From positions 343,468 through 407,467 of the forward strand of contig JANWLD010000001.1 of NCBI GenBank assembly GCA_025451045.1: a DNA stretch of 64,000 nt, written 5' to 3'. The position numbers and the translations under genes were made by a program. The notes beneath the pieces were generated by a model. The model did not search any database, was not told the DNA's origin, and saw nothing but the letters and a program-made list of their open reading frames with translations. The number at the start of each line of letters is the position of its first letter. Positions within the stretch are counted from its first letter, which is position 1. This document shows positions 1-64,000 of this stretch, in pieces. The stretch is from Candidatus Saccharimonadales bacterium. Lineage in GTDB: Bacteria > Patescibacteriota > Saccharimonadia > Saccharimonadales > 2-12-FULL-41-12.

Positions 1-51
1 ACCTGTTTCCGCGAAGTTTTAATCTTAAAATCAGTATTATAAGAATCAAGA

Positions 52-927
52 ATGTATTCTAATATTGCCGCCAACAAAAGAAAAACCGTCCTGATTTTTG
101 CTTTTTTCCTGGGTTTTGTCGGCGCTTTGGGCTGGCTGTTTTCCGCATATCTCGGCGAGCCGCTGATAACGCCATATGTTCTTGTCGGCGCTTCAATTTA
201 TGCGCTGCTTGCCTATTTTACCGGAGCCAGGATGGCAGTTGCTGTCAACGGGGCGAAACAGATTCAGAAAAAGGATAACCCCAGATTGTACCGGATAGTC
301 GAGAACCTGGCGATTACCGAGGGCTTGCCAACGCCAAAAGTCTATATCATGGATGATCCGGCACTGAATGCTTTTGCGACCGGCCGCAACCCAAAAACCG
401 CGATAGTCTGTGCGACCACCGGCATTTTGGATACGCTTAATGATAATGAGTTGGAAGGGGTGATGGCTCACGAGCTTGGCCATGTCAAAAATTATGACAT
501 CCGCGTGTCGATGCTGGCGTTTGCCTTGGTGTCGGTCGTATCGCTGATGGCAGATATTATTTTACATTTCACCTGGTTTAGCGGTGATGACAAAGAAGAC
601 ACCAATCCGATAGTTCTTATCCTAGGCTTGGCCGCGATGATAATAGCACCGATTGCCGCCAGTATGATTCAACTGGCGATTTCCCGCCGCCGCGAATATC
701 TGGCCGATGCTACCGGAGCATTGACTACGCGCAACCCGGAAGGCTTGGCCGCCGCGCTTGAAAAGATTGCCAACAAAGGCAGTGTTACAGCGCGAGCCAA
801 CAGTTCGACGGCCCATCTTTTTTTCGCTAATCCATTAAGAAAAGGTTCGGTTTCCAATTTATTCAGTACCCATCCGCCAATAGAGGAAAGAATCAAAGCC
901 CTGCGCGACATGGGTGATAATCTTTAG
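52..927 (+). CDS. htpX: HtpX-family M48 zinc metalloprotease (membrane)
   Basis: 291-aa ORF; N-terminal TM helices; HEXXH zinc site 'HELGHV'; C-terminal 'THPPIEERI' typical of HtpX. Confidence 0.9.
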   Translation: MYSNIAANKRKTVLIFAFFLGFVGALGWLFSAYLGEPLITPYVLVGASIYALLAYFTGARMAVAVNGAKQIQKKDNPRLYRIVENLAITEGLPTPKVYIMDDPALNAFATGRNPKTAIVCATTGILDTLNDNELEGVMAHELGHVKNYDIRVSMLAFALVSVVSLMADIILHFTWFSGDDKEDTNPIVLILGLAAMIIAPIAASMIQLAISRRREYLADATGALTTRNPEGLAAALEKIANKGSVTARANSSTAHLFFANPLRKGSVSNLFSTHPPIEERIKALRDMGDNL

Positions 928-943
928 CCGATACTTTATACCA

Positions 944-1882
944 ATGCCAAAAAAACAGAGCACCAACCAAAATAAAAAACCGCGGACTGTAAAGCAGCCG
1001 ATTTACAAAAGTTTTCGCTTGCAGAAAAAAATTAAGCCGCCAGCGAAAAAACCTTTGCCGGGAATAGTACGCCTGTGCCGCAGCGCGCTTGTTCCTCTTA
1101 AGTCAAATAAAAAACTATTTTTTGGCATAATATTTATTCATTTTGTTTTCATTATGATATTCGTCAGCGGCATAGCTTCCTCGCTCAATTTCGTGGCGGC
1201 CAAAGATAGCCTTCAACAAGCCTTCGGCGGCACCTTAGATAACTATACTTCGGTAGTGGCATTGTTGTCCTATGCGCTGAGTTCCGGCGGCGGAGGCAAC
1301 ACGGCGTCCGCTAATTATCAGATATTTATCTCACTGGTCGTAAGTTTGGCCGTAATCTGGTCGATACGGCAAGTGCTAGCCGGCGAAAAGATAATCATCA
1401 GGCAAGCGTTTTATCTTGGCATGTATCCCCTCATCCCATTCATGGCAGTACTTTTGATAATAGGCTTGCAACTAATTCCAGCTTTGATAGGCAATCTGCT
1501 GCTGACTATCGTGCTAAGCGGCGGGCTTGCAGTAACGCTTTTGGAAAAAGCTCTTTTTTGGCTGATTTTTATCTTGCTTTCGCTGCTTTCACTTTATATG
1601 CTCGTTTCATCTATTTTTGGCCTTTATATCAGCACTTTGCCAGACATGACTCCGCTGAAAGCCTTGCGGTCGGCCCGCAGCTTGGTTTTGCACAGAAGGC
1701 TTAGGGTAGCTTTAAGGCTGGTCGGGCTGCCGCTGGTGATGATGATTTTTTACGCGGTCGTATTGGTGCCTTTGATATTCATTTTTCCTTTGGCGGTAGT
1801 GCCGGTTTTTCTACTGCTTAACAGCTTCAGCTTGTTTTTTATTAACTCCTATCTTTATAACTTGTATAGGGAATTACTATGA
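944..1882 (+). CDS. hypothetical polytopic membrane protein with K/P-rich N-terminus
   Basis: ORF 914..1882; first ATG at 944 just after the htpX stop (925-927); several hydrophobic helices; stop overlaps the ligA ATG (ATGA at 1879-1882). Confidence 0.6.
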   Translation: MPKKQSTNQNKKPRTVKQPIYKSFRLQKKIKPPAKKPLPGIVRLCRSALVPLKSNKKLFFGIIFIHFVFIMIFVSGIASSLNFVAAKDSLQQAFGGTLDNYTSVVALLSYALSSGGGGNTASANYQIFISLVVSLAVIWSIRQVLAGEKIIIRQAFYLGMYPLIPFMAVLLIIGLQLIPALIGNLLLTIVLSGGLAVTLLEKALFWLIFILLSLLSLYMLVSSIFGLYISTLPDMTPLKALRSARSLVLHRRLRVALRLVGLPLVMMIFYAVVLVPLIFIFPLAVVPVFLLLNSFSLFFINSYLYNLYRELL

Positions 1883-3897
1883 ACAAAGAGCAGGCCAAAG
1901 AACGGGTCGAAAAACTTCGCGCCCAGATTGACGAATACCGCTACCGTTACCATGTCTTAGACGATCCGATGGTAACTGATGAGATATATGATTCACTAAC
2001 TCGTGAACTTAAAAAACTCGAAGAGGATTATCCAAAATTACTAACACCCGATTCGCCGACCCAGCGTGTCGGCGGCAAGCCGCTGGCTAAGTTCGTCAAC
2101 GTAGAACATTCAACCCCTATGCTAAGTCTGAACGACGTTTTCACTCCAGATGAATTCAAAGCATGGATAAATCGTCTGCATAAGCTGTTGCCTGATGAAA
2201 AATCATTTGAATACCATCTGGATTTAAAAATGGACGGTCTAGCCTGCGCGCTAATCTATGAGGGCGGAGTATTAGTCCGAGGACTGACCCGCGGCGACGG
2301 AAGGGTCGGCGAAGACGTCACCCAAAATATCCGCACTATCCGTTCTATTCCGCTAAGGCTAAGGCATGACGATAAAATATCGTCCGAATATTACAAAGGC
2401 ACGGTAGAAGTCAGGGGCGAAATAATGCTTTATAGAAAGGACTTTGAAATATTAAATGCCGAACGGAAAAAAACCGGCCTGCCGGAATTCATGAACCCGC
2501 GCAATACCGCCGCCGGCACTGTTCGCCAGCTCGACCCGGCTTTGGTCGCTGCCCGGCCGCTGAAATTCCATGCTTATGGGCTGATTGCAACGGGTATAAA
2601 GACCAAGGCCGAAGAATATGACTTGGCCGGACGGCTGGGTTTTATTGTCAATCGACAATCATCTCAACAAAAGACGTTTGAGCAAATCATGGCGGTAGCT
2701 GATGAATGGGATGAAAAGAGAAAAAATCTACCATTTAATACTGACGGCTTGGTGATAACGCTCAATGACAAAGCGCTTTATGGCCGGCTGGGCTTCGTCG
2801 GTAAAGCACCGCGCGGTTCGGTGGCTTACAAATACGCGCCGGAGCAGGCAACTTCCAAAGTCAAGGACATCTTCATCTCCATCGGCCGGACTGGCGCGGC
2901 CACGCCGGTGGCAATGTTAGAGCCGACGGTTATCGCTGGCAGCCTGGTCCAGATGGCAACACTGCATAACGAAGGCGAGATTGAAAGAAAAGACGTGCGC
3001 ATAGGCGATACGGTGGCAGTCCACAAAGCCGGTGATATTATTCCCGAAGTCATCGAATCGTTCCCCAGATTGCGCGACGGTAGCCAGAAAAAATTCAAAA
3101 TGCCAAAAAATTGTCCGGATTGTGGCACGGGGCTGGTCAAAGCCAAACAAGAAGAAGCCATCTGGCGTTGTCCTAACAACCAATGTCCGTCCCGACTTTC
3201 CAACCAGCTAAGACATTTTGCAAGTAAAAGCGCCCTGGATATAGAAGGGCTTGGCGAGAAAAACGTCGAGGTATTGCTAGAAAATAACTTAGCTAACAGC
3301 CCGGCTGATTTTTACCGTTTACGGGCCGAAGATTTAAAGAAACTGGAAAGGTTCGCGGAAATTTCAGCCAATAAACTGGTAGCCGCGATTGCTGAGAAAA
3401 AACATCCCGAGCTTCATCGGTTCATCTATGCTCTGGGTATCAGGCATGTCGGCGCGCAGACGGCGGTGGATTTAGCAAATAGTTATAAGAATTTCGAAAG
3501 TTTAAGTGAAGCGACTATAGAAGATTTGCATGAGGTAGAAGGTATAGGCGAAGTTGTAGCCGAATCGATAGTCGCATGGTTTGGTGAACCGCAAAACCAA
3601 CAGTTATTGGACGAATTTGAAAAAGTCGGGGTCAAACCTAAAGAAGTCCATGTCAAAGAAAGTTCAATCACCGGCAAAAAGTTCGTAGTTACGGGAAGTT
3701 TGTCGGAAATGGGCAGGGAAGAGGCCGCCGAAAAAATACGTTCGCTTGGCGGAATTTTCCAATCCAGTGTTGGCAAAGACACCGATTATCTGGTGACAGG
3801 TGACAATACCGGTTCGGCCAAGCTTGAAAAAGCCCAAAAATACGGCACCAAAATCATTAACGAAGCCGAGTTTATTAAACTTATTGATAGAGCCTAG
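1879..3897 (+). CDS. ligA: NAD-dependent DNA ligase
   Basis: 672 aa; adenylation KxDG motif 'LKMDGLA'; four-Cys zinc finger 'CPDCG...CPNNQCP'; HhH region and C-terminal BRCT-like 'GKKFVVTGSL'. Confidence 0.95.
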   Translation: MNKEQAKERVEKLRAQIDEYRYRYHVLDDPMVTDEIYDSLTRELKKLEEDYPKLLTPDSPTQRVGGKPLAKFVNVEHSTPMLSLNDVFTPDEFKAWINRLHKLLPDEKSFEYHLDLKMDGLACALIYEGGVLVRGLTRGDGRVGEDVTQNIRTIRSIPLRLRHDDKISSEYYKGTVEVRGEIMLYRKDFEILNAERKKTGLPEFMNPRNTAAGTVRQLDPALVAARPLKFHAYGLIATGIKTKAEEYDLAGRLGFIVNRQSSQQKTFEQIMAVADEWDEKRKNLPFNTDGLVITLNDKALYGRLGFVGKAPRGSVAYKYAPEQATSKVKDIFISIGRTGAATPVAMLEPTVIAGSLVQMATLHNEGEIERKDVRIGDTVAVHKAGDIIPEVIESFPRLRDGSQKKFKMPKNCPDCGTGLVKAKQEEAIWRCPNNQCPSRLSNQLRHFASKSALDIEGLGEKNVEVLLENNLANSPADFYRLRAEDLKKLERFAEISANKLVAAIAEKKHPELHRFIYALGIRHVGAQTAVDLANSYKNFESLSEATIEDLHEVEGIGEVVAESIVAWFGEPQNQQLLDEFEKVGVKPKEVHVKESSITGKKFVVTGSLSEMGREEAAEKIRSLGGIFQSSVGKDTDYLVTGDNTGSAKLEKAQKYGTKIINEAEFIKLIDRA

Positions 3898-3944
3898 AGT
3901 GTTGTATAATCAGAAGCGTTATCGTGCGCACTTGCGGCGACGCA

Positions 3945-3986
3945 AAATAAAAAGATAAAAATAAAAAGCCCGCCGCTAGGGTGGGC
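3945..3986 (-). terminator. intrinsic-terminator-like element readable on the minus strand
   Basis: 7-bp GC-rich hairpin gcccgcc/ggtgggc (one G.U) at 3968-3986; on the minus strand it is followed by a long U-rich run (plus-strand A-rich 3945-3967). Confidence 0.35.
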
Positions 3987-4017
3987 GCGCACGTTGTCGA
4001 AGTTGAGCTTCTTCTCT

Positions 4018-4059
4018 CAGATTTGCAAACAGTTCCTTCGTTTGCAAATCTGTTTTTTT
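4018..4059 (+). terminator. rho-independent terminator
   Basis: 13-bp perfect stem cagatttgcaaac/gtttgcaaatctg, 9-nt loop, then T7 (4053-4059). Confidence 0.8.
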
Positions 4060-4190
4060 AAGAAATGACCGGGGTTTATTATGCTAAAATATATTGGTTA
4101 ATTATTTGTGGCTGGCGCGCGAAAATCCATACTATATTATTACGGACGACTCTTCGTTCGCGGCTACAAAAAGCCAAGACTTTGGCTTTT

Positions 4191-4267
4191 GGGGATATAG
4201 CTCAGTTGATTAGAGCGCTACGCTGGCAGCGTAGAGGTCGAGGGTTTGAGTCCCTCTATCTCCACCA
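4191..4267 (+). tRNA. tRNA-Ala (anticodon GGC), CCA encoded
   Basis: Cloverleaf readable by eye: acceptor GGGGATA/TATCTCC with G3:U70 Ala identity pair; anticodon loop cTGGCAg; T-arm gaggg-tttgagt-ccctc; discriminator A then CCA. Confidence 0.9.
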
Positions 4268-4311
4268 AAAAACCAACCTGTTATAATAGTTTACAAATCA
4301 GGGAGTAAAAA

Positions 4312-5220
4312 GTGAAAAAAATATTTGCAAGAAATTACAAGAAAAACCCGGCGCGTCTGGCCATAGATTTAGTCGTTTTGGCCTGTGTTATTTTACTGGG
4401 AGTATCATTATTTTTATGGTGGACAAGAATTTTTATGAATCCCCAGCGGACGCTGGATGATACGATTGCCAATAACCTCAAGACCAGAAGCATCACCAAA
4501 AGCGTCAACCAATCCGGCGCAACCGGCGGTATCAACCAAGTTACTTATTTGACCTTTTTCCCGCCAACCGTAGCCTCACAGACTGATACCGTCTTGACCC
4601 AAGGCGCCGGTTCCAATGCTAATTCCGTAACAACCCAGACTATCGGTACTTCTTCAGAAGATTTCATACGCTACACTAACGTAAAAACAAGCAATCAAGA
4701 AAGCTCAGAACGCGTAAAAGGACTTTTGGGCGAATGGGCAAAAAGACAGCAAGACCTGGCTAAAGGCCAGCGCGTGTCATTCTTGAACGAATCGATGTTC
4801 AGCATAGTTCCCTTCGGCTATTTCAATGACAGCCAAAGCGCCCAGTTACTTGACCTGATTAAACAGAAAAATGTTTACAAATATAATTCGGCAAAGCGGA
4901 TGATACAAAACAAACGGCCGGTCTATGTCTATGATATGTCGATTAACCCGGCAGACTTAGTAACCGTACTGCAAGAATACATAAGGCTAAGCGGGGCAGG
5001 TGATCCATCCCAATTCAACCCGGCCCAGTACCAAGGATTGAGCGACGTAAAGGTTAAAATGACCATAGACATCTTAAGCCGGCAAATAGTAGATGTTCAA
5101 TATTCCACCGGACGGACTGAGAACTACAGCGGCCAAAACCTATACCACCCGATTGAACTGCCAACCGAAACGATTCCTGTTGAAGAACTGCAAAAACGCT
5201 TGCAGGGCCTGAGCGCCTGA
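4312..5220 (+). CDS. hypothetical membrane-anchored (N-terminal TM) protein
   Basis: 302-aa ORF; GTG start 6 nt after GGGAG (4301-4305); extended -10 TGtTATAAT at 4279-4287; single N-terminal TM then soluble domain. Confidence 0.65.
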   Translation: MKKIFARNYKKNPARLAIDLVVLACVILLGVSLFLWWTRIFMNPQRTLDDTIANNLKTRSITKSVNQSGATGGINQVTYLTFFPPTVASQTDTVLTQGAGSNANSVTTQTIGTSSEDFIRYTNVKTSNQESSERVKGLLGEWAKRQQDLAKGQRVSFLNESMFSIVPFGYFNDSQSAQLLDLIKQKNVYKYNSAKRMIQNKRPVYVYDMSINPADLVTVLQEYIRLSGAGDPSQFNPAQYQGLSDVKVKMTIDILSRQIVDVQYSTGRTENYSGQNLYHPIELPTETIPVEELQKRLQGLSA

Positions 5221-5276
5221 TTAGGCCGCTTTAAGTTATACTGTTGTTGATGGTTTGAAGCAGACCGTCCTCATAT

Positions 5277-6494
5277 ATGAACATGAAAAAACTCGCCAAA
5301 TCGCTGGTAGCATCTATTTTAGGCTGGCAGGTGCGCCGACTGCGCCGCAGACATGAGTTTAAAGTTATTGGCGTAGCTGGCGGCATAGGCAAAACAAGTA
5401 CCAAATTTGCAATAGTATCCGTCTTAAGCCAAAAGTTCAGTGTCAGGTTTCAGGAAGGGAATTATAACGATATTGTCAGCGTGCCGCTTGTTTTTTTTAA
5501 TCAGCCGATGCCTTCTTTATTTAACCCCTTGGACTGGCTAAAAGTATTTATTAAAAACGAGATTAAATTAAGACGGAAATACAGCCATGATTTCGTAATC
5601 GTTGAACTTGGAACCGACGGACCGGGGCAAATTGCCGAATTTGGTCGGTATCTAGATTTGGATATAGGTATTTTAACGGCTATCGTGCCAGAGCATATGG
5701 AGTATTTTGATAACTTGGAAGCGGTAGCAACCGAGGAATTGGGGATAGCTCGATTAAGCAAAAAATTATTTGTTAACACTGAGCTTTGCGATAAAAAATA
5801 TTTAGATAAGCTCAATAAAGACTTTATAGGCTACGATAGCACTAACGCAGAAAATATTGTTAAGACAAAAGACATAGTTCCAGCAAAAGCCCAGCTTTTC
5901 TCAGCCGCCGCCGCCGCGGTTGTTGGGGGCGAACTGGGATTGAGCACCAAGCAAGTAGAGACCGGCATAAAGTTAATCAAACCGGTGAGTGGCAGGATGC
6001 GGATACTTCAAGGAATTAACGGATCTGTGATAATTGACGATACTTACAACGCGAGCCCAGCAGCCATGAAACAGTCATTGGATACATTGTATAAACTCAA
6101 TCGGCAGGAGAAGATAGCATTATTAGGCAGCATGAATGAGTTAGGTCGGTTCTCAGCAGAAGAACACAACGCTATTGGAGAATATTGTGACCCTAAAGAA
6201 CTTAATCTTGTAGTGACTGTCGGTGAAGAAGCCGGTAAATATCTGGCGCCGGCGGCGGCAAAAAAAGGCTGCAAGATAAAGACCTTCATTGATCCTTACC
6301 AAGCAGGGGAATACCTTAAACAAACGATAAAACCTGAAACGGCCATTTTAGCCAAGGGTTCGCAGAACGGAATATTTGCCGAAGAAGCAGTCAAGATAAT
6401 TCTTGCTAAGCCCGAGGACGCTTCTAAGCTTGTCCGGCAAAGCCCCGACTGGCTTGCTAAAAAACAAAAACAATTCAGTGAGGCAAAAATATGA
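5277..6494 (+). CDS. murF: Mur ligase, UDP-MurNAc-tripeptide--D-Ala-D-Ala ligase-like
   Basis: 405 aa; P-loop 'GVAGGIGKTSTK'; 'DDTYNASPAAMKQSLDTL' typical of MurF; next gene is ddl. Confidence 0.8.
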   Translation: MNMKKLAKSLVASILGWQVRRLRRRHEFKVIGVAGGIGKTSTKFAIVSVLSQKFSVRFQEGNYNDIVSVPLVFFNQPMPSLFNPLDWLKVFIKNEIKLRRKYSHDFVIVELGTDGPGQIAEFGRYLDLDIGILTAIVPEHMEYFDNLEAVATEELGIARLSKKLFVNTELCDKKYLDKLNKDFIGYDSTNAENIVKTKDIVPAKAQLFSAAAAAVVGGELGLSTKQVETGIKLIKPVSGRMRILQGINGSVIIDDTYNASPAAMKQSLDTLYKLNRQEKIALLGSMNELGRFSAEEHNAIGEYCDPKELNLVVTVGEEAGKYLAPAAAKKGCKIKTFIDPYQAGEYLKQTIKPETAILAKGSQNGIFAEEAVKIILAKPEDASKLVRQSPDWLAKKQKQFSEAKI

Positions 6495-7411
6495 ATATAG
6501 TAGTACTGGGCGGCGGCACTTCTCCGGAAAGGGAAATAGCGCTTAAATCATCCAAAGCAGTGGCAGAAGCGCTAAAAAGCGCCGGTTACGAGGTTATATA
6601 TATAGACACCAAAGATGGACTTGAACAGCTGAACGACCTAGCGCCCGCTTCTACCATAGTATTCCCTATCCTACACGGCGTTGGAGGCGAGGATGGTACT
6701 ATCCAAGCCGAGCTGGAAAAGCGCGGCTTGCCGTATTTTGGCACCAAAAGCAATGAGTCTTTGGACTGTTTTGATAAAACGCGTTCTCGCAGAATAATGA
6801 CTGAAGCCGGTATTCCGATGGCCGCCGGCGGAACGGTAGATGCGCAGAGTTATTGGTCTCACGAGCTCATCGCCCAGCCTCATGTGCTGAAAGTTACCAA
6901 AGGCGGTTCCAGTATAGGCACTTATATAGTGCGAAATCCGGCGAATATCAACAAGGATAAGGTTAAAGAAGTTTTTGATTTGGACGAGCGAGCTATAATC
7001 GAAAAACTGATTGACGGGCCGGAAATAACCGTGCCGATATTCGATACTTCAGCACTTCCGGTAATAGAAATCCAACCGCCCAAAGACGGCGAATTTGACT
7101 TTGAAAATAAATATAACGGCCAAACGCAGGAACTATGTCCCCCCGAAACGGTTGATGAAAATATCCAAATTGTGGCGCAAAGACTGTCAGAACGCGTTCA
7201 TAAAACTCTAGGCGCCCGTCATTTTTCCAGAGTTGATTTGATGGTCAGCAAAGACGGCGAACTCATAGTGCTGGAACTAAACACTATACCCGGTATGACC
7301 AGCCAGAGCCTTTATCCCAAATCTGCCGCAGTCGCTGGTATGGCTATGGATGAGCTGGTTAAAAAATTCGTAGAAATGGTTATCAGGGATTACAATATCA
7401 TCAATGAGTAA
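6491..7411 (+). CDS. ddl: D-alanine--D-alanine ligase
   Basis: 306 aa; ATP-grasp; 'FPILHGVGGEDGTIQ', 'FDFENKYNG', 'LELNTIPGMT'; 4-nt overlap with murF. Confidence 0.9.
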   Translation: MNIVVLGGGTSPEREIALKSSKAVAEALKSAGYEVIYIDTKDGLEQLNDLAPASTIVFPILHGVGGEDGTIQAELEKRGLPYFGTKSNESLDCFDKTRSRRIMTEAGIPMAAGGTVDAQSYWSHELIAQPHVLKVTKGGSSIGTYIVRNPANINKDKVKEVFDLDERAIIEKLIDGPEITVPIFDTSALPVIEIQPPKDGEFDFENKYNGQTQELCPPETVDENIQIVAQRLSERVHKTLGARHFSRVDLMVSKDGELIVLELNTIPGMTSQSLYPKSAAVAGMAMDELVKKFVEMVIRDYNIINE

Positions 7412-8342
7412 ACTTGATTACCAGCAAAGCTTGGCTTATTTTCGCGGCGAATTTATACCTTTTAGCAAGGCAAACTTAAGCATAGCCAGCTCGCCGATCT
7501 TATATGGCCTGAGCATTTATACGGTCTTTAGTATCAAATGGGACTCAAACAATAAGAAGCTCTATATTTTCCGCATGAAAGAACACTATGATCGTTTGAT
7601 AGCCTCCGCGAAGATACTCGATTTCCACACTTTCACAGAGGAATGGACATACGATAAATTCAAATCTGTCATGCTCGAACTGATTAAGAAAAACAACATC
7701 GAAGAAGATGTCCTGGTAAGAGCGACGGTTTTTATAGACGAATTGATCGCAGGTACCCGGATACATGGGCTAAAAAATTCACTCAGTGCATATGTCTATC
7801 CGATGGGCGAGATACTTAATAAAAAAGGCGTACACACTTGCGTGTCCAGCTGGTATCGTACGCCGGATAATTCTATTCCTAGCCGCGCCAAGATAAACGG
7901 CAGCTACGTTAATGCGAGCCTGATGAAAAATGAAGCGTTGCTTAATGGTTTCGATGAAGCTCTGGCATTAGACCAAAGCGGGCATATTTGTGAAGGCACT
8001 GTCGCAAATATCTTCTTAGTAAAGAACGGTAAACTGATCACGCCGCACAGCCACTCAGACATCTTAGAAGGCATAACTCGTGACACTGTAATAAAGCTTG
8101 CAAATAAAACAGGCATCAGTGTTGAGGAAAGGGCGGTCGATAGAAGTGAACTATACACTGCCGATGAACTATTCTTTAGCGGTAGCAGCGCCAACATCAC
8201 GCCTATATTGTCCGTTGATAAACGAATCATAGGTTCAGGAAAAATCGGTCCTATTACAAAGCAGCTATCCGACATATATGAAGCCATAAGGCTAGACGGT
8301 GACAAGGAGTTCACCGGCTGGCTTATTGAAGCCAAGGTTTAG
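7404..8342 (+). CDS. ilvE: class IV PLP aminotransferase (IlvE/Dat family)
   Basis: 312 aa; colinear with E. coli IlvE from memory ('VSSWYRTPDNSIPSRAKINGSY', 'EGTVANIFLVKNGKLITP', 'GITRDTVIKLA'); 8-nt overlap with ddl. Confidence 0.8.
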   Translation: MSKLDYQQSLAYFRGEFIPFSKANLSIASSPILYGLSIYTVFSIKWDSNNKKLYIFRMKEHYDRLIASAKILDFHTFTEEWTYDKFKSVMLELIKKNNIEEDVLVRATVFIDELIAGTRIHGLKNSLSAYVYPMGEILNKKGVHTCVSSWYRTPDNSIPSRAKINGSYVNASLMKNEALLNGFDEALALDQSGHICEGTVANIFLVKNGKLITPHSHSDILEGITRDTVIKLANKTGISVEERAVDRSELYTADELFFSGSSANITPILSVDKRIIGSGKIGPITKQLSDIYEAIRLDGDKEFTGWLIEAKV

Positions 8343-10838
8343 ATGAAGAGATACAATCCTAAAGAGTTAGAGCCACGCTGGCAGAAAACGTGGGATAAAG
8401 ACGGTACTTACAAGGCCAATCTTAAAAGCGATAAGCCTAAATATATCGCTATGAGTATGTTCAATTACCCAAGTGGTACCGGTATCCACATTGGTCACGC
8501 TATGAACTACACCATAAGCGATGTGAAGGCTCGGTTTAAGCGCCAATCCGGCTATGAAAGTTATCACCCGGTCGGCTGGGACGCCTTCGGCTTGCCGGCG
8601 GAAAATTATGCCATCAAAGCCGGTGTTTCGCCGAGCCGGAGCATGGCGAAGATAATTCCTGATTATCACAAACAATACAAAGCCATGGCTTGGAGCAATG
8701 ACTGGTCCAAAGAGATTTCTACCCACGAACCTGAATACTACAAATGGACACAATGGATTTTCTCGCAGATGTATAAAAATAAACTGGCTTACCAAGATGC
8801 ACGCTTGCAATGGTGGTGCGAGAAATGCCAGACAGTGCTTGCCAACGAACAGGTAATTGATGGTAAATGCTGGCGGCATGATAGCGCAGATGACCCGCTG
8901 GTCGAGAAAAAAGAAGTCAAGCAATGGTTCTTCAAAATTACCGATTATGCCGACGAGTTGCTAGATGCTATCGATTCTCTGGATTGGACCGACAGCGTCA
9001 AACTGGCCCAGAAAAACTGGATAGGTAAAAAAACCGGCATTAATATAACCTATTCTATTGAAGGCATTACTGAAGAAAGGGAAGTAACCTGCTTTACGAC
9101 CAGACCGGACACAAACTTCGGAGCTACATTCATTGTCATTTCTCCGGAACACGAGCTGGCTGAAGAACTTGCAAATGGAAAACTAGCTGCAAAAACTGGA
9201 AGCGACATGAAAAAAATTGCTGAATATATTAAAGCTTCGACAGTGAAAAGTGAGATTGAACGTCAACAAGAGGGCCGCAAAAAAACCGGCGTATTCACCG
9301 GATTGTATGCCGTGAACCAATTAAATAATCAAAAACTACCTATTTATATCGGAGATTTTGTCCTGTCTGGATTTGGTACCGGTGCCGTGGTTGGTGTACC
9401 AGGCCATGACATCCGCGATTTCGAATTTGCCCAAGCATTTGATTTACCAATTGAGAGGGTGGTAGTAGGTGATGATGGTGACGAGTTGCCCATAACCCGA
9501 GCCGAACAAGTCCAAGAAGACAATGGCAAAATGATTAATTCTGAGTTTTTGGATGGCTTGCATATAAAAGATGCTACCGAAAAGATGATGGATCACATGG
9601 AAGCAAAAAATATGGGCAAGCGCGTGGTTAATTATCGAATGCGGGATTGGAGCGTCAGCAGGCAGCGTTATTGGGGCGCGCCGATTCCTATTATTCATTG
9701 TCCAAAAGACGGCATCGTTTTGGTCCCGGACGAGCAATTGCCAGTGGTATTGCCACAGCTGGAAGACTTCAAGCCGAGTGGCGACGGCAGGAGCGCATTG
9801 GCTCGTGCTAAAGACTGGCTCAGTGTTGAGTGTCCCAAGTGCGGCGGCAAAGCGGAGCGCGAAACCGATACACTTGACACATACATCGACAGCAGTTGGT
9901 ATATGTACCGTTATTTTGATCCTCAAAACCAAGACAAGATTTTTGATAGTGAAATTGTTAAAAAATGGGAACCGATTGATTTTTATAACGGCGCCGACCA
10001 TGCCACAGCCCATCTGCTTTACGCGCGTTTCATCGCCCGGTTTTTCACCAAACTGGGTCTGGTTAATGAGCCGGAGCCGTTCAAGCAGTTCCTGTTCAAT
10101 GGCAAAGTGGTAGCCCAAGATGGCGCGATGTTTTCCAAGAGCAAAGGTAATGGCGTAGATCCGCTGGATATTATCAATCAGGGTTACGGCGCCGATGCCT
10201 TGCGGACATATCTGATGTTTGCCGCCCCGCTAGAGCTTTGGACCAAGTGGGACCCCCAAGGAGTGCCCGGCACGTACCGATTCCTTGCTCGTATTTGGAA
10301 TCTTACGCAGGAATATCTATCGGCCCAAGAGGGAAATACTGAAGATAAGCTGACCCAAGATATTCACAGAACTATTCATGGCATGATTAAGAAAGTAACA
10401 AAAGATATAGAAGAAAATCGTTATAACACCGCGATTGCCTCGATTATGCAGGCGGTCAACGAGCTTTATAAGTTCAAAACAAAAAGCCTAGCTCGCTCCG
10501 ATGTATGGCAAGAGGCGTTTGAGGGCGTAATTATGTGCGTCGCGCCGTTCGCACCGCACATCGCGGACGAATTATGGCATCAACTTGGCTACAAGGATTC
10601 CGTTCATATCGACCATTGGCCCAAATATGATGATAAGTACCTGGCAAGCGATGAAATTACCATAGTGGTGCAGGTAAATGGCAAAGTCAGGGCAAATATA
10701 ACTATGCCAAGTGATGCAACGGAAGAAGACATAGTAAAAACTGCCAAGGTAAACGAAAAGGTTAAAGAATATCTAAATAAAAAAGAGGTACGCAAAACTA
10801 TTTACGTACCCCGGAAGTTGGTTAACTTCGTCGTCTAA
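8343..10838 (+). CDS. leuS: leucine--tRNA ligase
   Basis: 831 aa; HIGH-type 'HIGHAMNY', KMSKS-type 'MFSKSKG', CP1 editing insertion; starts immediately after the ilvE stop. Confidence 0.95.
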   Translation: MKRYNPKELEPRWQKTWDKDGTYKANLKSDKPKYIAMSMFNYPSGTGIHIGHAMNYTISDVKARFKRQSGYESYHPVGWDAFGLPAENYAIKAGVSPSRSMAKIIPDYHKQYKAMAWSNDWSKEISTHEPEYYKWTQWIFSQMYKNKLAYQDARLQWWCEKCQTVLANEQVIDGKCWRHDSADDPLVEKKEVKQWFFKITDYADELLDAIDSLDWTDSVKLAQKNWIGKKTGINITYSIEGITEEREVTCFTTRPDTNFGATFIVISPEHELAEELANGKLAAKTGSDMKKIAEYIKASTVKSEIERQQEGRKKTGVFTGLYAVNQLNNQKLPIYIGDFVLSGFGTGAVVGVPGHDIRDFEFAQAFDLPIERVVVGDDGDELPITRAEQVQEDNGKMINSEFLDGLHIKDATEKMMDHMEAKNMGKRVVNYRMRDWSVSRQRYWGAPIPIIHCPKDGIVLVPDEQLPVVLPQLEDFKPSGDGRSALARAKDWLSVECPKCGGKAERETDTLDTYIDSSWYMYRYFDPQNQDKIFDSEIVKKWEPIDFYNGADHATAHLLYARFIARFFTKLGLVNEPEPFKQFLFNGKVVAQDGAMFSKSKGNGVDPLDIINQGYGADALRTYLMFAAPLELWTKWDPQGVPGTYRFLARIWNLTQEYLSAQEGNTEDKLTQDIHRTIHGMIKKVTKDIEENRYNTAIASIMQAVNELYKFKTKSLARSDVWQEAFEGVIMCVAPFAPHIADELWHQLGYKDSVHIDHWPKYDDKYLASDEITIVVQVNGKVRANITMPSDATEEDIVKTAKVNEKVKEYLNKKEVRKTIYVPRKLVNFVV

Positions 10839-10842
10839 TATT

Positions 10843-11112
10843 TTAACCGCTAGACTTGGAGCCTAATTTTTCTCGGATAGTACTAGGGACAGTAGTCAAA
10901 TCTTCAACTGCACCCATGAACCCTTCGGTAGCTCTTTCGCCAACATCCATAGCCTTTAGGCCAAAATCACTTGCAGCTTCAACTACGGGACCATCACTGC
11001 CGAACCCGCGGACTTCATCGTTAGCTTCCCGGGCAGCTTTTACTCGTGCCAAGTTAGCCGCTTTATCGGCTTCAGAGGTTGCAAATGGGTTTGGTTCGAT
11101 TTCTCGTGCCAT
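10843..11112 (-). CDS. hypothetical small protein (89 aa)
   Basis: Two mutually antisense ORFs here; the minus one is preferred because of TATTAT(11124-11119)-N6-ATG(11112) geometry and a more protein-like composition. Confidence 0.45.
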   Translation of the reverse strand: MAREIEPNPFATSEADKAANLARVKAAREANDEVRGFGSDGPVVEAASDFGLKAMDVGERATEGFMGAVEDLTTVPSTIREKLGSKSSG

Positions 11113-11118
11113 GACCGT

Positions 11119-11124
11119 ATAATA
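11119..11124 (-). promoter_or_regulatory. -10 box (TATTAT) placed N6 upstream of ATG 11112: leaderless-type promoter
   Basis: minus-strand read: TATTAT acggtc ATG. Confidence 0.45.
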
Positions 11125-11275
11125 GCACTTATGCTAAATTTTGTCAATATTATTATATCGTACCTCTGTATTAGTGGTTGAAAAAAGTATTGATTTGTGC
11201 TAAATTACCCTATAACGATTAATTAATTTACTTCCTGTTTGCGGCTTTTGCCGTTAGTAGCGAAAGGAGAAAAGA

Positions 11276-11431
11276 GTGGGAAAACCCAAAAAAAGAACCA
11301 CCCATCGCCGTACTGGCAACCGCCGGAGCCATCTGGTACTGAAGCTAGCACGTAAGGTTAACTCGAGAAGCCCGGTCAAAGCCTTTACTACCAGGCGTGA
11401 ATCTGGCAAAAAACTTGCATCAAGTAAATAA
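11276..11431 (+). CDS. rpmF: 50S ribosomal protein L32
   Basis: 51 codons, below the ORF-track cutoff; GTG start 6 nt after AAAGGAG; translation 'GKPKKRTTHRRTGNRRSHLVLK...' matches the L32 N-terminal basic motif. Confidence 0.75.
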   Translation: MGKPKKRTTHRRTGNRRSHLVLKLARKVNSRSPVKAFTTRRESGKKLASSK

Positions 11432-11492
11432 TTATTCGCGAATCAACTCCAGTAATGCGTTATAATAATCGTCAGGAGTAAAGTTTAACAAT

Positions 11493-11981
11493 ATGAGTGC
11501 CAATCGCCATTTAGGCCGGATTATCGCCCTCCAAACTCTTTACGAAGCAGCGTTTCGTCTCGAGTGTAAGGATGATAAGGTCGATTTGGACGCCATATTG
11601 AAGCGCAACATCGGCCGTTATAAAGCGGCTTTGGATGACAAGGAGTTCATTCTCAGGCTGGTCAAAGGGGTCCAAAAGGACTCGGCCAAACTGGATAAGA
11701 TACTTCAGCCAATCGCACCCGAGTGGCCGCTTAACCAGATAGCGAAGATTGATCTCTCTATTCTTCGTATCGGCGCCTATGAGCTGATCAACCACAAAGA
11801 TGTACCAGCTAAAGTGGTAATCAATGAGGCGGTCGAGCTAGCCAAATCATTTGGCGGCGATAACTCATCAAAATTTATCAACGGCGTACTTGGCACTTTG
11901 CTCAAACAATCAACAGATAAACCTAAGCCGGTAGCCAAAAAACCGGCAAAGAAACCTGCTAAATCGAAAGGTAAAGCTTAA
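11493..11981 (+). CDS. nusB: transcription antitermination factor NusB with K/P-rich tail
   Basis: 162 aa; '[10 protein letters not shown]', '[16 protein letters not shown]' NusB core; AGGAG RBS upstream; C-terminal '[20 protein letters not shown]'. Confidence 0.9.
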
Positions 11982-11995
11982 TTTATACAAATCAG

Positions 11996-12520
11996 ATGAA
12001 GAAACCTATAAAGAAACCCCACATCAAGCGGCCGAAGCCGATACAAGGGATAAAGAAATTCATTCCTAGGCGCAAACCTGCGATAAATGAAGTAGTTCGA
12101 GAACCAACCAGTGGCGGTATGGTTTTTCGCCGCAATAAAAAAAATGAGATAGAAATTCTGCTAATCCAAGATGCCAAGGACCGCTGGACGATACCTAAAG
12201 GCCATATTGAAGAAGGCGAATCGCCAAAAGAAACAGCCGAGCGGGAAATCCGCGAGGAAACCGGCCTTCAAGAGATGAAAGTGCTTAATTGGCTTGGCAA
12301 AATTAATTTCCGATACCGCCGCGCCACTAGCTTGGTTTTGATGACCACCGAGATTTTCTTGGTACAAGCCAAAGGCGACACCAGCAAACTTAAGCCTGAA
12401 GACTGGATGAACGGCATCGCGTGGTTTAAGGCCAACGAGGCGCTCGACAAAATTGAATACGAGGATATCGGCAAGATTATCCTTTTGGGATTAAAGAAAA
12501 TACGACATGCCGGACTCTAA
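11996..12520 (+). CDS. NUDIX hydrolase
   Basis: 174 aa; Nudix box 'GHIEEGESPKETAEREIREETGL'; basic N-terminal extension. Confidence 0.85.
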   Translation: MKKPIKKPHIKRPKPIQGIKKFIPRRKPAINEVVREPTSGGMVFRRNKKNEIEILLIQDAKDRWTIPKGHIEEGESPKETAEREIREETGLQEMKVLNWLGKINFRYRRATSLVLMTTEIFLVQAKGDTSKLKPEDWMNGIAWFKANEALDKIEYEDIGKIILLGLKKIRHAGL

Positions 12521-13271
12521 TACTCAACTCATACACTTAGACAAGAATATTATCAATAAATACCGCGAATTTGCCCGTAATGTTTTAGACGTAGAATTTA
12601 AAGATATCGCATTGCTGATAACTTCTTTTACCCATCGTTCATATGTAAATGAACATAAGAAAACAGCCAAAGAGCACAATGAGCGGCTGGAATTCTTGGG
12701 CGACGCGGTGTTAGAGCTGGCTGTTACCGAATATCTTTACAATAATTTTCCTGAGCCGGAAGGCATACTTACCAACTGGCGCAGCGCGCTGGTTCGGACC
12801 GAAAGTATCGGTGCTGCCGCTGAAACGGCCGGATTTGAGCCATACTTGCGGCTTAGCAAAGGTGAAAAACGAGGTACCGAGCGGGCCAAAGCGCAAATAT
12901 TGGCTAACTGCTACGAAGCAGTCGTCGGCGCGCTTTATCTCGACCAAGGCTATGAACCAACCAGAGCTTTCATTGATAAAAGTATCCTTTCAACCTTGCC
13001 AAAGATACTGGCTACCGGTTCATGGATGGATGCTAAAAGCCACCTGCAGGAAGTCGCGCAAAGAAAAGAAGGTTCAACACCTGTTTATAGGGTTTTGAGC
13101 GAAGAAGGACCGGATCATGATAAAACTTTCACAATAGGTGTTTTTGTAGCTGGCAAATTGCGTGGCAAGGGGACTGGACACAGCAAGCAGACCGGCCAAC
13201 AGAATGCGGCCGAGGAAGCTCTCAAATATTTTAAAGTGCCGCCCAAAAAACCCAAGAAAGACAACCCTTAA
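12507..13271 (+). CDS. rnc: ribonuclease III
   Basis: 254 aa; signature 'ERLEFLGDAVLE'; C-terminal dsRBD ('DHDKTFTIGVFV...KQTGQQNAAEEAL'); 14-nt overlap with the NUDIX gene. Confidence 0.95.
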   Translation: MPDSNTQLIHLDKNIINKYREFARNVLDVEFKDIALLITSFTHRSYVNEHKKTAKEHNERLEFLGDAVLELAVTEYLYNNFPEPEGILTNWRSALVRTESIGAAAETAGFEPYLRLSKGEKRGTERAKAQILANCYEAVVGALYLDQGYEPTRAFIDKSILSTLPKILATGSWMDAKSHLQEVAQRKEGSTPVYRVLSEEGPDHDKTFTIGVFVAGKLRGKGTGHSKQTGQQNAAEEALKYFKVPPKKPKKDNP

Positions 13272-13282
13272 TCGTGAGATTA

Positions 13283-13311
13283 TTGACAACAGAGGTGAAT
13301 ATCTGTAGAAT
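13283..13311 (+). promoter_or_regulatory. sigma70-type promoter of rpsP
   Basis: TTGACA (13283-13288), 17-nt spacer, TAGAAT (13306-13311). Confidence 0.7.
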
Positions 13312-13381
13312 ACCCAAGATATTTATATTGGTTAATTTCCGGAAATTACCGGATTAAGTTAAAGGAAGAGTAAATTATTAG

Positions 13382-13936
13382 ATGCTAAGTATACGCATGC
13401 AAAGATTAGGCCGAAAAGGACATCCTATGTACCGAGTTGTTGTTCAGGACAGCCGACAATCGCCTGATAGCGGCAAATACATAGCTTTGCTTGGTAACTT
13501 TGACCCGCACAACAAAACCGCGAATATAGTCAAGGAGAAGGCCGAACATTACTTGAAACACGGCGCTCAACCATCTGAGAGGGTAGTGAAGCTGTTCAAG
13601 TCGGAAAAGATAGCCTTGCCGGCGTGGGTAAAAGAACCGGCCAAACAAGAGCGAAAGACGCGCAATCCGGAAAAACTGCGCAAAAACCGCCCGGTAGGTA
13701 CACCGGCTCCGGAAAAACCGGCTGAAGAAGCCACTTCGCAGACAGAAGTTGCGCAAGCCGAAGCTTCAGAAGAGGCAACCGAGAGTACATCTGAGTCCGA
13801 GCAACCAGCGGAAGAAACCACTGAAGAAACAGAGGAAACTAAGCAGCCAAAACAGGCTGACGAAACCGCTGAGACACCGGAAGCTGAAAAGAAAAGCGGC
13901 GAAGCCGACGAAGATTCTACCGACAAAAAGGCTTGA
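13382..13936 (+). CDS. rpsP: 30S ribosomal protein S16 with long acidic C-terminal extension
   Basis: 184 aa; N-terminus 'MLSIRMQRLGRKGHPMYRVVV' colinear with S16; about 90-aa E/T/A-rich tail. Confidence 0.9.
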   Translation: MLSIRMQRLGRKGHPMYRVVVQDSRQSPDSGKYIALLGNFDPHNKTANIVKEKAEHYLKHGAQPSERVVKLFKSEKIALPAWVKEPAKQERKTRNPEKLRKNRPVGTPAPEKPAEEATSQTEVAQAEASEEATESTSESEQPAEETTEETEETKQPKQADETAETPEAEKKSGEADEDSTDKKA

Positions 13937-14011
13937 GCCTTTACCAGTTTGGCGAGGCCGGATTGTTTTGTTATACTAGCGAAAGCCAGATATTAACAAG
14001 GAGGAAAACCT

Positions 14012-14491
14012 GTGAGCATTGACCAGCAATTTGTTGAGTTTGTCGTAAAATCTTTAGTCAGCAAGCCTGATGAAGTCAAAGTTGAACGACGTATAGACGA
14101 GAAGGGGGTTCTGCTTGAACTCACTGTCGATCCGGAAGATTTAGGCCGGGTTATCGGCAAGCGGGGCGCGACTGCCCAAAGCATCCGCACATTACTAAGG
14201 GCGTTAGGTACCAAGAATGATGCCCGTTATAACCTAAAAATCGTCGACAACGGTCCGGAAAGACCGCCTCGCGATTCTTCTTCGAACGATAGCAGGGGCA
14301 GCGGCGGACTTTGGGGTGATGATGAAGGCAACTCTCCTGCCAAGGATGAAAAAGCAAAAGAAGCCGTCGAAGAAGCCGTTGCAGAAGTTGAACAGGCTCC
14401 AGAAGAAGCCGCTCCAGTCGAAGAAGAGAAAGAGGATACTTTTTCCCGGACTCGCAAGGAACTTGCTGACCTCGACGATTTGGATGTGTAA
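14012..14491 (+). CDS. KH-domain RNA-binding protein (YlqC/UPF0109-like) with acidic tail
   Basis: 159 aa; GTG start after AAGGAGG; KH GXXG loop 'VIGKRGATAQSIRTLL'; canonical position after rpsP. Confidence 0.85.
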   Translation: MSIDQQFVEFVVKSLVSKPDEVKVERRIDEKGVLLELTVDPEDLGRVIGKRGATAQSIRTLLRALGTKNDARYNLKIVDNGPERPPRDSSSNDSRGSGGLWGDDEGNSPAKDEKAKEAVEEAVAEVEQAPEEAAPVEEEKEDTFSRTRKELADLDDLDV

Positions 14492-14507
14492 AACATCCAA
14501 ATCATAG

Positions 14508-14536
14508 TTGATTTAGTTGATAGATTTGGGTATAAT
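14508..14536 (+). promoter_or_regulatory. sigma70-type promoter inside the KH-trmD spacer
   Basis: TTGATT (14508-14513), 17-nt spacer, TATAAT (14531-14536). Confidence 0.6.
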
Positions 14537-14542
14537 TTTCTC

Positions 14543-14648
14543 TAGTCGAATGACTTAAAAATTTAAAAAGCTCAATGCGAGCAATTCGAAAATCGAATTG
14601 GAGCTTTATGTGGCAGAACGAACCCAACACGAGGGTTCTTTTTGTTTT
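14543..14648 (+). ncRNA. candidate structured small RNA (unclassified)
   Basis: Own promoter; helix aaagctc/gagcttt (14567-14573 / 14601-14607) enclosing the 8-bp perfect stem caattcga/tcgaattg with an 8-nt bulge; own terminator; no SD-preceded ORF. Confidence 0.4.
14620..14648 (+). terminator. rho-independent terminator
   Basis: gaaccc-aacacga-gggttc followed by tttttgtttt. Confidence 0.7.
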
Positions 14649-14745
14649 AGAAAGAGAAAATTTTCAAAAAATAGATGGCCGTCCAAAAATTGAAAATTAA
14701 AAAATGAGAAATCGAAGCCGTTACATTGTGAGATAATAGATGTGC

Positions 14746-15396
14746 ATGAAGATTCAGGTCATAAGTATTTTCCCGGAGATGTTTCCTAGCGTTTTGGAAA
14801 CCAGTATGCTTTTCAAGGCCAAAGACAAGGGCATAGTAGAATTTGATTACATAAACCTTCGTGATTTTGGGCTCGGACCTAGAAAATCAGTTGATGATAT
14901 CGTTTACGGCGGCGGGGACGGTATGTTACTGAAGCCTGAACCATTAATCGCATCCATTGAATATGCGAAAACCGAAGTTCCGAAATCTAAAATCATTCTG
15001 ATGACGCCCCGGGGTAAAAGGTTCAACCAAGCTACCGCCAAACAGTTTGCTGATGACAAACAGAATTTGATATTAGTTTGTGCCCGGTATGAGGGTTACG
15101 ACGAGCGGGTAGTTGAATTCGTCGACGAGCAGATATCAATCGGTGATTATGTACTGACCGGCGGGGAATTGCCGGCCATGGTAGTGATTGACAGCGTTGT
15201 AAGGCTATTGCCGGGGGTACTAGGCGGGGAAACGAGCGCGGAAATAGAAAGCTTTTCCGACGGAGAAACTCTGGAGTATCCTCAATATACCCGACCCGAA
15301 GATTTTCGTGGCAAAAAGGTTCCCAAGGTTCTTCTAAGCGGCAACCATGCCGAAATTGCCAAGTGGAGAAGGCAAAACTCTAAAAAAGCCGACTAG
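14746..15396 (+). CDS. trmD: tRNA (guanine37-N1)-methyltransferase
   Basis: 'MKIQVISIFPEMF' TrmD N-terminus; 'DDIVYGGGDGMLLKPEP'; 'ICARYEGYDER'; TGaGATAAT extended -10 at 14729-14737, 8 nt before this ATG. Confidence 0.9.
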   Translation: MKIQVISIFPEMFPSVLETSMLFKAKDKGIVEFDYINLRDFGLGPRKSVDDIVYGGGDGMLLKPEPLIASIEYAKTEVPKSKIILMTPRGKRFNQATAKQFADDKQNLILVCARYEGYDERVVEFVDEQISIGDYVLTGGELPAMVVIDSVVRLLPGVLGGETSAEIESFSDGETLEYPQYTRPEDFRGKKVPKVLLSGNHAEIAKWRRQNSKKAD

Positions 15397-16376
15397 ACTC
15401 GTCGGGTTAGATGGTCCGATTCGTCAATAATCTCGTGGCCGATAATTTCTTCTATCAAATCTTCAATAGTTATTATACCGACTATTTCGTCGCCTTTTTC
15501 TACCGGCATCAAATGGGTGCGGGCACTAATGAAATGTCTGAACATCGTATCTAGCGCAGTGCGGCTACCGACTGTTTTGGTCGGATGCAGTTGCAGTTCG
15601 GATACCTTGTAGCTTTTTTCATCGAAGTCTATGTCAACCAAATCTTTCATCCTAAGTATTCCGTAACAATGGCTCAAGCCTTTATTAAAAACCGGAATCC
15701 GGCTCCAGTTAGCGGCCTTTATCTCGTCGATTTTTATGGCGTCAATAACGCTATCGCGGGTCAGCCAATAAACACGCTGGACAGGAGTCATTATCTCGGC
15801 CACTTGTTTTTCGCTAAGCTGCAAAGCGCCCTTTATAATTTCGACTTCGTCATCGTCAAGGTCGCTTTCCGATTCGCCAAGATGGTCGCTTATAATAAGT
15901 CCCAATTCGCGGCGCGAATGTAGTCTTTGTCCCGTTTGCTCGCCGACGGCTCGGTCTAAGGCTATCTGCAGCGGTTTGGATAGCGGGTAAGTCAGGATAA
16001 TCATCAGTCGTAGCAGCGGCGAAAAGTAGGCGCAAAGCGTTAATGCGTGTTTAGTAAACAAAGCTTGCGGCAACAGTTCACCGAAAATTACCAACAGAAA
16101 AGTACTGATAAGCGCGGCGATTACTCCATTGAGCTTGGTGTGCAAGACTAACGGTATAATTGAAGCCATTGCGGCATTGACTAGCAGGATACTGGCCAGG
16201 CTCAGATGAGCATTTTTGCGAAGCGGCAATACTTTTTTAGCGTAATGGTTGCCTAGCTGGGCTTTGCGTTTTAAATCGTTCGGATTGAGGGAAATCAGGG
16301 CAATATTAAGGCCGGAACATACAGCCGCTAACGTAATCAGTAAAATAACGTAAAACAGAGTCGGGTCAATTGTCAT
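15393..16376 (-). CDS. CNNM/DUF21 + CBS-pair membrane protein (CorC/TlyC-like)
   Basis: 327 aa; N-terminal 4-TM DUF21 region, then tandem CBS ('VAEIMTPVQRV', 'IVGIITIEDLIEEIIG'); convergent 4-nt overlap with trmD. Confidence 0.8.
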   Translation of the reverse strand: MTIDPTLFYVILLITLAAVCSGLNIALISLNPNDLKRKAQLGNHYAKKVLPLRKNAHLSLASILLVNAAMASIIPLVLHTKLNGVIAALISTFLLVIFGELLPQALFTKHALTLCAYFSPLLRLMIILTYPLSKPLQIALDRAVGEQTGQRLHSRRELGLIISDHLGESESDLDDDEVEIIKGALQLSEKQVAEIMTPVQRVYWLTRDSVIDAIKIDEIKAANWSRIPVFNKGLSHCYGILRMKDLVDIDFDEKSYKVSELQLHPTKTVGSRTALDTMFRHFISARTHLMPVEKGDEIVGIITIEDLIEEIIGHEIIDESDHLTRRV

Positions 16377-16428
16377 CTAATGATAATTTTACACTTAAGC
16401 TTAGTTCTAATCAAAGTAGACACCCGGA

Positions 16429-16457
16429 TTGACTGGTAGTTTGTGATAAACTGTAAT
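16429..16457 (+). promoter_or_regulatory. promoter giving a leaderless pyrD-like mRNA
   Basis: TTGACT (16429-16434), 17-nt spacer, TGTAAT (16452-16457), N6, ATG 16464. Confidence 0.6.
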
Positions 16458-16463
16458 CTGAAT

Positions 16464-17570
16464 ATGGACAGAGACCAAGCGAAGTTATTTGACGACCAAC
16501 TTGGCCTGTATGACCCCTCGAAAACTTATCTGGAAAATTGGGACGAAGGTCCGTTTCCTGCTAAAGACTTCAAACTGTATGAAGATAAGGGCGAACCGGA
16601 ACTTACCTTTCTGGGCTTGCCGGTTTATTCGCCTTTCGGCATACCGGCCGGTCCGCTGTTAAACAGCAATCATATAAAATTCGCTTTTGACGGAGGCTTT
16701 GATGTAATCTGCTATAAAACCCAGCGCAGCGTAAAATTTTTGGCAAACGACTTTCCGAATGTCCTTTATTTGGATATTGAGGGTGATTTGACGATTGAGC
16801 GGGCAAAACAGCCGCTTGTGGGCCAGCCGACTACAACTAAACCGCTTAAAAACGTCTCAATCACCAATTCTTTCGGCAACCCAAGCTTAGGTCCGGATTT
16901 TTGGGTTGATGATTTGAAAAAAGCCCTAACCTATGAGAAAAAAGGCCAATTGCTGATAATGAGCGTGGTGGGCACAATCCAAGAAGGCTTTAGCCAAGAT
17001 GATTATTACGATGATTTTGCTAAAGCAGCCAAATTAGCAGCTTCTACCAGCGTGAAAGCAATTGAAATTAATCTTTCTTGTCCGAACGTCGCTTCAGAAG
17101 GCATTCTCTGTTATACCAAGGAAGCGGTAGTGGCAGTCTGTCAAAAAGTCAAAGAAGCTATCGGTGATACGCCGCTAATTACTAAATTCGGTTATTTCTC
17201 AAAAGCCCAAGAGCAATTACTGGAAGACACCCTCAAAGACATAGAGCCGCTTATATCGGCGATTTCGGCCATCAATACATTGCCGGCACCCGTGGTCGAT
17301 AGGAATGGTAAACAGGCTTTACCGGGCGAGGGAAGGCTGTCCAGTGGAATCTGCGGCGCAAGTATAAAGTGGGCCGGCCTTGACATGGTCGGACGATTAA
17401 ACAAACTCAAAGCTAAAAATAACTGGAATTATGAAATTATCGGTGTTGGCGGCGTGATGGGAGTCAATGATTTCCATAGTTACCGAGAAGCTGGTGCAGA
17501 TGTCGTGCAATCAGCTACCGCTGCCATGTGGAACACCGACTTAGCCGCGCAAATAAAAGCTAACTTATAA
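16464..17570 (+). CDS. pyrD: class-1 dihydroorotate dehydrogenase / dihydropyrimidine dehydrogenase-like flavoenzyme
   Basis: Active-site Cys loop 'IEINLSCPNV'; 'IIGVGGV' near the C-terminus; start trimmed to ATG 16464 by promoter geometry (track start 16443 is GTG inside the spacer). Confidence 0.7.
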   Translation: MDRDQAKLFDDQLGLYDPSKTYLENWDEGPFPAKDFKLYEDKGEPELTFLGLPVYSPFGIPAGPLLNSNHIKFAFDGGFDVICYKTQRSVKFLANDFPNVLYLDIEGDLTIERAKQPLVGQPTTTKPLKNVSITNSFGNPSLGPDFWVDDLKKALTYEKKGQLLIMSVVGTIQEGFSQDDYYDDFAKAAKLAASTSVKAIEINLSCPNVASEGILCYTKEAVVAVCQKVKEAIGDTPLITKFGYFSKAQEQLLEDTLKDIEPLISAISAINTLPAPVVDRNGKQALPGEGRLSSGICGASIKWAGLDMVGRLNKLKAKNNWNYEIIGVGGVMGVNDFHSYREAGADVVQSATAAMWNTDLAAQIKANL

Positions 17571-18624
17571 TCCGTCCGCTGCCGGGTTTAGCTAGGACTT
17601 GGCCGTTTTCGTAGGCTAGGTTGCCGCGGATATAAACTTTTTTAACTTTGCCTATGACTTTACGTCCGGCGAAAGGGCTCCAGCCGCATTTGGTTTTTAA
17701 ATCCTCGTTTTTTATTTCATACTCACTCATATCAACTTCAATCTTTGTATTCTCGTCCGGTTTTAACCCTAAGATTCTAGCGGGAGTTTCATATAGTTTA
17801 TCCAATATTTGCTCCCGGGAAATTTTACCATCACGCTCAGCAGTCAATAGCAGGGGCAGAGTAGTCTCCAAACCCGGTACCCCATAAGAGTCTTTAATTA
17901 TTTTTTCATCTTTAGTGTGCGGGGCATGGTCTGATTCAATAACGTCAATATTATTCAGATTTGCCCATAAAAATTGCCTGTCTGCCGGTGGTTTCAGGCT
18001 AGGCAGCATGTTAGCTAGAGACCCTAACTTTTCTTTGTCTTCGGTTGATAAGAAAAGATGATGAGGTGTTACGCCGCAAGTTATTGCCAACCCTTCAGTC
18101 TTGGCTTTCAGAATCGGTTCTAGTTCCTCCTGACTGGAAATATGGCAGAAGTGCACGCGCTTGCCGGTACGTCTTGCGGCTTCAATACCCATATCTACGC
18201 TGTTATCCTCTGCATGGAATAAAACCGGTTTATCACTCGGCCAGGCCTCGCAAATCCTGGTCAGTTCTTCTACATCGTTCAAAGCCTTCTTGCCCGTCAT
18301 GTTGGTAGTGGTAGTTATGAACAATTTGAGGCCGCATACTTTGTCAGACACTTTATTGAATTCAGAAATATTATCTTCGCCCAGCGAGCCAAAATAAAAC
18401 CCTACGTCCGCCACAATCTTGCCTTTGGCGCTTTCAATCTTCTTATCCACCAGCTCCTCGGTCGTTATATGCACTTCGTTATTAGGCATATCAAAAACGT
18501 TCACAAATCCGCCGGCCAGCGCGGCGCTTGTTCCACTGTAGAAATCTTCTTTTTGTAATTGCCATGGGTCGCGCAAATGAACGTGAAGATCTATCAGACC
18601 GGGCAAAGTTATTATTTGACCCAT
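17560..18624 (-). CDS. pyrC: dihydroorotase-like cyclic amidohydrolase
   Basis: 354 aa; metal-binding 'GLIDLHVHLRDP' (HxH); 'VIESDHAPH'. Confidence 0.8.
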   Translation of the reverse strand: MGQIITLPGLIDLHVHLRDPWQLQKEDFYSGTSAALAGGFVNVFDMPNNEVHITTEELVDKKIESAKGKIVADVGFYFGSLGEDNISEFNKVSDKVCGLKLFITTTTNMTGKKALNDVEELTRICEAWPSDKPVLFHAEDNSVDMGIEAARRTGKRVHFCHISSQEELEPILKAKTEGLAITCGVTPHHLFLSTEDKEKLGSLANMLPSLKPPADRQFLWANLNNIDVIESDHAPHTKDEKIIKDSYGVPGLETTLPLLLTAERDGKISREQILDKLYETPARILGLKPDENTKIEVDMSEYEIKNEDLKTKCGWSPFAGRKVIGKVKKVYIRGNLAYENGQVLAKPGSGRIIS

Positions 18625-19979
18625 ACGGTTTTAACGTTAACGAATTCTTTAATACCATAGTGTGAAAGCTCACGGCCATAACCGGATTTTTTTACGCCGC
18701 CAAAGGGCAAACGAGGGTCTGATTTGACCGGGCCGTTGATAAAAACTGCTCCGGATTCTATTTTAGCGGCTAGTTCTTCAGCCGCCAGCGCATCATTGGT
18801 GAAAATATCAGCGGCCAAGCCATAAATACTGCTGTTAGCCACTGCGGCGGCTTCATTTCTATCCTTGACTTTTATAATAGCGAACACCGGCCCGAAAGTT
18901 TCTTCGTTGCAGACGGGCATGTCCAAAGATGTATTGGTAACAATAGCCGGTTCAAAATAATAACCGTCCGAATCCGCGACTTTCCCGCCGATAATGACTT
19001 TTGCACCCATAGCGACCGAGCGGTTCAGCTGGCTGTCCAAATCATCAACCATCTGCTGATTTACTAATGGCCCTACATCTGTGCTCGGCTCGGCGGGGTC
19101 GCCAACCTTTAGCTTGCTAACGGCTGTCTTTAATTTGTCCGTAAATTCATCGGCTATTGATTCTTCTATTATGAATCTTTTGGCCGCTATACAGCTTTGC
19201 CCGGCATTATATTGAAGCCGCACGGTTACGGCCGCTTTTACGGCCGCGTCAAGGTCCGCATCGCCTAACACAATGAACGGGTCGCTGCCGCCTAGTTCCA
19301 ATACCGTCTTTTTTATCTCTTCGCCTGCTGTGCGGGCTACGGCCGAACCGGCTTTCTCGCTGCCGGTCAGTGTTACCGCCGTTATCCGCTCGTCACGAAT
19401 AATCGCTTCAACTTTTGATGACGGGATAGCGAGATTCTGAAAAGTTCCACCGGGAAATCCCGAACCTCCAAAAACTTCTTCAATTGCTAAAGCACTCATT
19501 TGAACGTTAGAGGCGTGTTTTAAAACCCCTGTATTTCCAGCCATCAAAGCTGGCGCGGCAAACCGGAAAACCTGCCAGAAAGGGAAATTCCACGGCATGA
19601 CAGCCAAAACTACACCGATTGGGTCAAACCTGACATAGCTGTTACTAGCATCGCTGGCTATTTTTTCGGGACTGAGGAATTTTTCGGCATTTTCAGCGTA
19701 AAATTCGCAGGTTGCGGCGCATTTTTCAATTTCTGCTTCTGAAGCGGACAGAGTTTTGCCGACTTCATCCGTGACAATATGGGCAAATTCCGCTTTGCGG
19801 CTTCGCAAAATTTCTGCTGCTTTTAACATCCATTTTTTGCGCTCGGCAAAAGAAGTTTCCTTAAGCTTTAAAAAAGCTTGTTGTGCTTTGCCCAGTTTTT
19901 CATCAACTTGTTTTTCATTTAGCTCATCAAAAGTTTTTATCAGCTGTTTATTTTTCGGATTGATTGACTGAAGTGACAT
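18612..19979 (-). CDS. NAD(P)+-dependent aldehyde dehydrogenase (succinate-semialdehyde DH-like)
   Basis: 455 aa; 'LELGGSDP' and catalytic Cys 'NAGQSCIAAKR'; 'EETFGPV'. Confidence 0.85.
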   Translation of the reverse strand: MSLQSINPKNKQLIKTFDELNEKQVDEKLGKAQQAFLKLKETSFAERKKWMLKAAEILRSRKAEFAHIVTDEVGKTLSASEAEIEKCAATCEFYAENAEKFLSPEKIASDASNSYVRFDPIGVVLAVMPWNFPFWQVFRFAAPALMAGNTGVLKHASNVQMSALAIEEVFGGSGFPGGTFQNLAIPSSKVEAIIRDERITAVTLTGSEKAGSAVARTAGEEIKKTVLELGGSDPFIVLGDADLDAAVKAAVTVRLQYNAGQSCIAAKRFIIEESIADEFTDKLKTAVSKLKVGDPAEPSTDVGPLVNQQMVDDLDSQLNRSVAMGAKVIIGGKVADSDGYYFEPAIVTNTSLDMPVCNEETFGPVFAIIKVKDRNEAAAVANSSIYGLAADIFTNDALAAEELAAKIESGAVFINGPVKSDPRLPFGGVKKSGYGRELSHYGIKEFVNVKTVWVK

Positions 19980-19987
19980 AAAATCTC

Positions 19988-21619
19988 CTAGATTTTTACC
20001 TTTGCAGCTAAATCTTTGCCAAAGTATTTTTCATTTTCAGAATAATCTATCTCTAGGTCTATAAGATGTATTCCCGGAGAATTCACATATTGCTTTAGCA
20101 TTTTTTCAAATTCTTCCGTCGATGTTGCTTTATGTCCGTTCGCCCCGAAACTTTCAGCCAGCTTAACGAAATCGGGGTTTGAAAAATTAAGTCCATAATC
20201 AGCCAGCTTCATTGCGTCTTGCTTCCACTTTATCATTCCGTATCCGTTGTCTCGCACGATTACAATAGTCATATCCAGTCCTAATCTTTTGGCCGTTTCA
20301 AGGTCCGCTACATTCATCAGAAAACCCCCGTCTCCGGCAACGACTACGACCTTTCTGTCAGGATATGAAAGCTTTGCCGCCATAGCTGCTGGTAAACCGG
20401 CTCCCATAGTAGCCAAAGCATTATCAAGTAAAACCGTATTTTGCTCGTAAGCTGGATAGTTACGGGCGATCCACAACTTGTACATACCGTTATCAAGCGA
20501 CAGCATTGCATCCCTCGGCAGTATTTTTCTAAGCGTTGACACTAAACGCTGGGGCTTAATAGGGAAATGGTCGGAATCGGCATTGTCCAGGATGCTTTTT
20601 TCAAGTTCCTTCTGTGCAATGTAAAATTTTGAAAAGTCCCAATTCTTTACTTTGACTCTTTCGGTTAGCGCCCAAAGCGCGTGGCTTATATCGCCGACTA
20701 TTTCTAGGTCAGGTACATATATGTCGTCAATATCTGCCGCCGAGAAATCAATATGCACCAGTTTCTGTCCTTTTATATCAAGTACCGGCGGTTTTTCGAA
20801 AATGTCATGTCCGACCATCACTATAAGGTCTGCCCGTTTTAATGCGGCATGTACAAAATCTTTCTCGCTAACGGCAGCTGTCCCGATAAATCGCCGGTCA
20901 CTCTCATCGATTACCCCTTTGCCCAGCTGGGTTGTGATAAAAGGTATGTCTGTTTTATTTATAAAATTTATCAGCTGTTTGCGTACAAGCCTGCGATTGG
21001 CGCCGGAACCTAAAAGCAGTATCGGCGATTTTGCGGCTTCTACCGTTTCAACCAGAGCATCTATGGCTTTTTCATCAGGCGTGGGCCGGCGTGTTTTTTG
21101 CCAAAGTATCGGCTTAGATTCTGTTTCTTCTTCAGCTATGTCTTCCGGAAATTCCAAATGCGTTGCTCCGGGCCGTTCTTTTTCAGCAATACGAATAGCA
21201 TGGTATACGGAGCTGGGTATACGTTCGGCACTTACTATGGTGTCGCTGAATTTAGTTATCGGCCGCATCATTCCCACGACATCGATTATCTGGAATTTGC
21301 CTTGTTTGCTGCGTTTAATCGGCTTTTGGCCGGTAATTACCAAAAGCGGCATAGCTCCCAGTTGGGCGTATGCTACGCCGGTGACCAGGTTTGTAGCGCC
21401 GGGACCGAGCGTTGAAAGAGCTACCCCTACATGCCCGGACAGCCTACCCAGCGTGGCCGCCATAAAGACTGCGGCCTGCTCATCGCGGGTTGTTATCATT
21501 TCAATGGAAGATTTTCGGATTGCCTCCAAAAGTGCAAGATTTTCCTCACCCGGCACGCCAAAAACGTATTTTACGTTAGACGCTTCCAGACTTTTTACAA
21601 AAAGTTCGGCCGCTTTCAC
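19988..21619 (-). CDS. alsS: acetolactate synthase-like ThDP enzyme (catabolic AlsS type, single subunit)
   Basis: 543 aa; 'FGVPGEENL' Pyr domain; ThDP motif 'GDGGFLMN'; no adjacent small regulatory subunit. Confidence 0.8.
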
Positions 21620-22218
21620 TGTGAACCGAGTCTCCTGGAAACCTCAGGCCAGTTGACGACTTTCCACCAAGCATCAATATATTCCGGCCGCCGATTTTGA
21701 TATTTCAGATAGTATGCGTGTTCCCAGACGTCCAGCCCCAGTATCGGCTTTGCGCCGCCGCTTATCGGGCAATCTTGATTAGCAGTGGACATAATTTCTA
21801 ATTTGTCCCCATTGGCTACCAGCCACGCCCAGCCTGAACCAAATCTGTTGGCCGCGGCTTCGGCGAATTTTTCTTTAAAGTTATCAAAACTTCCGAACGC
21901 AGTATTAATAGCTGATTCTATGTCGCCTGCAGGCTGTCCAGATTGCCCTGAACCCATAATTTGCCAGAACAGACGATGATTATAGTGTCCGCCTCCATGA
22001 TTGCGCACGGCGGTTCTTATGTCCTCGGGCACGTTGTTTAAATCGGCTAGTATTTCATCAATTGGTTTAGCCGCCAAATCATCGTGGCCTTCAAGGGCTT
22101 TATTAAGCTTATCTACATATGTTTGGTGATGTTTGGTGTGATGGATATTCATAGTCTGCTCATCGATATATGGCTCAAGAGCGTCATATCCGTAAGGTAG
22201 ATCAGGTAATTTAAACAT
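21616..22218 (-). CDS. sodA: Fe/Mn superoxide dismutase
   Basis: 200 aa; '[10 protein letters not shown]', '[15 protein letters not shown]'; AAGGAGG RBS. Confidence 0.95.
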
Positions 22219-22247
22219 AGTTAGCCCTCCTTGTCTTAATTGATATA

Positions 22248-23027
22248 TTATAACTCTTCTATCAGTTTTTTCAGATATCTACTCGATTTTGGTTTTACAT
22301 CGTGCATTTCAGGCACGTAATCAAGCTTAAGGCGCGGGTTGATTTGGGCAAGTTTCTTGGCCTTAACCTTTGATACGAAGAAATCAAACCGTCCGTATAT
22401 GATATGGACTGGTTTTGATATTATTTCCAGCTGTGACAGCGTTTCCTGCGCCAGAATGGTGTTGTTAAGCGAATGTTCAATTGGCAGCCAGCTTTCTTCG
22501 TCGGTCTTGAATCCGCCCAGTTTATTGCTAAATTTATTCGACACTTTAGCGTATGTCGAAAGCGTCGGCGGCTTGCCTGCCAGGTATTTATAAAATTTTT
22601 TATGTAGCGAGCGCTTTTCGTCAAAATCCAAAAGGGGCGGCTTATATAGGACGGCGGCCCGAACTTTGTCCGGCCATTTACAAGCTATATATGTCGTGAT
22701 TATGCAGCCCATGGAATGGCCGATGAAGATAAACTGCTCGCTTTTTGCGGACTCCTTGCTTAGGCTATGCATTATAGCTTTGGCGTGTTCTTTGGTTGAG
22801 TATTTGGCGTAACCGGGCTTTGGTGATACGCCAAAACCCAGTAAATCATAACTTCTGACTCGGTATTTTTCACTTTCAAAAAGTTTTACCAAAGGAGTCC
22901 AAATTTTAGAACTGGAAGCCAAGCCGTGGATTAAGACGACATTTATTGGGCCATTGCCTATATCTACCACTTTTTCCAGGCGATAAGGCCTTTTCAAATA
23001 TCTATGCCAAACAGTATCAAGAACCAT
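22248..23027 (-). CDS. alpha/beta-fold hydrolase
   Basis: 259 aa; nucleophile elbow 'GHSMG'; '[10 protein letters not shown]' oxyanion region. Confidence 0.8.
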
Positions 23028-23033
23028 ATATTT

Positions 23034-23039
23034 ATTATA
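23034..23039 (-). promoter_or_regulatory. -10 box (TATAAT) N6 upstream of ATG 23027: leaderless-type promoter
   Basis: minus-strand read: TATAAT aaatat ATG. Confidence 0.5.
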
Positions 23040-23052
23040 AAATTATAAGTCC

Positions 23053-23340
23053 ATGAAGGGTACGCTAAAGATACTAAGAAAAGCGGCGATTTTTATCGTA
23101 GGGACCGTAGTTATCCTTTTAGGCATTGTACTTTTACCGGCTCCCGGGCCGGGTTTGCTGGTAATTATCGCCGGGCTTTTCATCTTGTCCCTGGAATTTG
23201 ATTGGGCCAAAAGATACTTGCATCAAGCCCGCCAAAAGCTTAAACAGGCTAAAGACAAACTAAGTTCAAAACGGGTAAAAAATAAATCAGCCAAGAATAT
23301 TGACCGACCGAGCAATCATAAGCGCCAAAGTAAACGCTGA
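23053..23340 (+). CDS. PGPGW-motif small membrane protein
   Basis: 95 aa; 'LLPAPGPGLLVIIAGLFILSLEFDWAKR' matches the PGPGW transmembrane family as I remember it. Confidence 0.65.
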   Translation: MKGTLKILRKAAIFIVGTVVILLGIVLLPAPGPGLLVIIAGLFILSLEFDWAKRYLHQARQKLKQAKDKLSSKRVKNKSAKNIDRPSNHKRQSKR

Positions 23341-23940
23341 GACCATCGCCTGAAGCCCCATTAATGATTTTGCCTGTGGCGTCAGCGGCCGGGTGTCGGC
23401 CGCCGCGAAGTTTATGGCATTACTAGAAGACAAATATAAATAATCAACAAAGCTAGGTTGCCAACTTGGGAAATCCGCGGAGTTATCCTGTTGGGTAAAC
23501 TGAAAATCCTTATCATTCTTTGACCATTTGCTACCGGTCAGGCCCGGGCTGTCCATTTCCCAATACCAAAGCGCGAAGACAATTATATTGGTCAAAAATA
23601 TAGCTACGGCCGAAACTAAAAGTTCATAGCCGGTGATATTGCTTTGACCGACTATCAATGATCGGCCCACCAGAACAAAAGAGCTGATGTTCGCAATTGA
23701 TATCAGGCCTAAAAGTAAAATCGAAGCGTTACGGTGCAGCAGGTTGCGGCTTTCATGCCGGGTGGTCGAGGTAAAGCCGAGCAGGATTGCCAAAATTACT
23801 TCGGTAACGATTATCAAATAATGCGGCCCGAAAGCGAAATCACGGCTTATGGAATGCACCGCTATTTGCAATAAAATGGCTATAAACAGTACAGTCTGCG
23901 CCAGCCAAAGCTCGCTTTTTTTAATTGGATGTATTTTCAC
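23287..23940 (-). CDS. polytopic membrane protein (possibly DUF1345-like)
   Basis: 217 aa, 5-6 TM; 4 nt downstream of the preceding minus-strand gene, so probably the tail of the cyo transcription unit; family call from memory only. Confidence 0.5.
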   Translation of the reverse strand: MKIHPIKKSELWLAQTVLFIAILLQIAVHSISRDFAFGPHYLIIVTEVILAILLGFTSTTRHESRNLLHRNASILLLGLISIANISSFVLVGRSLIVGQSNITGYELLVSAVAIFLTNIIVFALWYWEMDSPGLTGSKWSKNDKDFQFTQQDNSADFPSWQPSFVDYLYLSSSNAINFAAADTRPLTPQAKSLMGLQAMVSAFTLALMIARSVNILG

Positions 23941-23944
23941 GGGT

Positions 23945-24199
23945 TTAATCCTCTTGTTTAACTAACTTTTGGTAAGCGGCGGCCATGCCAATCAAGACTC
24001 CGCAGACATAAACCAAACCGGAAATACAGGCGCCAACTAAGCTGGAGCGAGTACTTAATACGAGATATGTTCCACTGGCTAAAGTCATCAATATAAGGGC
24101 GGCAGATAATTTAAGTTTGGCGCGAGACGGCAAAAAGAAAGCCAAAGTCACCGAAACCATGCTGGAAACAGCGATTAATACGTGAAGCAACAGTATCAT
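23945..24199 (-). CDS. small 3-TM membrane protein
   Basis: 84 aa; 7 nt downstream of the cyoE stop, same strand. Confidence 0.55.
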   Translation of the reverse strand: MILLLHVLIAVSSMVSVTLAFFLPSRAKLKLSAALILMTLASGTYLVLSTRSSLVGACISGLVYVCGVLIGMAAAYQKLVKQED

Positions 24200-24206
24200 A
24201 ACGAAA

Positions 24207-25070
24207 TTATACCAGTCTTCCGCCTACGCTTAACATTACGGACAGGGTTAATAGTACTAATAATGAAAATACAAACATTTTCTTTGCCCACAGCTTGTCA
24301 TTTTCAACCTTAAAACCCCGAATCCCCATACCTAGCCAATAAATGCCGGCTCCCGCCATGACCAGCGCGAAAACTATTCCTGTATAACCAATCAGGCTTA
24401 ACAAAATACATAAAACTATGAAGCAGACTATGAAAAACAATATCTGGATTTTGGTCGATTTCATACCATTTTCAACCGGCCATACCGGGAGCCTGGCGGC
24501 CTTATAATCTTCAAACCGGCGCATTGCGATCGCATAAAAATGCGGCATCTGCCACGCCACTAATATCAGAAAGAGCAATAACGCTCCGCCGTCAAGGCTG
24601 TTAGTGGCGGCTGTATACCCGGCCAGTGGCGGCACGGCACCGGAAATAGTGCCGATTAACGTGCCATATTTGCTGCGCCGTTTGAAAAATCCATAGACAA
24701 CCACGTAAAAGAAAAAACCGGCCAGCCCTGCTACGGTTGTCAGCGGGTTTGTAAATTTAATCAATATAACGGTACCCAAAAGACCCAGAACAGTACCAAA
24801 GACAATAGCTTGCTTGGCAGTGATATCACCGGCGGCGATAGCCCGCTTTTTGGTGCGGCTCATTTTTTTATCAATGCCGCGGTCTATATAGTTGTTAAAC
24901 ACACAGCCGCTGGCCATTACCAATGCCGAACCGGCAACAACTCCGGCAAAGGCGCTCCAATCAATCGATGTTTTTGCCGAACCTAGCAAAAATCCGCCGA
25001 CAACAGAAAGCAGATTGCCGTAAATGATTCCCGGTTTGGTTAGCCAGTAGTACCTCTTAACCGTATTTAT
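24207..25070 (-). CDS. cyoE: protoheme IX farnesyltransferase (heme O synthase)
   Basis: UbiA-family 'NNYIDRGIDKKMSRTKKR'. The conserved N-terminal 'LTKPGIIYGNLLSVVGGF' lies upstream of the first canonical start (TTG 24989), so the 5' end is extended to ATA 25070 (see finding). Start is uncertain. Confidence 0.8.
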   Translation of the reverse strand: MNTVKRYYWLTKPGIIYGNLLSVVGGFLLGSAKTSIDWSAFAGVVAGSALVMASGCVFNNYIDRGIDKKMSRTKKRAIAAGDITAKQAIVFGTVLGLLGTVILIKFTNPLTTVAGLAGFFFYVVVYGFFKRRSKYGTLIGTISGAVPPLAGYTAATNSLDGGALLLFLILVAWQMPHFYAIAMRRFEDYKAARLPVWPVENGMKSTKIQILFFIVCFIVLCILLSLIGYTGIVFALVMAGAGIYWLGMGIRGFKVENDKLWAKKMFVFSLLVLLTLSVMLSVGGRLV

Positions 25071-25429
25071 TGCCGGATTCCTTCGTCGTGGATTATGAAT
25101 TCATCGGTTTCGTTAGGCAAACCTCCGTGGTCATGGCGGTAGTTAAGATTTGTCATTATCCAAAGCGAACCTAAAACTACTATCAGTACTACCATTACCG
25201 CAAAGAGAAAACTGACTAACTTCCAACGCGGTTTTTCCTCGCGGCCCAAGTGCAGGAAGAAAAGTACTTGTACGGCCAACTGCATTACAGCAAGAACGAG
25301 GATTACATAAAGCAATGCCCAGCCGGAAAAAGTAGTGTTTACGACAAGCGTATACGCCGTCAGGGTTAGGATGGCCGAGCTTATAAAGCCTACTGTGTAC
25401 GGCCTTTGCTTTTTGGTGATTTTAATCAT
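25067..25429 (-). CDS. cyoD: cytochrome bo3 quinol oxidase subunit IV
   Basis: 120 aa from ATG 25429 (ATGA overlap with the cyoC stop); three TM helices; position after cyoC. Confidence 0.8.
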   Translation of the reverse strand: MIKITKKQRPYTVGFISSAILTLTAYTLVVNTTFSGWALLYVILVLAVMQLAVQVLFFLHLGREEKPRWKLVSFLFAVMVVLIVVLGSLWIMTNLNYRHDHGGLPNETDEFIIHDEGIRQ

Positions 25430-26004
25430 AGCTGGATTGCTCCTGTCAGATAAACAATCGTAAAGATAAATATCCAAACTATATCAAGAAAGTGCCAGAA
25501 CAGACTCAAAAGTGTTAAGCGGCGAACGGTATGCCGGCCCAATCCGCGCTTGGCTACCTGCAGCATCATTACAATCATCCACAGCAAGCCTATTGTTATA
25601 TGCAGTCCATGGGTGCCGACCAATGTGAAGAAAGAGGAAAGGAATCCGTTAGCCGTCCAGCTATGGCCCTCGTTTACCAAATGGTTGAACTCGGTAAGCT
25701 CCATGGTCAAAAATGACAAGCCCAGCACAAAAGTCACTGCAAACCAACCAAGCACTTGGGTTTTTTCTTTTTGCCGCGCGGCCAAAAGCCCTAGGCCGCA
25801 GGTAAAACTGCTGGTCAAAAGCAACATTGTTTCAACCAAGACGAACGGCAGGCTGAATAGCTCGGCGCCAGTCGGACCGCCAAAAGTATTGTTGCGCAGC
25901 ACCGCGAAGGTCGCGAACAAGCTGGCAAATAGCACGCAGTCGGTCATTATATAAATCCAAAAGCCCAGCAGGTTCTTGGAATCGTTCTTCGCCGCTTCGT
26001 TCAT
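25426..26004 (-). CDS. cyoC: cytochrome bo3 quinol oxidase subunit III
   Basis: 192 aa, 5 TM; '[17 protein letters not shown]', '[14 protein letters not shown]' typical of subunit III. Confidence 0.9.
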
Positions 26005-27965
26005 GCGGTGTGCTCCTGCTCAAGTTTTGCAATCTTTGCCGCTGGGATACTATATTCGGTTTCATCATTATTAAGCCGGTAAATCAAACATATAAGCGCG
26101 CTAAGTCCGGCGATTATTGCGAGCCACCAGATATACCAGACGATTGCGAAGCCTACTGCGAAAACAAGCGAGGCGATAATCAGCGGCAAGGGGGTATTTT
26201 TTGGCAGTCTTATAGATTCGTATTTAACATCTGGGAAATCTTTCTTGTGTTTCTTCATATCCCAGAAAGCATCTCGGTCACGTACTTCCGGCAAGCTAGC
26301 GAAGTTATAAAAAGGCGGAGGGGAACTGACCGCCCACTCCAGCGTTCGGCCATTCCACGGATCGCCGGTGGCGTCGAGATTTTTCTTTCGGTCTTTGACA
26401 CTGAAAAATAATTGCAGGATCTGGAAACCGACACCGGCAAGAATTACAGCGATTCCAACGGCGGCGACGATGAACAGCCCCTGCCAGCCCAAAGATGGGT
26501 CATAGTGGTCAAGCCGCCTCGTCGCTCCCATAAGTCCTAGGATATAAAGCGGTACGAAGGCCAGCAGAAAACCTACAAACCAGCACCAAAAAGCGTATCT
26601 GCCTAACCGTTCATTGAGCTTGAAGCCGAAGATTTTCGGAAACCAATAATTCAACCCGGCAAAATATCCGAATACTACTCCGCCGACTATCATGGTATGG
26701 AAATGCGCGACTAAAAACAGGCTGTTATGTACCTGAAAGTCTATCGCCGGTACGGCCATCAGTACGCCCGCGACCCCTCCAATGGTAAAGGTTACGATAA
26801 AGCCCAAAAACCACAACATCGGCGTAGCCAGCACAATCCGCCCGCGGTACATGGTAGCCAGCCAGTTAAATATTTTTACGCCGGTCGGTACGGCGATAAT
26901 CATGGTCATCACGCCGAAAAACGCGTTGACGTTAGCGCCTGCTCCCATGGTAAAGAAGTGGTGCAGCCAGACGGTAAATGAAAGAAAAGTTATCGCCGCC
27001 AGCGCGACTACCATCGAGGTATAGCCAAACAGCCTTTTTCTAGAAAAGGTGGCTACAACTTCGGAAAATACTCCAAAAGCCGGCAATATCAATATATAAA
27101 CTTCCGGATGTCCCCACGCCCAAATCAGGTTTACGTACATCATTGGGTTGCCTCCCATTTCCGACGTAAAGAAATGCATGCCTAGCAACCTGTCCAAGGA
27201 CAACATACCCAGAGTGGCGGTTAGTATAGGGAAGGCAAAAATCACTAGTATCATGCTGTTAAGTACGCTCCAGACAAAAAGCGGCATTTTCATCAGCGTC
27301 ATACCGGCGGCCCGCATTTTCAGTATCGTGGTCGTGAAGTTAATTCCGGAAAGCAAACTGCCAATTCCGGCAATTTGCAAGCCCCATATCCAATAATCAA
27401 TCCCTACTCCCGGGCTGAACGACAGTTCGGATAACGGCGGATAAGCCAGCCAGCCAGCTGCCGAAAATTCGCCGATTGCCAAGGACGTGTTAATCAGCAT
27501 TGCCCCGGCCGCAAACAGCCAAAAGCTGGTTGCGTTCATAAAAGGGAAGGCTACGTCCCGCGCGCCGATTTGTAGCGGGACTATCAGGTTAATAAGGCCG
27601 AACATCAGGCCCATCGCCACAAAGAAAATCATAATCGTGCCATGGGCGGAAAATATCTGCTGGAAATGGTCAGAGTTTAAAAAACCATGTGTATTGAGCG
27701 CTTGCTGGGCGCGCATCATCGCCGCGTCGGACAGGCCGCGCAGCAGCATTACCAGCGCCACAACTATATACATTACGCCGATTTTTTTCGGATCAACGGA
27801 CGTTAGCCATTCGCGGTAAAGCCATTTCCAGCGTTTGAAATATGTCAAAAGGCCGATAATCACAATTCCGGAAACCGTCATACCAATAACACCGCCCATA
27901 ACTACCATGTCATGTTGGAACGCTTCAGGCGTTAGCCGGCCGAATATGTTCGCAAACAGGTTCAT
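26001..27965 (-). CDS. cyoB: cytochrome bo3 quinol oxidase subunit I (heme-copper oxidase)
   Basis: 654 aa; '[17 protein letters not shown]', 'HHFFTMG', '[11 protein letters not shown]' heme/CuB His ligand motifs. Confidence 0.95.
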
Positions 27966-28831
27966 TCTTCTGCTCCGTGTCCGTGATAGGGCATATATTT
28001 TGCCACTACCTGATTATACAAATCATTTTGTGCCAGTCGATAATAAGCGACCGGGTTATTTTCGCTAGGTTTTGCCAGAGCATCATAGCTGTCCATGTTC
28101 AGGCTGGGTGATTTATCGGCTGACTTAATCCATTTGTTAAACTCAGCTTCACTGGTTGATTTGGCCATGAAGTTCATTCCGGCGAAGCCTTTGCCGCTGA
28201 TGTTTGCCGATGAGCCTCGGTATTCTCCGGTTTCATCGGCCATTAGGTTCAGGTGGGTGCTCATACCGCTCATCGCGTACATCTGTCCGCCCAGCTGTGG
28301 TATCCAAAACGAATTCATCGGCGCGTCGGCAGTTATTTCAAAGTCAATCGGCGTATCTTCAGGAAATTGTACATAATTCACGGTCGCAATTTTTTGCTCC
28401 GGGTAGATGAACAGCCATTTCCAATCCAGCGCCACGACCTGGATGGTCATCGGTTTGGTTTGGGCTTGTATCGGGCGGAACGGATCCAGCTCATGCGAAC
28501 TACGCCAGGTTACGACGGAAAGTATAGTTATCAGTATGATTGGTACGCCCCACCAAATAGTTTCAACCAGCCGGTTGTTATCCAGCTCGGGTGAATATTT
28601 AGCTTTTTTGTGGTCACGGTATTTGTAGACAATCAAAAACGTCATTACAAAGACCGGAATTACAACTATCAGCGACAAAAGCGAAGCAAATATTAAGAGT
28701 GATTTCTCACGGGCGGCAATATGGCCTTTAGGCGCCAGCACTGCCACTTCATGATTTTTCAGATAAATTACCGCAAGCGTTAAAACAGTAGCTATTAAAA
28801 GGATAATGAGCAGTAATTTGTATTTTTTCAT
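27962..28831 (-). CDS. cyoA: cytochrome bo3 quinol oxidase subunit II (no CuA site)
   Basis: '[12 protein letters not shown]' and '[15 protein letters not shown]' replace the CuA Cys/His ligand motif, as in E. coli CyoA; ATG at 28831. Confidence 0.9.
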
Positions 28832-28892
28832 CAAGACGTACTAACCCCTAATGGTTAATCTCATTATACTCTTTTGCAGTGATTTTTAAGAA

Positions 28893-29309
28893 TTATTGGA
28901 CGGTGAATGTGCCTTGTGCTTCTTCCTGCAGATGGTCATGGAAAAGATATGAGCCTGCTTGGTTGAATGTTATTGTCAGGCTTTCGTTTTGCTTCAGCGC
29001 TTTTTCGGTTACACCGTCGTAGGGCTGGTGGTTATCGTGTTCGCCAAAGGCGACAAGGCGTACCCGGTTGTCTTTGTTGGTGATTGTCAGCGTATCGCAT
29101 AGCTTGCCATCGGTATGGGCTGGATTGACTTGGTTGTTTTGTATATTCACCTGATGGCTGGCATGGCTACCGGAGCACTGGGTTCCGCCATTATCTTCTT
29201 TATTGTTTGAGAGATAACTTCCGGAAAGCCCATGTACTAAGAAATATATAACAGCGCCGGCAGCCACGACTGCCAAAAATATCCCAACCGGTTTCAACTT
29301 TTCTTTCAT
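28893..29309 (-). CDS. membrane-anchored cupredoxin-like protein
   Basis: Start taken at internal ATG 29309 ('MKEKLKPVGIFLAVVAAGAVIYFL'); C-terminal beta-sandwich-like pattern 'TLTITNKD...LTITFNQAGSYLFHDHLQEEAQGTFTV'. Confidence 0.5.
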   Translation of the reverse strand: MKEKLKPVGIFLAVVAAGAVIYFLVHGLSGSYLSNNKEDNGGTQCSGSHASHQVNIQNNQVNPAHTDGKLCDTLTITNKDNRVRLVAFGEHDNHQPYDGVTEKALKQNESLTITFNQAGSYLFHDHLQEEAQGTFTVQ

Positions 29310-29452
29310 ATTGATTATAAGTATAGCCTTGGAAAGTCTTTCAACAAATAAACAAGTCGCTATTTTGTGCCAACAAAAGTAGCCAAATCCATGTGCACAG
29401 AAAGAACAGGTTTTGGCTAAGAGCATAAATATGAGATTATTAATTTAAAGTT

Positions 29453-30235
29453 ATGGCTGAAGAAGAGGGATTTAAGTTAAAACAATTTGCAGAAGAACAT
29501 GGTATAGAGCTTCGAGCACAAAAAGATATACTTAAAGAAGCAACCAACAGCATAGCCAAAAAATATAATTACAACAAAGAAGAGATAAAAGAACATTTCG
29601 ACTCATTGATATTTGAAACAGAAAAAGAAGCATATCGAATATATCTTGAGGCTGAACAGGAATATGGCGGAAAAGTTTTTGATGCTTTGGTAGAGCATCT
29701 TATAGCAACCAAACAGCTGGAAGAACTTAGTGATGTAGGTAGCATTTTGAGCGAATATTTTCACCCCTTGGATAGGTTTTTTCTGTCACTAAAACAGTCG
29801 CGCACTACTCGTGCCGGCAAAACCTTTGAAGGAATCACCAAGAACTTGTTCAAGGTTCTCGAATATCCTCATGAAGATCAGGTAAAACTTGCCGGTGGTA
29901 GTATACCGGATTTCCTTATGCCCTCCGCAGGTCATTACAACAATAATGCGCCGGACTGCATTATTTTTACATCCAAGCGTACACTTCGTGAAAGATGGCG
30001 GCAGGTTGTAACGGAGGGAACACGAGGACTGGGATTTTACTTGGCCACCTTGGATGAGCAGATTCCGCGGACACAACTGTCGCAAATGCTTGAACACAGG
30101 ATCTATGTAGTAGTTCCCGAGCAAATAAGAAAAGAAAAATATGAAGGAATCGTTAACGTAATAAGCTTTAAAAAATTCTTTAATGATTACTTGGATCCAG
30201 CGGTGACACGATGGAAAAATAACGGTATAATTTAA
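29453..30235 (+). CDS. type II restriction endonuclease, EcoRII-C/PspGI-like PD-(D/E)XK fold (specificity unknown, possibly CCWGG/CCNGG)
   Basis: 260 aa; '[11 protein letters not shown]', 'IPDFLMPS', '[14 protein letters not shown]' resemble the catalytic-domain pattern of EcoRII-family enzymes (from memory); adjacent to a Dcm-like MTase; AT-rich. Confidence 0.6.
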
Positions 30236-30242
30236 AGTAGTT

Positions 30243-31331
30243 ATGTTTAAATTTATAGATCTTTTTGCCGGAATAGGTGGAACAAGAATCGGTTATGAAA
30301 GTGCTGGCGGACGGTGTGTATTTACCTCCGAGTGGGATAAATATGCACAGAAAACCTACGAATTGAATTTTGGTGAAATTCCTTTTGGTGACGTAACAAA
30401 AATTGACACAGAGGATATACCCGATTTTGATATATTGCTTGCCGGCTTTCCATGTCAGCCGTTTTCTATTGCTGGAGTTTCAAAAAAAATAAGTCTCGGT
30501 AGAGCGCATGGATTTGACGATGAAAAACAAGGGAACCTATTCTTTGAAATTGCTAGGATTTTGCACGAGAAACAACCAGCTGGATTTATGCTTGAAAACG
30601 TAAAAAACCTCAAAAGCCACGATAAAGGTAATACATTCAGGATTATTGAATCTATCCTTGATGAACTTGGCTATACAGTTTCCAGCCAGATCATCGATGC
30701 AAAATATTTTGTTCCTCAGCACAGAGAAAGAATTTTTATTGTTGGGTTTAGAAAAGATTTAGTACCCAAAGATTTTAAATTTAAATTTCCGGATATACCT
30801 AAAAGTTCTCCAAAATTCTCATCAATCTTGGAGAAAAAAGTCGATTCCAAGTATACACTTTCAGATAAACTGTGGAATTATTTGGTGCAGTATGCAGAGA
30901 AGCATAAGGAAAAAGGTAACGGATTTGGCTATGGTATAGCTGATCCATCAGGTGTAACACGCACTCTTAGTGCAAGGTACTATAAAGACGGGTCTGAAAT
31001 CCTGATCAAGCAGAAAAAGTCTAATCCTCGTCGCTTAACACCAAGAGAGTGTGCAAGATTAATGGGCTTTCCTGATTCATTCACTATTCCTGTATCAGAT
31101 ACCCAAGCCTACAGGCAATTCGGCAACTCAATCGTTGTGCCTGCGGTTTCTACTGTTGCAAAAAATGTTGCTAAAGTTTTAGAAGAATATGGAACGTCTA
31201 AGTCAAGAGCGAAGAAGCTGGAATATGTCAAAAATCCGGGCGAAAAATACTTCGCCGGAGCTAAAGGTACGAAAATTCCTGTCTTCTCGAGGTTACCGGT
31301 ACAGACTTCACTACTCAAAAGCACCCGGTAA
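30243..31331 (+). CDS. dcm: DNA (cytosine-5)-methyltransferase, Dcm/M.EcoRII-like
   Basis: 362 aa; motifs I 'FAGIGG', IV 'PCQPFS', VI 'ENV', VIII 'QHRERIF', IX '[15 protein letters not shown]', X 'QFGNSIVVP'; '[14 protein letters not shown]' recalls E. coli Dcm. Confidence 0.9.
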
Positions 31332-31710
31332 GCCGGACATTGCGTTTGTAGGGAACAAAATTGCAATCTTTGTCCATGGTTGCTATTGGCATCAACATGG
31401 ATGCAAGAATTCTGTTATTCCAAAAAGCAATACTAAATTTTGGCTTTGTTATGATGAAGAAAAAACCCATCACCCTTTACAGGATAAAATTGCAGCCTAT
31501 GTTCTAGAACCTTCCAATTATGTAATATTTTCGCTTCTAAAAAATAAAAGTGTAACTCAGGCAAAAGAAAAGTCTCAAGCTGAGTCGAGACGTAAGATGG
31601 TTAAACTTTTAAGCAGTGATGCTCCTGATGGAGCTAGTGATATTTTGGCGTGCGTCTGGACTAATAAAGAAAATCAAATTTCTTTGGGGCAACAAGCAGC
31701 CACTCTTTAA
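31189..31710 (+). CDS. vsr: very-short-patch repair endonuclease (Vsr) with aberrant C-terminal half
   Basis: N-terminal half colinear with E. coli Vsr ('[14 protein letters not shown]', 'PGKPDIAF', '[12 protein letters not shown]', 'TKFW'); C-terminal half carries an insertion of about 40 aa and lacks the 'ERD' Asp and 'WEC' Cys equivalents. Confidence 0.6.
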
Positions 31711-31728
31711 CTAACCTCTCTATATTTT

Positions 31729-31983
31729 CTAATGAGGAAGAATAAAATATAGGGAAATACCCCCTATAATAGTTCCAATAACTGTTATTAGGACTTTCTG
31801 AACAGATGAAAACAAATTCCACTTTTGTTTTAATTTGCTAATAATAGTTATATCTTCTAATTGAAGATTTTCTACATTAGTACTTTCAATACCGATATCA
31901 TATCCCTCTATTCGGCCATTTTTTATAGAAATACCATCGCTGTTTTTGATTACCACCCCCTTAGTAGGATTCTTTTTAACCAT
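31729..31983 (-). CDS. small protein: beta-helix-repeat-like N-terminus + C-terminal TM
   Basis: 84 aa; 'GISIKNGRIEGYDIGIESTNVENLQLEDITI' looks like parallel-beta-helix repeats; C-terminal hydrophobic helix; TATAAT-N6-ATG promoter. Confidence 0.5.
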   Translation of the reverse strand: MVKKNPTKGVVIKNSDGISIKNGRIEGYDIGIESTNVENLQLEDITIISKLKQKWNLFSSVQKVLITVIGTIIGGISLYFILPH

Positions 31984-31989
31984 ATTACT

Positions 31990-31995
31990 ATTATA
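31990..31995 (-). promoter_or_regulatory. -10 box (TATAAT) N6 upstream of ATG 31983: leaderless-type promoter
   Basis: minus-strand read: TATAAT agtaat ATG. Confidence 0.5.
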
Positions 31996-32030
31996 CTAAA
32001 TGGCTATCCCTAACCCTTAATCTTTTTACT

Positions 32031-33710
32031 TTAAAAATGTTCGCGGAGGTGGGATATTGAAAAGTCCCAGTCGGCGTCAGTTTTCTTTTTCGGATTAAAT
32101 ATGTTTTTCGGGTCAAACAATTTTTTGACAGCGCGGAAATGCTCTAAGATTTCATCCGAATATTGAAGATGCAGCCATGGCCCGCGGCTCATACCGTCGT
32201 TGTGCTCGCCGCTCATCGAGCCGCCGTAGCTTAGCACCAGTTCGTTAACTTCGCGCATGGCCGGTTCTATCTTGGCTTTCTCGGCCTCTAGCTCGAACTT
32301 CATCAGCGGGATGACGTGGAAGTTACCATCGCCCATATGCCCGGCAATGGTTGCCAGCAGTTTGTATTTGTTAATAATTACTCTTAGTTTTGGCAAAAAA
32401 TCGGTCAGATGTTCCGGCGGTACGACCAAATCGTCTATAAACGGCGCGGTGTGTTTGTCATGGACTTTGTTTCTGAGCAGGTTAAAGCTCTCCCGGCGCA
32501 TGATTTGGAATTTTCTTTGTTTGATTTCGGTCTCGTCCTCTTCAAACAACGCGTCATGGCCGAAATATTTCATATCTGTATGGAGTTTTTCTACCTTGGC
32601 TTTGACATCTTCGGGAGTTTCACCAGTGAATTCGGCTATCAAGACCATCTTTGGTATACCCCGCCGGAAGTTGATAAGGGAAGGCAATAGCTGAAAGCCA
32701 AGCCCGATAGTTTTGGCCCAACCCAGAGTTTTGTGAAAAAAGAAGAATAGTTTGAAGCTGAGCATCAGCGTGTAGTTATCAAAGCCTTCAAAGGTAGCCG
32801 GCTTGTGGCTAACTACGCTGTTGATAACTTCGCCGAGGTTGTTCATATGATTAAGGAAAATTATCAAACTGCCGGAATGGGCTGGTTTTTTAACTAGCCT
32901 GAATTTAATATCGGTGACGATGCCCAGTGTGCCCTGCGACCCGACGATTAGCTGGGTCAGATCGAATTTGCCTTTCTTTTTGTCCCAGACGTTCCAAAGG
33001 TGGTAGCCGGTTGAATCCTTGCTTACGTTCGGCCTGGCGGCTTTAATGGCATCATAATTTTCATCCACGATTTTAAACACGTTTCTGTATAGCTTACCCT
33101 CGAAATCTTTCTGGGCCATCTTTTCATCAAGTTCTTTTTTATTGAGCGGCTTGATGGTGTATTCCTTGCCGTTTGAGAAAACGACTTTGAGCTCTTCTAT
33201 AAATTTCTCGGTCTTGCCGAACTGAAGTGACTTCTCACCGCCGGAATTGTTGGCGACCATGCCGCCGACGGTGCAAAGTTCGCGGCTGGCAGGGAAACTC
33301 GGCATCAGCGCGCCGTGCTTAAGCGTTTCGGCTTCAAAATCACGGTAATGAACGCCCGGCTGGACGCGGGCTGATTTTTCAGACACTTCTTCGATTTGGT
33401 TAAAATACTTGGTCATATCAAGTATTATTGATTCGTTTATGGCGCCGCCGGACATGCAGGTACCTGCGCTTCGGGCGGTTATAGACAGGCCATGGTTCTT
33501 GGCTTTATTATCACCAACATATTTGACGATTTTTTGAACATCTTCGCTACTAGCAGGAAAAGCTATCAACTCCGGTCGGAGTTCGAACATACTGGCATCG
33601 TGGCTGTAGTAATCTTTGGCTTTTGCCGAGTCATCGACTTCGCCGTCTATCAGTTTTTCAAGCTCGCGGGCATAATTAGCCATACTTAGAATAAAGTTTA
33701 TCATAACCAT
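32031..33710 (-). CDS. FAD-linked oxidoreductase (GlcD / D-lactate dehydrogenase family)
   Basis: 559 aa; FAD_binding_4-type N-terminal domain ('GLSITARSAGTCMSGGA', 'VQPGVHYRDFE'); C-terminal 'GGSMSGEHNDGMSRG'; start uncertain (ATG 33710 or 33683). Confidence 0.8.
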   Translation of the reverse strand: MVMINFILSMANYARELEKLIDGEVDDSAKAKDYYSHDASMFELRPELIAFPASSEDVQKIVKYVGDNKAKNHGLSITARSAGTCMSGGAINESIILDMTKYFNQIEEVSEKSARVQPGVHYRDFEAETLKHGALMPSFPASRELCTVGGMVANNSGGEKSLQFGKTEKFIEELKVVFSNGKEYTIKPLNKKELDEKMAQKDFEGKLYRNVFKIVDENYDAIKAARPNVSKDSTGYHLWNVWDKKKGKFDLTQLIVGSQGTLGIVTDIKFRLVKKPAHSGSLIIFLNHMNNLGEVINSVVSHKPATFEGFDNYTLMLSFKLFFFFHKTLGWAKTIGLGFQLLPSLINFRRGIPKMVLIAEFTGETPEDVKAKVEKLHTDMKYFGHDALFEEDETEIKQRKFQIMRRESFNLLRNKVHDKHTAPFIDDLVVPPEHLTDFLPKLRVIINKYKLLATIAGHMGDGNFHVIPLMKFELEAEKAKIEPAMREVNELVLSYGGSMSGEHNDGMSRGPWLHLQYSDEILEHFRAVKKLFDPKNIFNPKKKTDADWDFSISHLREHF

Positions 33711-33760
33711 AAGGGAAAGGGTCGTTTACACTGGCGTAGTTTTTGTTAAACTTAAGGTAA

Positions 33761-34957
33761 ATGGCGGCTGTCTATAAAAAACACAAAGCACTTATAGTAG
33801 GCGGAGGATTCGGCGGAATAAAAACGGCGCTGGAACTGGCGAAGGACCGCGGGTTTGAAATAACACTCATCAGTGATGAACCGGATTTTCGCTACTATCC
33901 ATCGCTATACCATACCGCTACTGGCGGGAGCAGCGCGGTTTCGGACATACCGCTCAGTGAAATATTCGCGGACGTGCCTGCGGTAGAGATAGTCCAAGCC
34001 ACAATAAAATCGATAGATAAGAAAGAAAAATCGGTCGTGACGACTGCCGGACAGAAATATGAATACGATGTCATCGTATTAGCGCTAGGCATGGTAACGA
34101 ACTTTTTCGGTATTCCGGGTTTGGATAAGTTCGCTTATGGCATCAAATCGGTCGAGGACGCCGAAAAACTTAAAAAACATTTGCACAAACACATAGTTAA
34201 AAACAAGCATCCTGACCTGAACTACGTTGTAGTCGGCGGCGGCCCGACTGGCGTGGAACTGGCCGGAGTACTGGGCGACTACGTCGATTTAATCTGCAAA
34301 CGACACGGCATAGAAAAAAGGAGTGTCCATGTTGATTTAGTAGAGGCCGCTGACCGTCTATTGCCGCGAAGTCCTAAAAGAATCTCTAAAAAAGTTTATA
34401 AGCAGTTAAGGCGCAAAGGGGTAAAGATTTATCTAAACTCAGCCGTAAAATCCCAAAATCAGGAAGAACTGCTAGTGAACGACAAGCCGGTTCGCAGCCA
34501 TACGGTCATCTGGACAGCCGGCATGGCCAATAATCCTTTTTTTACCGAGCAGGGGTTCCAGTTGGCACCTAATCATAAAGTACGGGTTGACCAGTTCCTG
34601 CAAGCCGAACCGGGGATCTACGTTATCGGCGACAACGCCGATACGGCGTACAGCGGTATGGCCCAGACGGCTCTTTATGACGGTGGATACATAGCCAAAA
34701 ACCTGATACGCCTAGCCGACAATGAACCGCCCCTGCCATATGTTGCTAAAAAGCCGGTTTATGTCATTCCGGCCGGGCCGCACTGGGCTGCGGTAGAGTG
34801 GGGCAGACTGCGTTTTTATGGCCGCTTGGGCTGGGCTATCCGCCGGGCAGCCGACTTTGTAGCATACCGCGATTATGAACCTTGGTTTAGGGCTACTAAA
34901 CGATGGGTTGCCGAATATAAAGAAGAAGAACTCTGCCCGCACTGCGATAAAGATTAG
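33761..34957 (+). CDS. ndh: type II NADH dehydrogenase (NDH-2)
   Basis: 398 aa; two dinucleotide folds 'ALIVGGGFGG' and 'YVVVGGGPTGVELAG'; 'IGDNAD'. Confidence 0.85.
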   Translation: MAAVYKKHKALIVGGGFGGIKTALELAKDRGFEITLISDEPDFRYYPSLYHTATGGSSAVSDIPLSEIFADVPAVEIVQATIKSIDKKEKSVVTTAGQKYEYDVIVLALGMVTNFFGIPGLDKFAYGIKSVEDAEKLKKHLHKHIVKNKHPDLNYVVVGGGPTGVELAGVLGDYVDLICKRHGIEKRSVHVDLVEAADRLLPRSPKRISKKVYKQLRRKGVKIYLNSAVKSQNQEELLVNDKPVRSHTVIWTAGMANNPFFTEQGFQLAPNHKVRVDQFLQAEPGIYVIGDNADTAYSGMAQTALYDGGYIAKNLIRLADNEPPLPYVAKKPVYVIPAGPHWAAVEWGRLRFYGRLGWAIRRAADFVAYRDYEPWFRATKRWVAEYKEEELCPHCDKD

Positions 34958-35337
34958 TTTTCGAGTTTGTGGATTTGTTCGTGGTTTAATCCATAAAAGT
35001 GGGCGATTTCATGCCATAGGGTGTGCCGAACTTGCTCGGCCAATTCTTTCATATTCCTGCTAACATTGACCATTGGCAGCTTGAAGATGGTAATCCTATC
35101 CGGCAAAACCAGATTATATCCTGCGCCGCGCTGGGTTAGCGGGATGCCCTCATAGAGTCCGAATAGGGTCTGGTCGCACCGAAGTTTCAGTTTTTCCCTT
35201 TGATGAGAAGTAGGCTCATCAGCTATGGTGATAGCGACGTTGTTCAGGTTTTCCTGATAAAGCTTAGGTATGGTATCCAGCGCCTTGTTTACCAGTTCTT
35301 CAAATTCTTCGTCGGAAGGTATTTCTCTTGTGGTCAT
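34954..35337 (-). CDS. small zincin metallopeptidase-family protein (DUF1025-like)
   Basis: 127 aa; 'TLWHEIAHFYGL' HExxH; convergent 4-nt overlap with ndh. Confidence 0.7.
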   Translation of the reverse strand: MTTREIPSDEEFEELVNKALDTIPKLYQENLNNVAITIADEPTSHQREKLKLRCDQTLFGLYEGIPLTQRGAGYNLVLPDRITIFKLPMVNVSRNMKELAEQVRHTLWHEIAHFYGLNHEQIHKLEN

Positions 35338-35423
35338 TTTTCCTCTAATAGTATAGAATAGTTCGGGAAATACAGATATTAATAAATTATTTTAATAAAC
35401 CTGAACAACTTAAGGGAGAAATA

Positions 35424-37031
35424 GTGGCTGAAATTGCCGGTAATGCACTGCTGTCTGTGTTTGATAAGACAGGCATTGAGGAATTTGCCAAAGGCTTAGC
35501 AGACTTAGGCTGGCGTATTTACGCGTCCGGTGGTACGGCTGAAGCTATCAAAAAAACTGGAGTGGAAGTCATTGATACCTCTGAACTCTCCGGCGGCGGC
35601 GCTATCCTGGGCCATCGTGTAGTCACCTTGTCGCGTGAAATATACGCCGGGATCTTGGCTGATTCATCCCAAGAAAAAGAACTCGATAAACTTAATATCC
35701 CAAAGATAGATTTGGTCTGCGTTGATATGTATCCGCTGAAAGAAGCGATTGATTCCGGCTCAAACGAAGCCGAAGTGATTGAAAAGACCGATGTTGGCGG
35801 CCCGACGCTGTTGCACGCGGCAGCCAAAGGCCGGCGAATAGTTTTGGCTCGCCCAGAGCAAAGAATAGAAGTTTTGGACTGGCTGGAAGCCGGTAAGCCG
35901 GATGAGGCTAAGTTTCGCAAAAAGCTGGCGGCCATAGCCGAATATGAAGTCGCGAATTATATGATTAAATCGGCTAATTATCTGGGCGAAGGCCATACTC
36001 TCGGCTATCTAGGCGAGCGGGTAGCCGCGCCGCCATATGGAGAAAATCCATGGCAGGGAAACGCGGGGCTATATATCGAAAGAGATAATCAGGATCCGCT
36101 GTCGCTCGGCAAATTCAAATTAATAGAAGGCAATGAACTTAGCTATAACAATTTCACTGATGTCGACAGGCTCCTCCAGACCATTACCCATGCCGCCGCT
36201 TCTTTTGAAAAGAACAACGGGGAAGTGCCGATTATCGCTCTGGGCGCTAAACACGGCAACCTTTGCGGCGCCGGATTTAACAAGGCCGCAAAAATAGCAG
36301 TTGAAAAAATGCTGGAAGGCGACTTGCGGGCTATATTTGGCGGTTCGGTAGTTATCAATACTGCCATTACAAAAGAAATTGCCGAAACGATAATGGGCTA
36401 TAAGATAGAAAAAGGAAAGCGGATACTTGATATTGTAATGGCACCGAGTGTTGATGATGACGCGTTGGAATTACTTAAGCGTAAAAATGGCAAGTTGCGC
36501 GTGCTTATCAATCCGGCTCTTGGCGAACTTGGTGAAAAATCTTTGGATAGTGCCCGTCGGCCAAGATATGTCCGCGGCGGCCGGTTGGCACAGGATAATT
36601 ATACCTTTGTTATAAACTACGCCTCGCCGGATGTCGAAAAACACGGCGCGCCGCCGACTAAAGGGCAAATGGATGACATGCAACTGGCTTGGGCGGTAGG
36701 GACGACCAGCAACAGTAACAGCATTTGTATAGTCAAAGACGGTATGTTGCTTTCTAATGGCGTTGGCCAGCAGGACAGGGTAACGGCTGCGGAACTGGCG
36801 TTGATGCGGGCAAAGAATGCCAGGCATGATACAAAGGGCGCTTCGGCCTACAGCGATAGTTTTTTTCCGTTCCCGGACGGGCCGCAAATATTGGCCGATG
36901 CGGGCGTGAAAGCTATCTTGACTACCAGGGGTTCGGTTAATGACGGGGTAGTGGTGGAAACCTTAACCAAAGCCGGTGTAACGTTTTGCACCTTTCCCGA
37001 CGCACAAGCACGCGGTTTTTACGCGCATTAA
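35424..37031 (+). CDS. purH: bifunctional AICAR transformylase / IMP cyclohydrolase
   Basis: 535 aa; GTG start after GGGAG; MGS-like N-terminus 'ALLSVFDKTGIEEFAKGL...ASGGTA'; C-terminal 'AYSDSFFPFPDG'. Confidence 0.9.
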   Translation: MAEIAGNALLSVFDKTGIEEFAKGLADLGWRIYASGGTAEAIKKTGVEVIDTSELSGGGAILGHRVVTLSREIYAGILADSSQEKELDKLNIPKIDLVCVDMYPLKEAIDSGSNEAEVIEKTDVGGPTLLHAAAKGRRIVLARPEQRIEVLDWLEAGKPDEAKFRKKLAAIAEYEVANYMIKSANYLGEGHTLGYLGERVAAPPYGENPWQGNAGLYIERDNQDPLSLGKFKLIEGNELSYNNFTDVDRLLQTITHAAASFEKNNGEVPIIALGAKHGNLCGAGFNKAAKIAVEKMLEGDLRAIFGGSVVINTAITKEIAETIMGYKIEKGKRILDIVMAPSVDDDALELLKRKNGKLRVLINPALGELGEKSLDSARRPRYVRGGRLAQDNYTFVINYASPDVEKHGAPPTKGQMDDMQLAWAVGTTSNSNSICIVKDGMLLSNGVGQQDRVTAAELALMRAKNARHDTKGASAYSDSFFPFPDGPQILADAGVKAILTTRGSVNDGVVVETLTKAGVTFCTFPDAQARGFYAH

Positions 37032-37069
37032 GACGCTAACGAGCGGGAACACTTCCCTGCTTCCCTATT

Positions 37070-37089
37070 TGTACTATTGCAATAGTACA
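37070..37089. promoter_or_regulatory. TrpR-operator-like perfect 20-bp palindrome
   Basis: TGTACTATTGCAATAGTACA has the same outer 7-bp arms and 6-bp centre spacing as the E. coli trp operator TGTACTAGTTAACTAGTACA; overlaps the -35 hexamer. Confidence 0.7.
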
Positions 37090-37105
37090 CAAATACAGGT
37101 ATAAT
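37077..37105 (+). promoter_or_regulatory. promoter of the trpR-trp operon (leaderless geometry)
   Basis: TTGCAA (37077-37082), 17-nt spacer, TATAAT (37100-37105), N6, ATG 37112. Confidence 0.65.
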
Positions 37106-37111
37106 GACGTG

Positions 37112-37378
37112 ATGAGTAAAAAATACGACGACGAGCTTCTAGAGCTTTTTTGTCAGACTGTTGACAAATTTACAATGTCTGAAATTTTATCAAATATGCT
37201 GACACCACAAGAGAGAGAAGAGCTGGCCACTCGCCTGCAAATATTTAAAAAACTGATTAAAGGCGAGAACCAACGCAGGATTGCTAAAGACTTGGGCGTT
37301 AGTATTGCCACTATTACCCGCGGCAGCCGCGAACTTCAATACGGCAAACCGGGCATTCGAAAGTTATACAAGAAATGA
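37112..37378 (+). CDS. trpR: Trp repressor
   Basis: 88 aa; '[47 protein letters not shown]' is colinear with E. coli TrpR '[48 protein letters not shown]'; stop overlaps the trpE ATG (ATGA). Confidence 0.85.
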   Translation: [88 protein letters not shown]

Positions 37379-38754
37379 TTGATTTAAGTTTTTTGAGCGA
37401 CAAACCCAAACCCGTCAATTTACCGACGGGCGTGGACTATTTGAAGCTTTTCTTTGCGCTTAAAAATAATTTTGGAGCGAGCTATATGTTTGAGTCGCTG
37501 GTTCTGCCAAAACAACAAGACCGGTACTACACTATAGGCTTTGACCCGCTATATGTTTTCTCAGCGCGCGGCGATAAGCTGACGATTAAAAGCAAAAACG
37601 GTTCGAAGGAAGTTGATACAAGTAACCCTTATCTTGAGCTGAAACAGTTTTTGCCTGCGATACCTAATGCGTCGCGCTACCAGGGCGGACTTGTCGGTTA
37701 TTTTGCTTACGAAGCGGCCAATTACTTCGAACCGGCGCTTGATTTGCCCAAGCACCCGGACTTCCCGACTTTTGAACTTGGGCTGTACGTTGACGGGCTG
37801 ATTTATGACAGCAAAACCCGCGAACTGACTTATTACACCTTTGGTGAAGATAGAAGTCCAGTCATAAAAGATGAAATTAATAATCTGAAAAATATTAACT
37901 TCCCCAAAAAAGTGGTAATAGCTGAGGATAAGGGCCTGTCTATTGATAAAGCACGGTATATGAAAATAGTGGAAACCACGCTTGATGAAATCAAAAAGGG
38001 TAACAGTTTTCAGGTAGAGGTAGGCTTCCGGAAAGATTACCAAATAACCGGCGATAAGTTTGCTATCTACAAACATCTGCGCGACGTTAACCCCAGTCCA
38101 TATATGTATTACATGCATTTTGGCGAGCGGGAAATTTTCGGCGCCAGCCCGGAACTGGTTGTCAGCTCAACCGGCGGCAATATATTGACTACTCCGGCCG
38201 CCGGTACGGTCAGACGCGGTGCTACGGAAGAAGAGGATAAAAAACTGGCCCGGCAACTGCTTAATGACCCGAAAGAACTATCCGAACACGCCATGCTGGT
38301 TGATCTTCATCGCAATGATATTTCCAAAGTCAGCAAATACGGTTCGGTCAAGGTAGCCGAGCTGATGCATCTGATGAAATTCAAATACGTCCAGCATATC
38401 TGCAGCGATATCATCGGCGAACTTAGAGAAGATAAGGACAGTTTTGATTTGCTTGGCGCCATAATGCCCTGCGGTGTCCTGACCGGCGCGCCAAAGATTG
38501 AAACGATGAAAATAATTGCCAGAAACGAACAATCACCGCGCGGTCCGTACGGCGGAGCTGTCGGCCGTTTCAGTTTCAATGGCGACTGCGCCTTTACCAT
38601 GCCTATACGCAGCCTGTTTTGTGCCGGAGACCATTGTTTTAACCAAGCCTGCAGCGGCGTAGTTTTTGACTCAGAGCCGGAAAAAGAATATGACGAAGTA
38701 ATAGCCAAGCTGTCTGGTATGGAGCAGACGATAAAGGAAGTATCAAATGGTTAA
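37375..38754 (+). CDS. trpE: anthranilate synthase component I
   Basis: 459 aa; 'GLVGYFAYEAANYFEP', 'EHAMLVDLHRNDI', 'GAPKIETMKIIARNEQSPRGPYGGAVG'. Confidence 0.9.
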   Translation: MIDLSFLSDKPKPVNLPTGVDYLKLFFALKNNFGASYMFESLVLPKQQDRYYTIGFDPLYVFSARGDKLTIKSKNGSKEVDTSNPYLELKQFLPAIPNASRYQGGLVGYFAYEAANYFEPALDLPKHPDFPTFELGLYVDGLIYDSKTRELTYYTFGEDRSPVIKDEINNLKNINFPKKVVIAEDKGLSIDKARYMKIVETTLDEIKKGNSFQVEVGFRKDYQITGDKFAIYKHLRDVNPSPYMYYMHFGEREIFGASPELVVSSTGGNILTTPAAGTVRRGATEEEDKKLARQLLNDPKELSEHAMLVDLHRNDISKVSKYGSVKVAELMHLMKFKYVQHICSDIIGELREDKDSFDLLGAIMPCGVLTGAPKIETMKIIARNEQSPRGPYGGAVGRFSFNGDCAFTMPIRSLFCAGDHCFNQACSGVVFDSEPEKEYDEVIAKLSGMEQTIKEVSNG

Positions 38755-39382
38755 AATATTGATTATTGATAACTACGACAGCTTTACTTATAACCTCGAG
38801 CATTTGTTCGGCGCCCTGCCCGACGTGAAAGTTGAAGTAGTAAGAAATGATGCTGATTTTATTCCTGAACTTGAGGCTGGTAAATATGACGGTGTAATCA
38901 TTAGTCCCGGTCCCGGTACGCCGCTCGATGAGAGTTATTTTGGTAAAAATCGGGAAGTAATAAGCCGTTTCGGCAAAAATGGCCTGCCAATCTTGGGAAT
39001 ATGCCTCGGTTTTCAGGGTATAGCCGCTACATTCGGCGCTAGTCTTAAACAAGCCGCTTTGCCCCAGCACGGCAAGCCCTCCGTGCTTAAGGTGACTAAG
39101 GATAGCCCTATATTGAAAGGCGTGCCGGACAATATAAAAGTCATGAGATACCACAGCTTGATGGTTGATATGGACAAGCCTTTTCCTGATGAGCTGATTA
39201 TTTTTGCTGAGGTTAACCCAGCCGCCGAAACAGTAAGTAAAAACGGCCGGGAAATAATGGGAATTGCCCACAAAAATCATCCTATATTCGGACTGCAGTT
39301 CCATCCGGAAAGTTATGCCACCGAACTGGGCAGTATCATTGCCGCGAATTTCATTGATATCATAAAAAGGAACCAAAAATGA
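38747..39382 (+). CDS. trpG: anthranilate synthase component II (glutamine amidotransferase)
   Basis: 211 aa; 'ILIIDNYDSFTYNL', nucleophile 'GICLGFQ', 'GLQFHPES'. Confidence 0.9.
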   Translation: MVKILIIDNYDSFTYNLEHLFGALPDVKVEVVRNDADFIPELEAGKYDGVIISPGPGTPLDESYFGKNREVISRFGKNGLPILGICLGFQGIAATFGASLKQAALPQHGKPSVLKVTKDSPILKGVPDNIKVMRYHSLMVDMDKPFPDELIIFAEVNPAAETVSKNGREIMGIAHKNHPIFGLQFHPESYATELGSIIAANFIDIIKRNQK

Positions 39383-41598
39383 CAATCGCAGAGTTTTTAA
39401 CCCGTACCGCCCAAGGCAAATTGTCTTTGGACGAACAAAAAGAATATCTGGCGGATAATCCTTTTCCGCCGGTAGAAGAGATAGCCGAAGCGGTCGAGTA
39501 TTTATACGGGCAGATGTCTGATGTACCCGACTTGCCCGACGCTATTGATATTTGCGGTACCGGCGGTTCGGGTTTGCCAAGGCTTAATGTCAGCACTATC
39601 AGCGCTTTTATCATTGCCGCCACCGGTACCAAAGTCGCCAAACATGGCAATAACGCCGCCAGCGGCAAATTTGGCAGCTTTGACTTGCTTGATGCCCTTG
39701 ATGTACCGATAAATCTATCGGTCCAAGAACTTCAACTAAGGTTCAACGAATACAACCTGGCATTTTTATATGCTAAAAGCTTTCACCCGATAATGCGGTT
39801 TTTTGCTCCGGTTCGGGGTGAGCTAAAAACACCGACTTTCTTTAATATTCTCGGTCCTTTGCTCAGCCCGGTCAAAGCCAATCGGCAGCTTATCGGTACG
39901 CCGAGACTTGAATATGCCCGGATTATCGCCGAAGTTTCCAAGATTCTTGGTAAAGAACGGGTCATCGTAGCAGTTGGCAGCGACGGACTGGACGAGGTTA
40001 CTTTAACCGGAGTTACCCATATTGTAGAGCTGAAAGACAAACGGATTGAAGAATACGAAATTACTCCAGCCGATTTTGGGGTTGAGCCGATTGCTGACTT
40101 TTCAGAAATTTCTACTGAAAGTCCCGAACACAACATTGAAATGGCTAAATTAATTTTGTCCGGGAAAGAAAAAGGCAAATTAACCCAATTAGTACTGGTA
40201 AATGCCGCGCTGGCGCTTTATATTGCGGAAGTATCGGATGATTTGAAAGAATGCTACAAATTGGCAAAAGATACTCTTGATTCCGGCAAAGCCCAAGAGG
40301 TTTTGGCAAATTACCTGATGCCGAGCGTGCTTAAAAAAATAATAGAGCGTGATGCCAAACGCGATTTTAGTATTACCGAAAAAAATACTCATAAACCGAA
40401 AAAATACACTGGCGGCCTGATTGCTGAAGTAAAGCGGTCCAGCCCCAGCGAAGGAGTTATAAACGATAAGCTGGATATAGTAGCCCAAGCCAAGCTTTAT
40501 GAAAATTCCGGGGCGTCAGCTATAAGCGTGCTGACGGAACCGGAAGACTTTGGCGGAAGTTTTGAAGACTTGAAAGAAATTAAGCAGGCAGTAAATATTC
40601 CGGTGCTTTGCAAAGATTTTATAGTTAGAAAAGAACATATCGACAAGGCCAAAGCTTGCGGCGCGGACATGGTGCTTTTGATTGCGGCGACTTTGAGCGA
40701 GGACAAGCTCAAAAAATTATATGATTATGCAAAAGATTCGGGGTTGCAATCGATAGTAGAAGTCCACACCGGCGCTGAACTGGAAAAAGCTTTGAAATTA
40801 AAACCCGAAATCATCGGTGTTAATTCGCGTAACCTTCATGACTTTTCGCTTCATCCGGACATCTTTGGACAACTGCTTTCCAAGCTACCGGCCAATACGA
40901 TTAAAATCGCTGAAAGCGGCATTAGCGGCTACGGCGATGTGCCAAAAGGTTATGACGGAATCCTTGTCGGTACCGAACTTATGAAGCATCCTTTCCCGCA
41001 GCTTAAAATTAAAGAACTTTTGGGCCAGCCTCTGGTAAAAATGTGCGGTATCAGAGAAACAAATGATGCAAAACTGTGCGAAGAACTCGGCGTAGATATG
41101 ATAGGTATCAATTTCGCAGCGCGCAGTAAACGTAAAGTGACCGCCGAGCAAGGTAAAAAAATCGCCGCGGTCTGCAAAAATACCATCCCGGTAGGAATCT
41201 TTGAAAACCAGATGGCAGATGAGGCCAACCTTATAGCCGAACAAACCGGCATACAAGCTATGCAGTTATCCGGTAATGAAAAAGATTTGAGCGGGTATAA
41301 TCTTCCCATAATAAAAACCATACGTTTGGGCGAGGATAAGCCTGAGGGCGCCTTTCTGACAATTTTGGATAGTCCGGTTGCCGGCAGCGGTGAAAAAATT
41401 GACCACTCAAAAATTAATAAGTTTGAACCTAACCTGATAGCCGGCGGGGTTGATTTAAATGTAGCCAAAACATTGCTTAGCACTAAAAACCCCTTGGGCA
41501 TAGATACGGCCAGTGGAATTGAAACCAATGGCAAAGTCGATCCGACAAAAATCAAATCTCTGCAGAAGCTTGTATCAACCAGCCGATACGATTCTTAA
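39379..41598 (+). CDS. triple fusion: anthranilate phosphoribosyltransferase (TrpD) + indole-3-glycerol-phosphate synthase (TrpC) + phosphoribosylanthranilate isomerase (TrpF)
   Basis: 739 aa. About aa 1-313 is TrpD ('DICGTGGSG', 'VAKHGNNAASGKFGSFDLLDAL'). About aa 314-548 is TrpC ('LIAEVKRSSPSEG', 'ISVLTEPEDFGGS', 'PVLCKDFI', 'IGVNSRNL', 'IAESGI'). About aa 549-739 is TrpF ('VKMCGIR', 'IGINFAARSKR', 'MQLSGNE', 'IAGGVDLNV', 'GIDTASGIE'). Confidence 0.85.
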   Translation: MTIAEFLTRTAQGKLSLDEQKEYLADNPFPPVEEIAEAVEYLYGQMSDVPDLPDAIDICGTGGSGLPRLNVSTISAFIIAATGTKVAKHGNNAASGKFGSFDLLDALDVPINLSVQELQLRFNEYNLAFLYAKSFHPIMRFFAPVRGELKTPTFFNILGPLLSPVKANRQLIGTPRLEYARIIAEVSKILGKERVIVAVGSDGLDEVTLTGVTHIVELKDKRIEEYEITPADFGVEPIADFSEISTESPEHNIEMAKLILSGKEKGKLTQLVLVNAALALYIAEVSDDLKECYKLAKDTLDSGKAQEVLANYLMPSVLKKIIERDAKRDFSITEKNTHKPKKYTGGLIAEVKRSSPSEGVINDKLDIVAQAKLYENSGASAISVLTEPEDFGGSFEDLKEIKQAVNIPVLCKDFIVRKEHIDKAKACGADMVLLIAATLSEDKLKKLYDYAKDSGLQSIVEVHTGAELEKALKLKPEIIGVNSRNLHDFSLHPDIFGQLLSKLPANTIKIAESGISGYGDVPKGYDGILVGTELMKHPFPQLKIKELLGQPLVKMCGIRETNDAKLCEELGVDMIGINFAARSKRKVTAEQGKKIAAVCKNTIPVGIFENQMADEANLIAEQTGIQAMQLSGNEKDLSGYNLPIIKTIRLGEDKPEGAFLTILDSPVAGSGEKIDHSKINKFEPNLIAGGVDLNVAKTLLSTKNPLGIDTASGIETNGKVDPTKIKSLQKLVSTSRYDS

Positions 41599-41635
41599 AC
41601 TTACTAAAATAGATTAAGATAATAAAGGAGAGTTT

Positions 41636-41998
41636 ATGAGGAAAGCTCAATTGAAAATCTGGCTACTTTCTATCGGCGGGGCTATCGTCGCCGTGTTTCT
41701 GATATATCACGGGTTTAAGCTTCTATTTCGTCCGAATGATGCTTCAGACTGGCAATTGTTTTTCCTTGGTGTAGGCTGCGTGTTGACTAGTGTGTTTACC
41801 CTAGCCGCGCAGGTATACGTACCGAAGAAATATAAAATAAGCGGCGCCTTGATGTTTTTGGGTATTTACTTCTTTGCCCGGGCAACCGGTATTATAGAAG
41901 GGGCGTGGTTTATGCGATTTTTGGGCCTCGCCTCTCTAATAGGGGCAGGGCTAATAGTATATGTAACTTACCTTGGCGGTAAGAAGATACATTTCTAA
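41636..41998 (+). CDS. hypothetical 4-TM membrane protein
   Basis: 120 aa; AAAGGAG RBS; hydrophobic throughout. Confidence 0.6.
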   Translation: MRKAQLKIWLLSIGGAIVAVFLIYHGFKLLFRPNDASDWQLFFLGVGCVLTSVFTLAAQVYVPKKYKISGALMFLGIYFFARATGIIEGAWFMRFLGLASLIGAGLIVYVTYLGGKKIHF

Positions 41999-42009
41999 AA
42001 GGTAGGGTA

Positions 42010-42411
42010 CTAAACTTCGGTTTCTGAACCGTGAACAGTCAACGCGTAGATTATCAGAATGTCAACGACTATTACGATGATTGACCAGATAGGGTACGCA
42101 TCGATAAATACAAAGTTAGCTATGATGGAGAATATTGCGAGCAATACCGCAACTATTCTTCCCCAAGCATGGCCGCTGATAACAGCTGTTCCGGCCAGCA
42201 TGACTACCAACCCTACCAAGAGGTGAATCCAACCCCAAGTAGTGTAGTCGAATACCAGTAGATTTTCCTGACCCACCACATAGAATTTGTCATTGAGCAG
42301 AGCCGCTAATCCGGCAATCATCTGCAGGATGCCTGTTATAAGCATCATAAATCCGGCGAAATATATCCAACCGACCCACCCGGTAACTTGTTTTCCGTTA
42401 TTGTTAGCCAT
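42010..42411 (-). CDS. 4-TM membrane protein, paralog A (DUF7144-like)
   Basis: Start set at the ATG preceded by GGAGG ('ttggaggattacATG'); 'TGWVGWI', 'FDYTTWGWIHL', 'AYPIWSI' shared with the neighbour. Confidence 0.65.
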   Translation of the reverse strand: MANNNGKQVTGWVGWIYFAGFMMLITGILQMIAGLAALLNDKFYVVGQENLLVFDYTTWGWIHLLVGLVVMLAGTAVISGHAWGRIVAVLLAIFSIIANFVFIDAYPIWSIIVIVVDILIIYALTVHGSETEV

Positions 42412-42438
42412 GTAATCCTCCAACTAACTTAAATTTTA

Positions 42439-42831
42439 TTAATCTTTGACCTCGGCTCCGTGCATAGTTAATGCATAGATAACCAAGCCGTCGATAACTA
42501 AAGCGGTAATTGACCAAATAGGGTAGGCAGAAACGAACGCGAGATTGGCAACTGCGCTCAAAATAGCCAAAAATACCCCAATAACTCTGCCCCAAGCCTG
42601 TCCGGCCATTACAGCACAGCCCGCGGCAAAAATAACGATTCCCATTATCAGGTGAATCCAGCCCCAGGTCGTATAATCAAAAGCCAGCAACCCGTTTTGT
42701 GTGGCGACATAAAAGTCGTCTTTAAAAAGTGCTGCTAGTCCGGCTATTGCCTGAAGACTTCCGAGCAAGAGCATCATAGCGCTTGCAAAAAATATCCAAC
42801 CTACCCAGCCTGTTGGTTTGTTGTTTGACAT
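42439..42831 (-). CDS. 4-TM membrane protein, paralog B (DUF7144-like)
   Basis: Start set at the ATG preceded by AAGGAGG ('aaggagggtccATG'); same conserved blocks as paralog A. Confidence 0.65.
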   Translation of the reverse strand: MSNNKPTGWVGWIFFASAMMLLLGSLQAIAGLAALFKDDFYVATQNGLLAFDYTTWGWIHLIMGIVIFAAGCAVMAGQAWGRVIGVFLAILSAVANLAFVSAYPIWSITALVIDGLVIYALTMHGAEVKD

Positions 42832-42913
42832 GGACCCTCCTTGTTTATATTCCCTATTGTCCGCCAATTATTTTAAATGTCAACCATAAGCAAAATGGCA
42901 AATACAGAGAAGT

Positions 42914-42922
42914 TGTTATAAT
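42914..42922 (+). promoter_or_regulatory. extended -10 (TGtTATAAT) N6 upstream of ATG 42929: leaderless-type promoter
   Basis: TGtTATAAT gatttc ATG. Confidence 0.55.
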
Positions 42923-42928
42923 GATTTC

Positions 42929-43216
42929 ATGCAAAAAGAATTTGACCGCCATCTTTATAGAGTTTTATTAGCCGCAACCCTTTTGACTTTGAGCATAGGC
43001 ACTGTTGTATATCATGAAGTAGAACACTTTAACTGGGTGGATGCTTATTATTTCAGCGTTATTACTCTGGCCACTGTCGGTTATGGCGATTTTACGCCGC
43101 ATACCACTTTTGGCAAAATTTTTACCACTTTCTATATTTTTATCGGCGTAGGCATTATTACGGCTTTCATTACTTACTCTATCCGCCGCCGAGCCAGCCG
43201 GATGAAGAAAAAGTAA
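42929..43216 (+). CDS. minimal two-TM potassium channel (95 aa)
   Basis: TM1, pore helix, selectivity filter 'TVGYGD', TM2; no cytoplasmic regulatory domain, only a short basic tail. Confidence 0.8.
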   Translation: MQKEFDRHLYRVLLAATLLTLSIGTVVYHEVEHFNWVDAYYFSVITLATVGYGDFTPHTTFGKIFTTFYIFIGVGIITAFITYSIRRRASRMKKK

Positions 43217-43226
43217 GGAGATTATC

Positions 43227-44108
43227 ATGCCGGAGGAAGATGAAAATCAAATTCGAGAAGCGGAGCGGGCTGAACCAGCTTACAGCGGCGAAGATATTCC
43301 CGGGGAAGAACTAAGAGTACCTAATGATGTACCGCAGGAACATTTAGCTCATTCGTCAATGATGGCCGGCGGTGTCGAAAAAGCACCGAAAAACTTAATT
43401 ATGAAAAGATTAACCTTTGTCTTGTTGTTTCTGGTAGCTTTAGGCATAGTCGGTTTTGCCGCCTGGAAGCTTATTCCGGCCAAGGGCGAGTCTAACAAAT
43501 CGGCGCAAAATACCCAGAGCCAATCCCAACAAGCGCAAACTTCCGACCCGGTGGCTACGGCACTCGGCGATACCCACCTGACCCAAACCTACACCAGCGA
43601 TACCCTGCGTCTGTTAATTAAATATCCGTCCAGCTGGAAAGTCACCGAAGAAAATAATGCCGTGACCGTCAAATCCCCGTCATTTGATTTGGCCGACAAC
43701 ACCGGCATGGAAGACTCGACCTATTTCAAAGTCTATATAAAAATGGGCGCAACCGAGACGGAAGGCAAATACCTTGGCAAGGGTTATGCCATAGCACCGT
43801 CGGAAAAGCTGGCTTACACGGATCCGCTGGTCGGCCAGCGTAAAACTACGTTTCTGACCGATTTCGGCCTGGATAATCCCGATAATTTTGCATATTTGGT
43901 GGTGCAGGGCAATTTCGAACTGGAAAAAGGCGACACGCTAGGTCCGAAATTCGCCAGTGAACCCGACGCGTTTTTGGTTACCGGCGGCTTTGCTACCGAA
44001 ACGGAAAAGGATGGCCTGCAAACCCGGCTTATGTCCATGGATTCTTACAAACAGAATCTGGCATATCAGACAGGGGTTGAGATTATAAAAAGTCTTCAGC
44101 TTAAATAA
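43227..44108 (+). CDS. hypothetical membrane-anchored protein with acidic N-terminus
   Basis: 293 aa; AAGGAG RBS; one TM ('LTFVLLFLVALGIVGFAAW'), then a Q/S-rich linker and a soluble domain. Confidence 0.6.
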   Translation: MPEEDENQIREAERAEPAYSGEDIPGEELRVPNDVPQEHLAHSSMMAGGVEKAPKNLIMKRLTFVLLFLVALGIVGFAAWKLIPAKGESNKSAQNTQSQSQQAQTSDPVATALGDTHLTQTYTSDTLRLLIKYPSSWKVTEENNAVTVKSPSFDLADNTGMEDSTYFKVYIKMGATETEGKYLGKGYAIAPSEKLAYTDPLVGQRKTTFLTDFGLDNPDNFAYLVVQGNFELEKGDTLGPKFASEPDAFLVTGGFATETEKDGLQTRLMSMDSYKQNLAYQTGVEIIKSLQLK

Positions 44109-44876
44109 TCACACCGCGCATCTGACCAGTTCGTCATGACAAACTTTATTTGACAGGATGGCTCCCTTAAACGGTTTGGTGTAATCAAGTTCGCGTCCAT
44201 CATAACCGGTAACTTTTCCGCCGGCTTCTTCGACGATGACATGGACGGCGGCGATATCGTGCGGATTTACTAATTTTTCAAGATAACCTACGGCTCTTCC
44301 CCGGGCAACTAAGCATGATTTATAAACAGCGCCGTAAATAGAATCAAGCCTGGCCCCTGTTTCCAGCAAATTATTTATCAGTTTGGTATCAGCTATTATC
44401 TTCTTGGGATTGCTTGGCATCAACACGTAATGACCACGCAGTTTATTGCCTGAAACAGCTAAGGGCTTACCGTTGCAAAAACTGCCCTGGCCTTTAGTAG
44501 CCCAATAAAGCTTGTCCAAAAAGGGGTCATAAGCTACACCTATTATTGGCACCCCATCAACTACCAAAGCAAGTGAAAATGTCGCGCTGGGTATACCGAT
44601 TACAAAAGCCCTGGTTCCGTCTATCGGGTCGCATATCCATTTTCTGCCGCTACCATAGTCGCTGGTACTTTCTTCCTCGCCGATTATACCGTCATCAAAG
44701 TGTTTTGATAGTTCTTTGATTACCATGGAATTAATCTTTTTATCGGCGATAGTTACTTCTGTGGCGCCGGCTATATCTTTATGTTCCAAGCCTTGGTCAC
44801 CGTCAAAATATTCCAGCATAATCTTACCGGCTTTGAGGGCAATGTCTTTGGCTATTTTCAATTCAGTTTCGTACAT
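44109..44876 (-). CDS. suhB: inositol monophosphatase family protein
   Basis: 255 aa; 'WICDPIDGTRAF', 'IGEE', 'DIAAVHVIVEEAGG'. Confidence 0.85.
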   Translation of the reverse strand: MYETELKIAKDIALKAGKIMLEYFDGDQGLEHKDIAGATEVTIADKKINSMVIKELSKHFDDGIIGEEESTSDYGSGRKWICDPIDGTRAFVIGIPSATFSLALVVDGVPIIGVAYDPFLDKLYWATKGQGSFCNGKPLAVSGNKLRGHYVLMPSNPKKIIADTKLINNLLETGARLDSIYGAVYKSCLVARGRAVGYLEKLVNPHDIAAVHVIVEEAGGKVTGYDGRELDYTKPFKGAILSNKVCHDELVRCAV

Positions 44877-44900
44877 ATACGATAATTATACATAGCGGCA

Positions 44901-44941
44901 AAAATAAAAACCCCTGTATTGCAGTTCGGACAGGGGTTTTT
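44901..44941 (-). terminator. rho-independent terminator of hdeD (bidirectional shape)
   Basis: cccctgt/acagggg stem (44911-44936) flanked by an A-run and a T-run. Confidence 0.7.
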
Positions 44942-44949
44942 GAGAAAAT

Positions 44950-45501
44950 TTAGTTTTTGTTTATATCTAACGCGAGCGCTATCATTAACGGTCCGGTCAG
45001 CAAAGCGTACAGACCAAGAATCCATACGAAAGCTACCCCGCTGGCTACTGGTTGGAACAGGACTATAACACCTGCCAATACGGCCAATGCGCCGATAATC
45101 ACGTTTGCCGTGCGGTACATGGCGCTTGTTTCACTTTCAAATAGCCCGTTGAATAGTTCAACCAAGCCCCTGAAAATCAACACGAAGCCGATAAGCAGGA
45201 TGAAGGTGGTAAATGCCACGCCAATGTGACGCAACAAATAGATACCAACACCAATTTCCACGATACCCAAAACCACTGTGAGAATCAGTGAGAGTATCGA
45301 GTTCCTTTCCCGGCTTGCGTCGATCAAGCCAGTTACTAATGTTACAAGACCGCTTGCCAGCATAAATCCGCTGAACAAATACACTAGTGTTACCAGTGTA
45401 ATTCCCGGCCAAAAAACTGCCGCAATTCCGAACAATATTGCGACAATTCCACGAAGAGCGAGAGCGTTACTTGCACGCTTCGCATCTGATTGAGTTGCCA
45501 T
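44950..45501 (-). CDS. hdeD: HdeD-family (DUF308) membrane protein
   Basis: 183 aa; 'LRGIVAILFGIAAVFWPG' repeated DUF308 pattern; AAGGAGG RBS. Confidence 0.75.
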   Translation of the reverse strand: MATQSDAKRASNALALRGIVAILFGIAAVFWPGITLVTLVYLFSGFMLASGLVTLVTGLIDASRERNSILSLILTVVLGIVEIGVGIYLLRHIGVAFTTFILLIGFVLIFRGLVELFNGLFESETSAMYRTANVIIGALAVLAGVIVLFQPVASGVAFVWILGLYALLTGPLMIALALDINKN

Positions 45502-45646
45502 AGAACCCTCCTTAATTTTCTCCCACGCCTTAAGCCAATAATCCTATCCTTGCGAATAAATGTCAATAATGACTTGTGGATAACTAATAAGGCTTAAGCT
45601 TATGCTAAGCTTCGTGCTATACTTCGCAATAATATCAATATTTATA

Positions 45647-45652
45647 TAGATT
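45647..45652 (+). promoter_or_regulatory. -10-like box (TAGATT) N6 upstream of ATG 45659
   Basis: TAGATT acaggc ATG. Confidence 0.35.
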
Positions 45653-45658
45653 ACAGGC

Positions 45659-47530
45659 ATGGAGCCAGAACAAAAACCACCGGAGACAGCAAACAATAAT
45701 CCTACTCCGAATATAATAAAACCAAATATTCCTAGTACTGAAAATGCAGGGCCTTCCTTCCAGCAAGTGCCTCCACAGCCGAATTTGCCTCCTCAACCTG
45801 CTCCAATTCCGACAGATAAACAGCCCCCTGTCAACCAGTCACCCTCAATGCCTCTTGGTACCAGCCAGTTATTTCAGCCGGACTCCAAATTACCAGAATT
45901 TGGCGGCGCGATAATTGACAATCAGCCGCCAAAAGGAATCAAAAGGATTTTTAAAAACAAAAAAATAACTTTTCTACTTCTTGCCCAGTTTCTCGCGGTT
46001 ATCTTCGTGATCGGCGGGATTTTTGGCTATTATCTGCCCAACCGCCCCGAAAATGTTTGGAAAACGGGTTTAAACAGATCTGGCGAAGCATTGGACAAAT
46101 TGTTAATCCAAGCTACTGAGAAGAATCAGCTGGAAGCATTCAAAAAGTCTGAGATCAACGCCTCTTTGGCTATAAAAGCCCAAGGCGCCGATTTTAAAGG
46201 AAGCTTTACCGGTAGATTTGATCAGTCCAAGGCTGACGGCAGTCTAAACTTCGAAGTCAATCAAGGAGGTAATAACGCTAAGCTGGCCATGAAATATATA
46301 AGCATCCTAGCAGGCGGTGCTACCTATCCTGATTTTTACGCGCAGTTTAGCGGTATAAAAGAACTGGGGGGTGATGCTTTCGTTCCGGGAATAAGCAAAT
46401 ATGACGGCAAATGGATAGCTGTTAATTCGGATTATTTCAAGTCGTTGGGCTTGCCGGTTACCACTCCTGGCCAGGTAAATAAAAGCCAGATAAACGCCGG
46501 CGATGTTTCAGAACTTATAAGAGCGGTTTCTTCCGTTTCGAAAGATTACCTATTGACCTCGAATATGGACCGGGCGGTGATAAAACAGGTCAAATTCGTG
46601 GGCAAGGAAAAAACAGACGGTATATCGGCTTACCATTATATCGCCGGTATAGACAAGGCGCATGCCAAGGACTACTGCAAGGCGCTTTATGAAAAAATAT
46701 CCACGACTACTATATATAAGAATTTTAATGGGAATGATCAGGACAAAATTAATAACGCAAAAAACGCGGACACAAAAGCCTGCCAAGATGACGACACGAA
46801 CATTAACACTAATTTTGACCTCTGGATAGACGCCAAGTACAAGCTGATTCATAAGATAAGAATCCCTGACGAATCAAATAAGCAGGCTTACACCGACATC
46901 GGCCAGACGTACAAGGGGGGAGATGATGTATCACTCTTTGTGGCCTATCACAACGGCAAGGAACCCATGGACGCTAAGCTAACATTCTCGACAAATATAA
47001 AAAGCGTGGACAGCAAGGGCGAATTTAGCATAAAAGGAGGCAAAGGCAGTGAAGCTTATGATGGCAAGGCTACCTTTGAGATAAAACCGCTAAGCGAGGA
47101 TTTGAATATCCAAAAACCGGCCAATTCCATACCTCTGCAGGATATATTGAAGAAATATGGTTATGATCCCACTTCATATTTATTAAATAACGGCCTTAGC
47201 GGCTCGCCGGATCAGGCAAAAGACGCGGACAGAAAAAGCGACATTAACGCTATTGATTCGCAAGTCGAGGTCTATTTTGCCCAGAATGGTTACTACCCGA
47301 CACTAAGTGAGATTAATAACCCTTCTTGGCGTTCCGCCAATCTGCGCGGGTTCACCAACGATTCTTTGGCTCCTCCGGGAAGTTCGTCAACTAGCCTGTC
47401 TTCAACCGCTTCGTCCAGCCAATACGGCTATTCGACCTCCGGCTGTAGCGTTGAGGGTTGCCTGGGGTTTGTTTTGACGGCATTACTCAGCAATGGCCAG
47501 AAGTATATTAAGACCGGCTCGAATAATTAG
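45659..47530 (+). CDS. large membrane-anchored surface protein with P/Q-rich N-terminus and C-terminal pilin-like module
   Basis: 623 aa; proline-rich first 90 aa; one TM ('ITFLLLAQFLAVIFVIGGIFGYY'); near the C-terminus 'AKDADRKSDINAIDSQVEVYFAQNGYYPT' resembles the post-TM segment of GspG/type IV pilins. Confidence 0.6.
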   Translation: MEPEQKPPETANNNPTPNIIKPNIPSTENAGPSFQQVPPQPNLPPQPAPIPTDKQPPVNQSPSMPLGTSQLFQPDSKLPEFGGAIIDNQPPKGIKRIFKNKKITFLLLAQFLAVIFVIGGIFGYYLPNRPENVWKTGLNRSGEALDKLLIQATEKNQLEAFKKSEINASLAIKAQGADFKGSFTGRFDQSKADGSLNFEVNQGGNNAKLAMKYISILAGGATYPDFYAQFSGIKELGGDAFVPGISKYDGKWIAVNSDYFKSLGLPVTTPGQVNKSQINAGDVSELIRAVSSVSKDYLLTSNMDRAVIKQVKFVGKEKTDGISAYHYIAGIDKAHAKDYCKALYEKISTTTIYKNFNGNDQDKINNAKNADTKACQDDDTNINTNFDLWIDAKYKLIHKIRIPDESNKQAYTDIGQTYKGGDDVSLFVAYHNGKEPMDAKLTFSTNIKSVDSKGEFSIKGGKGSEAYDGKATFEIKPLSEDLNIQKPANSIPLQDILKKYGYDPTSYLLNNGLSGSPDQAKDADRKSDINAIDSQVEVYFAQNGYYPTLSEINNPSWRSANLRGFTNDSLAPPGSSSTSLSSTASSSQYGYSTSGCSVEGCLGFVLTALLSNGQKYIKTGSNN

Positions 47531-47585
47531 CGATCTTTAGTTTTGCTAAAATATATATACGATATTTAAGCGATCAGGAGAGTTT

Positions 47586-48065
47586 ATGCAGAAGATAACA
47601 CCATTTTTATGGTTCGATAAAAATGCTGAAGAGGCGATGGACTTTTATACGTCCGTTTTCAAAAACTCAAAAATAATTACTATTAATCGCTATCCGGACG
47701 GTCCGCTGGAGGGCCCGATGAAGGGTATGGAAGGCAAAGTATTAACCGGCGTATTCGAGCTGGAAGGCCAGCGGTTAATGGCATTGGACGGCGGTCCAGT
47801 CTTCAAATTTAACGAATCGATTTCATTTTATGTCAACGTAGAAACACAGGAAGAGATTGATTATTACTGGGAAAAATTATCGGCCGTACCAGAAAGCGAA
47901 CAATGCGGCTGGCTCAAAGACAAGTTCGGTGTATCATGGCAGATTATCCCAACTGCAATGTCCCGGCTAATGGAAGAGGATAAAACCGGCAAAGTTATGC
48001 AAGCGATGCTGCAAATGAAGAAAATAAACATTGCCGAACTGGAGAAAGCCGGTGAAGAAGGATAA
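47586..48065 (+). CDS. VOC-superfamily protein (PhnB / 3-demethylubiquinone-9 methyltransferase-domain type)
   Basis: 159 aa; 'KITPFLWFDKNAEEAMDFYTSVF', 'DKFGVSWQI'. Confidence 0.75.
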   Translation: MQKITPFLWFDKNAEEAMDFYTSVFKNSKIITINRYPDGPLEGPMKGMEGKVLTGVFELEGQRLMALDGGPVFKFNESISFYVNVETQEEIDYYWEKLSAVPESEQCGWLKDKFGVSWQIIPTAMSRLMEEDKTGKVMQAMLQMKKINIAELEKAGEEG

Positions 48066-48363
48066 AGTTAAACTCCAAGGAGCGGATATCTTTTTAAAGG
48101 CCGCTAACTATATCCGAAAATACGGATGGCAGAAACAAGGCATGGGCAAGCACAAACAGCCTCGTTGCTCTATGGGTGCTCTAGCATCAGCTTATCCTAA
48201 AGAGAAATGGAGCAAAGACCTATCGTTAACCATGTACTTAGCATTATATAAAGAACTGCATGGCATGTCTTTGACCGAGTTTAACTACAAGTTTAATGAC
48301 GGGAACAAAGTAGCCAGCCTATATGAGCAAGTAGCCGCGTCCTTGGTTCATAACAATTCATAA
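48031..48363 (+). CDS. hypothetical protein (DUF6197-like); start uncertain
   Basis: 'AANYIRKYGWQKQG...CSMGALASA' pattern; upstream ATG 48031 lies inside the preceding gene; an in-frame ATC at 48088 sits 5 nt after AAGGAG. Confidence 0.5.
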   Translation: MPNWRKPVKKDKVKLQGADIFLKAANYIRKYGWQKQGMGKHKQPRCSMGALASAYPKEKWSKDLSLTMYLALYKELHGMSLTEFNYKFNDGNKVASLYEQVAASLVHNNS

Positions 48364-48444
48364 GAAACTCTAAATTACTTAGGGATGGTTGTATTTTGTT
48401 GCAAACGGACTAAAATGAGCTTATAGATAAGTTCTGGAGGGTTT

Positions 48445-49131
48445 ATGAAGAAAAAAGTAATAATCATAGTCGTTGTTCTACTGCTTTTGGGCGGCGGATA
48501 TTGGCTGATGAACCGTGATAAAAACGATGATGCATCTAATAATGCTCAACCTGCGGCAAGCACTTCCGGCACTAACAATTCCGCTTTTGACGCTTTAGCC
48601 ACTAACGGCGCCTCCTATGCCGCTACTATTACTGCAACGGCCAATGGCAAGACTACGTCGGCTACCATGGAATATGACAAAAATACCGGCGCAATCAAAT
48701 ATTCTGCCGGCTCCGGCAGTTCCGCTGCTACTGTTATTTATACCAAGGATGCTTATTACATTTGCCAGACTGCGTCCAAATGCTACAAATACCCGATTAG
48801 CGGCAGTAACTCCAGCGGCTTTGACCCGAGTAGTTACGAGTACAGCTCTGACAAATTGAACAGCTTGCGCAACACGGCTGTCGATAAAGGCACTATGTCC
48901 TGTCCTGCCGGTACCTGTCATGTTTGGCAAGTTAGTGTCGGTGGTTACACCTCTACTATTTATATAGATACCGCTACCAAGCGCATCAGCCAGGTGGAAG
49001 GCACTACTGCGGCCGGATCGTCCAAGATAGTTTACGAATACAAGGATGTCACTGTAACTCCGCCGGCAAATGCCAAGACATTGCCGACCGGCAATTCTTC
49101 ATCGGATTCTTCCTACACTAATCCTTACTAG
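48445..49131 (+). CDS. hypothetical secreted/membrane-anchored S/T/A-rich protein
   Basis: 228 aa; GGAGG RBS; N-terminal 'KKKVIIIVVVLLLLGGGYWL' signal/anchor. Confidence 0.6.
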   Translation: MKKKVIIIVVVLLLLGGGYWLMNRDKNDDASNNAQPAASTSGTNNSAFDALATNGASYAATITATANGKTTSATMEYDKNTGAIKYSAGSGSSAATVIYTKDAYYICQTASKCYKYPISGSNSSGFDPSSYEYSSDKLNSLRNTAVDKGTMSCPAGTCHVWQVSVGGYTSTIYIDTATKRISQVEGTTAAGSSKIVYEYKDVTVTPPANAKTLPTGNSSSDSSYTNPY

Positions 49132-49137
49132 ATTTTA

Positions 49138-49329
49138 CTACTCAGCTCGGCCCAAGCGATAGGTCCAAATCAGCGCGTCAACGAGCCACCATACGCCCAG
49201 CCCGCCAATCGTAATCAACTTTAGTATCCCCAGACCTACTTCGCCCCTGTAAATCCTATCGGCCCCTAAAAAGCCGACAGACCAGCTGATAATTGTGCCG
49301 ATAAGTAGCCATTTCCAATCTTTTTTCAT
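49138..49329 (-). CDS. TM2-domain small membrane protein
   Basis: 63 aa; 'GFLGADRIYRGEVGLGILKLITIGGLGVWWLVD'; AAGGAGAGG RBS. Confidence 0.7.
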   Translation of the reverse strand: MKKDWKWLLIGTIISWSVGFLGADRIYRGEVGLGILKLITIGGLGVWWLVDALIWTYRLGRAE

Positions 49330-49391
49330 AACCTCTCCTTAGTTTATCTGACGAAATTATAGCATTATAGTACAATAAGATTATAAGCATT

Positions 49392-49823
49392 ATGGATCAG
49401 TTCGGAACATCGCAAAAAATAGTAATAGTCGAAGACAATATTACTTTAGCTGACGTGTATAAGACCCGGATGGAGCTAATCGGCTATAAATGCCTGGTTG
49501 CCCACGATGGCGAAGAGGCGCTTTCTATTCTCGAAAAAGAACTTCCCGACCTGGTATTGCTTGATTTAATGGTGCCAAAAATAGCCGGAGACCAAGTTTT
49601 GAGAACAATGCGGGAAAATGAATGGGGCAAGAGTATACCGGTTTTAATCATTTCTAACCTGAACGAAGCGGACGCGCCGGCTGGTTTGCGCGGTCTAGGC
49701 ATAGAAGGCTACGCGGTCAAAGCAAACTTATCGAACGACCAGCTCGATCAACTGGTTGACAATGTATTAAAGCCGGCAGACCAAAAAGAAGATATTTCTC
49801 TCGAAACCGAAGACCCCGCATAA
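49392..49823 (+). CDS. stand-alone response-regulator receiver domain protein
   Basis: 143 aa; 'IVIVEDN', acceptor Asp in 'LVLLDLMVPK', 'VLIISN', 'YAVKA'; no output domain and no adjacent kinase. Confidence 0.8.
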   Translation: MDQFGTSQKIVIVEDNITLADVYKTRMELIGYKCLVAHDGEEALSILEKELPDLVLLDLMVPKIAGDQVLRTMRENEWGKSIPVLIISNLNEADAPAGLRGLGIEGYAVKANLSNDQLDQLVDNVLKPADQKEDISLETEDPA

Positions 49824-49936
49824 ATCAGTAGTTTTTTCTCATAGCTGAGTATTATGTACTAGGCTAGAACTTCATTTCTTGCATGCTAAGAGTAAGAGAA
49901 CGGGTAACGGCTTATTTAATAGATAATCCTATTTGT

Positions 49937-49942
49937 TAGAAT
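49937..49942 (+). promoter_or_regulatory. -10 box (TAGAAT) N6 upstream of ATG 49949: leaderless-type promoter
   Basis: TAGAAT aaaacc ATG. Confidence 0.45.
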
Positions 49943-49948
49943 AAAACC

Positions 49949-50896
49949 ATGTCTACATATAAAACAAAAGTAGAGTCAGCCGCTATTGACTCGTTTATGC
50001 GCGAGCACTTTGGTTCTGACGGCATTGACGTCAAAATGATAGCTGATGGTGAAGTATCACAGGCTGGCATTGTTGAAACCGCAAATGGCACGAAAGTCGT
50101 GCGTTTTAGTAAGCATACTGATGAAGGCTACCAAAAAGATAAGTTTGCATACGAACATTTTAGGAGTCTACTTGTTCCCATTCCACAAATTGAAGAAATT
50201 GATACGTTGCCAGACGGAACGTACTATGCCGTATCTGAATTAGCACCGGGTACAACCCTTGATAAGCTAACCGCAGACGAGTTAAAAGCCACACTGCCCT
50301 CCATGATTCAGACTATGGAGGCTATACATCAAACAACTCCTGTTGGCAGTGGTTTTGGCTCAATACAGCTTGATGGAAATGGTAATACAAGTTCTTGGCA
50401 CGAAGCTTTAGATCGCAGCCAAGCTAGTAATGACGATGACAAACTAGATTCAATTCAAATGTTTGAGAGAGATGTATATGAACGATCTAGAACAAAAATA
50501 AAAGACTACTACAAGTATTGCCCAAATGATATAAGGCAGCTTATTCATAGAGATTTTGGCTTTAATAATACCTTAGCTAAAAATGGAAAAATTACAGGTG
50601 TTATAGACTGGGATGATGCTGCATATGGCGATCCACTTTATGACGTTGCATGGCAAGGTTTCTGGTCCCCAGCTTTTAGCTGGTCAAATGAAGTAGATAT
50701 TGTCGGCACCATAAAGCAGCACTACGTTGATACTGGTCAACTGCCAGAAAACTTTGACGAGCGTATTGACTGCTACAAGATGATTATTGGCGCTAACTGC
50801 CTGAGCTTTTTTGCCAAATCAGATCAGAGAGGCAGCTATGATTACGTTCGCGGTGAGCTTATGAAGATTGATGCAAAGATAGCTAATAAAAACTAA
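49949..50896 (+). CDS. aminoglycoside phosphotransferase-family kinase, hygromycin-B-kinase (APH(4))-like
   Basis: 315 aa; catalytic loop 'LIHRDFGFNNTL', 'GVIDWDDAAYGDPLYD'; overall colinear with Hph as I recall it ('HLVHADFGSNNVL...AVIDWSEAMFGDSQYE'). Confidence 0.7.
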   Translation: MSTYKTKVESAAIDSFMREHFGSDGIDVKMIADGEVSQAGIVETANGTKVVRFSKHTDEGYQKDKFAYEHFRSLLVPIPQIEEIDTLPDGTYYAVSELAPGTTLDKLTADELKATLPSMIQTMEAIHQTTPVGSGFGSIQLDGNGNTSSWHEALDRSQASNDDDKLDSIQMFERDVYERSRTKIKDYYKYCPNDIRQLIHRDFGFNNTLAKNGKITGVIDWDDAAYGDPLYDVAWQGFWSPAFSWSNEVDIVGTIKQHYVDTGQLPENFDERIDCYKMIIGANCLSFFAKSDQRGSYDYVRGELMKIDAKIANKN

Positions 50897-50940
50897 TAGA
50901 TAGCAAAGCTGATACTCGTAATTGTTATAAAATAGTCTAA

Positions 50941-51810
50941 ATGACTTGGCAGATTTGTATATTTATCTTTCTGATTCTTTCAATAGTTACTGGTCTTATT
51001 CAACGAAAACTAGGCCGGAATATACCTCAGTACAGCAGGTTAGTAAACGCTTTCTTTTTCCTTTTTGTTCATTATCCGATTGGACTCCTTGTCGCCTCCA
51101 TCCTCGGCTTTAATATTTCTATCGGCTGGACAAATTTTATAGCAATCGCAATTTTTAGCATCACATTTCCATTGGCCGGATTTTTGTCACTAAGGGCTAG
51201 TAAAGATGTCGATGCCGGACTGTTCAGCATTTTGCAAAACATGGCGCCCGTCGTATCTATCATATTGGCTGTTTTGCTTTTGTCTGAGCGTCTAAATCTG
51301 CAGCAGTTCGCGGGTACGCTGATTATCGTAGCTTCGGCTCTAGCCGTTTCGTCTATTAGTTACAAGCATGGTTCAAAAAGTACCAAAACAAGCATTATTT
51401 TAACTCTAATTACTGTTGGTTTAGTGGGGATTGGCGTAGTTTATGAGAAATGGATGCTTCAGCGCATAGGTTTCAGCAGTTACTTGGTATATGGGTGGGG
51501 ACTGCAAACATTTTGGGCTGTGGTCTTTGCTTGGCCAATGTTAAGGCAGATGAAGATAGTTCTGAGGCCAAAATATAGATTGCCTGTCCTGGTTTTCTCA
51601 ATATCTAGGTCGATGAAAGGCATTGCCTTTGTCGGAGCGCTTTACTTAAGCCAAAGCGCATCACTGGTAAGCGCCTTTGTAAGCTTTTTGCCTATTTTGA
51701 TGGTTGGGGCAGGCTTTATCTTTCTTCATGAAAAACAATATTTAAAACTTAAGATTCTTTCGGCGCTTGCGGGGTCTATTGGTCTTGTCATACTTACCAT
51801 AAGCAGGTAG
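50941..51810 (+). CDS. DMT/EamA-family transporter
   Basis: 289 aa, about 10 TM, two-repeat architecture. Confidence 0.7.
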   Translation: MTWQICIFIFLILSIVTGLIQRKLGRNIPQYSRLVNAFFFLFVHYPIGLLVASILGFNISIGWTNFIAIAIFSITFPLAGFLSLRASKDVDAGLFSILQNMAPVVSIILAVLLLSERLNLQQFAGTLIIVASALAVSSISYKHGSKSTKTSIILTLITVGLVGIGVVYEKWMLQRIGFSSYLVYGWGLQTFWAVVFAWPMLRQMKIVLRPKYRLPVLVFSISRSMKGIAFVGALYLSQSASLVSAFVSFLPILMVGAGFIFLHEKQYLKLKILSALAGSIGLVILTISR

Positions 51811-51861
51811 GCGCCGGATATGCTACGATTAGTCCAGATATAACTTAAACAAAAATACATC

Positions 51862-52707
51862 ATGGGATTTACCTATCTTCTTACAAGTATTATTGCCGAA
51901 AGTGTCGGCAAGACTATTGATAAGCTTAATTTCAGAAGAAACAAAATTGACCCAAGGCAGTCTTTGCTCCTAGCTTTTACTGTCATGACTGCCTCTGTGC
52001 TTTCATATACTATCCTGACCAAACAAACATTTCCGCATATATCCTTAACTGCTGCCATATTGCTGGTCGGTATCGCTCTGTTCTCGTTTGGCGGAAACGT
52101 TTTTGATGAACTTAGCCTTCAGAAAGATGATTTATCACTACGTGAGCCGCTAGTAGATTTCGAACCGATTGCGACCGGGCTGATAGCCTACTTACTTTTC
52201 CCAGAGGAAAGAAAAACCGCGTTCTTAGTGGCGTTTATCTTAGGAGCGCTGATTGTGCGGTGGGGTATTCACCGGCGCAAACTTCGTTCAGGCCAGGCAA
52301 GGGGAATGTTCTACCTGTGGGTGGCTGTTATTTTATATGCCATCGTGCCGGTCTTTTATAAAGAGATACTTGATTATCTGTCACCTACTTATATCGCACT
52401 GTTTCGCCTCAGCAGTATCTTGTTGTTGCTTATATTATTTTTCAGACCAAAACGCAGAAAGAGACTTACAGGGAAAATGATTGGATACGGCACGCTAGCA
52501 GGTGTTGTTTATGCGGTTGGAGCGGTCGTTAGCCTTTATGCTATACAGCTCTATGGTCTTGTTTTAACCATGCTTTTTCTCATGCTGGGCCCGGCGCTGC
52601 GTTATCTAGCTGGACAATTCGTTTTGCGCGAAAAAGTCCGCCGCGGCGAAGTACTGTCCAGCCTGATGCTAACTCTCGTAGTAGCCATCGCCGCATTTAT
52701 GAAATAA
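51862..52707 (+). CDS. DMT/EamA-like membrane protein
   Basis: 281 aa, about 9-10 TM. Confidence 0.6.
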   Translation: MGFTYLLTSIIAESVGKTIDKLNFRRNKIDPRQSLLLAFTVMTASVLSYTILTKQTFPHISLTAAILLVGIALFSFGGNVFDELSLQKDDLSLREPLVDFEPIATGLIAYLLFPEERKTAFLVAFILGALIVRWGIHRRKLRSGQARGMFYLWVAVILYAIVPVFYKEILDYLSPTYIALFRLSSILLLLILFFRPKRRKRLTGKMIGYGTLAGVVYAVGAVVSLYAIQLYGLVLTMLFLMLGPALRYLAGQFVLREKVRRGEVLSSLMLTLVVAIAAFMK

Positions 52708-52715
52708 TTATCTCT

Positions 52716-52790
52716 TGGCTGGGGAGGAGGGATTCGAACCCCCGAATGCCAGGACCAGAACCTGGTGCCTTACCACTTGGCCACTCCCCA
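52716..52790 (-). tRNA. tRNA-Gln (anticodon CTG), CCA encoded
   Basis: Reverse complement TGGGGAGTGGCCAAGTGGTAAGGCACCAGGTTCTGGTCCTGGCATTCGGGGGTTCGAATCCCTCCTCCCCAGCCA; U1:A72; anticodon loop ttCTGgt; T-loop TTCGAAT. Confidence 0.9.
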
Positions 52791-52954
52791 TTAACTTAAC
52801 AGATTATATCAGTCGTAATTGAATTATAAAATCAGGTTTCGGTCATCATTTTGGTTATTTTTTAGCGTCGTTATTCTTTTTGGTTTTTAATTTATACTTA
52901 GCCATATATCTAAAGTAACACACTTCATTATTGCAATTATTACAATAAATTTGT

Positions 52955-53779
52955 ATGATAACAAAAATTATGTCAGGACAGGAAGCCTTAGAAAAAGCTC
53001 CAAAGAGCTTTTCAGCCCAACCCACTCAAACCAGAGGTGCATATGCGCATTTGGCTCATGATACGCGGTTCAGGGTACATTTCTTAGACGGCGAACATGA
53101 TGAAGCGGCGGTTGCCAGTATGGCTGTTGCCGCCCAGCGTTTGGGAAGTCGAGGAATCTCAGGAGCACGAATCGAGATAGGGGATATTCCTGAAGTAGAC
53201 CTGATTGAGTATGATACGGGCGCAGATGGCAAGCTGGGTTTTTCCTCACACAGTAAGTTCGAGGAAGTCGGTGAAAGCCTTGGATATAAAAGGATAACTT
53301 ATGGACGTGTCTGGAATATATTCAGAAATAATAACTATTTGGCCCTGAAACTTATTGATTTAAGACAATTTATGGTCGAGGGTAAAGAAGCTCTGGCCGA
53401 GCTGGAAGATAACGATAGCGGCTGGGCCGATAGAAAGCGCGAAGAACTTGGCAAGGACTATAAACAGCACCAGTGGTATGCGCGCTATCAGCCCCATGGC
53501 GAGGATTTGGAAAATGACCCGACCATCACCATTCATAATTGGCAGAGGCCTTATCTATTTGTGACTGAAAGCAGAAAGCGCCCAACAAGCGCCTATGGCA
53601 AACCTAAGAAAGTCGGTGAGACTTTTATTGATATGGATGCTCTATATAAGCTGGAAGCCCACGGTAAAACAGGGGACTACACGAAACATACCGGCGTTGT
53701 TTGCCAAAATATCATCAACAGTTTTATCAATCTCCATATTATTGACCACATCAATGACTCAGACAGCTTGATGCATTAA
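52955..53779 (+). CDS. hypothetical protein (orphan, 274 aa)
   Basis: Long ORF with ordinary composition; no motif recognised; TACAAT 8 nt upstream of the ATG. Confidence 0.55.
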   Translation: MITKIMSGQEALEKAPKSFSAQPTQTRGAYAHLAHDTRFRVHFLDGEHDEAAVASMAVAAQRLGSRGISGARIEIGDIPEVDLIEYDTGADGKLGFSSHSKFEEVGESLGYKRITYGRVWNIFRNNNYLALKLIDLRQFMVEGKEALAELEDNDSGWADRKREELGKDYKQHQWYARYQPHGEDLENDPTITIHNWQRPYLFVTESRKRPTSAYGKPKKVGETFIDMDALYKLEAHGKTGDYTKHTGVVCQNIINSFINLHIIDHINDSDSLMH

Positions 53780-53781
53780 AT

Positions 53782-55047
53782 CTAAACGATTTTTTCTTCG
53801 GCGGGATGGACTTTGTCAATTTTGTCGGATTTGGCATGTTCTTTACGGGCAAGCAGGATAAACGGCACGGAAAACGCGCTGATTACACCAGAAACTAGAT
53901 AGGATGTAGAGTAGCTGTAAACATCAGCAACTCTACCTAGTACCGGCTGGAAAACTACTCCGCCGCTGGAACCGATGACCGAATCAAATGATAAAACCGT
54001 TGCCCGTTGCTGGGAAGGGATTTCGCCGTTGAGGTACGTTTGGCGTACTGGTCCGGATGTTGCGAAGATCAGAGCCCAGATGACAATCAGGCCCAAGGCT
54101 ATAGCAAAAGAATGTATAAGTCCCAAAGCAATCAAAACAAACGCGCTGACTACGTAAACAGATGATAAGATAGTTGTCCGCTTGCCAAAAAGCGTGATGA
54201 CTTTCGGTACGACCAAACCGCCGATTATCTGCGCGCCGGCGATTATTGCCGCAACCAATCCGGCAATACTATATGCATCCGGATCGCCGTAAAGTTCCAG
54301 TAAAAACGGTTGCAGGGCATAAAACACGTAAAAACTGATACCGGTTAAAAACGGCGCGGAAAGCATTATCCAGCGTACCTTGCGGTTTTTTATACCATAA
54401 TGTATCGAAGCGTCGAGAATTTTCTTCATTTCTTTTACCGGCCGTTTGCTCTTTTGAGGCGTAAAACCAATGTCGCGCATGACCACAAAAGCCGTGACAA
54501 AACTTATTCCTAAAATTACCGCTCTTAGAATATAAGGTACGCCCAAATTGCTGGCTTGGGCTATGATACCGCCGGCGACTGAACCGCTTAGCATGGCTAT
54601 ACCGCCGACAATCTGCCCACGAGCAAAAACATGCTCCAAAGGCCCTTTGTATTTGGTCGCATGAAGCGCATCGACCAGCCAGGCCTCAACCGCACCGGAG
54701 AAGAAAGTAAAGCCCAGCCCCAGAACCATGGAAGAAATCGCCCAGCCCCAAAACGGCCCGGAAATTTCCCACATATATAGATATAGCAATGTTGAAAAAC
54801 CAAGCGTCAAACATCCAAGCAGGAATGAAGTCCGCCGGCCGCGGCTATCGGCAATCACACCCGTCGGAACTTCAAACAGTACTTGTCCAACGGTAAAGAA
54901 CGCATTAGCGGCGAACGCCTCGGTGTTGGATAGCCCCGCATCGAGTAAAAACAAGGTGTTGATACCCCATATCAGCGATGCCGCCAAGGTATTTAATAAG
55001 GTCAAAGTCAGGTATACGCGCTGGACACGCCGCGCCTCATGATTCAT
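53782..55047 (-). CDS. MFS transporter
   Basis: 12 TM; 'GVIADSRGRR' MFS loop motif; start trimmed to ATG 55047 by TACAAT-N6-ATG. Confidence 0.8.
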   Translation of the reverse strand: MNHEARRVQRVYLTLTLLNTLAASLIWGINTLFLLDAGLSNTEAFAANAFFTVGQVLFEVPTGVIADSRGRRTSFLLGCLTLGFSTLLYLYMWEISGPFWGWAISSMVLGLGFTFFSGAVEAWLVDALHATKYKGPLEHVFARGQIVGGIAMLSGSVAGGIIAQASNLGVPYILRAVILGISFVTAFVVMRDIGFTPQKSKRPVKEMKKILDASIHYGIKNRKVRWIMLSAPFLTGISFYVFYALQPFLLELYGDPDAYSIAGLVAAIIAGAQIIGGLVVPKVITLFGKRTTILSSVYVVSAFVLIALGLIHSFAIALGLIVIWALIFATSGPVRQTYLNGEIPSQQRATVLSFDSVIGSSGGVVFQPVLGRVADVYSYSTSYLVSGVISAFSVPFILLARKEHAKSDKIDKVHPAEEKIV

Positions 55048-55053
55048 AACCAA

Positions 55054-55059
55054 ATTGTA
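55054..55059 (-). promoter_or_regulatory. -10 box (TACAAT) N6 upstream of ATG 55047: leaderless-type promoter
   Basis: minus-strand read: TACAAT ttggtt ATG. Confidence 0.5.
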
Positions 55060-55085
55060 TCAGCAAAAACAGATTTTTGACTAAC

Positions 55086-55808
55086 TTATAAGACGCCTTT
55101 TTGACGCCATAATTTAGGGGCGTCACGAAGACGTATATCAGATTCTTCAAGGGCTCTTTGGGCGCTAAACAAACCTACTTCTTGTTGTATGGTTAATTTG
55201 CCCAGTTTACTGAATTTTACGTCGTACATCTTTTCATCAGCTTGGCGCATAAGTTCTGAAAAACTTTTAATTTCTTCGGATAACATTGCAAAACCGACAG
55301 AAAGGTCAAGGCCGTTTTCTCTGAAAGCACCATTGCCAGGTTTGTTTACATATTTGCTGTATCTTTTTTCAAATTCCTGAGCTGTCTTTTTTGTTTGCTC
55401 TTCATCTCCTTTGCAAAGGATAGCAAACTCATCACCACCTATACGCCCCGCTATCAGCGGTGTCTCGGATGAGGCCGTCAAATCAGCCAAAATTGATTTG
55501 GCTGTATCGATTACTTCATCGCCTACATGGTGTCCTAAGCTGTCATTTATATATTTAAGGCTGTCAACATCGCCGATTATAATCCCCAGCGGAGCGCCTC
55601 CTTCAATGGCCGCAGCGACTTTCTCCGCGGCAACCCTTCGAAAGGCCCCGCTTTTATATAAACCATAGTCATCAATATCGGCCTCGGCATTTGATTCTTG
55701 GTAACCCTCATTGAACCCCTTATTATAAAATCCATTAAATTCTAAGGCTTGCTCTTGAAGCGCAACCCTTTCAGGGGTAAATAACTCTGGATGCTTATAT
55801 GAAGCCAT
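55086..55808 (-). CDS. GGDEF-domain diguanylate cyclase without recognisable sensor domain
   Basis: 'RIGGDEFAILC' intact GGDEF; 'DSLKYINDSLGHHVGDEV'; about 70-aa N-terminal region of unknown type; start trimmed to ATG 55808. Confidence 0.8.
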   Translation of the reverse strand: MASYKHPELFTPERVALQEQALEFNGFYNKGFNEGYQESNAEADIDDYGLYKSGAFRRVAAEKVAAAIEGGAPLGIIIGDVDSLKYINDSLGHHVGDEVIDTAKSILADLTASSETPLIAGRIGGDEFAILCKGDEEQTKKTAQEFEKRYSKYVNKPGNGAFRENGLDLSVGFAMLSEEIKSFSELMRQADEKMYDVKFSKLGKLTIQQEVGLFSAQRALEESDIRLRDAPKLWRQKGVL

Positions 55809-55811
55809 CTC

Positions 55812-55820
55812 TATATTATA
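55812..55820 (-). promoter_or_regulatory. extended -10 (TGcTATAAT) N6 upstream of ATG 55808: leaderless-type promoter
   Basis: minus-strand read: TGcTATAAT atagag ATG. The TATAAT occupies 55815-55820 and the TG lies just outside (55822-55823). The track start TTG 55826 is upstream of the -10. Confidence 0.55.
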
Positions 55821-55901
55821 GCACAAAATAATAAAAATGTCTAGCCCCCTTATGCTTAAAACCAGAACTCAAAATGAGTTATGATAGATTAAAGATATTT
55901 T

Positions 55902-57014
55902 ATGCACAAAGGTACAAAGTTTTTTACTAGTGAATCAGTTTGCTGTGGGCATCCGGACAAAATCTGTGACGCTATCAGCGACGCTATACTTGACGCTGCC
56001 CTTAAGGCGGATCCAATGGCCCGCACAGCAGTTGAAACGGTGGTCGGCGACAGCCATATAAGCCTTTTCGGAGAGGTCAAAATTGCCGGCAAAATTGATT
56101 TTGAAAAGATTGTTCGCAAAAAAATCGCCGAATTAGGCTACATAAACCCGGACTGGAAATTTTCTCTCGAAGCCAAGTTCTCTAACTTTATACATAGCCA
56201 AGCGCATGATATAGCAATAGGAGTTGATAAGGGCGGGGCGGGTGACCAGGGCATGATGTTCGGCTATGCCTGCAAACAAACCCCGGAGTTGATGCCATTG
56301 CCTATAATGCTGGCTCACGCCCTGACGCGTAAGATTGATGAAACCCGCGCGCTAGGCGAGCTTAAGTGGTTACGGCCGGATGGCAAGGCACAGGTTACGG
56401 TACGGTACGAGGATGCAAAGCCGATAAGCGTAGAGAAGACCGTTTTGGCAGTTGCCCATGATGAACAGACCGACATAGAGCAAGTCCGAAAAGAAGCATT
56501 TGAAAAAATAATCAAACCGGTACTGAAAAGTTTCAACATGAACGATGATAGCGACATAATTATCAATGGTACCGGTGTCTGGCATGTCCCGGGTCCGGAA
56601 TCCGACGCCGGCCTGACCGGCCGCAAGATAGTGGTTGACACTTATGGCGGCTATGCGCGGGTCGGCGGCGGGGCGTTTTCCGGCAAAGACCCGAGTAAGG
56701 TTGATCGCTCCGGTGCTTACGCCGCCCGATACATCGCCAAAAATATTGTAGCGAACGGCCTGGCTGACGAGTGCGAAGTGGGCTTGGCCTACGTTATTGG
56801 ACAGCCTAAACCTCTAATGCGGACAATTGAAACATTCAATACGGCTAAAGTAAGCGAAAAAACGCTTAATTCTTTCGCTGATAAGCTTATCGATACCTCA
56901 GTTAACGGAATAATTGAAACCCTAAACCTTCGCCGTCCTATATATTCGCAAACTTCGGCCTATGGGCATTTTGGAAAAGCTGGCCTACCCTGGGAGCAGA
57001 TTTCCAAACCTTAG
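55902..57014 (+). CDS. metK: S-adenosylmethionine synthetase
   Basis: 370 aa; 'GHPDKICDAISDAILDA', 'GAGDQGMMFGYA', 'GGGAFSGKDPSKVDRS'. Confidence 0.95.
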   Translation: MHKGTKFFTSESVCCGHPDKICDAISDAILDAALKADPMARTAVETVVGDSHISLFGEVKIAGKIDFEKIVRKKIAELGYINPDWKFSLEAKFSNFIHSQAHDIAIGVDKGGAGDQGMMFGYACKQTPELMPLPIMLAHALTRKIDETRALGELKWLRPDGKAQVTVRYEDAKPISVEKTVLAVAHDEQTDIEQVRKEAFEKIIKPVLKSFNMNDDSDIIINGTGVWHVPGPESDAGLTGRKIVVDTYGGYARVGGGAFSGKDPSKVDRSGAYAARYIAKNIVANGLADECEVGLAYVIGQPKPLMRTIETFNTAKVSEKTLNSFADKLIDTSVNGIIETLNLRRPIYSQTSAYGHFGKAGLPWEQISKP

Positions 57015-57120
57015 CACCGCAAATAAAACTGGGAAAATGTACCAAAAAAGTTGCAGGCATGGCTGGCTTTGCCAGACAACAGTGTAACTTGGCGCGTAGA
57101 TTCTGGTACAATTGTGTTTA

Positions 57121-58047
57121 ATGATTGACATATACCACAGCACCGCACGCTCTCGAAAACTAGCCAAACTGGATGAAGTCAAGGTTGGCAGCTGGATTCA
57201 TGCTGTAGAACCGACCAATGCCGAACTGGACAAACTATCCAAGGATTTGGACTTGGACCGCGATATTTTGCAGGATACGGCTGACCCGCATGAAGCACCA
57301 CGTGTCGAAGTTAGTGACGGCAAAGTTTACGTTTTCTGCCGTTATTGCCGACCGGAAGACCCGGACATTCCAACCGAACCGATGCTTGTGATTTACACCG
57401 ACAAAAATATCATTACCGTGATGCGCAGTGCCGACAACATCCTTGAGCGGCTTATTTCCGGCAAAACCCAGTTGCTGACGACGCAAAAAACCAAAACCTT
57501 TCTGCATGTGCTGGACCAGATAAACCAGACTTACCGGGTACAGCTCCTGCATATAGGCAAACAGATACTTCGTTTCCGTTCCCAGATGCGCCGAACCGAA
57601 GCCAGCAACATCGACCTTATTAAATTTATCGAGCTGGAAGAAGATTTGAACGAATTTTTGTCCGCCCTTCAGCCGCAAGCTTTGGTTCTGAACGCTTTGG
57701 AAAGCGGTAAATACATGAGGCTTTATGAAGACGACCGGGAAATGGCTGATGACATTATGCTGAGCACTAACGAGTTGATTGAACTTTGTAAATCGCGTCT
57801 GCGAACAGTCGTAAATATCCGCACCGCTTATGACGTTATCGCCACTAACAACCTGAACAAGATTTTCAAGCGGCTGACCTCAATCGCTATCTTTTTAGCC
57901 ATCCCGACCATTATCGGCGGGCTGTGGGGAATGAACGTGACTATTCCTTTTCAGCACTATAAATACGCGTTCGGCATAGTGTTAGTTCTAATCGTAGTCT
58001 GTATGTATTTGACCGCTAAGTTTTTCAACTACAAAAAATGGATCTGA
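57121..58047 (+). CDS. corA: CorA-family magnesium/cobalt transporter
   Basis: 'GLWGMNV' GMN motif before the last TM; ATG 57121 lies 8 nt after TGgTACAAT (57104-57112). Confidence 0.85.
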   Translation: MIDIYHSTARSRKLAKLDEVKVGSWIHAVEPTNAELDKLSKDLDLDRDILQDTADPHEAPRVEVSDGKVYVFCRYCRPEDPDIPTEPMLVIYTDKNIITVMRSADNILERLISGKTQLLTTQKTKTFLHVLDQINQTYRVQLLHIGKQILRFRSQMRRTEASNIDLIKFIELEEDLNEFLSALQPQALVLNALESGKYMRLYEDDREMADDIMLSTNELIELCKSRLRTVVNIRTAYDVIATNNLNKIFKRLTSIAIFLAIPTIIGGLWGMNVTIPFQHYKYAFGIVLVLIVVCMYLTAKFFNYKKWI

Positions 58048-58355
58048 GCACTTCATGCCAGCCAGCCTGCTCCCGAGCAGAGCTCGGAACTCTGCCGGCT
58101 TCTTGGCGCCAGGCACGATTTTCTCCTGCGATGCTCCCGCACAGTATTATATATACGGTTTAGTCCACTTCTCGAAGACAAATCGCACCTGACTCTCAAG
58201 CATGAAACACTCAGAGATATAAGCGTAAGCTTTTTAGTTTTCAGTATTGACTGACGGGTTTATAATAATAGCTGGAAGTGTGAGGCTTCCGCCGACCTCG
58301 GTATCAACACCGGGGTCCCATTATTTACAAGACTTTTTAAGATATACTATCTTAT

Positions 58356-59408
58356 ATGGAGATAGTATTAGGATTGCAGGCGCTGGTTATTCTGGCGCTT
58401 ATTGGTTTTATAGTTTGGAGAAGCTCGAAATCCGGTGATACTACTGCGGCTACTCTTATAAAACAGGACATAACCACGCTCAGCAACTCGGTAGACAAGC
58501 TTAAAGATGGTCTGCAAAAGCAGTTATCAGATCAATTAGGTGCCAGCAACAAACAATTAGCTTCGCAATCTGCTGCAAGCATCAAAATTCTTGAGCAAGT
58601 TACAGAAAAGCTAACAAAGCTGGAAGGTACTAATAAAAATGTCGGTGACATTGCCAGTGAACTTAAAACCTTGCAAAATGTGTTGCAAAATCCCAAGCAG
58701 CGTGGCGTCATCGGCGAGTATTACTTAAAGCAAATCCTGGATAATGTCCTACCCGCTGGCACGTTTGAACTGCAATATAAGCTGGGCGAGGGTATGGTGG
58801 TGGATGCTGTCGTAAAGCTGGACGATAAGTTGCTGCCCCTAGACAGCAAATTCCCTCTGGAAAATTACAACCGCCTGTTGGAGGCTAAAGAATCAGAAAG
58901 AATCGAGTTGACACGTGCTTTCAAAGAAGACGTCAAAAGACGGATTGACGAAACTGCTAAATATATCAAGCCTGGCAAGGGTACGTTGGACCAAGCACTG
59001 ATGTTTATACCGAGCGAGGCAATATATTATGATCTGTTAGCCAATAAGGTTGGCGTTGGCGGTGTATCCGGTCGCAACCTGATGCAGTACTCTGTGGAGA
59101 AGAAAGTAACGATTGTCGGACCGAGCACCTTGAGCGCTATGTTACAGACGATAGCCCAAGGCCTGCGTTCCATAGAGATACACAAAGACACCGAGAAAAT
59201 TCGCAAGAACATCGAACAGCTTAGCAAGCATCTAGTGGCGCACAACGGCTACATGATGAAGCTTGGCAATAGTCTGGGAACGACTGTGGGACACTTTAAC
59301 AACACTTACAAAGAGTTAGGCAAGATAGACCGGGACATAGTTAAAATAGCAGAAACTAATCCGTCTGTTGAACCGTTGGTTTTAGACAAACCCCAAACCG
59401 ATGATTAG
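58356..59408 (+). CDS. rmuC: DNA recombination protein RmuC
   Basis: 350 aa; N-terminal TM, coiled-coil, C-terminal 'PDAVVKL...PLDSKFPLENY', 'ALMFIPSEAIY' RmuC nuclease-like core. Confidence 0.85.
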   Translation: MEIVLGLQALVILALIGFIVWRSSKSGDTTAATLIKQDITTLSNSVDKLKDGLQKQLSDQLGASNKQLASQSAASIKILEQVTEKLTKLEGTNKNVGDIASELKTLQNVLQNPKQRGVIGEYYLKQILDNVLPAGTFELQYKLGEGMVVDAVVKLDDKLLPLDSKFPLENYNRLLEAKESERIELTRAFKEDVKRRIDETAKYIKPGKGTLDQALMFIPSEAIYYDLLANKVGVGGVSGRNLMQYSVEKKVTIVGPSTLSAMLQTIAQGLRSIEIHKDTEKIRKNIEQLSKHLVAHNGYMMKLGNSLGTTVGHFNNTYKELGKIDRDIVKIAETNPSVEPLVLDKPQTDD

Positions 59409-59782
59409 TTATCTATTGGGTTAAGAGAAAGCTGAAAGCTTTCCTCTCCTCTCAAGACACTCAGTCCAGCACCTATGTGAGCGGCTAATTCTGTAATACT
59501 CTCACTGTGGACATCTTTATCGTAAATCAATATTGATCCTTTTTTGCCACCTATCTCTATCTCATCTGTTAATAATGCAACTTTGGACAATACAGATAGT
59601 TCATTAATCTTTTTTAATACCTTATATTGGCGTGCAGTGAACTTTTGTTTATTTGGTCCAGGAGAAATAGCATCCCACTCTCTGCTTGTAATCGGAGGAC
59701 TAACGAACATTGTCGAAACATGCCCTCCTCCTTCTTTTTTCATTTCTATGATGTGGCTGATTTCTTTGCTTTCGGCGCTCAT
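59405..59782 (-). CDS. hypothetical protein (125 aa)
   Basis: ORF with AAAGGGG RBS; convergent 4-nt overlap with rmuC; no motif recognised. Confidence 0.5.
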   Translation of the reverse strand: MSAESKEISHIIEMKKEGGGHVSTMFVSPPITSREWDAISPGPNKQKFTARQYKVLKKINELSVLSKVALLTDEIEIGGKKGSILIYDKDVHSESITELAAHIGAGLSVLRGEESFQLSLNPIDN

Positions 59783-59881
59783 TTGATAACCCCTTTAAAT
59801 ATATAGATAGTTATATATCATTAATATAAATATTAAAATTGCTCATGCTATTTATAATTGAAAACTGATATCATAGTGCTT

Positions 59882-60145
59882 ATGAGTGAAAATGAAAAAC
59901 CCAAACAAAATAAATACCAGATTGACGCGGCTCATTTAGCTGAAGTATTAATAAAAGCCGAATATGTTGATAAAAGAAGTTTTTATATTCATAACTTCCT
60001 CCGAGGTGTCGTTGTGGGGGCTGGCACTGTACTGGGCGCCACGGTTTTAATAGCAATTTTGCTTTGGTTTCTTTCTATATTTGACACTGTACCGCTAATC
60101 GGCCCGTTCATTGATAACGCCCGACAAACGATTGAGCAGAAGTAA
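59882..60145 (+). CDS. small membrane protein (DUF5665-like)
   Basis: 'YIHNFLRGVVVGAGTVLGATVLIAILLW'; the track start TTG 59858 overlaps a TATAAT (59853-59858), so the first ATG (59882) is used. Confidence 0.55.
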   Translation: MSENEKPKQNKYQIDAAHLAEVLIKAEYVDKRSFYIHNFLRGVVVGAGTVLGATVLIAILLWFLSIFDTVPLIGPFIDNARQTIEQK

Positions 60146-60147
60146 GC

Positions 60148-60645
60148 CTATCGGAAGTTTATAAAACTCAGCGGGAAATCAAATTCCTGGCCTCGGAGCA
60201 ACTGCATGACGGCTTGCAATTCGTCCTTTTTCTGGCTGGTTACGCGGATTTCCTCGCCCTGAATCTGAGTTTTGGCTTTCGGATAAGTATCGCGAATCAG
60301 CTTAGTGATTTTTTTGGCGTCATCACCCTTTAAGCCTGATTTAAAAACTATTTCTTTGGTTGTTTTGAGGTTTGAAACTACCGGCTCTTTGGAAGTGTCT
60401 AAAACTTTCTGGCTTTGGTTTCGGGCTGCCAGCTTTTTTCTTACAAGGTCGGTTATCGCTTCGATATGGTAATCATTGTCACCGGTTATAAGCAGCCCCG
60501 TCTTATCCGGATTCAGCCAATCCAAGTTCGCGGACGAGCCTTTCAAATCGTAGCGGTTGGACAGCTCTTTTTTGGTTTGCTCGAAGACGTTATTCATCTC
60601 AGCTTTGTCGTAATCAGACACTATATCAAAAGAGAAACTCGCCAT
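60148..60645 (-). CDS. yajQ: YajQ-family nucleotide-binding protein (UPF0234)
   Basis: 165 aa; 'SFSFDIVSDYD', 'QIQGEEIRVTSQKKDELQAVMQLLR' colinear with E. coli YajQ '[25 protein letters not shown]'. Confidence 0.9.
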   Translation of the reverse strand: MASFSFDIVSDYDKAEMNNVFEQTKKELSNRYDLKGSSANLDWLNPDKTGLLITGDNDYHIEAITDLVRKKLAARNQSQKVLDTSKEPVVSNLKTTKEIVFKSGLKGDDAKKITKLIRDTYPKAKTQIQGEEIRVTSQKKDELQAVMQLLRGQEFDFPLSFINFR

Positions 60646-60678
60646 ATTGCCATGTTATCATAAGTGTAAAGGAGAAAC

Positions 60679-61617
60679 ATGAGAGCGGCGCAAATTAGCG
60701 AGTATGGCGACCCTTCGGTTTTGCAGATAAACGAAGTGGAAACACCGGTTCCAAAGCCGGGACAAGTCCTTGTAGAAGTCTATGCGGCGAGCCTTAACCC
60801 GTTTGATACGACAGTCCGCTCAGGACGCTTGAAAGATGCAATTCCGCTTCAATTTCCAGCCACGCTTGGCGGAGATATTGCCGGAATAGTGTCCGGGTTA
60901 GGCGATGGGGTGAATAGCTTTAATATTGGCGATAAGGTTTATGGACAGGCAAGCATAGTTGCGGGCAATAGCGGAGCATTTGCCGAATTTGCCGCGACGT
61001 CGGAAAAACAAATTGCCAAAGCGCCTTCCGATTTGGACTTTCAGCAGATTGCTTCTTTGCCTTTAGTCGGCGTAAGCGCGCTTCAGGCTACCATGGAACA
61101 TATAAATTTACATTCAGGGCAAAAGATTTTTATCCATGGCGGCGCCGGAGGTATCGGCACTATTGCCATACAAATAGCCAAACATTTGGGGGCATTCGTA
61201 GCTACCACTGCCAAGGATGCCGGAGCAGATTTGGTAAAAACTTTGGGCGCTGATGAGATTATTAACTATGAAACCCATGATTTTGCACAAATCCTAAACG
61301 GTTTTGACGCAGTGTTTGACACTGTTGGGGGAGATGATTTTAACAAATCGCTCACGATACTTAAAAAAGGAGGAATCGCGGTTTCGATGATCACCCAGCC
61401 CGATGAGGCTAAAGCCCGCGAGCTTGAAGTCACTGCTTTGCATCAGGCTACCAAAGTAAACACCGAAAAACTTGATAAGCTTACAAAACTTGTCGAAGAT
61501 GGCGTTATAGTTACGCAAGTTAATAAAGTGTTTCCACTAGATAATATAAAAGAGGCATTTAAAGCCCGTGAAAGCGGCGCCACACCGGGAAAAGTCGTCA
61601 TAGCGATAAAAACTTAA
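60679..61617 (+). CDS. NADPH:quinone oxidoreductase-like medium-chain dehydrogenase/reductase
   Basis: 312 aa; 'GQVLVEVYAASLNPFD', 'IHGGAGGIGTIAIQIAK' Rossmann motif; AAAGGAG RBS. Confidence 0.8.
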   Translation: MRAAQISEYGDPSVLQINEVETPVPKPGQVLVEVYAASLNPFDTTVRSGRLKDAIPLQFPATLGGDIAGIVSGLGDGVNSFNIGDKVYGQASIVAGNSGAFAEFAATSEKQIAKAPSDLDFQQIASLPLVGVSALQATMEHINLHSGQKIFIHGGAGGIGTIAIQIAKHLGAFVATTAKDAGADLVKTLGADEIINYETHDFAQILNGFDAVFDTVGGDDFNKSLTILKKGGIAVSMITQPDEAKARELEVTALHQATKVNTEKLDKLTKLVEDGVIVTQVNKVFPLDNIKEAFKARESGATPGKVVIAIKT

Positions 61618-61664
61618 ACTGCAAGGACATACTATACCCGCCTCTGGTACAATATTACCCAAGC

Positions 61665-62696
61665 ATGGCTCTTGATAAGAAAATAGTTGAAAGTTTGGTT
61701 GCGCGCGCCGAAAAAGGCGACAGGACAGTCCTGCGCAGTAATGAGCTGAAAGCACTTTTTGATGAAATAAAGACTCTGCCACCGGATGAGAAAGCGGCTT
61801 ATGGCCAAGAGTTCAATGCGTTCAAGGCAAAACTTGAATCTATATTAGATAACCTAGCCGCCAGTCCCTCTAACCTAAAACCTATAGATGTAACTGCGCC
61901 TTGGGATGTGAATACCGTAGAAGCCGACCGGCCAAAAACACTTCGTGCCGAAGACGGCAGTACCCACCCGCTAATGATTGAAACCCAAGAGCTAATCGAT
62001 ATTTTTGCGCGGATGGGTTTTTCAGCGCTTGAATCACGCCAGATTGATGATGATTGGAATATGTTCACCAGCTTGAACTTTCCGGAAGGCCATCCGGCCC
62101 GTGATGATTACGATACTTTCATAGTCGAGGAGAAAGATAAGCACGGGAAGAACCTGATAGCGCCGGCGCATACCAGCACTATGCAAAACCGGGTGCTCAA
62201 AGCCAACAAACATTTGCTAGCTCGTGGCGAACCGATAGCATATGTCATACCCGGACGGGTTTTCCGCAATGAAGACGTTGATGCCACCCATGACCATACT
62301 TTCTACCAGCTCGAAGGGCTTTATGTCGGAAAAGACGTGAATACCGGACATTTAATCGCTACCCTTAAAACTTTTTTAGAGGAATATTACGGACAGAAAC
62401 TAAAGGCAAAGACCCAACCATTTTACTTTCCTTTCACCGAGCCGAGCTTTGAGTTCGCTATCGAAAAACCGAAGGCCCTGAAGAAATCCGCGAACAATAC
62501 CGAAGAATGGTTAGAAATTTTGGGTTGCGGCATGATTCACCCGAATGTTTTAAAAGCTGCCGGAATTGACCCGGCTATTTATACCGGTTTCGCCTGGGGC
62601 GGCGGTATTGACCGGCTGGTGATGCTCAAACATGGTATTGAAGATATCCGGCATTTCCACAGCGGCAAACTTAATTTTTTGAGGCAATTCGAATGA
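61665..62696 (+). CDS. pheS: phenylalanine--tRNA ligase alpha subunit
   Basis: 343 aa; 'FPEGHPARDDYDTF', 'RVFRNEDVDATHDHTFYQLEG', 'GCGMIHPNVL', 'FAWGGGIDRL'. Confidence 0.95.
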   Translation: MALDKKIVESLVARAEKGDRTVLRSNELKALFDEIKTLPPDEKAAYGQEFNAFKAKLESILDNLAASPSNLKPIDVTAPWDVNTVEADRPKTLRAEDGSTHPLMIETQELIDIFARMGFSALESRQIDDDWNMFTSLNFPEGHPARDDYDTFIVEEKDKHGKNLIAPAHTSTMQNRVLKANKHLLARGEPIAYVIPGRVFRNEDVDATHDHTFYQLEGLYVGKDVNTGHLIATLKTFLEEYYGQKLKAKTQPFYFPFTEPSFEFAIEKPKALKKSANNTEEWLEILGCGMIHPNVLKAAGIDPAIYTGFAWGGGIDRLVMLKHGIEDIRHFHSGKLNFLRQFE

Positions 62697-63034
62697 GGAT
62701 AACAGACAAAATTTCAATCGACGATTTGCAAAAGATGGCTTCGGCTATGTATGGAACATTTGTGAAGGGCGTGGTTGATATAGAGAACCGAATCTTGGCT
62801 GTTGACGGCGAAATGCATGTTGATTTAGAACAATTATTGCTGGAAAAAGGTTCTAAGCAGGAAAATCTTTGGGGTATAAACCTGCATCCTGATAAATACG
62901 GAACCGATGATTTTGTAGAATTTGATTCGATGATAAACATCCGCCCGCGCCAAAATAATATGTCGCGGAGCGTCGAAGACAACGCCATACAAGAAAAAAT
63001 AAGGGCGGTCGTAACGGAGAAAATCCATGAATAA
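62693..63034 (+). CDS. hypothetical protein inserted between pheS and pheT (113 aa; possibly DUF5674-like)
   Basis: ATGA overlap with the pheS stop; no motif recognised with confidence. Confidence 0.55.
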   Translation: MRITDKISIDDLQKMASAMYGTFVKGVVDIENRILAVDGEMHVDLEQLLLEKGSKQENLWGINLHPDKYGTDDFVEFDSMINIRPRQNNMSRSVEDNAIQEKIRAVVTEKIHE

Positions 63035-63356
63035 TTATGCTGTTGACAGGCAAAAATGGGCGTCGATGGATATATTAAACCAGATGGGAAATATATATTC
63101 CGAAGTCGGACGGACCATTGCCGCCGACAAATCGGGCGATAAAGAGAAATTTAACAATGCGCTGATAAGAACGATTGATTTGTTTGACGCGACCATCGAG
63201 GTATTAAATGAGCAAAAATCTCCCCGTCTGCGTGAAGTTTTGCTGGCAAAATATCAATTTTTAAGCTTATTTTATAGCCGCCGGCGCAGCGAGGACCCGG
63301 TAAGCTTGGAAAGATACTTCATGCAATTCGCGGTAGCGGCGAGGAACAGCCGATGA
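63027..63356 (+). CDS. hypothetical helical protein inserted between pheS and pheT (109 aa)
   Basis: 8-nt overlap with the previous ORF (ATGAATAA) and ATGA overlap with the pheT start. Confidence 0.55.
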   Translation: MNNYAVDRQKWASMDILNQMGNIYSEVGRTIAADKSGDKEKFNNALIRTIDLFDATIEVLNEQKSPRLREVLLAKYQFLSLFYSRRRSEDPVSLERYFMQFAVAARNSR

Positions 63357-64000
63357 TAATCAGTTTGAATGCTATCAAGCAGATTTATAAACAAACCGGC
63401 GCGGCTGACTTTTTGCCCGATGATATAAACAAGGTCGCAGAGAAAGTTGGCGCCCAGCTTGGAGAAATCGAAGAGATTATTGACCTCGGCAAAAAATATG
63501 AAGGGATAGTGGCTGCTAAGGTAATATCCTGCGAAAAACATCCAGGTGCCGACAGGCTGAAGCTGTGTACTATTGACATCGGTGGTAATAGCACTGTTGT
63601 CAAGGGGGACAAGGACGGATTGGTCCAAGTCGTCTGTGGCGCCCCAAACGTACGCGTTGGAATGTTGGCTGCCTGGATACCGCCCGGCGCTACCGTACCG
63701 GCTACATATGACAAAGAACCGCTGGTTTTGGAAGCGCGCGAAATCCGCGGCGTGAAGAGCTACGGTATGCTGGCCAGCGCTCATGAGCTGGGACTAAGTG
63801 ATGACCACGACGGTATTCTTGAGATTGACAAAGAAGCAAAGCCCGGCGATTTGTTCGCAAAACTTTATAAGCTTGATGATTTTATAATCGACATCGAAAA
63901 CAAGATGTTCACCCATCGCCCGGATTGCTTCGGGTTACTGGGAATCGCCCGGGAACTGGCCGGGATTTACCATAAATCTTTCGTTAGCCCCGAGTGGTAC
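63353..64000 (+). CDS. pheT: phenylalanine--tRNA ligase beta subunit (5' part, runs off the window)
   Basis: Not in the ORF track (open at the window end). My translation 'MIISLNAIKQ...VISCEKHPGADRLKLCTIDIGG...VVCGAPNVRVG...IRGVKSYGMLASAHELGL' is the PheT N-terminal tRNA-binding (OB) domain. Confidence 0.9.
   Translation, partial: MIISLNAIKQIYKQTGAADFLPDDINKVAEKVGAQLGEIEEIIDLGKKYEGIVAAKVISCEKHPGADRLKLCTIDIGGNSTVVKGDKDGLVQVVCGAPNVRVGMLAAWIPPGATVPATYDKEPLVLEAREIRGVKSYGMLASAHELGLSDDHDGILEIDKEAKPGDLFAKLYKLDDFIIDIENKMFTHRPDCFGLLGIARELAGIYHKSFVSPEWY

What the first reader, a model, noticed from the sequence alone, without database searches (positions are those of the whole stretch)
11110..55823. 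Recurrent '-10 hexamer - N6 - ATG' geometry: at least ten genes look leaderless
Reading upstream of first-in-operon genes, I repeatedly find a TANNNT-type -10 box exactly 6 nt before the ATG.

| Strand | -10 box (coordinates) | N6 | ATG | Gene |
|---|---|---|---|---|
| - | TATTAT (11124-11119) | acggtc | 11112 | 89-aa ORF |
| + | TGTAAT (16452-16457), with TTGACT -35 at a 17-nt spacing | ctgaat | 16464 | pyrD-like |
| - | TATAAT (23039-23034) | aaatat | 23027 | alpha/beta hydrolase |
| - | TATAAT (31995-31990) | agtaat | 31983 | 84-aa ORF |
| + | TATAAT (37100-37105) | gacgtg | 37112 | trpR |
| + | TGtTATAAT (42914-42922) | gatttc | 42929 | K+ channel |
| + | TAGATT (45647-45652) | acaggc | 45659 | 623-aa surface protein |
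| + | TAGAAT (49937-49942) | aaaacc | 49949 | APH-like kinase |
| - | TACAAT (55059-55054) | ttggtt | 55047 | MFS transporter |
| - | TGcTATAAT (55823-55815) | atagag | 55808 | GGDEF protein |

Near-variants with N7-N8 spacing:
- trmD: GATAAT 14732-14737, ATG 14746.
- suhB: TATAAT 44890-44885, ATG 44876.
- corA: TACAAT 57107-57112, ATG 57121.
- rmuC: TATACT 58343-58348, ATG 58356.

None of these genes has a GGAG-type SD. Internal or other genes do have strong ones (rpmF, nusB, KH, sodA, hdeD and both DUF7144-like paralogs).

The pattern also corrects starts. In the pyrD-like, trpR, MFS and GGDEF genes, the ORF-track start is an upstream alternative codon lying inside or upstream of the promoter.
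Basis: seen in the sequence. Interest (0 to 1): 0.6.

Follow-up and report, generated by a model that had tools for sequence, protein, structure and literature searches.

The report
Leaderless genes in a Saccharibacteria genome
In this Saccharibacteria (candidate phyla radiation, CPR) genome fragment about a third of transcription units have their promoter -10 box only 6-8 bases before the ATG, the known sequence signature of leaderless mRNAs, seen here in a lineage where I found no published report of it.

Summary
All 14 sites are at the stated coordinates.

**Enrichment**
- Among 47 first-in-operon-like genes, 14 carry a strong -10 hexamer 6-8 nt before the first ATG.
- Only 1 of 23 internal genes does. 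Dinucleotide shuffles give 1.9 ± 1.4, and 0 of 1000 shuffles reach 14.

**The hexamers behave as promoters**
- 44% carry an extended -10 TGn, against a 6% background (p ~1e-15).
- -35 matches at a 16-18 bp spacing are enriched.
- The hexamers avoid internal genes.
- They pair with ATG in 93% of cases.

**The pattern recurs in related genomes**
- The same peak appears in about 250 kb from other Saccharibacteria, including a locus of 58% GC.
- It is kept at orthologues. The alpha/beta hydrolase has TATAAT-N6-ATG in three genomes with diverged flanks. trpR, trmD, CNNM and the small ORF beside leuS also keep a close box.

**Start codons**
- Orthologues support the pyrD-like and trpR starts.
- The trmD start differs from the public call, and an orthologue supports it.

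**Verdict**
This is the known "TA-led" or GeneMarkS-2 group C leaderless signature. I found no report of it for Saccharibacteria or CPR. No transcription start data exist, so transcription starting at the A of ATG is inferred. Three of the ten sites are weak: pyrD-like TGTAAT, the 623-aa gene's TAGATT, and the 84-aa ORF.

It is a new member of a known kind, of modest interest.

The parts
11110..11147 (-). TTGACA(11147-11142)-17-TGcTATTAT(-10 at 11124-11119)-N6-ATG(11112), 89-aa ORF
   Evidence: Perfect -35, 17-nt spacer and extended -10. The promoter is nearly identical in L017, where the spacer is N10 and the N-terminus MxRE is conserved.
16429..16466 (+). pyrD-like (DHO_dh). Alternative extended -10 TGaTAAACT (16444-16452) at N11
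   Evidence: TGTAAT lacks A at position 2. L019 has TATAAT-ctgaat-ATG at the homologous place, and L017 has TGgTAAAAT at N12. Homologue N-termini and the public call (368 aa) start at this ATG.
23025..23039 (-). TATAAT-N6-ATG(23027), alpha/beta hydrolase
   Evidence: TATAAT-N6-ATG is conserved in the window, L017 and L019, with diverged flanks and a conserved N-terminus MV(L/K)D. Pfam.
31981..31995 (-). TATAAT-N6-ATG(31983), 84-aa ORF
   Evidence: Sequence. No TGn and no -35. No family match and a borderline coding score. This is a weaker case.
37071..37114 (+). TrpR-operator-like palindrome GTACTATTGCAATAGTAC (37071-37088) over the -35, then TATAAT(37100-37105)-N6-ATG(37112); trpR heading the trp operon
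   Evidence: Palindrome, TATAAT and ATG are conserved in L003 (N7) and L002 (N10). The upstream GTG 37109 is GTT in both. Public call is 88 aa.
42914..42931 (+). TGtTATAAT-N6-ATG(42929), small K+ channel
   Evidence: Extended -10. Ranked second in the generic promoter scan. Pfam Ion_trans_2.
45615..45661 (+). 623-aa protein: TAGATT(45647-45652)-N6-ATG(45659), plus an upstream TGcTATACT (45615-45623) at N35
   Evidence: The box is weak, and a better extended -10 further upstream would give a leader of about 28 nt without an SD. Ambiguous.
49934..49951 (+). TGtTAGAAT-N6-ATG(49949), APH-family kinase
   Evidence: Extended -10. Pfam APH.
55045..55062 (-). TGaTACAAT-N6-ATG(55047), MFS transporter
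   Evidence: Extended -10. TTG 55053 abuts the box, so it cannot lie in a transcript from this promoter. Public call is 421 aa, the ATG version.
55806..55843 (-). TAGACA-17-TGcTATAAT-N6-ATG(55808), GGDEF protein
   Evidence: Best hit of the generic promoter scan, 11 of 12 plus TG. Public call is 240 aa, the ATG version.
14729..14748 (+). TGaGATAAT-N8-ATG(14746), trmD
   Evidence: TGTGAGATAAT is conserved in L017, where the start is GTG at N6, at the codon homologous to 14746. The public call uses 14740, which lies only 2 nt after the box.
44874..44941 (-). Terminator hairpin (44941-44906) and U-run, then TATAAT(44890-44885)-N8-ATG(44876), suhB
   Evidence: Hairpin -15.7 kcal/mol, z = -3.0. Orthologues carry TATAAT or GATAAT at N6-N12. 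Pfam profile position 3 aligns to residue 3.
57104..57123 (+). TGgTACAAT-N8-ATG(57121), corA
   Evidence: Extended -10. TTG 57112 overlaps the box. Public call is 308 aa, the ATG version.
58294..58358 (+). Terminator-like hairpin (58294-58317), then TATACT(58343-58348)-N7-ATG(58356), rmuC
16374..16391 (-).
   Evidence: TACAAT or TAAAAT at N8 in L017 and L019, with the N-terminus MTIDPT conserved.
33744..33763 (+).
   Evidence: L002 has TAAACT at N10.
60643..60660 (-).
   Evidence: Pfam profile position 2 aligns to residue 5.
55882..55904 (+). TGaTAGATT-N11-ATG(55902), metK; the N11 'mini-leader' class
   Evidence: The same geometry occurs at pheS (TGgTACAAT 61645-61653, ATG 61665) and at the DNA methylase (GTGACA-17-TATAAT 30226-30231, ATG 30243).

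Best explanation
The window comes from a Saccharibacteria (Saccharimonadales-type, CPR) genome that uses two ways of starting translation.

**Two classes of gene**
- Internal genes and part of the first genes have a GGAG-type Shine-Dalgarno 5-8 nt before the start. It follows a very short leader of about 20-30 nt.
- About 30-40% of transcription units instead have a sigma-70-type promoter, often of the extended -10 kind (TGnTAnnnT). Its -10 hexamer ends 6-8 nt before the ATG.

**Inferred mechanism**
- RNA polymerase normally starts about 7 nt after the -10 hexamer. Transcription would therefore begin at, or within 1-2 nt of, the A of ATG.
- That would produce leaderless mRNAs with no ribosome-binding site.
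- By analogy with Actinobacteria, Deinococcus and lambda cI, a ribosome would bind the 5'-terminal AUG directly.

**Minor class**
A smaller group (N9-N12: metK, pheS, the DNA methylase, possibly pyrD-like) would have leaders of only 3-5 nt.

**Shown and inferred**
- Shown: the geometry, its enrichment, its promoter-like context and its conservation.
- Inferred: the transcription start position and the mode of ribosome recruitment.
For: - All sites are verified.
- The start-independent count of TATAAT-Nk-ATG peaks at k=6.
- Strict boxes at N6-8 occur in 14 of 47 first-in-operon-like genes and 1 of 23 internal genes. No box gene carries an SD.
- None of 1000 dinucleotide shuffles reaches the observed counts in the window or in relatives.
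- Extended -10 TGn occurs in 24 of 54 boxes against 6% (p ~1e-15). A -35 match of at least 4 of 6 occurs in 17 of 54 against 12.6% (p = 2e-4).
- The TGnTAnnnT profile is concentrated at N6 (6), N7 (1) and N8 (2) in the window, and at 8, 5 and 2 in relatives.
- ATG is the start in 93% of box-associated candidate starts against 77% of SD-associated ones.
- The same peak is seen in other Saccharibacteria loci: 23 of 104 against 4 of 43 internal genes, and in more distant loci of GC 40-58%.
- Orthologue footprints exist for trpR, the alpha/beta hydrolase, trmD, CNNM, the small ORF, suhB and pyrD-like.
- Divergent pyrF and pyrD-like pairs lie only 23-35 nt apart, with back-to-back -10 boxes.
- A terminator lies directly before the suhB box.
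- Pfam profiles begin at residues 2-5 of several of these proteins.
- Across 49 species, the TSS is centred 7 bp downstream of the -10 element (PMC12641261).
- The same TANNNT signal, with its first T about 12 bp upstream, defines leaderless genes in other phyla (PMC3160421; PMC6028130).
Against: - No transcription-start or N-terminal data exist for this organism or for any relative examined.
- Exclusivity between SD and box is partly forced by geometry.
- Spacers of N9-N12 in the window and in orthologues imply that some transcripts have a few leader nucleotides rather than none.
- Relatives are not fully independent, because orthologous genes are counted in several loci.
Confidence: 0.8

Rival explanations
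1. The hexamer is a translation signal on leadered mRNAs made from promoters further upstream. It would be an A/U-rich, non-SD ribosome-binding or unstructured element, as in GeneMarkS-2 group B genomes.
For: The motif sits where an RBS would sit, and these genes have no SD. The 623-aa gene has a better promoter 35 nt upstream.
Against: - A translation signal should also occur before internal genes. It does not: 1 of 23 and 4 of 43.
- It should not carry TGn at -15/-14 or a -35 at 16-18 bp.
- Terminators and 23-35-nt divergent intergenic regions leave no room for upstream promoters.
- The trpR operator is placed for this promoter.
Confidence: 0.07
2. The promoters are real, but the ATG next to them is not the start codon. 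Translation would begin at a downstream codon, so the mRNAs would be leadered.
For: Starts are predicted, not measured. Two small ORFs have no homologue support.
Against: - Pfam profiles start at residues 2-5 of SuhB, EamA, DUF520 and the DNA methylase.
- Homologue N-termini of the pyrD-like protein begin at this ATG.
- N-terminal residues are conserved from the ATG in orthologues.
- The sharp N6 peak would have no cause.
Confidence: 0.05
3. Most of these transcripts are near-leaderless rather than leaderless. Transcription would start 1-5 nt before the ATG, and the exact N6 is only the mode of a short-leader distribution.
For: Spacers range from N6 to N12 in the window and shift between orthologues: trpR N6/N7/N10, suhB N6-N12, the small ORF N6/N10.
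Against: N6 is by far the commonest spacing in the window, and it places the A exactly 7 nt after the box. Functionally this differs little from the main explanation.
Confidence: 0.07
4. The matches arise by chance in AT-rich intergenic DNA.
For: GC is 45%. The generic two-hexamer scan is not enriched overall: 46 found against 38.4 ± 6.3 in shuffles. The loose TANNNT-Nk-ATG count shows no peak.
Against: None of 1000 shuffles reaches the observed counts. The effect replicates in independent genomes, including one of 58% GC, and at orthologues.
Confidence: 0.01

Closest known systems
'TA-led' leaderless genes of bacteria (Zheng et al. 2011, PMC3160421); GeneMarkS-2 group C genomes (Lomsadze et al. 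2018, PMC6028130)
   Same: - TANNNT Pribnow box whose first T lies about 12 bp before the start codon (spacer 6-8).
- Present only before first genes in operons.
- Coexists with SD-led genes.
- 20-40% of genes or operons affected.
- Orthologues switch between the two modes.
   Different: Those surveys found the trait mainly in Actinobacteria and Deinococcus-Thermus. Zheng et al. does not mention TM7, and I could not check the GeneMarkS-2 group tables. Here GC is 45%, the box is a full TAtaaT, and it very often has an extended -10 TGn.
Experimentally mapped leaderless transcriptomes: Mycobacterium tuberculosis (Cortes 2013), Deinococcus deserti (de Groot 2014), Streptomyces coelicolor (as cited in PMC6028130)
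   Same: The expected architecture is the same: the TSS falls on the A or G of the start codon, with the -10 box immediately upstream and no SD.
   Different: Those have dRNA-seq and proteomic proof. This case has sequence and comparative evidence only.
Phage lambda cI mRNA from PRM in E. coli (own knowledge)
   Same: A single-gene model of a 5'-AUG leaderless mRNA translated without an SD.
   Different: It is an isolated case in an SD-dominated genome. Here the arrangement is a genome-wide habit.
Archaeal leaderless genes (GeneMarkS-2 group D)
   Same: The promoter lies directly against the start codon and there is no SD.
   Different: Archaea use a TATA box about 22-26 nt upstream. Here it is a bacterial -10 at 6-8 nt.

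Membership tests
Bacterial leaderless (TA-led, group C type) genes | -10 (TANNNT) hexamer ending 6-8 nt before the start codon, positionally enriched | tested here: met
   N6 peak, with 0 of 1000 shuffles reaching the observed counts.
Bacterial leaderless (TA-led, group C type) genes | Signal confined to first genes of operons, while internal genes use an SD | tested here: met
   14 of 47 against 1 of 23 in the window, and 23 of 104 against 4 of 43 in relatives. 11 of 23 internal genes have an SD.
Bacterial leaderless (TA-led, group C type) genes | No Shine-Dalgarno before these starts | tested here: met
   0 of 20 and 0 of 34. This is partly forced, because box and SD would overlap.
Bacterial leaderless (TA-led, group C type) genes | The hexamer is a real promoter element (-35 and/or extended -10 context) | tested here: met
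   TGn in 44% against 6%. A -35 match of at least 4 of 6 in 31% against 12.6%.
Bacterial leaderless (TA-led, group C type) genes | Start codon at the 5' end is AUG (rarely GUG) | tested here: met
   54 ATG, 2 GTG and 2 TTG. One orthologue, trmD in L017, uses GTG.
Bacterial leaderless (TA-led, group C type) genes | Transcription start coincides with the start codon (5' UTR of 0 to about 5 nt) | not testable with these tools
   No TSS data.
Bacterial leaderless (TA-led, group C type) genes | Protein N-terminus at the proposed codon | tested here: inconclusive
   Homologue and Pfam alignments are consistent for SuhB, EamA, DUF520, the DNA methylase, the pyrD-like protein, TrpR and TrmD. There is no proteomics.
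TrpR-operator-controlled promoter (side observation) | Palindromic operator resembling GTACTAGTTAACTAGTAC that overlaps the promoter of a trp gene | tested here: inconclusive
   The 18-bp palindrome GTACTATTGCAATAGTAC at 37071-37088 is conserved in L002 and L003. The E. coli consensus is recalled from memory. Binding was not tested.

The most novel reading that the evidence does not exclude
Leaderless or near-leaderless initiation may be a lineage-wide habit of Saccharibacteria, and perhaps of other CPR bacteria. It would serve about a third of transcription units, including housekeeping genes (trmD, suhB, metK, pheS, pyr and trp genes), and orthologues would flip between SD-led and leaderless forms. 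That would make these ultra-small epibionts a third major bacterial lineage with a large leaderless transcriptome, beside Actinobacteria and Deinococcus-Thermus. It would also mean that many public MAG protein sets carry N-terminal extensions that are translated promoters.
Probability: 0.55. Interest if true: 0.45.

Novelty: new member of a known kind. Interest (0 to 1): 0.35.

Why it matters
**Gene starts.** It affects the correct start calls for roughly a third of first genes in Saccharibacteria MAGs. Several public homologues of the pyrD-like protein begin with translated promoter sequence. An example is MLEYNLNM, where Y-N is TATAAT.

**Genetic tools.** Expression constructs for cultivated Saccharibacteria (TM7x, Southlakia) can be built as promoter-ATG fusions without an RBS.

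**Biology.** It extends the known phylogenetic range of abundant leaderless initiation to a reduced-genome CPR lineage. That bears on whether leaderless initiation is ancestral or goes with streamlining. It does not reveal a new mechanism.

Tried and rejected
- **Source contig.** Exact look-ups of SuhB and of the 100% identical pyrD-like protein P0001 in the contig index found nothing. I could not extend the window along its 538-kb source contig.
- **Related loci.** The genome contigs and metagenome-contig scans with SuhB gave only 8 loci each. I added loci through pyrD-like homologues.
- **Literature.** Searches on leaderless, TSS or SD combined with Saccharibacteria, Patescibacteria, CPR or TM7 found no report of this trait. 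The TM7x transcriptome preprint does not mention TSS, UTR, promoter or operon. Supplements of the NAR 2025 and GeneMarkS-2 papers are not held.
- **Generic promoter scan.** The two-hexamer scan is not enriched over shuffles, and the loose TANNNT-Nk-ATG count over the whole window shows no peak. Both lack power and were not used as evidence.
- **RNA families.** Rfam finds only two tRNAs, so no riboswitch or leader RNA conflicts with the model.
- **ORF-boundary artefact.** I asked whether the peak arises because TAA inside TATAAT sets the ORF boundary. That could inflate N8, N11 and N14, but not N6 or N7, where the box is in frame as TAT-AAT or is out of phase.
- **Counting suhB orthologues repeatedly.** Only 1 of the 34 box genes in relatives is suhB.

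Full report
**1. What the window is**

The window has 45% GC. Relatives of its SuhB protein, at 55-70% identity (the best full-length match 69%), are all in Candidatus Saccharibacteria, Saccharimonadales or Patescibacteria MAGs or in unlabelled environmental contigs. An identical pyrD-like protein is on record from an NCBI contig of 538 kb. The gene content fits a soil- or water-type Saccharibacterium: a cyo oxidase operon, a trp operon, and pyr genes in relatives.

**2. The observation**

Pfam confirms the gene names.

**3. Is it more than chance?**

- *Without any gene model.* TATAAT-Nk-ATG on both strands peaks at k=6, with 6 cases against 0-2 at every other k. TANAAT gives 9 against 1-5. 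The loose TANNNT count is flat, because coding sequence swamps it.
- *Gene set.* I called 71 genes with a codon-usage score. As start I took the first ATG within 12 codons of the longest-ORF start, a rule blind to the box.
- *Position.* In first-in-operon-like genes (divergent neighbour or a gap of at least 25 nt; n=47), strict -10 hexamers (5 of 6 matches to TATAAT with T1, A2 and T6) number 8, 3 and 3 at spacers 6, 7 and 8. Further upstream the mean is about 0.9 per position. Only 1 of 23 internal genes has such a box.
- *Shuffles.* Dinucleotide shuffles of each gene's own 45-nt upstream give 1.94 ± 1.35, with a maximum of 8 in 1000, against 14 observed.
- *SD.* SD 4-mers peak at spacers 5-8 and are found in 11 of 23 internal genes.

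The genome therefore mixes SD-led genes with genes whose start lies directly behind a -10 box.

**4. Are the hexamers promoters?**

- Pooling the window with relatives L001-L016, 24 of 54 boxes at N6-8 are preceded by TGn (extended -10). The background for all TANNNT hexamers is 6% (p ~1e-15).
- 17 of 54 have at least 4 of 6 matches to TTGACA at 16-18 bp, against 12.6% (p = 2e-4).
- The 9-mer TGnTAnnnT before first genes falls at N6 (6), N7 (1), N8 (2) and N11 (3) in the window. After that it appears only at N17-N35, mostly followed by an SD, which marks the leadered promoters. Relatives give 8, 5 and 2 at N6-8.
- Box-associated candidate starts are ATG in 54 of 58 cases. SD-associated starts are ATG in 55 of 71.
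- A strong terminator hairpin with a U-run ends about 10 nt before the suhB TATAAT. A terminator-like hairpin precedes the rmuC box.
- In E. coli and across 49 species, the TSS is centred 7 bp after the -10 element (PMC12641261). N6 puts the A of ATG at exactly that position.

**5. Comparative evidence**

| Gene | Window | Relatives |
|---|---|---|
| trpR | TATAAT-N6-ATG | N7 in L003, N10 in L002 |
| alpha/beta hydrolase | TATAAT-N6-ATG | The same in L017 and L019, with unrelated flanks |
| 89-aa ORF | TTGACA-17-TGcTATTAT, N6 | Promoter almost identical in L017, but N10 |
| trmD | TGaGATAAT-N8-ATG | TGaGATAAT-N6-GTG in L017, at the homologous codon |
| CNNM transporter | -10 box at N9 | N8 in L017 and L019 |
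| suhB | TATAAT-N8-ATG | TATAAT or GATAAT at N6-N12 |
| pyrD-like | TGTAAT-ctgaat-ATG, plus TGaTAAACT at N11 | TATAAT-ctgaat-ATG in L019; TGgTAAAAT at N12 in L017; TACAAT-N6 in L020 (58% GC); TATAGT-N7 in L022; SD-led in L024 |

- At trpR, the 18-bp palindrome and the ATG are also conserved, and the window's upstream GTG is GTT in both relatives.
- In L020 and L022 the divergent pyrF gene starts only 23-35 nt away and has its own box at N7-N8. No upstream promoter can fit there.
- Pooled over relatives, strict boxes at N6-8 occur in 23 of 104 first genes against 4 of 43 internal genes. Shuffles give 3.7 ± 1.9.
- Four more distant loci show the same peak.
- Only one of the 34 box genes in relatives is suhB itself.

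**6. The "corrected starts"**

- For trmD the public call is 14740, which lies 2 nt after the box.
- Several public homologues of the pyrD-like protein are over-extended into the promoter. P0011 begins MLEYNLNM, which is ATG..TATAAT-CTGAAT-ATG.

**7.

- TGTAAT at the pyrD-like gene lacks the key A at position 2. TGaTAAACT at N11 is a better -10.
- The 623-aa gene has only TAGATT at N6 and a better TGcTATACT at N35.
- The 84-aa ORF has no homologue or family support, and its box has neither TGn nor a -35.
- The mutual exclusion of box and SD is partly geometric.
- An N11 group exists: metK, pheS, the DNA methylase and perhaps pyrD-like. Three of the four carry TGn. This implies 4-5-nt leaders rather than none. 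The group is not enriched in relatives.

**8. Relation to what is known**

- Zheng et al. 2011 describe the same signal: TANNNT with its first T about 12 bp before the start. They read it as the mark of leaderless genes, report 19% of genes in Actinobacteria and 39% in Deinococcus-Thermus, and describe orthologues switching mode (PMC3160421).
- GeneMarkS-2 calls such genomes group C, with the Pribnow box 6-8 nt from the start of 25-50% of operons (PMC6028130).
- This window fits every sequence-level criterion.
- I found no paper in the held library that reports the trait for Saccharibacteria or CPR. I could not see the GeneMarkS-2 group tables.

**9. Verdict**

- It is the known leaderless-gene signature in a lineage where it seems undescribed.
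- It is useful for annotation and for genetic tools, and modestly interesting for evolution. It is not a new mechanism.

Noticed in passing
window 37071-37088 (also L002 and L003 upstream of trpR): An 18-bp perfect palindrome, GTACTATTGCAATAGTAC, overlaps the -35 region of the trpR promoter. It is conserved as GT(A/T)CTATTG(C/T)AATAGTAC in two relatives. It resembles the E. coli TrpR operator half-site GTACTA (from memory). trpR heads the trpE-trpG-fused trp operon, which suggests an autoregulated leaderless trp operon.
   Followed up: partly
proteins P0004, P0005, P0011, P0016, P0023, P0024, P0041; L019 3217-3240: Public gene calls for pyrD-like homologues carry short N-terminal extensions, such as MLEYNLNM and MIKYVTMN. 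At least for P0011/L019, the extension is the translated promoter (TAT-AAT = Y-N). This points to systematic start mis-calls in Saccharibacteria MAG proteomes.
   Followed up: partly
L020 9966-10000; L022 9978-10000; L024 9944-10000: Divergent pyrF and pyrD-like genes are separated by only 23-35 nt, with back-to-back -10 boxes. In L024 the pyrD-like orthologue instead has a promoter, an AAGGAG SD and a leader of about 20 nt. The same gene thus switches between leaderless and SD-led forms.
   Followed up: partly
window 55882-55904, 61645-61667, 30203-30245, 16444-16466: A second spacing class places the -10 box 11 nt before the ATG: metK, pheS, the C-5 DNA methylase and possibly pyrD-like. Three of the four have an extended -10 TGn. 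The class is not seen as a peak in relatives, so it may be chance or a set of 4-5-nt mini-leaders.
   Followed up: partly
window 11113-11150 and L017 1732-1775: The promoter of the small ORF next to leuS (TTGACAAnATTTAGCATAAGTGCTATTATA) is nearly identical between genomes whose proteins are about 79% identical. That is more conserved than the ORF itself. The 380-nt gap up to nusB (11113-11492) has no called gene or Rfam hit.
   Followed up: no
window 4300-4311, 14000-14011, 22219-22260, 28835-28875, 49330-49365: Leadered promoters in this genome sit very close to their genes. TGnTATAAT-type boxes lie 24-35 nt before SD-led starts, so 5' UTRs would be only about 20-30 nt. No riboswitch or leader RNA was found by Rfam in 64 kb.
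   Followed up: partly
window 24207-28834 (- strand): A cytochrome bo-type quinol oxidase operon (COX1, COX3, COX4_pro and UbiA in the syntenic L017) is present, together with sodA and an NDH-2-like gene. The genome therefore encodes components of aerobic respiration, which is notable for a CPR bacterium.
   Followed up: no
window 14492-14739: A 248-nt gap with no called gene lies between the KH-domain gene and trmD, where rimM sits in many bacteria. In L017 the gap is about 167 nt.
   Followed up: no

Follow-up and report, generated by a model that had tools for sequence, protein, structure and literature searches.

The trp genes of this locus follow purH in the window, by which we mean the whole stretch of DNA analysed, 64,000 nucleotides in length and from a Saccharimonadales bacterium. 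The features, in order along the sequence, are as follows.

37041-37062, + strand: weak hairpin 3' of purH and possible purH terminator, from a terminator-like scan and RNA folding; it overlaps the first CTTCCCT copy
37070-37089, no strand assigned: predicted TrpR operator TGTACTATTGCAATAGTACA, from its perfect 20-bp palindrome, conservation in relatives and co-variation with TrpR residues
37077-37082, + strand: -35 hexamer TTGCAA, lying within the operator centre and invariant as TTGCA[AC] in the 8 closest loci
37092-37096, + strand: possible third half-site AATAC, suggested by reading the sequence
37100-37105, + strand: -10 hexamer TATAAT, invariant as TATA[AC]T in the 8 closest loci, always 17 nt from the -35
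37112-37378, + strand: trpR, an 88-aa Trp repressor, from Pfam, TIGR01321, a PDB search and AlphaFold/Foldseek
37375-38754, + strand: trpE, anthranilate synthase component I; its ATG (37375-37377) overlaps the trpR stop TGA (37376-37378) as ATGA
38747-39382, + strand: trpG, glutamine amidotransferase component, with an 8-nt overlap with trpE
39379-41598, + strand: fused trpD-trpC-trpF (739 aa), with a 4-nt overlap with trpG; the last trp gene of the cluster

The genes trpR, trpE, trpG and trpDCF are all on the same strand and overlap successively by 4, 8 and 4 nt. The purH stop codon is at 37029-37031, which leaves a gap of 80 nt between purH and trpR, and the gap between trpR and trpE is 0 nt. 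Assignment of the hairpin as the purH terminator is uncertain because it lacks a strong T-run, and because the hairpin is weak, read-through from purH is possible. Two copies of CTTCCCT lie 5' of the operator (37052-37058 and 37060-37066), and this repeat is not enriched in the window. Rfam gave no match for the region, either at the gathering threshold or at the looser E <= 1, and no T-box, leader-peptide attenuator or TRAP site was found between the promoter and trpE, where space for such an element is lacking. About 30 loci share the order trpR-E-G-D-C-F, the trpR/trpE overlap is found in all close relatives (loci L001-L005 and L007), and the trpDCF fusion also occurs in L081 and L005. The preliminary description of this DNA had trpR as the first cistron, with its stop codon overlapping the trpE start and with no space for an attenuator, TRAP site or T-box, and all of this is borne out by the coordinates, the overlapping genes that directly follow, the two gaps and the lack of an Rfam match.

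The 88-aa protein matches the Trp_repressor family (PF01371; 2.2e-21, 76.1 bits against a cut-off of 27) and the NCBIfam equivalog model for TrpR (TIGR01321; 72.5 bits against 67.25), and is under the cut-off for the YerC/YecD model (TIGR02531; 30.6 bits against 42.2). Its PDB sequence matches are all TrpR (E about 1e-11), and the helix-turn-helix region is 47% identical to that of E. coli TrpR. The AlphaFold monomer model (pLDDT 93.4) has six helices in the all-helical TrpR fold with a helix-turn-helix, and its best Foldseek matches in the PDB come from E. coli TrpR, the protein itself and complexes with DNA (1trr, 1zt9 and 1tro). The residues of TrpR that contact DNA are R69, I79, A80, T81, T83 and R84 (PMC9413887). 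All six are kept in the alignment, as R55, I65, A66, T67, T69 and R70, respectively. In the E. coli corepressor pocket, as we take it to be composed, R54 and R84 sandwich the indole ring, and T44 and its neighbours complete the list. The equivalents of R54, R84 and T44 are R41, R70 and T31; among 28 homologues from the candidate phyla radiation (CPR), R41 is invariant and R70 and T31 are each present in at least 90%. Pocket positions M29, L30, P32, I44, T67 and G71 are also kept, and three positions of the same assumed list are unlike E. coli (L41 to N, V58 to F and S88 to E). The predicted protein is a true TrpR; the bona fide homolog described earlier passes the TIGR01321 cut-off and retains the six DNA-contact residues.

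The predicted operator exceeds every other perfect palindrome in the window in length. Palindrome length alone is only suggestive, since at least one perfect 20-bp palindrome also arose in 16 of 200 first-order Markov simulations (about 8% of simulated windows); the significance of this one lies in its sequence, position and conservation. TrpR half-sites follow the rule GNACT and are spaced 8 bp apart (PMC9413887). In the window, the half-sites are GTACT (37071-37075) and AGTAC (37084-37088), which fit the GNACT rule and its 8-bp spacing within a palindrome of about 20 bp that overlaps a promoter. It matches 14 of the 16 specified positions of the TrpR motif TGTAcTnGTnnACnAgTACA, a gamma-proteobacterial consensus (PMC9413887). 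The departures from TGTAcTnGTnnACnAgTACA are symmetric, at positions 8 and 13, giving CTAT instead of CTAG. These two positions (G/C) are presumably part of the mutation-sensitive CTAG core in E. coli. The spaced pattern TGTACTA-N6-TAGTACA has a single match in the window, at 37070-37089, with the next-best sites at 3 mismatches. AATAC at 37092-37096 lies 8 bp downstream of AGTAC, a register that would suit a second TrpR dimer bound in tandem. Clearer 8-bp-phased half-site copies (AGAAC) are seen in L004, L005 and L007.

The promoter TTGCAA-17-TATAAT is the best sigma-70-like match within 36500-42500 (10 of 12 positions), and six bases, GACGTG, separate TATAAT from the ATG at 37112. The mechanical start of the trpR open reading frame is the GTG at 37109, and the ATG is favoured because homologues begin with M-[SNQK]-KKYD. 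No Shine-Dalgarno sequence was found before trpR. The spacer from the -10 to the start codon is 6-8 nt in all eight close loci (the window and seven others), and -10-like boxes 6-9 nt 5' of the start codon occur at 11 of 62 window genes, against a background of about 0.7 per position. The trpR mRNA is probably leaderless, with transcription predicted to start on the A of ATG 37112 or no more than about 1 nt away. The literature searched yields only incidental mentions of leaderless mRNA in Patescibacteria. The earlier reading of this region (a perfect 20-bp palindrome at 37070-37089, TTGCAA in its centre acting as the -35 at 17 nt from TATAAT, and an ATG 6 nt further on) agrees with what we find; its claim of identity to the E. 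coli operator stands in part. The TGTACTA-N6-TAGTACA pattern is indeed present, but the sequence quoted for E. coli, TGTACTAGTTAACTAGTACA, is an idealised symmetric operator, and the natural K-12 site is CGAACTAGTTAACTAGTACG.

Resemblance to an operator is in itself no proof, and as far as sequence goes it is the comparative data that supply it. The comparison set consisted of 80 related loci, with site statistics on 79. A site, counted when GTACT-N8-AGTAC was matched with no more than 2 mismatches in the 80 nt preceding trpR, is present at 64 of the 79 loci (81%) and in 155 of 10,742 background windows (1.4%); exact sites are present at 16 of 79 trpR loci and in 1 of 10,742 background windows. 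When the window is aligned with its seven close loci, conservation is confined to the operator and the -10 box, at a fixed spacing, and the upstream flank is variable. In addition, the bases of the site vary with residues of the repressor: Arg or non-Arg at the R69 equivalent tracks G or A at the outer base (82/108 vs 9/36, p = 8e-8), Ser or Gly at the G78 equivalent tracks CTAT or CTAG (45/9 vs 12/32, p = 3e-8), and Ala to Gly at the A80 equivalent tracks GTACT to GTTCT (3/100 vs 16/44), all by Fisher tests uncorrected for shared ancestry, so that the p-values overstate independence. For the G78 pairing, the window has Ser with CTAT, and E. coli has Gly with CTAG. The first gene after trpR in other CPR loci is TrpB-like (PALP domain), TrpRS-like (a class-I Trp/Tyr-type tRNA synthetase, taken as trpS) or TrpD-like, and in a few it is unrelated or unassigned.

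These data make it quite likely that the palindrome serves as operator for the directly downstream-encoded TrpR, which would act as a Trp-sensing autorepressor and block the promoter of a probably leaderless trpR-trpE-trpG-trpDCF transcript. In the proposed switch, for which we infer physical binding, tryptophan as the ligand, the transcription start and the tandem second dimer, plentiful L-tryptophan would allow a TrpR dimer with its Trp corepressor to bind both GTACT half-sites (37071-37088). The bound stretch includes the -35 TTGCAA, and RNA polymerase would be excluded from TTGCAA-17-TATAAT. A second TrpR dimer may occupy the weaker 8-bp-phased half-site at 37092-37096. Repression would silence the single transcript carrying trpR, trpE, trpG and trpDCF, whose overlapping trp genes are probably translationally coupled. 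When transcribed, this mRNA would probably begin on the A of the trpR ATG or beside it, and so be leaderless. Because trpR lies on the repressed transcript, the repressor would govern its own level as well as the pathway (negative autoregulation). Weighing against this reading are the symmetric departures from TGTAcTnGTnnACnAgTACA, the three altered pocket positions, the shared ancestry behind the co-variation counts, the possible read-through from purH, the end of the cluster at trpF and the occurrence of like sites before GntR genes.

Searches for further operators, which the preliminary description had proposed, gave one full match in the window and no new TrpR target in the window or in a metagenome-wide scan. 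No other GTACT-N8-AGTAC with fewer than 2 mismatches occurs in the window. The scan for the exact 18-mer returned 54 loci, three of them trpR loci; about 25 of the 54 are inside long open reading frames, roughly the chance expectation for so large a collection, and another group precedes GntR genes. The 18-mer is therefore not unique to TrpR, since it also precedes genes of GntR-family regulators in other bacteria. This raises the possibility that a different regulator, such as a small GntR/YtrA-type repressor, binds the palindrome and that its adjacency to trpR is incidental: the metagenome scan for GTACTRTTGCAMTAGTAC picked up nearly identical palindromes that precede, by 5-25 nt, genes for GntR-family proteins of 128-133 aa in high-GC contigs (L090, L091, L108, L105, L098, L122, L102 and L127). 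We consider this highly improbable, as the look-alike sites precede GntR genes only in those unrelated contigs, no GntR gene adjoins the window site, whose downstream gene is trpR, and the half-site fits the GNACT rule for TrpR (PMC9413887). Both the association of the motif with trpR (81% of the 79 loci against 1.4% of background windows) and the co-variation of its bases with TrpR helix-turn-helix residues also argue for TrpR. There is scarcely any likelihood that no repressor is involved and that the palindrome is an RNA-level or plain promoter/terminator feature, either a hairpin ending purH or a chance symmetric -35. It is located 38 nt past the purH stop codon and can fold as an 8-bp hairpin, and the simulations show how often such a palindrome arises by chance (about 8% of simulated windows), but no T-run follows it and the fold z-score is only -1.4. 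RNA explanations were rejected on the lack of an Rfam match together with this unremarkable fold energy. Moreover, L005 and L007, which are without purH upstream, retain the site, and its arms there change symmetrically (GTTCT...AGAAC), alongside changes in the repressor.

Two other alternatives accept a TrpR-family repressor at the site. One is that it senses a different ligand, as HisR does with histidine, or none. The family includes the histidine-using HisR (PMC9413887), the backbone of the model is closer to HisR/YerC-type structures (TM 0.8-0.9) than to E. coli TrpR (about 0.7), and there are the three pocket positions that differ from E. coli. By sequence, however, the protein is 36% identical to TrpR and 24-28% identical to HisR-type structures, it passes the TrpR equivalog cut-off but not that for YerC/YecD, and it keeps the equivalents of R54, R84 and T44. 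The genes regulated at the window locus are all trp genes, and the first genes after trpR at other CPR loci are, apart from a few, TrpB-like, TrpRS-like or TrpD-like, which together leave another ligand very unlikely. The second alternative retains the operator and repressor as proposed and differs in the mRNA, which would not be leaderless and would start upstream, by read-through from purH or from another promoter, with TrpR acting partly as a roadblock. The weak purH terminator is consistent with this, as is the purH-trpR synteny kept in L001-L004 and L081, yet it seems rather unlikely: the promoter TTGCA[AC]-17-TATAAT and its 6-8-nt spacer are conserved, unlike the upstream flank, the promoter persists in L005 and L007, where purH is not upstream, trpR lacks a Shine-Dalgarno sequence, and other window genes have a like -10-to-ATG geometry. 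Autorepression by a Trp-sensing TrpR at a promoter adjoining the trpR ATG is the reading we prefer.

A close known counterpart of this switch is that of E. coli, whose TrpR belongs to the same family and has a recognition helix, IATITRGS, identical to that of the window protein. The E. coli operators (trpEDCBA, aroH and trpR) are likewise 20-bp palindromes that overlap promoters and have GNACT half-sites spaced by 8 bp. The E. coli trp operator also nests a promoter hexamer (TTGACA-17-TTAACT, with TTAACT inside CGAACTAGTTAACTAGTACG), which is the -10 there and the -35 in the window; the aroH operator of E. coli also covers the -35. The window differs from E. coli in its core (CTAT with Ser rather than CTAG with Gly78), in a TrpR N-terminus that is 20 residues shorter, and in having no trpL attenuator and a probably leaderless start. 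The E. coli trpR is autoregulated (PMC9413887), but it is unlinked and monocistronic (PMC6504234), whereas in the window it is the first cistron. A design unlike that of the unlinked E. coli gene had been pointed out before, and that contrast is correct, but the arrangement is not unusual elsewhere, as the trpR-led operons of Simkania and C. trachomatis demonstrate.

In Simkania negevensis, the operon is trpR/trpE/trpG/trpD/trpC/trpF/trpB/trpA/aroA, with 18 nt between trpR and trpE and overlaps between the other genes (PMC3937554). C. trachomatis has trpRBA (PMC6504234), and C. caviae has trpR-trpDCFBA-kynU-prsA. For C. trachomatis, work cited in PMC6504234 is described there as showing TrpR binding at the promoter upstream of trpR. 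As in the window, trpR is first in the operon that it presumably represses, and the Simkania order trpR-E-G-D-C-F is the same. The window operon, which belongs to a different phylum (Patescibacteria/CPR), is distinguished by the trpR/trpE overlap (ATGA), by the fusion of trpD-trpC-trpF, and by lacking an intergenic region, an attenuator and any second regulator of the YtgR kind. Unlike that of Simkania, it stops at trpF, without trpB, trpA or aroA. HisR, of the YerC/YecD branch, shares the fold and likewise has a palindromic operator of 20 bp; in many cases it regulates its own gene, and in some, as in Elusimicrobium, that gene heads the operon under its control (PMC9413887). HisR has Tyr at the position where the window protein keeps the Arg69 equivalent, it occurs with his rather than trp genes, and its usual motif, cacTTTA-N6-TAAAgtg, is unlike the window operator. 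Within CPR bacteria, tRNA-Trp/TrpRS-A operons headed by a trp repressor are known (Mukai et al. 2017); loci comparable to these were found here, with a TrpB-like or TrpRS-like gene after trpR. In that study the operators are undescribed, and the regulated genes serve tRNA charging and not biosynthesis.

The end of the operon at trpF has a possible consequence of its own. No TrpB-like match is found in the 64-kb window (tblastn, E <= 1e-8), no trpB within 10 kb in the closely related L081, and none in the available sequence downstream of trpF in L002-L004; trpB does follow trpF in the more distant L005 and in Peregrinibacteria loci. A protein search with the L005 TrpB gave no match on the 538,338-bp contig of the window or the 896,268-bp contig of L081 among the best 120 of at least 8,000 candidates. 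It is conceivable, though quite unlikely, that trpB and trpA are absent from the genome and that the Trp-sensing switch controls a truncated pathway. In that case a partner organism would have to complete the synthesis from indole-3-glycerol phosphate or a derivative, which would amount to a metabolic hand-off, under regulation, by an episymbiont lineage. A simpler explanation places trpBA elsewhere on the 538-kb contig.

Our literature searches found no description of a TrpR operator in the candidate phyla radiation, for which the locus offers a testable, predicted pair of transcription factor and operator. E. coli-type recognition of the operator by TrpR would also be kept across very distant phyla. 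In CPR bacteria the repressor heads several kinds of operon, for Trp biosynthesis (trpE to trpF or trpB), with a TrpB-like gene alone, or with a TrpRS-like gene (tRNA charging); the TrpB-like gene alone under trpR would suit indole salvage. Whether TrpR reads its operator directly or indirectly has long been debated, and the paired changes (Arg69/outer G; Gly78-Ser/CTAG-CTAT; Ala80-Gly/GTACT-GTTCT) could serve as a data set on this readout. The conserved 6-8-nt gap between the -10 and the ATG is a clean candidate for leaderless translation in this group. As a whole, the trpR-led, probably self-regulated operon has good support but is an ordinary instance of a known switch, in a group that has been little studied, and it leaves the textbook picture unchanged while extending it to that new group.

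The 80-nt gap between purH and trpR reads cttccctatt TGTACTATTGCAATAGTACA caaatacagg TATAAT gacgtg ATG, and the elements in and around it are as follows:

35424-37031, purH, upstream of the gap
37070-37089, predicted TrpR operator, a palindrome perfect over 20 bp
37077-37082, -35 hexamer TTGCAA, 17 nt before TATAAT
37092-37096, AATAC, a weaker candidate extra half-site that flanks the palindrome in 8-bp phase
37100-37105, -10 hexamer TATAAT, six bases before the ATG at 37112
from 37112, trpR, 88 codons from the ATG, with a stop that overlaps the trpE ATG (ATGA)

Reading the sequence confirms several statements of the preliminary description, namely the perfect 20-bp palindrome, the doubling of its centre TTGCAA as a -35 hexamer 17 nt from TATAAT, the trpR ATG 6 nt past that box, and the ATGA overlap with trpE. 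Of the sigma-70-like matches in 36500-42500, TTGCAA-17-TATAAT scores best (10/12 positions). The palindrome is the longest perfect one in the window and the sole TGTACTA-N6-TAGTACA match there, although its length alone is only suggestive, since 16 of 200 Markov simulations also gave at least one perfect palindrome of 20 bp. The “classical” E. coli operator to which it had been likened is an idealised symmetric sequence, and the natural K-12 site, as read, differs from it.

Just 5′ of the operator stand two direct copies of the heptamer CTTCCCT, at 37052-37058 and 37060-37066. The four closest relatives, comparison loci L001, L002, L003 and L081, have one or two of them at the same position, in places as TTCCCT, and no enrichment of the heptamer was found elsewhere in the window; the repeat could be the 3′ half of a purH terminator or another binding site. 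The second-longest perfect palindrome of the window, TAATTTCCGGAAATTA at 13333-13348, lies between a good promoter match (TTGACA-17-TAGAAT, ~13285-13313) and the gene for ribosomal protein S16 (13382-13936), and could be an operator or a 5′-leader hairpin.

The palindromic site travels with trpR. A profile of 28 homologues gave 80 loci from species-representative genomes, mostly Patescibacteria (Saccharimonadales, Peregrinibacteria/Peribacteria, Gracilibacteria, Roizmanbacteria, Pacebacteria), with a few labelled Gammaproteobacteria (e.g. Marinagarivorans), Fibrobacterales or Fidelibacterota. In the 80 nt upstream of trpR, 64 of 79 loci carry GTACT-N8-AGTAC with no more than two mismatches, compared with 155 of 10,742 background windows of the same size; if one mismatch at most is allowed, 42 loci and 15 windows qualify, and exact matches number 16 and one. 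When the window is aligned with L081 (a JGI 896-kb contig), L001-L005 and L007, TGT[AT]CT[AG]TTGCA[AC]TAG[AT]AC and TATA[AC]T hardly vary, with the 17-nt spacing constant, and the flank 5′ of the operator is unconserved. Many loci have additional half-sites in 8-bp phase beside the palindrome (downstream in L004, L005 and L007; upstream in L012, L015, L017, L024, L028 and L065), an arrangement that matches the tandem binding of dimers described for E. coli TrpR. The title of PDB entry 1trr refers to such binding.

Four loci (L020, ~3264; L049, ~6684; L055, ~6523; L066, ~6328) have a strong GTACT-N8-AGTAC in the intergenic region 3′ of trpR; three of them have no good operator 5′ of trpR at the likely start, and in L055 an operator precedes an alternative upstream ATG by 21 nt. 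In L020 and L049, trpS is just upstream of trpR, and TrpR may there be transcribed with trpS and regulate the genes after trpR.

The 88-aa protein matches Pfam Trp_repressor (2.2e-21) and NCBIfam TIGR01321 (72.5 bits, exceeding the 67.25 cut-off), and scores 30.6 bits with the YerC/YecD model, under its 42.2 cut-off. Its helix-turn-helix region is 47% identical to that of E. coli TrpR, and its significant PDB sequence matches are all TrpR. The AlphaFold model (pLDDT 93.4) has six helices, and the top hits of a structure search with it are E. coli TrpR and its complexes with DNA; the backbone superposes more closely on HisR-type structures than on TrpR, yet with lower identity. All six DNA-contact residues of TrpR (R69, I79, A80, T81, T83 and R84 in E. 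coli numbering; PMC9413887) are present, as R55, I65, A66, T67, T69 and R70. Apart from the superposition, these results bear out the earlier view of a bona fide TrpR homologue, and by sequence and modelled fold the protein is TrpR.

The operator changes with the repressor. Loci without an Arg69 equivalent (QH, HQ, QQ and similar) have ATACT...AGTAT in place of GTACT...AGTAC. In counts of half-sites or loci, uncorrected for shared ancestry, G is the outer base of 82 of 108 half-sites where the Arg69 equivalent is present versus 9 of 36 where it is lost; GTTCT/AGAAC half-sites number 16 of 44 with Gly at the Ala80 position versus 3 of 100 otherwise, and L005 and L007 show this change symmetrically in both arms; and CTAT versus CTAG follows Ser versus Gly at the Gly78 position (45/9 against 12/32). 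The window has Ser64 and CTAT, E. coli Gly78 and CTAG, and this pairing explains the only symmetric difference between the window site and the motif TGTAcTnGTnnACnAgTACA of gamma-proteobacteria (PMC9413887). Co-variation of this kind is expected if the repressor reads its operator directly, docked as in E. coli.

Resemblance to the E. coli operator alone is no proof, because this type of palindrome, in almost the same sequence, is shared by TrpR and the unrelated GntR family. A metagenome scan for the 18-mer gave 54 loci, only three of them trpR loci and many inside ORFs. A distinct set in high-GC metagenome contigs (GC 56-72%; L090, L091, L108, L105, L098, L122, L102 and L127) precedes genes for 128-133-aa GntR-family proteins, where TGTACTAGTGCAATAGTACA and variants, near-identical to the TrpR site, lie 5-25 nt upstream; these proteins are probably self-regulated YtrA-like repressors. 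For the window palindrome itself, binding by a regulator other than TrpR is unlikely.

In E. coli TrpR, R54 and R84 sandwich the tryptophan. The equivalents of R54, R84 and T44 are conserved in the window protein, and three other pocket positions differ. HisR belongs to the same family (PMC9413887), so a different ligand is possible in principle, but this reading is opposed by the family scores, by conservation of the pocket arginines and by the gene context. RNA control of the operon is also unlikely: there is no Rfam match even at E <= 1, the fold z-score is -1.4, and the 80-nt gap, as had been supposed, leaves no room for a leader.

The mechanical ORF start of trpR is GTG 37109, and ATG 37112 is favoured because 27 homologues open with M-[SNQK]-KKYD or something close to it. 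The start is probably leaderless, given a -10-to-start-codon distance of 6-8 nt throughout (window, L081, L001-L005, L007), no Shine-Dalgarno sequence found before trpR, and an enrichment of -10-like boxes 6-9 nt ahead of start codons (11 of 62 window genes versus ~0.7 per position elsewhere). The enrichment points to frequent leaderless mRNAs in the genome, which seems to use both modes, since Shine-Dalgarno-like sequences occur at ~25 of 65 genes. Genes with TATAAT-like boxes include 22248-23027 and 44109-44876 (both minus strand), 49949, 52955 and 58356.

The eight loci of the window's clade have the -35 hexamer as their operator centre. A further 23 loci have a -10-like hexamer (TATAAT, TATACT or TACAAT) within the operator centre and a TTGACA-like hexamer 16-18 nt upstream of it, and in 18 of the 23 the start codon follows 5-11 nt further on. 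E. coli trp, which in K-12 reads TTGACA-17-TTAACT with TTAACT inside CGAACTAGTTAACTAGTACG, has this second design, in contrast to the nested -35 of the window's clade. In L002 (5986-6003), the deposited protein P0019 (MYNERVNKRYD...) begins at an ATG that falls within the predicted promoter, overlapping the TATAAT box; because the conserved promoter/start geometry points to a GTG 6 nt after that box, the deposited start is probably mis-called, and this trpR may have a leaderless GTG start.

Downstream of trpR are trpE, trpG and a fused trpD-trpC-trpF (739 aa), with overlaps of 8 nt (trpE/trpG) and 4 nt (trpG/next gene). Judged by homologues, the source organism is a Candidatus Saccharimonadales bacterium of the Patescibacteria/CPR. 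The order trpR-trpE-trpG-trpD-trpC-trpF is kept in ~30 loci, and trpR overlaps trpE in L001-L005 and L007. Gene order and overlaps uphold trpR as the first cistron of the trp operon; the design is not unusual outside E. coli, since Chlamydiae also have trpR in first place. In Simkania negevensis the operon is trpR/trpE/trpG/trpD/trpC/trpF/trpB/trpA/aroA with an 18-nt trpR-trpE gap, read as autoregulation (PMC3937554), and in C. trachomatis trpRBA TrpR acts at the promoter 5′ of trpR (PMC6504234).

The fusion gene is the last of the cluster (window 39379-41700; L081 12268-14600; L005 compared over 8217-11679). A trpB-like sequence was found neither in the 64-kb window nor in the stretch examined 3′ of trpF in L002-L004, and L081 has none within 10 kb; no trpA follows the fusion, and none was found in the 64-kb window. 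In the more distant L005 and in Peregrinibacteria loci, trpB is directly 3′ of trpF. Either trpBA would have relocated within the genome, or the window's clade would have a truncated pathway. A ~1.6-kb block (41636-43216) with four small membrane-protein genes is missing from the otherwise collinear L081:

120-aa weakly LiaF-TM-like protein
minus strand, a pair of DUF7144 paralogues of 137 and 142 aa
95-aa minimal potassium-channel-like protein (Ion_trans_2, sequence TVGYGD)

In some Saccharibacteria/Roizmanbacteria loci, the first gene after trpR is no recognisable trp gene:

L011 6404-7531 and L042 6404-7387, DUF3182 protein
L057 1656-2609, DIT1/PvcA-like protein

Such genes are candidates for addition to a tryptophan-responsive regulon; trpS lies further 3′ in L011 and L057.

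E. coli is the paradigm for the repressor, the operator rule, promoter occlusion and autoregulation, and the novelty here is modest. New are the occurrence of the system and its operator among Saccharimonadales and in much of the CPR, the nesting of a -35 hexamer within the operator, a start that is probably leaderless, the fusion of trpD, trpC and trpF into one gene, and a natural series of repressor/operator co-variation. The first gene after trpR encodes a TrpB-like PALP enzyme in L044, L047, L054, L059, L062 and L077, a class-I Trp/Tyr-type tRNA synthetase, which we take to be TrpS, in L064 and L075, and a TrpD-like protein in L051. From this variety of trp-related genes directly 3′ of trpR, TrpR seems to act as a general sensor of tryptophan in CPR bacteria.

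What the first reader, a model, noticed from the sequence alone, without database searches (positions are those of the whole stretch)
39379..41598. Triple TrpD-TrpC-TrpF fusion, and an operon that stops at indole-3-glycerol phosphate (no trpBA)
One 739-aa ORF carries three consecutive domains: TrpD (about aa 1-313), TrpC (about 314-548) and TrpF (about 549-739). All have recognisable active-site motifs.

I know of TrpG-D and TrpC-F fusions (E. coli) but not of a D-C-F arrangement. The TrpD part also deviates at hallmark motifs: 'GTGGSG' instead of GTGGDG, and 'KHGNNAASGKFGSFD' instead of KHGNRxxSSxxGSAD.

The operon trpR-E-G-(DCF) is followed by unrelated membrane genes, and tryptophan synthase (trpA/trpB) is absent from the window. 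Either trpBA are elsewhere, or the product (IGP or indole after spontaneous or foreign cleavage) is handed to a partner organism. The latter would be interesting if this is an episymbiont.
Basis: partly seen in the sequence, partly recalled or inferred. Interest (0 to 1): 0.6.

Follow-up and report, generated by a model that had tools for sequence, protein, structure and literature searches.

The report
Fused tryptophan enzyme, split operon
The three-in-one tryptophan-pathway enzyme is real but common among small-genome bacteria, and at least trpA of the "missing" last step lies elsewhere on the same chromosome piece, so this is an ordinary split operon and not a pathway handed over to a partner.

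Summary
ORF 39379-41598 encodes one 739-aa protein with TrpD, TrpC and TrpF domains. It closes a translationally coupled trpR-trpE-trpG-trpDCF operon, and no trpA or trpB lies in the 64-kb window.

The interesting reading does not hold:
- **The D-C-F fusion is common.** All 120 best database hits have the same three domains. They come from Saccharimonadales, Gracilibacteria, Peregrinibacteria, Parcubacteria and Marinimicrobia, and G-D-C-F versions also exist.
- **The "deviant" TrpD motifs are subfamily signatures.** GTGGS and GSFD each occur in 119 of 120 fusion proteins, including ones in complete operons with trpBA.
- **trpA is on the same contig.** A full-length TrpA (P0171) has exactly the record signature of the window's own proteins: NCBI only, one contig, 538,338 bp.
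- **Relatives keep trpBA separately.** Saccharimonadales relatives keep trpB-trpA as a separate unit behind its own TrpR, which in one case is fused to TrpB. A 50%-identical relative has trpR-B-A-E-G-DCF in one operon.

A perfect 20-bp TrpR-operator-like palindrome overlaps the promoter and is identical in relatives. TrpB itself could not be retrieved for this genome, so its presence is inferred. Verdict: an ordinary split, TrpR-regulated tryptophan pathway, of low interest.

The parts
37070..37089 (.). Perfect 20-bp palindrome TGTACTATTG|CAATAGTACA, a putative TrpR operator overlapping the -35 box
   Evidence: It is the only inverted repeat found in the trpR upstream region. It is unique in the window, with 0 matches in 100 shuffles. 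It is 100% identical in L001 and L003, whose proteins are only 68-70% identical. The core GTACTA-N6-TAGTAC also lies upstream of trpE in the distant locus L005. The operator function is inferred from its resemblance to the E. coli TrpR operator half-site (GTACTAG, own knowledge).
37077..37105 (+). Sigma-70-like promoter TTGCAA-17-TATAAT, ending 4 nt before the trpR start
   Evidence: Joint best consensus match in 36900-42100 (10 of 12). This is a consensus match only.
37109..37378 (+). trpR (89 aa, GTG start), the tryptophan repressor
   Evidence: PF01371 E 2.3e-21. TIGR01321 scores 72.5 bits against a cutoff of 67.25.
37375..38754 (+). trpE, anthranilate synthase component I (459 aa)
   Evidence: PF00425 E 9.2e-79 and PF04715 E 2.1e-18. 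The best NCBIfam matches are TrpE models, though below the equivalog cutoffs. Its start overlaps the trpR stop by 4 nt.
38747..39382 (+). trpG, the glutamine amidotransferase component II (211 aa)
   Evidence: PF00117 E 2.8e-44. TIGR00566 trpG_papA scores 149.6 bits against a cutoff of 121. It overlaps the trpE end by 8 nt.
39379..41598 (+). trpDCF, one ORF of 739 aa encoding a trifunctional enzyme
   Evidence: Its start overlaps the trpG stop by 4 nt (ATGA).
39535..40293 (+). TrpD catalytic domain (aa 53-305), with GTGGS, KHGN and DGLDE motifs
   Evidence: PF00591 E 6.6e-70. It aligns over aa 47-310 with the solved TrpD 9ucw at E 2.3e-57. Motif conservation across the family is shown.
40354..41019 (+). 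TrpC (IGPS) domain (aa 326-547), with IAEVKRSSPS, LCKDFI, VEVHT, GVNSRNL and AESGI motifs
   Evidence: PF00218 E 4.7e-70. The motifs are conserved across 120 family members.
41035..41562 (+). TrpF (PRAI) domain (aa 553-728), with the catalytic-type Cys (VKMCGI) and Asp (LDS...GSG)
   Evidence: PF00697 E 1.3e-26. The motifs are conserved.

Best explanation
This is the first of two transcription units of a complete, TrpR-regulated tryptophan pathway in a Saccharimonadales (CPR/Patescibacteria) bacterium.

**Regulation (inferred).** A promoter overlapped by a 20-bp palindrome drives trpR-trpE-trpG-trpDCF as one translationally coupled message. When tryptophan is plentiful, TrpR with bound tryptophan would sit on the palindrome and shut off its own operon.

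**Chemistry (established knowledge of the Trp pathway).** TrpE and TrpG make anthranilate from chorismate. The 739-aa TrpD-TrpC-TrpF protein then carries out three consecutive reactions: anthranilate + PRPP to PRA (D), PRA to CdRP (F), and CdRP to indole-3-glycerol phosphate (C). The fusion plausibly keeps the labile PRA close to the next active site, but that is inference.

**Last step.** Conversion of IGP + serine to tryptophan is done by tryptophan synthase. Its alpha subunit gene is on the same 538-kb contig outside the window. Its beta subunit gene is inferred to sit next to it, as in every relative examined.

**Shown:** the domains, conserved catalytic motifs, operon structure, conservation of the palindrome, commonness of the fusion, and TrpA on a contig with the same fingerprint.

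**Inferred:** operator function, presence of TrpB, enzymatic activity and the source of chorismate.
For: **Domains and motifs**
- All three domains score far above the curated thresholds.
- TrpC and TrpF catalytic-type motifs and the TrpD KHGN and DGLDE motifs are conserved in 120 homologues.
- All three domains are similarly conserved within the close clade, at 67, 64 and 59% mean identity, so none is decaying.

**Fusion is real and widespread**
- It is continuous in 116 of 120 (D-C junction) and 120 of 120 (C-F junction) independent assemblies.
- It is present in every one of the 120 best hits.

**Fusion works in complete pathways elsewhere**
- L004 and L005: (trpR-)E-G-DCF-DAHPS-trpB-trpA; trpR is present only in L004.
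- L006: trpR-B-A-E-G-DCF.

**trpA on the same contig**
- P0171 is 241 aa with EVQIPFSDPIADG and GFGIS motifs.
- It is recorded as NCBI only, 1 contig, 538,338 bp.
- That is identical to P0001 (the DCF protein itself) and four other window proteins.

**Separate trpBA units in relatives**
- L007 (Saccharimonadales) and L008 (Saccharibacteria) carry a separate trpR-trpB-trpA unit.

**Regulation**
- The palindrome is unique, perfect and identical in diverged relatives.
Against: - TrpB of this genome was not retrieved. The TrpB search lists only the top 120 of at least 8000 hits, and none has the 538,338 fingerprint. A known Saccharimonadales TrpB (L007, contig 64,115) is also missing from that list, so the absence is uninformative.
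- No shikimate-pathway or PRPP synthetase gene lies in the window, so the supply of chorismate and PRPP is unverified.
- The Asp of the GTGGD motif is Ser, and the TrpD N-terminal helical domain (PF02885) is not detected. Activity of this TrpD subtype has not been shown experimentally, as far as I could find.
- For the closest long relative (P0013, 896-kb contig), no TrpA with that contig length appeared.
Confidence: 0.85

Rival explanations
1. The pathway really ends at indole-3-glycerol phosphate, or at indole if only TrpA is present. The intermediate is passed to a host or partner bacterium, or indole serves as a signal.
For: - No trpBA lies within the window or within 10 kb of the operon in syntenic relatives.
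- TrpB of this genome was not found in the truncated list.
- No TrpA was seen for the 896-kb relative contig.
- Saccharimonadales are episymbionts (own knowledge).
Against: - A full-length TrpA with intact catalytic-type motifs carries the same contig fingerprint as the window.
- In all five loci where trpA was seen, trpB is directly upstream.
- The operon is led by a tryptophan repressor with a conserved operator-like palindrome. That makes sense if the end product is tryptophan.
- IGP is a phosphorylated intermediate not known to be exported (own knowledge).
Confidence: 0.05
2. The triple fusion is an artefact of assembly, or a frameshift that merged separate trpD, trpC and trpF genes.
For: None was found.
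Against: - 120 of 120 best hits from NCBI, JGI, ENA and Logan assemblies have all three domains in one protein.
- The junction sequences are continuous and conserved.
- Lengths are tightly clustered at 733-740 aa in the close clade.
Confidence: 0.01
3. The TrpD domain is catalytically altered or inactive because of GTGGS and KHGNN. The protein would then act only as TrpC-F, or on another substrate.
For: - The Asp of GTGGD is replaced by Ser.
- The Arg after KHGN is replaced by Asn.
- PF02885 is not detected, and only 59 residues precede GTGG against about 78 in the members where PF02885 is detected.
Against: - GTGGS occurs in 119 of 120 fusion proteins and GSFD in 119 of 120. These include operons where this domain is the only TrpD next to trpE, G, B and A.
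- The residue after KHGN is already variable: K, R or N in the family, and K in the best solved TrpD, 9ucw.
- TIGR01245 scores well above its cutoff.
- The TrpD domain is the most conserved of the three in the clade, at 67%.
- From memory and not verified here: a D83G mutant of the Sulfolobus TrpD remains active (PDB 3gbr appears).
Confidence: 0.04

Closest known systems
E. coli bifunctional TrpC-TrpF (IGPS-PRAI) and TrpG-TrpD fusions
   Same: The same enzymes and the same C-then-F domain order. The gene order trpE-G-D-C-F is also the same. The C-F part aligns with NF006945 over aa 344-730.
   Different: Here TrpD is fused to C-F and TrpG is separate. The score of 263 bits is below the NF006945 equivalog cutoff of 380. 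trpBA are not in the same operon.
D-C-F fusion proteins of CPR/Patescibacteria and other uncultured phyla (for example P0062 Gracilibacteria, P0093 Peregrinibacteria, P0113 Marinimicrobia)
   Same: Identical three-domain architecture, the GTGGS and GSFD signatures, the short N-terminus (59 residues before GTGG), and a trpR-led E-G-DCF order.
   Different: Those loci continue with DAHP synthase-trpB-trpA. The window clade ends after DCF and has N instead of K or R after KHGN (43 of 43 in the close clade).
Chlamydia trachomatis trpR-trpB-trpA operon (own knowledge)
   Same: Saccharimonadales relatives L007 and L008 have a stand-alone trpR-led trpB-trpA unit. This shows that a TrpR-controlled trpBA module can exist apart from the rest of the pathway.
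   Different: The Chlamydia trachomatis genome lacks trpE, trpG, trpD and trpC and salvages indole (own knowledge). This genome has E, G and DCF as well. The trpBA unit of the source genome itself was not read.
Split trp operons such as Sinorhizobium meliloti trpE(G) / trpDC / trpFBA (abstract of PMC6614838, listed)
   Same: The tryptophan genes are distributed over several transcription units of one genome.
   Different: Different split points and different regulation: attenuation there, TrpR here.

Membership tests
Anthranilate phosphoribosyltransferase TrpD (TIGR01245 / PF00591) | Profile score above the curated cutoff | tested here: met
   TIGR01245 scores 298.8 bits against 199.05. PF00591 scores 236 bits against 27.
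Anthranilate phosphoribosyltransferase TrpD (TIGR01245 / PF00591) | PRPP-binding GTGGD motif with Asp | tested here: not met
   The protein has GTGGS. The same Ser occurs in 119 of 120 D-C-F proteins, so it is a subfamily trait. Solved TrpDs have GTGGD.
Anthranilate phosphoribosyltransferase TrpD (TIGR01245 / PF00591) | KHGN motif and acidic DE metal site (DGxDE) | tested here: met
   KHGN at aa 88-91 and GSDGLDEVT at aa 200-208, conserved family-wide.
Anthranilate phosphoribosyltransferase TrpD (TIGR01245 / PF00591) | N-terminal helical domain (PF02885) | tested here: inconclusive
   Not detected by Pfam in this protein. Only 59 residues precede GTGG, against about 78 in members where PF02885 is detected. 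Most of the D-C-F family shares the short form.
Indole-3-glycerol phosphate synthase TrpC (PF00218) | Profile score above cutoff, and catalytic-type motifs ExK, K(DF), E(VH), N and S | tested here: met
   236 bits against 27. IAEVKRSSPS, LCKDFI, VEVHT, GVNSRNL and AESGI are all conserved in the family. Assigning these residues to catalysis is from my own knowledge of IGPS.
Phosphoribosylanthranilate isomerase TrpF (PF00697) | Profile score above cutoff, and the catalytic-type Cys near the N-terminus and Asp before GSG | tested here: met
   93.9 bits against 22.7. K-x-CG and xD...GSG are conserved in all groups.
Trp repressor TrpR (TIGR01321 / PF01371) | Profile score above cutoff, and a palindromic operator at the regulated promoter | tested here: met
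   72.5 bits against 67.25. A perfect 20-bp palindrome overlaps the -35 box and is conserved in relatives. Binding itself was not tested.
Complete tryptophan biosynthesis branch (chorismate to Trp) | trpE, G, D, C and F present | tested here: met
Complete tryptophan biosynthesis branch (chorismate to Trp) | trpA present in the same genome | tested here: met
   P0171 (TrpA, PF00290) is recorded as NCBI only, 1 contig, 538,338 bp, identical to five window proteins. This is indirect, because the contig was not read.
Complete tryptophan biosynthesis branch (chorismate to Trp) | trpB present in the same genome | not testable with these tools
   The TrpB hit list is truncated at 120 of at least 8000, and the source contig is not retrievable. 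trpB is adjacent to trpA in all five loci examined.
E. coli-type bifunctional TrpC/TrpF (NF006945) | Equivalog score cutoff | tested here: not met
   263.4 bits against a cutoff of 380. The protein is related but is not an equivalog of the two-domain protein.

The most novel reading that the evidence does not exclude
The source genome (or some members of its clade, such as the 896-kb relative for which no TrpA was seen) might have TrpA but no TrpB, or neither. The TrpR-controlled E-G-DCF operon would then yield indole or IGP as an exchanged metabolite or signal between the episymbiont and its host.

A weaker but more likely novelty is that Saccharimonadales run tryptophan synthesis as two separately TrpR-gated modules, some with TrpR physically fused to TrpB.
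Probability: 0.06. Interest if true: 0.55.

Novelty: new member of a known kind. Interest (0 to 1): 0.15.

Why it matters
It matters little as a discovery. The enzymes, the regulator and the idea of fused or split trp genes are textbook, and the D-C-F architecture is already abundant in public databases, although it is usually under-annotated as "anthranilate phosphoribosyltransferase" or "bifunctional TrpC/TrpF".

It has modest value in three ways:
- It shows that an environmental Saccharimonadales lineage keeps most, and probably all, of a regulated tryptophan branch, which cultivated host-associated relatives are reported to lack (own knowledge).
- It defines GTGGS and GSFD as signatures of the fused TrpD subtype.
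- It warns against inferring metabolic hand-offs from a single genomic window.

Tried and rejected
- **Exact-protein look-ups.** Look-ups of the DCF protein, P0001 and P0171 in the gene-position index gave no record, so the source contig could not be read beyond the window.
- **Genome-contig scan with P0171.** The source genome is not a species representative, so only 54-57% relatives were found.
- **Metagenome-contig scan with P0171.** Only 4 loci were returned, none from the 896-kb relative contig. The patterns used were near-exact 8-mers, so this is uninformative about that relative.
- **TrpB search.** The family is too conserved, and the top 120 are saturated at 68-79% identity. No 538,338 fingerprint appeared, and the control (L007's TrpB) was also absent.
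- **Literature searches.** I found no paper describing D-C-F fusions or Saccharibacteria tryptophan genes specifically. PMC11237513 mentions trpGD, trpD-trpC, trpF-trpB and trpF-trpC fusions. [quoted passage not shown] A search for the D83G TrpD mutant found nothing, so that point stays a recollection.
- **Terminator after DCF.** I found no convincing intrinsic terminator. The nearest match lies inside the next ORF.
- **Frameshift or misassembly.** Considered and rejected.
Full report
**Observation**

The ORF at 39379-41598 (+) is real and encodes 739 aa.
- Pfam places the TrpD catalytic domain at aa 53-305 (E 6.6e-70), IGPS/TrpC at aa 326-547 (E 4.7e-70) and PRAI/TrpF at aa 553-728 (E 1.3e-26).
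- The NCBIfam trpD model TIGR01245 scores 298.8 bits against a cutoff of 199.
- Upstream lie trpR (37109-37378), trpE (37375-38754) and trpG (38747-39382). Consecutive genes overlap by 4, 8 and 4 nt, as expected for translational coupling.
- purH precedes the operon. A small membrane protein and two DUF7144 genes follow it.
- A six-frame motif scan found no trpB or trpA in the 64-kb window. tblastn with TrpB and TrpA from three related loci also found none.

**Is the D-C-F fusion unusual?**

It is not. A search of 5.8 billion proteins returned 726 hits at E <= 1e-10. All 120 best hits carry PF00591 + PF00218 + PF00697 in one polypeptide.
- A close clade (57-71% identity, 733-743 aa) is named Candidatus Saccharimonadales or Saccharibacteria by its sources.
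- More distant members (39-45% identity) come from Gracilibacteria, Peregrinibacteria, Parcubacteria and Marinimicrobia.
- G-D-C-F proteins of 914-990 aa also occur.
- The two junctions are continuous in 116 of 120 and 120 of 120 sequences, and the linker sequences are conserved within the clade. This excludes a frameshift or assembly artefact.

**Are the TrpD motifs deviant?**

They differ from canonical TrpD but not from this subfamily.
- GTGGS occurs in 119 of 120 fusion proteins, and the GSFD ending of the second motif also occurs in 119 of 120.
- The residue after KHGN is N in 43 of 43 close-clade members and K or R elsewhere. The best solved TrpD (9ucw) has K there.
- The DGLDE metal site is conserved, as are the TrpC motifs (ExK, KDF, EVH, NxR, ESG) and the TrpF Cys and Asp motifs.
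- Mean identity to the window protein within the close clade is 67% (D), 64% (C) and 59% (F), so no domain is decaying.
- The same TrpD subtype sits in operons that contain every other trp gene. This argues that it is functional.
- The N-terminal helical domain is short. Only 59 residues precede GTGG, and PF02885 is not detected. That is the majority state of the family.

**Where are trpB and trpA?**

The operon layout varies with distance from the window:
- In relatives at 68-70% identity (L001 on an 896-kb JGI contig, and L003), the layout is the same as here: purH, trpR-E-G-DCF, a 287-aa hypothetical protein, inositol phosphatase, DUF308. No trpBA lies within 10 kb.
- More distant carriers have (trpR-)E-G-DCF-DAHP synthase-trpB-trpA; trpR is present only in L004 (L004 and L005).
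- A 50%-identical relative has trpR-trpB-trpA-trpE-G-DCF next to a shikimate operon (L006).

Using L006 TrpA as a probe, hit P0171 is a 241-aa TrpA with EVQIPFSDPIADG and GFGIS motifs. Its only record is one NCBI contig of 538,338 bp. P0001, which is 100% identical to the window's DCF, and four other window proteins have exactly the same record: NCBI only, unnamed, 1 contig, 538,338 bp. trpA is therefore on the same contig, outside the window.

The TrpB probe saturated, because its top 120 hits all lie at 68-79% identity (apart from the query itself). It showed no 538,338 entry. The known TrpB of L007 (contig 64,115) is equally missing from that list, so the absence says nothing. Two Saccharimonadales genomes found with P0171 carry a separate trpBA unit:
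- L007 has a continuous 495-aa TrpR-TrpB ORF followed by trpA.
- L008 has trpR, two small ORFs, trpB, trpA and then a class-I Trp/Tyr-type tRNA synthetase, probably TrpRS.

In all five loci where trpA was seen, trpB is immediately upstream. TrpB in the source genome is therefore inferred, not shown.

**Regulation**

- The 77-bp purH-trpR spacer contains a perfect 20-bp palindrome, TGTACTATTG|CAATAGTACA (37070-37089).
- It overlaps the -35 hexamer of the joint best promoter match, TTGCAA-17-TATAAT at 37077-37105.
- It is unique in the window, with none in 100 shuffles.
- It is base-for-base identical in L001 and L003 while the flanking spacer diverges.
- Its core GTACTA-N6-TAGTAC recurs upstream of trpE in the distant L005.
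- The arms resemble the E. coli TrpR operator half-site (own knowledge).

The simplest reading is autoregulation of the operon by TrpR with tryptophan as co-repressor. That fits a pathway whose end product is tryptophan.

**Downstream genes**

The "unrelated membrane genes" at 41636-43216 are a 120-aa TM protein, two DUF7144 paralogues and a 95-aa protein with a TVGYGD motif. They have no counterpart in L001-L003. In those loci DCF is followed directly by the homologue of window 43227-44108. The block is a lineage-specific insertion and not part of the trp unit.

**Mechanism**

The pathway steps below are established knowledge of the Trp pathway.
1. TrpE and TrpG convert chorismate to anthranilate.
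2. TrpD adds PRPP to give PRA.
3. TrpF isomerises PRA to CdRP.
4. TrpC cyclises CdRP to IGP.
5. Tryptophan synthase, encoded elsewhere on the contig, completes the synthesis.

As in E. coli TrpC-F, the domain order D-C-F is not the reaction order D-F-C. Fusion may limit loss of the labile PRA, but that is inference. The supply of chorismate and PRPP is untested, since neither the shikimate genes nor prs are in the window.

**Comparison and verdict**

The closest known things are:
- the E. coli TrpC-F and TrpG-D fusions;
- the many database D-C-F proteins of CPR bacteria;
- split trp operons such as those of Sinorhizobium (abstract of PMC6614838, listed);
- the chlamydial trpR-B-A module (own knowledge).

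The literature I could search mentions D-C, F-B, F-C and G-D fusions (PMC11237513) and trpA/trpB in a minority of groundwater Patescibacteria (PMC8672522). It does not single out D-C-F.

The second is met. The first is met for trpA and inferred for trpB. This is an ordinary, probably complete, TrpR-regulated tryptophan pathway split into two units. Interest is low. The residual uncertainty is the unverified trpB, and whether every member of the clade keeps trpBA.

Noticed in passing
L007:8309-9796 (+); also P0302, P0308, P0315, P0316, P0318, P0325, P0344, P0346, P0352, P0354, P0355, P0358, P0360: TrpR-TrpB fusion proteins of about 474-529 aa (PF01371 + PF00291) occur in at least 13 protein clusters and as a continuous ORF in a Saccharimonadales genome. 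A tryptophan repressor is fused to the enzyme that makes its co-repressor. I know of no description of this.
   Followed up: partly
P0017 (914 aa, 67% identity, close clade); P0049, P0051, P0052, P0054, P0088 (942-990 aa): Four-domain TrpG-TrpD-TrpC-TrpF proteins exist, including one in the close Saccharimonadales clade. In the window, trpG and trpDCF overlap by ATGA, so a single-base change could create or break such a fusion.
   Followed up: no
window 41636-43216: A block of four small membrane-protein genes: a 120-aa TM protein, two tandem DUF7144 paralogues on the minus strand, and a 95-aa protein with a K+-channel-like TVGYGD selectivity-filter motif. The block is inserted between trpDCF and its ancestral neighbour and is absent from the syntenic relatives L001-L003.
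   Followed up: partly
L008:9954-10955 (+): In a Saccharibacteria relative, trpB-trpA is followed directly by a class-I Trp/Tyr-type tRNA synthetase (PF00579), probably TrpRS. This links tryptophan synthesis and tRNA charging in one cluster.
   Followed up: no
L006:1-5301 (-) and L004:1-5354 (-): In more distant D-C-F carriers, a shikimate-pathway operon (DAHP synthase, DHQ synthase, EPSP synthase, shikimate kinase and dehydrogenase) lies divergently next to trpR. No such genes are in the window or within 10 kb in L001/L003, so the chorismate source for this clade is open.
   Followed up: partly
window 37041-37062: A terminator-like hairpin (GAGCGGGAACACTTCCCTGCTT, followed by a T-rich tail) lies just after purH and just before the trpR palindrome. 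Part of it (ACTTCCCTGC) is conserved in L001 and L003.
   Followed up: no
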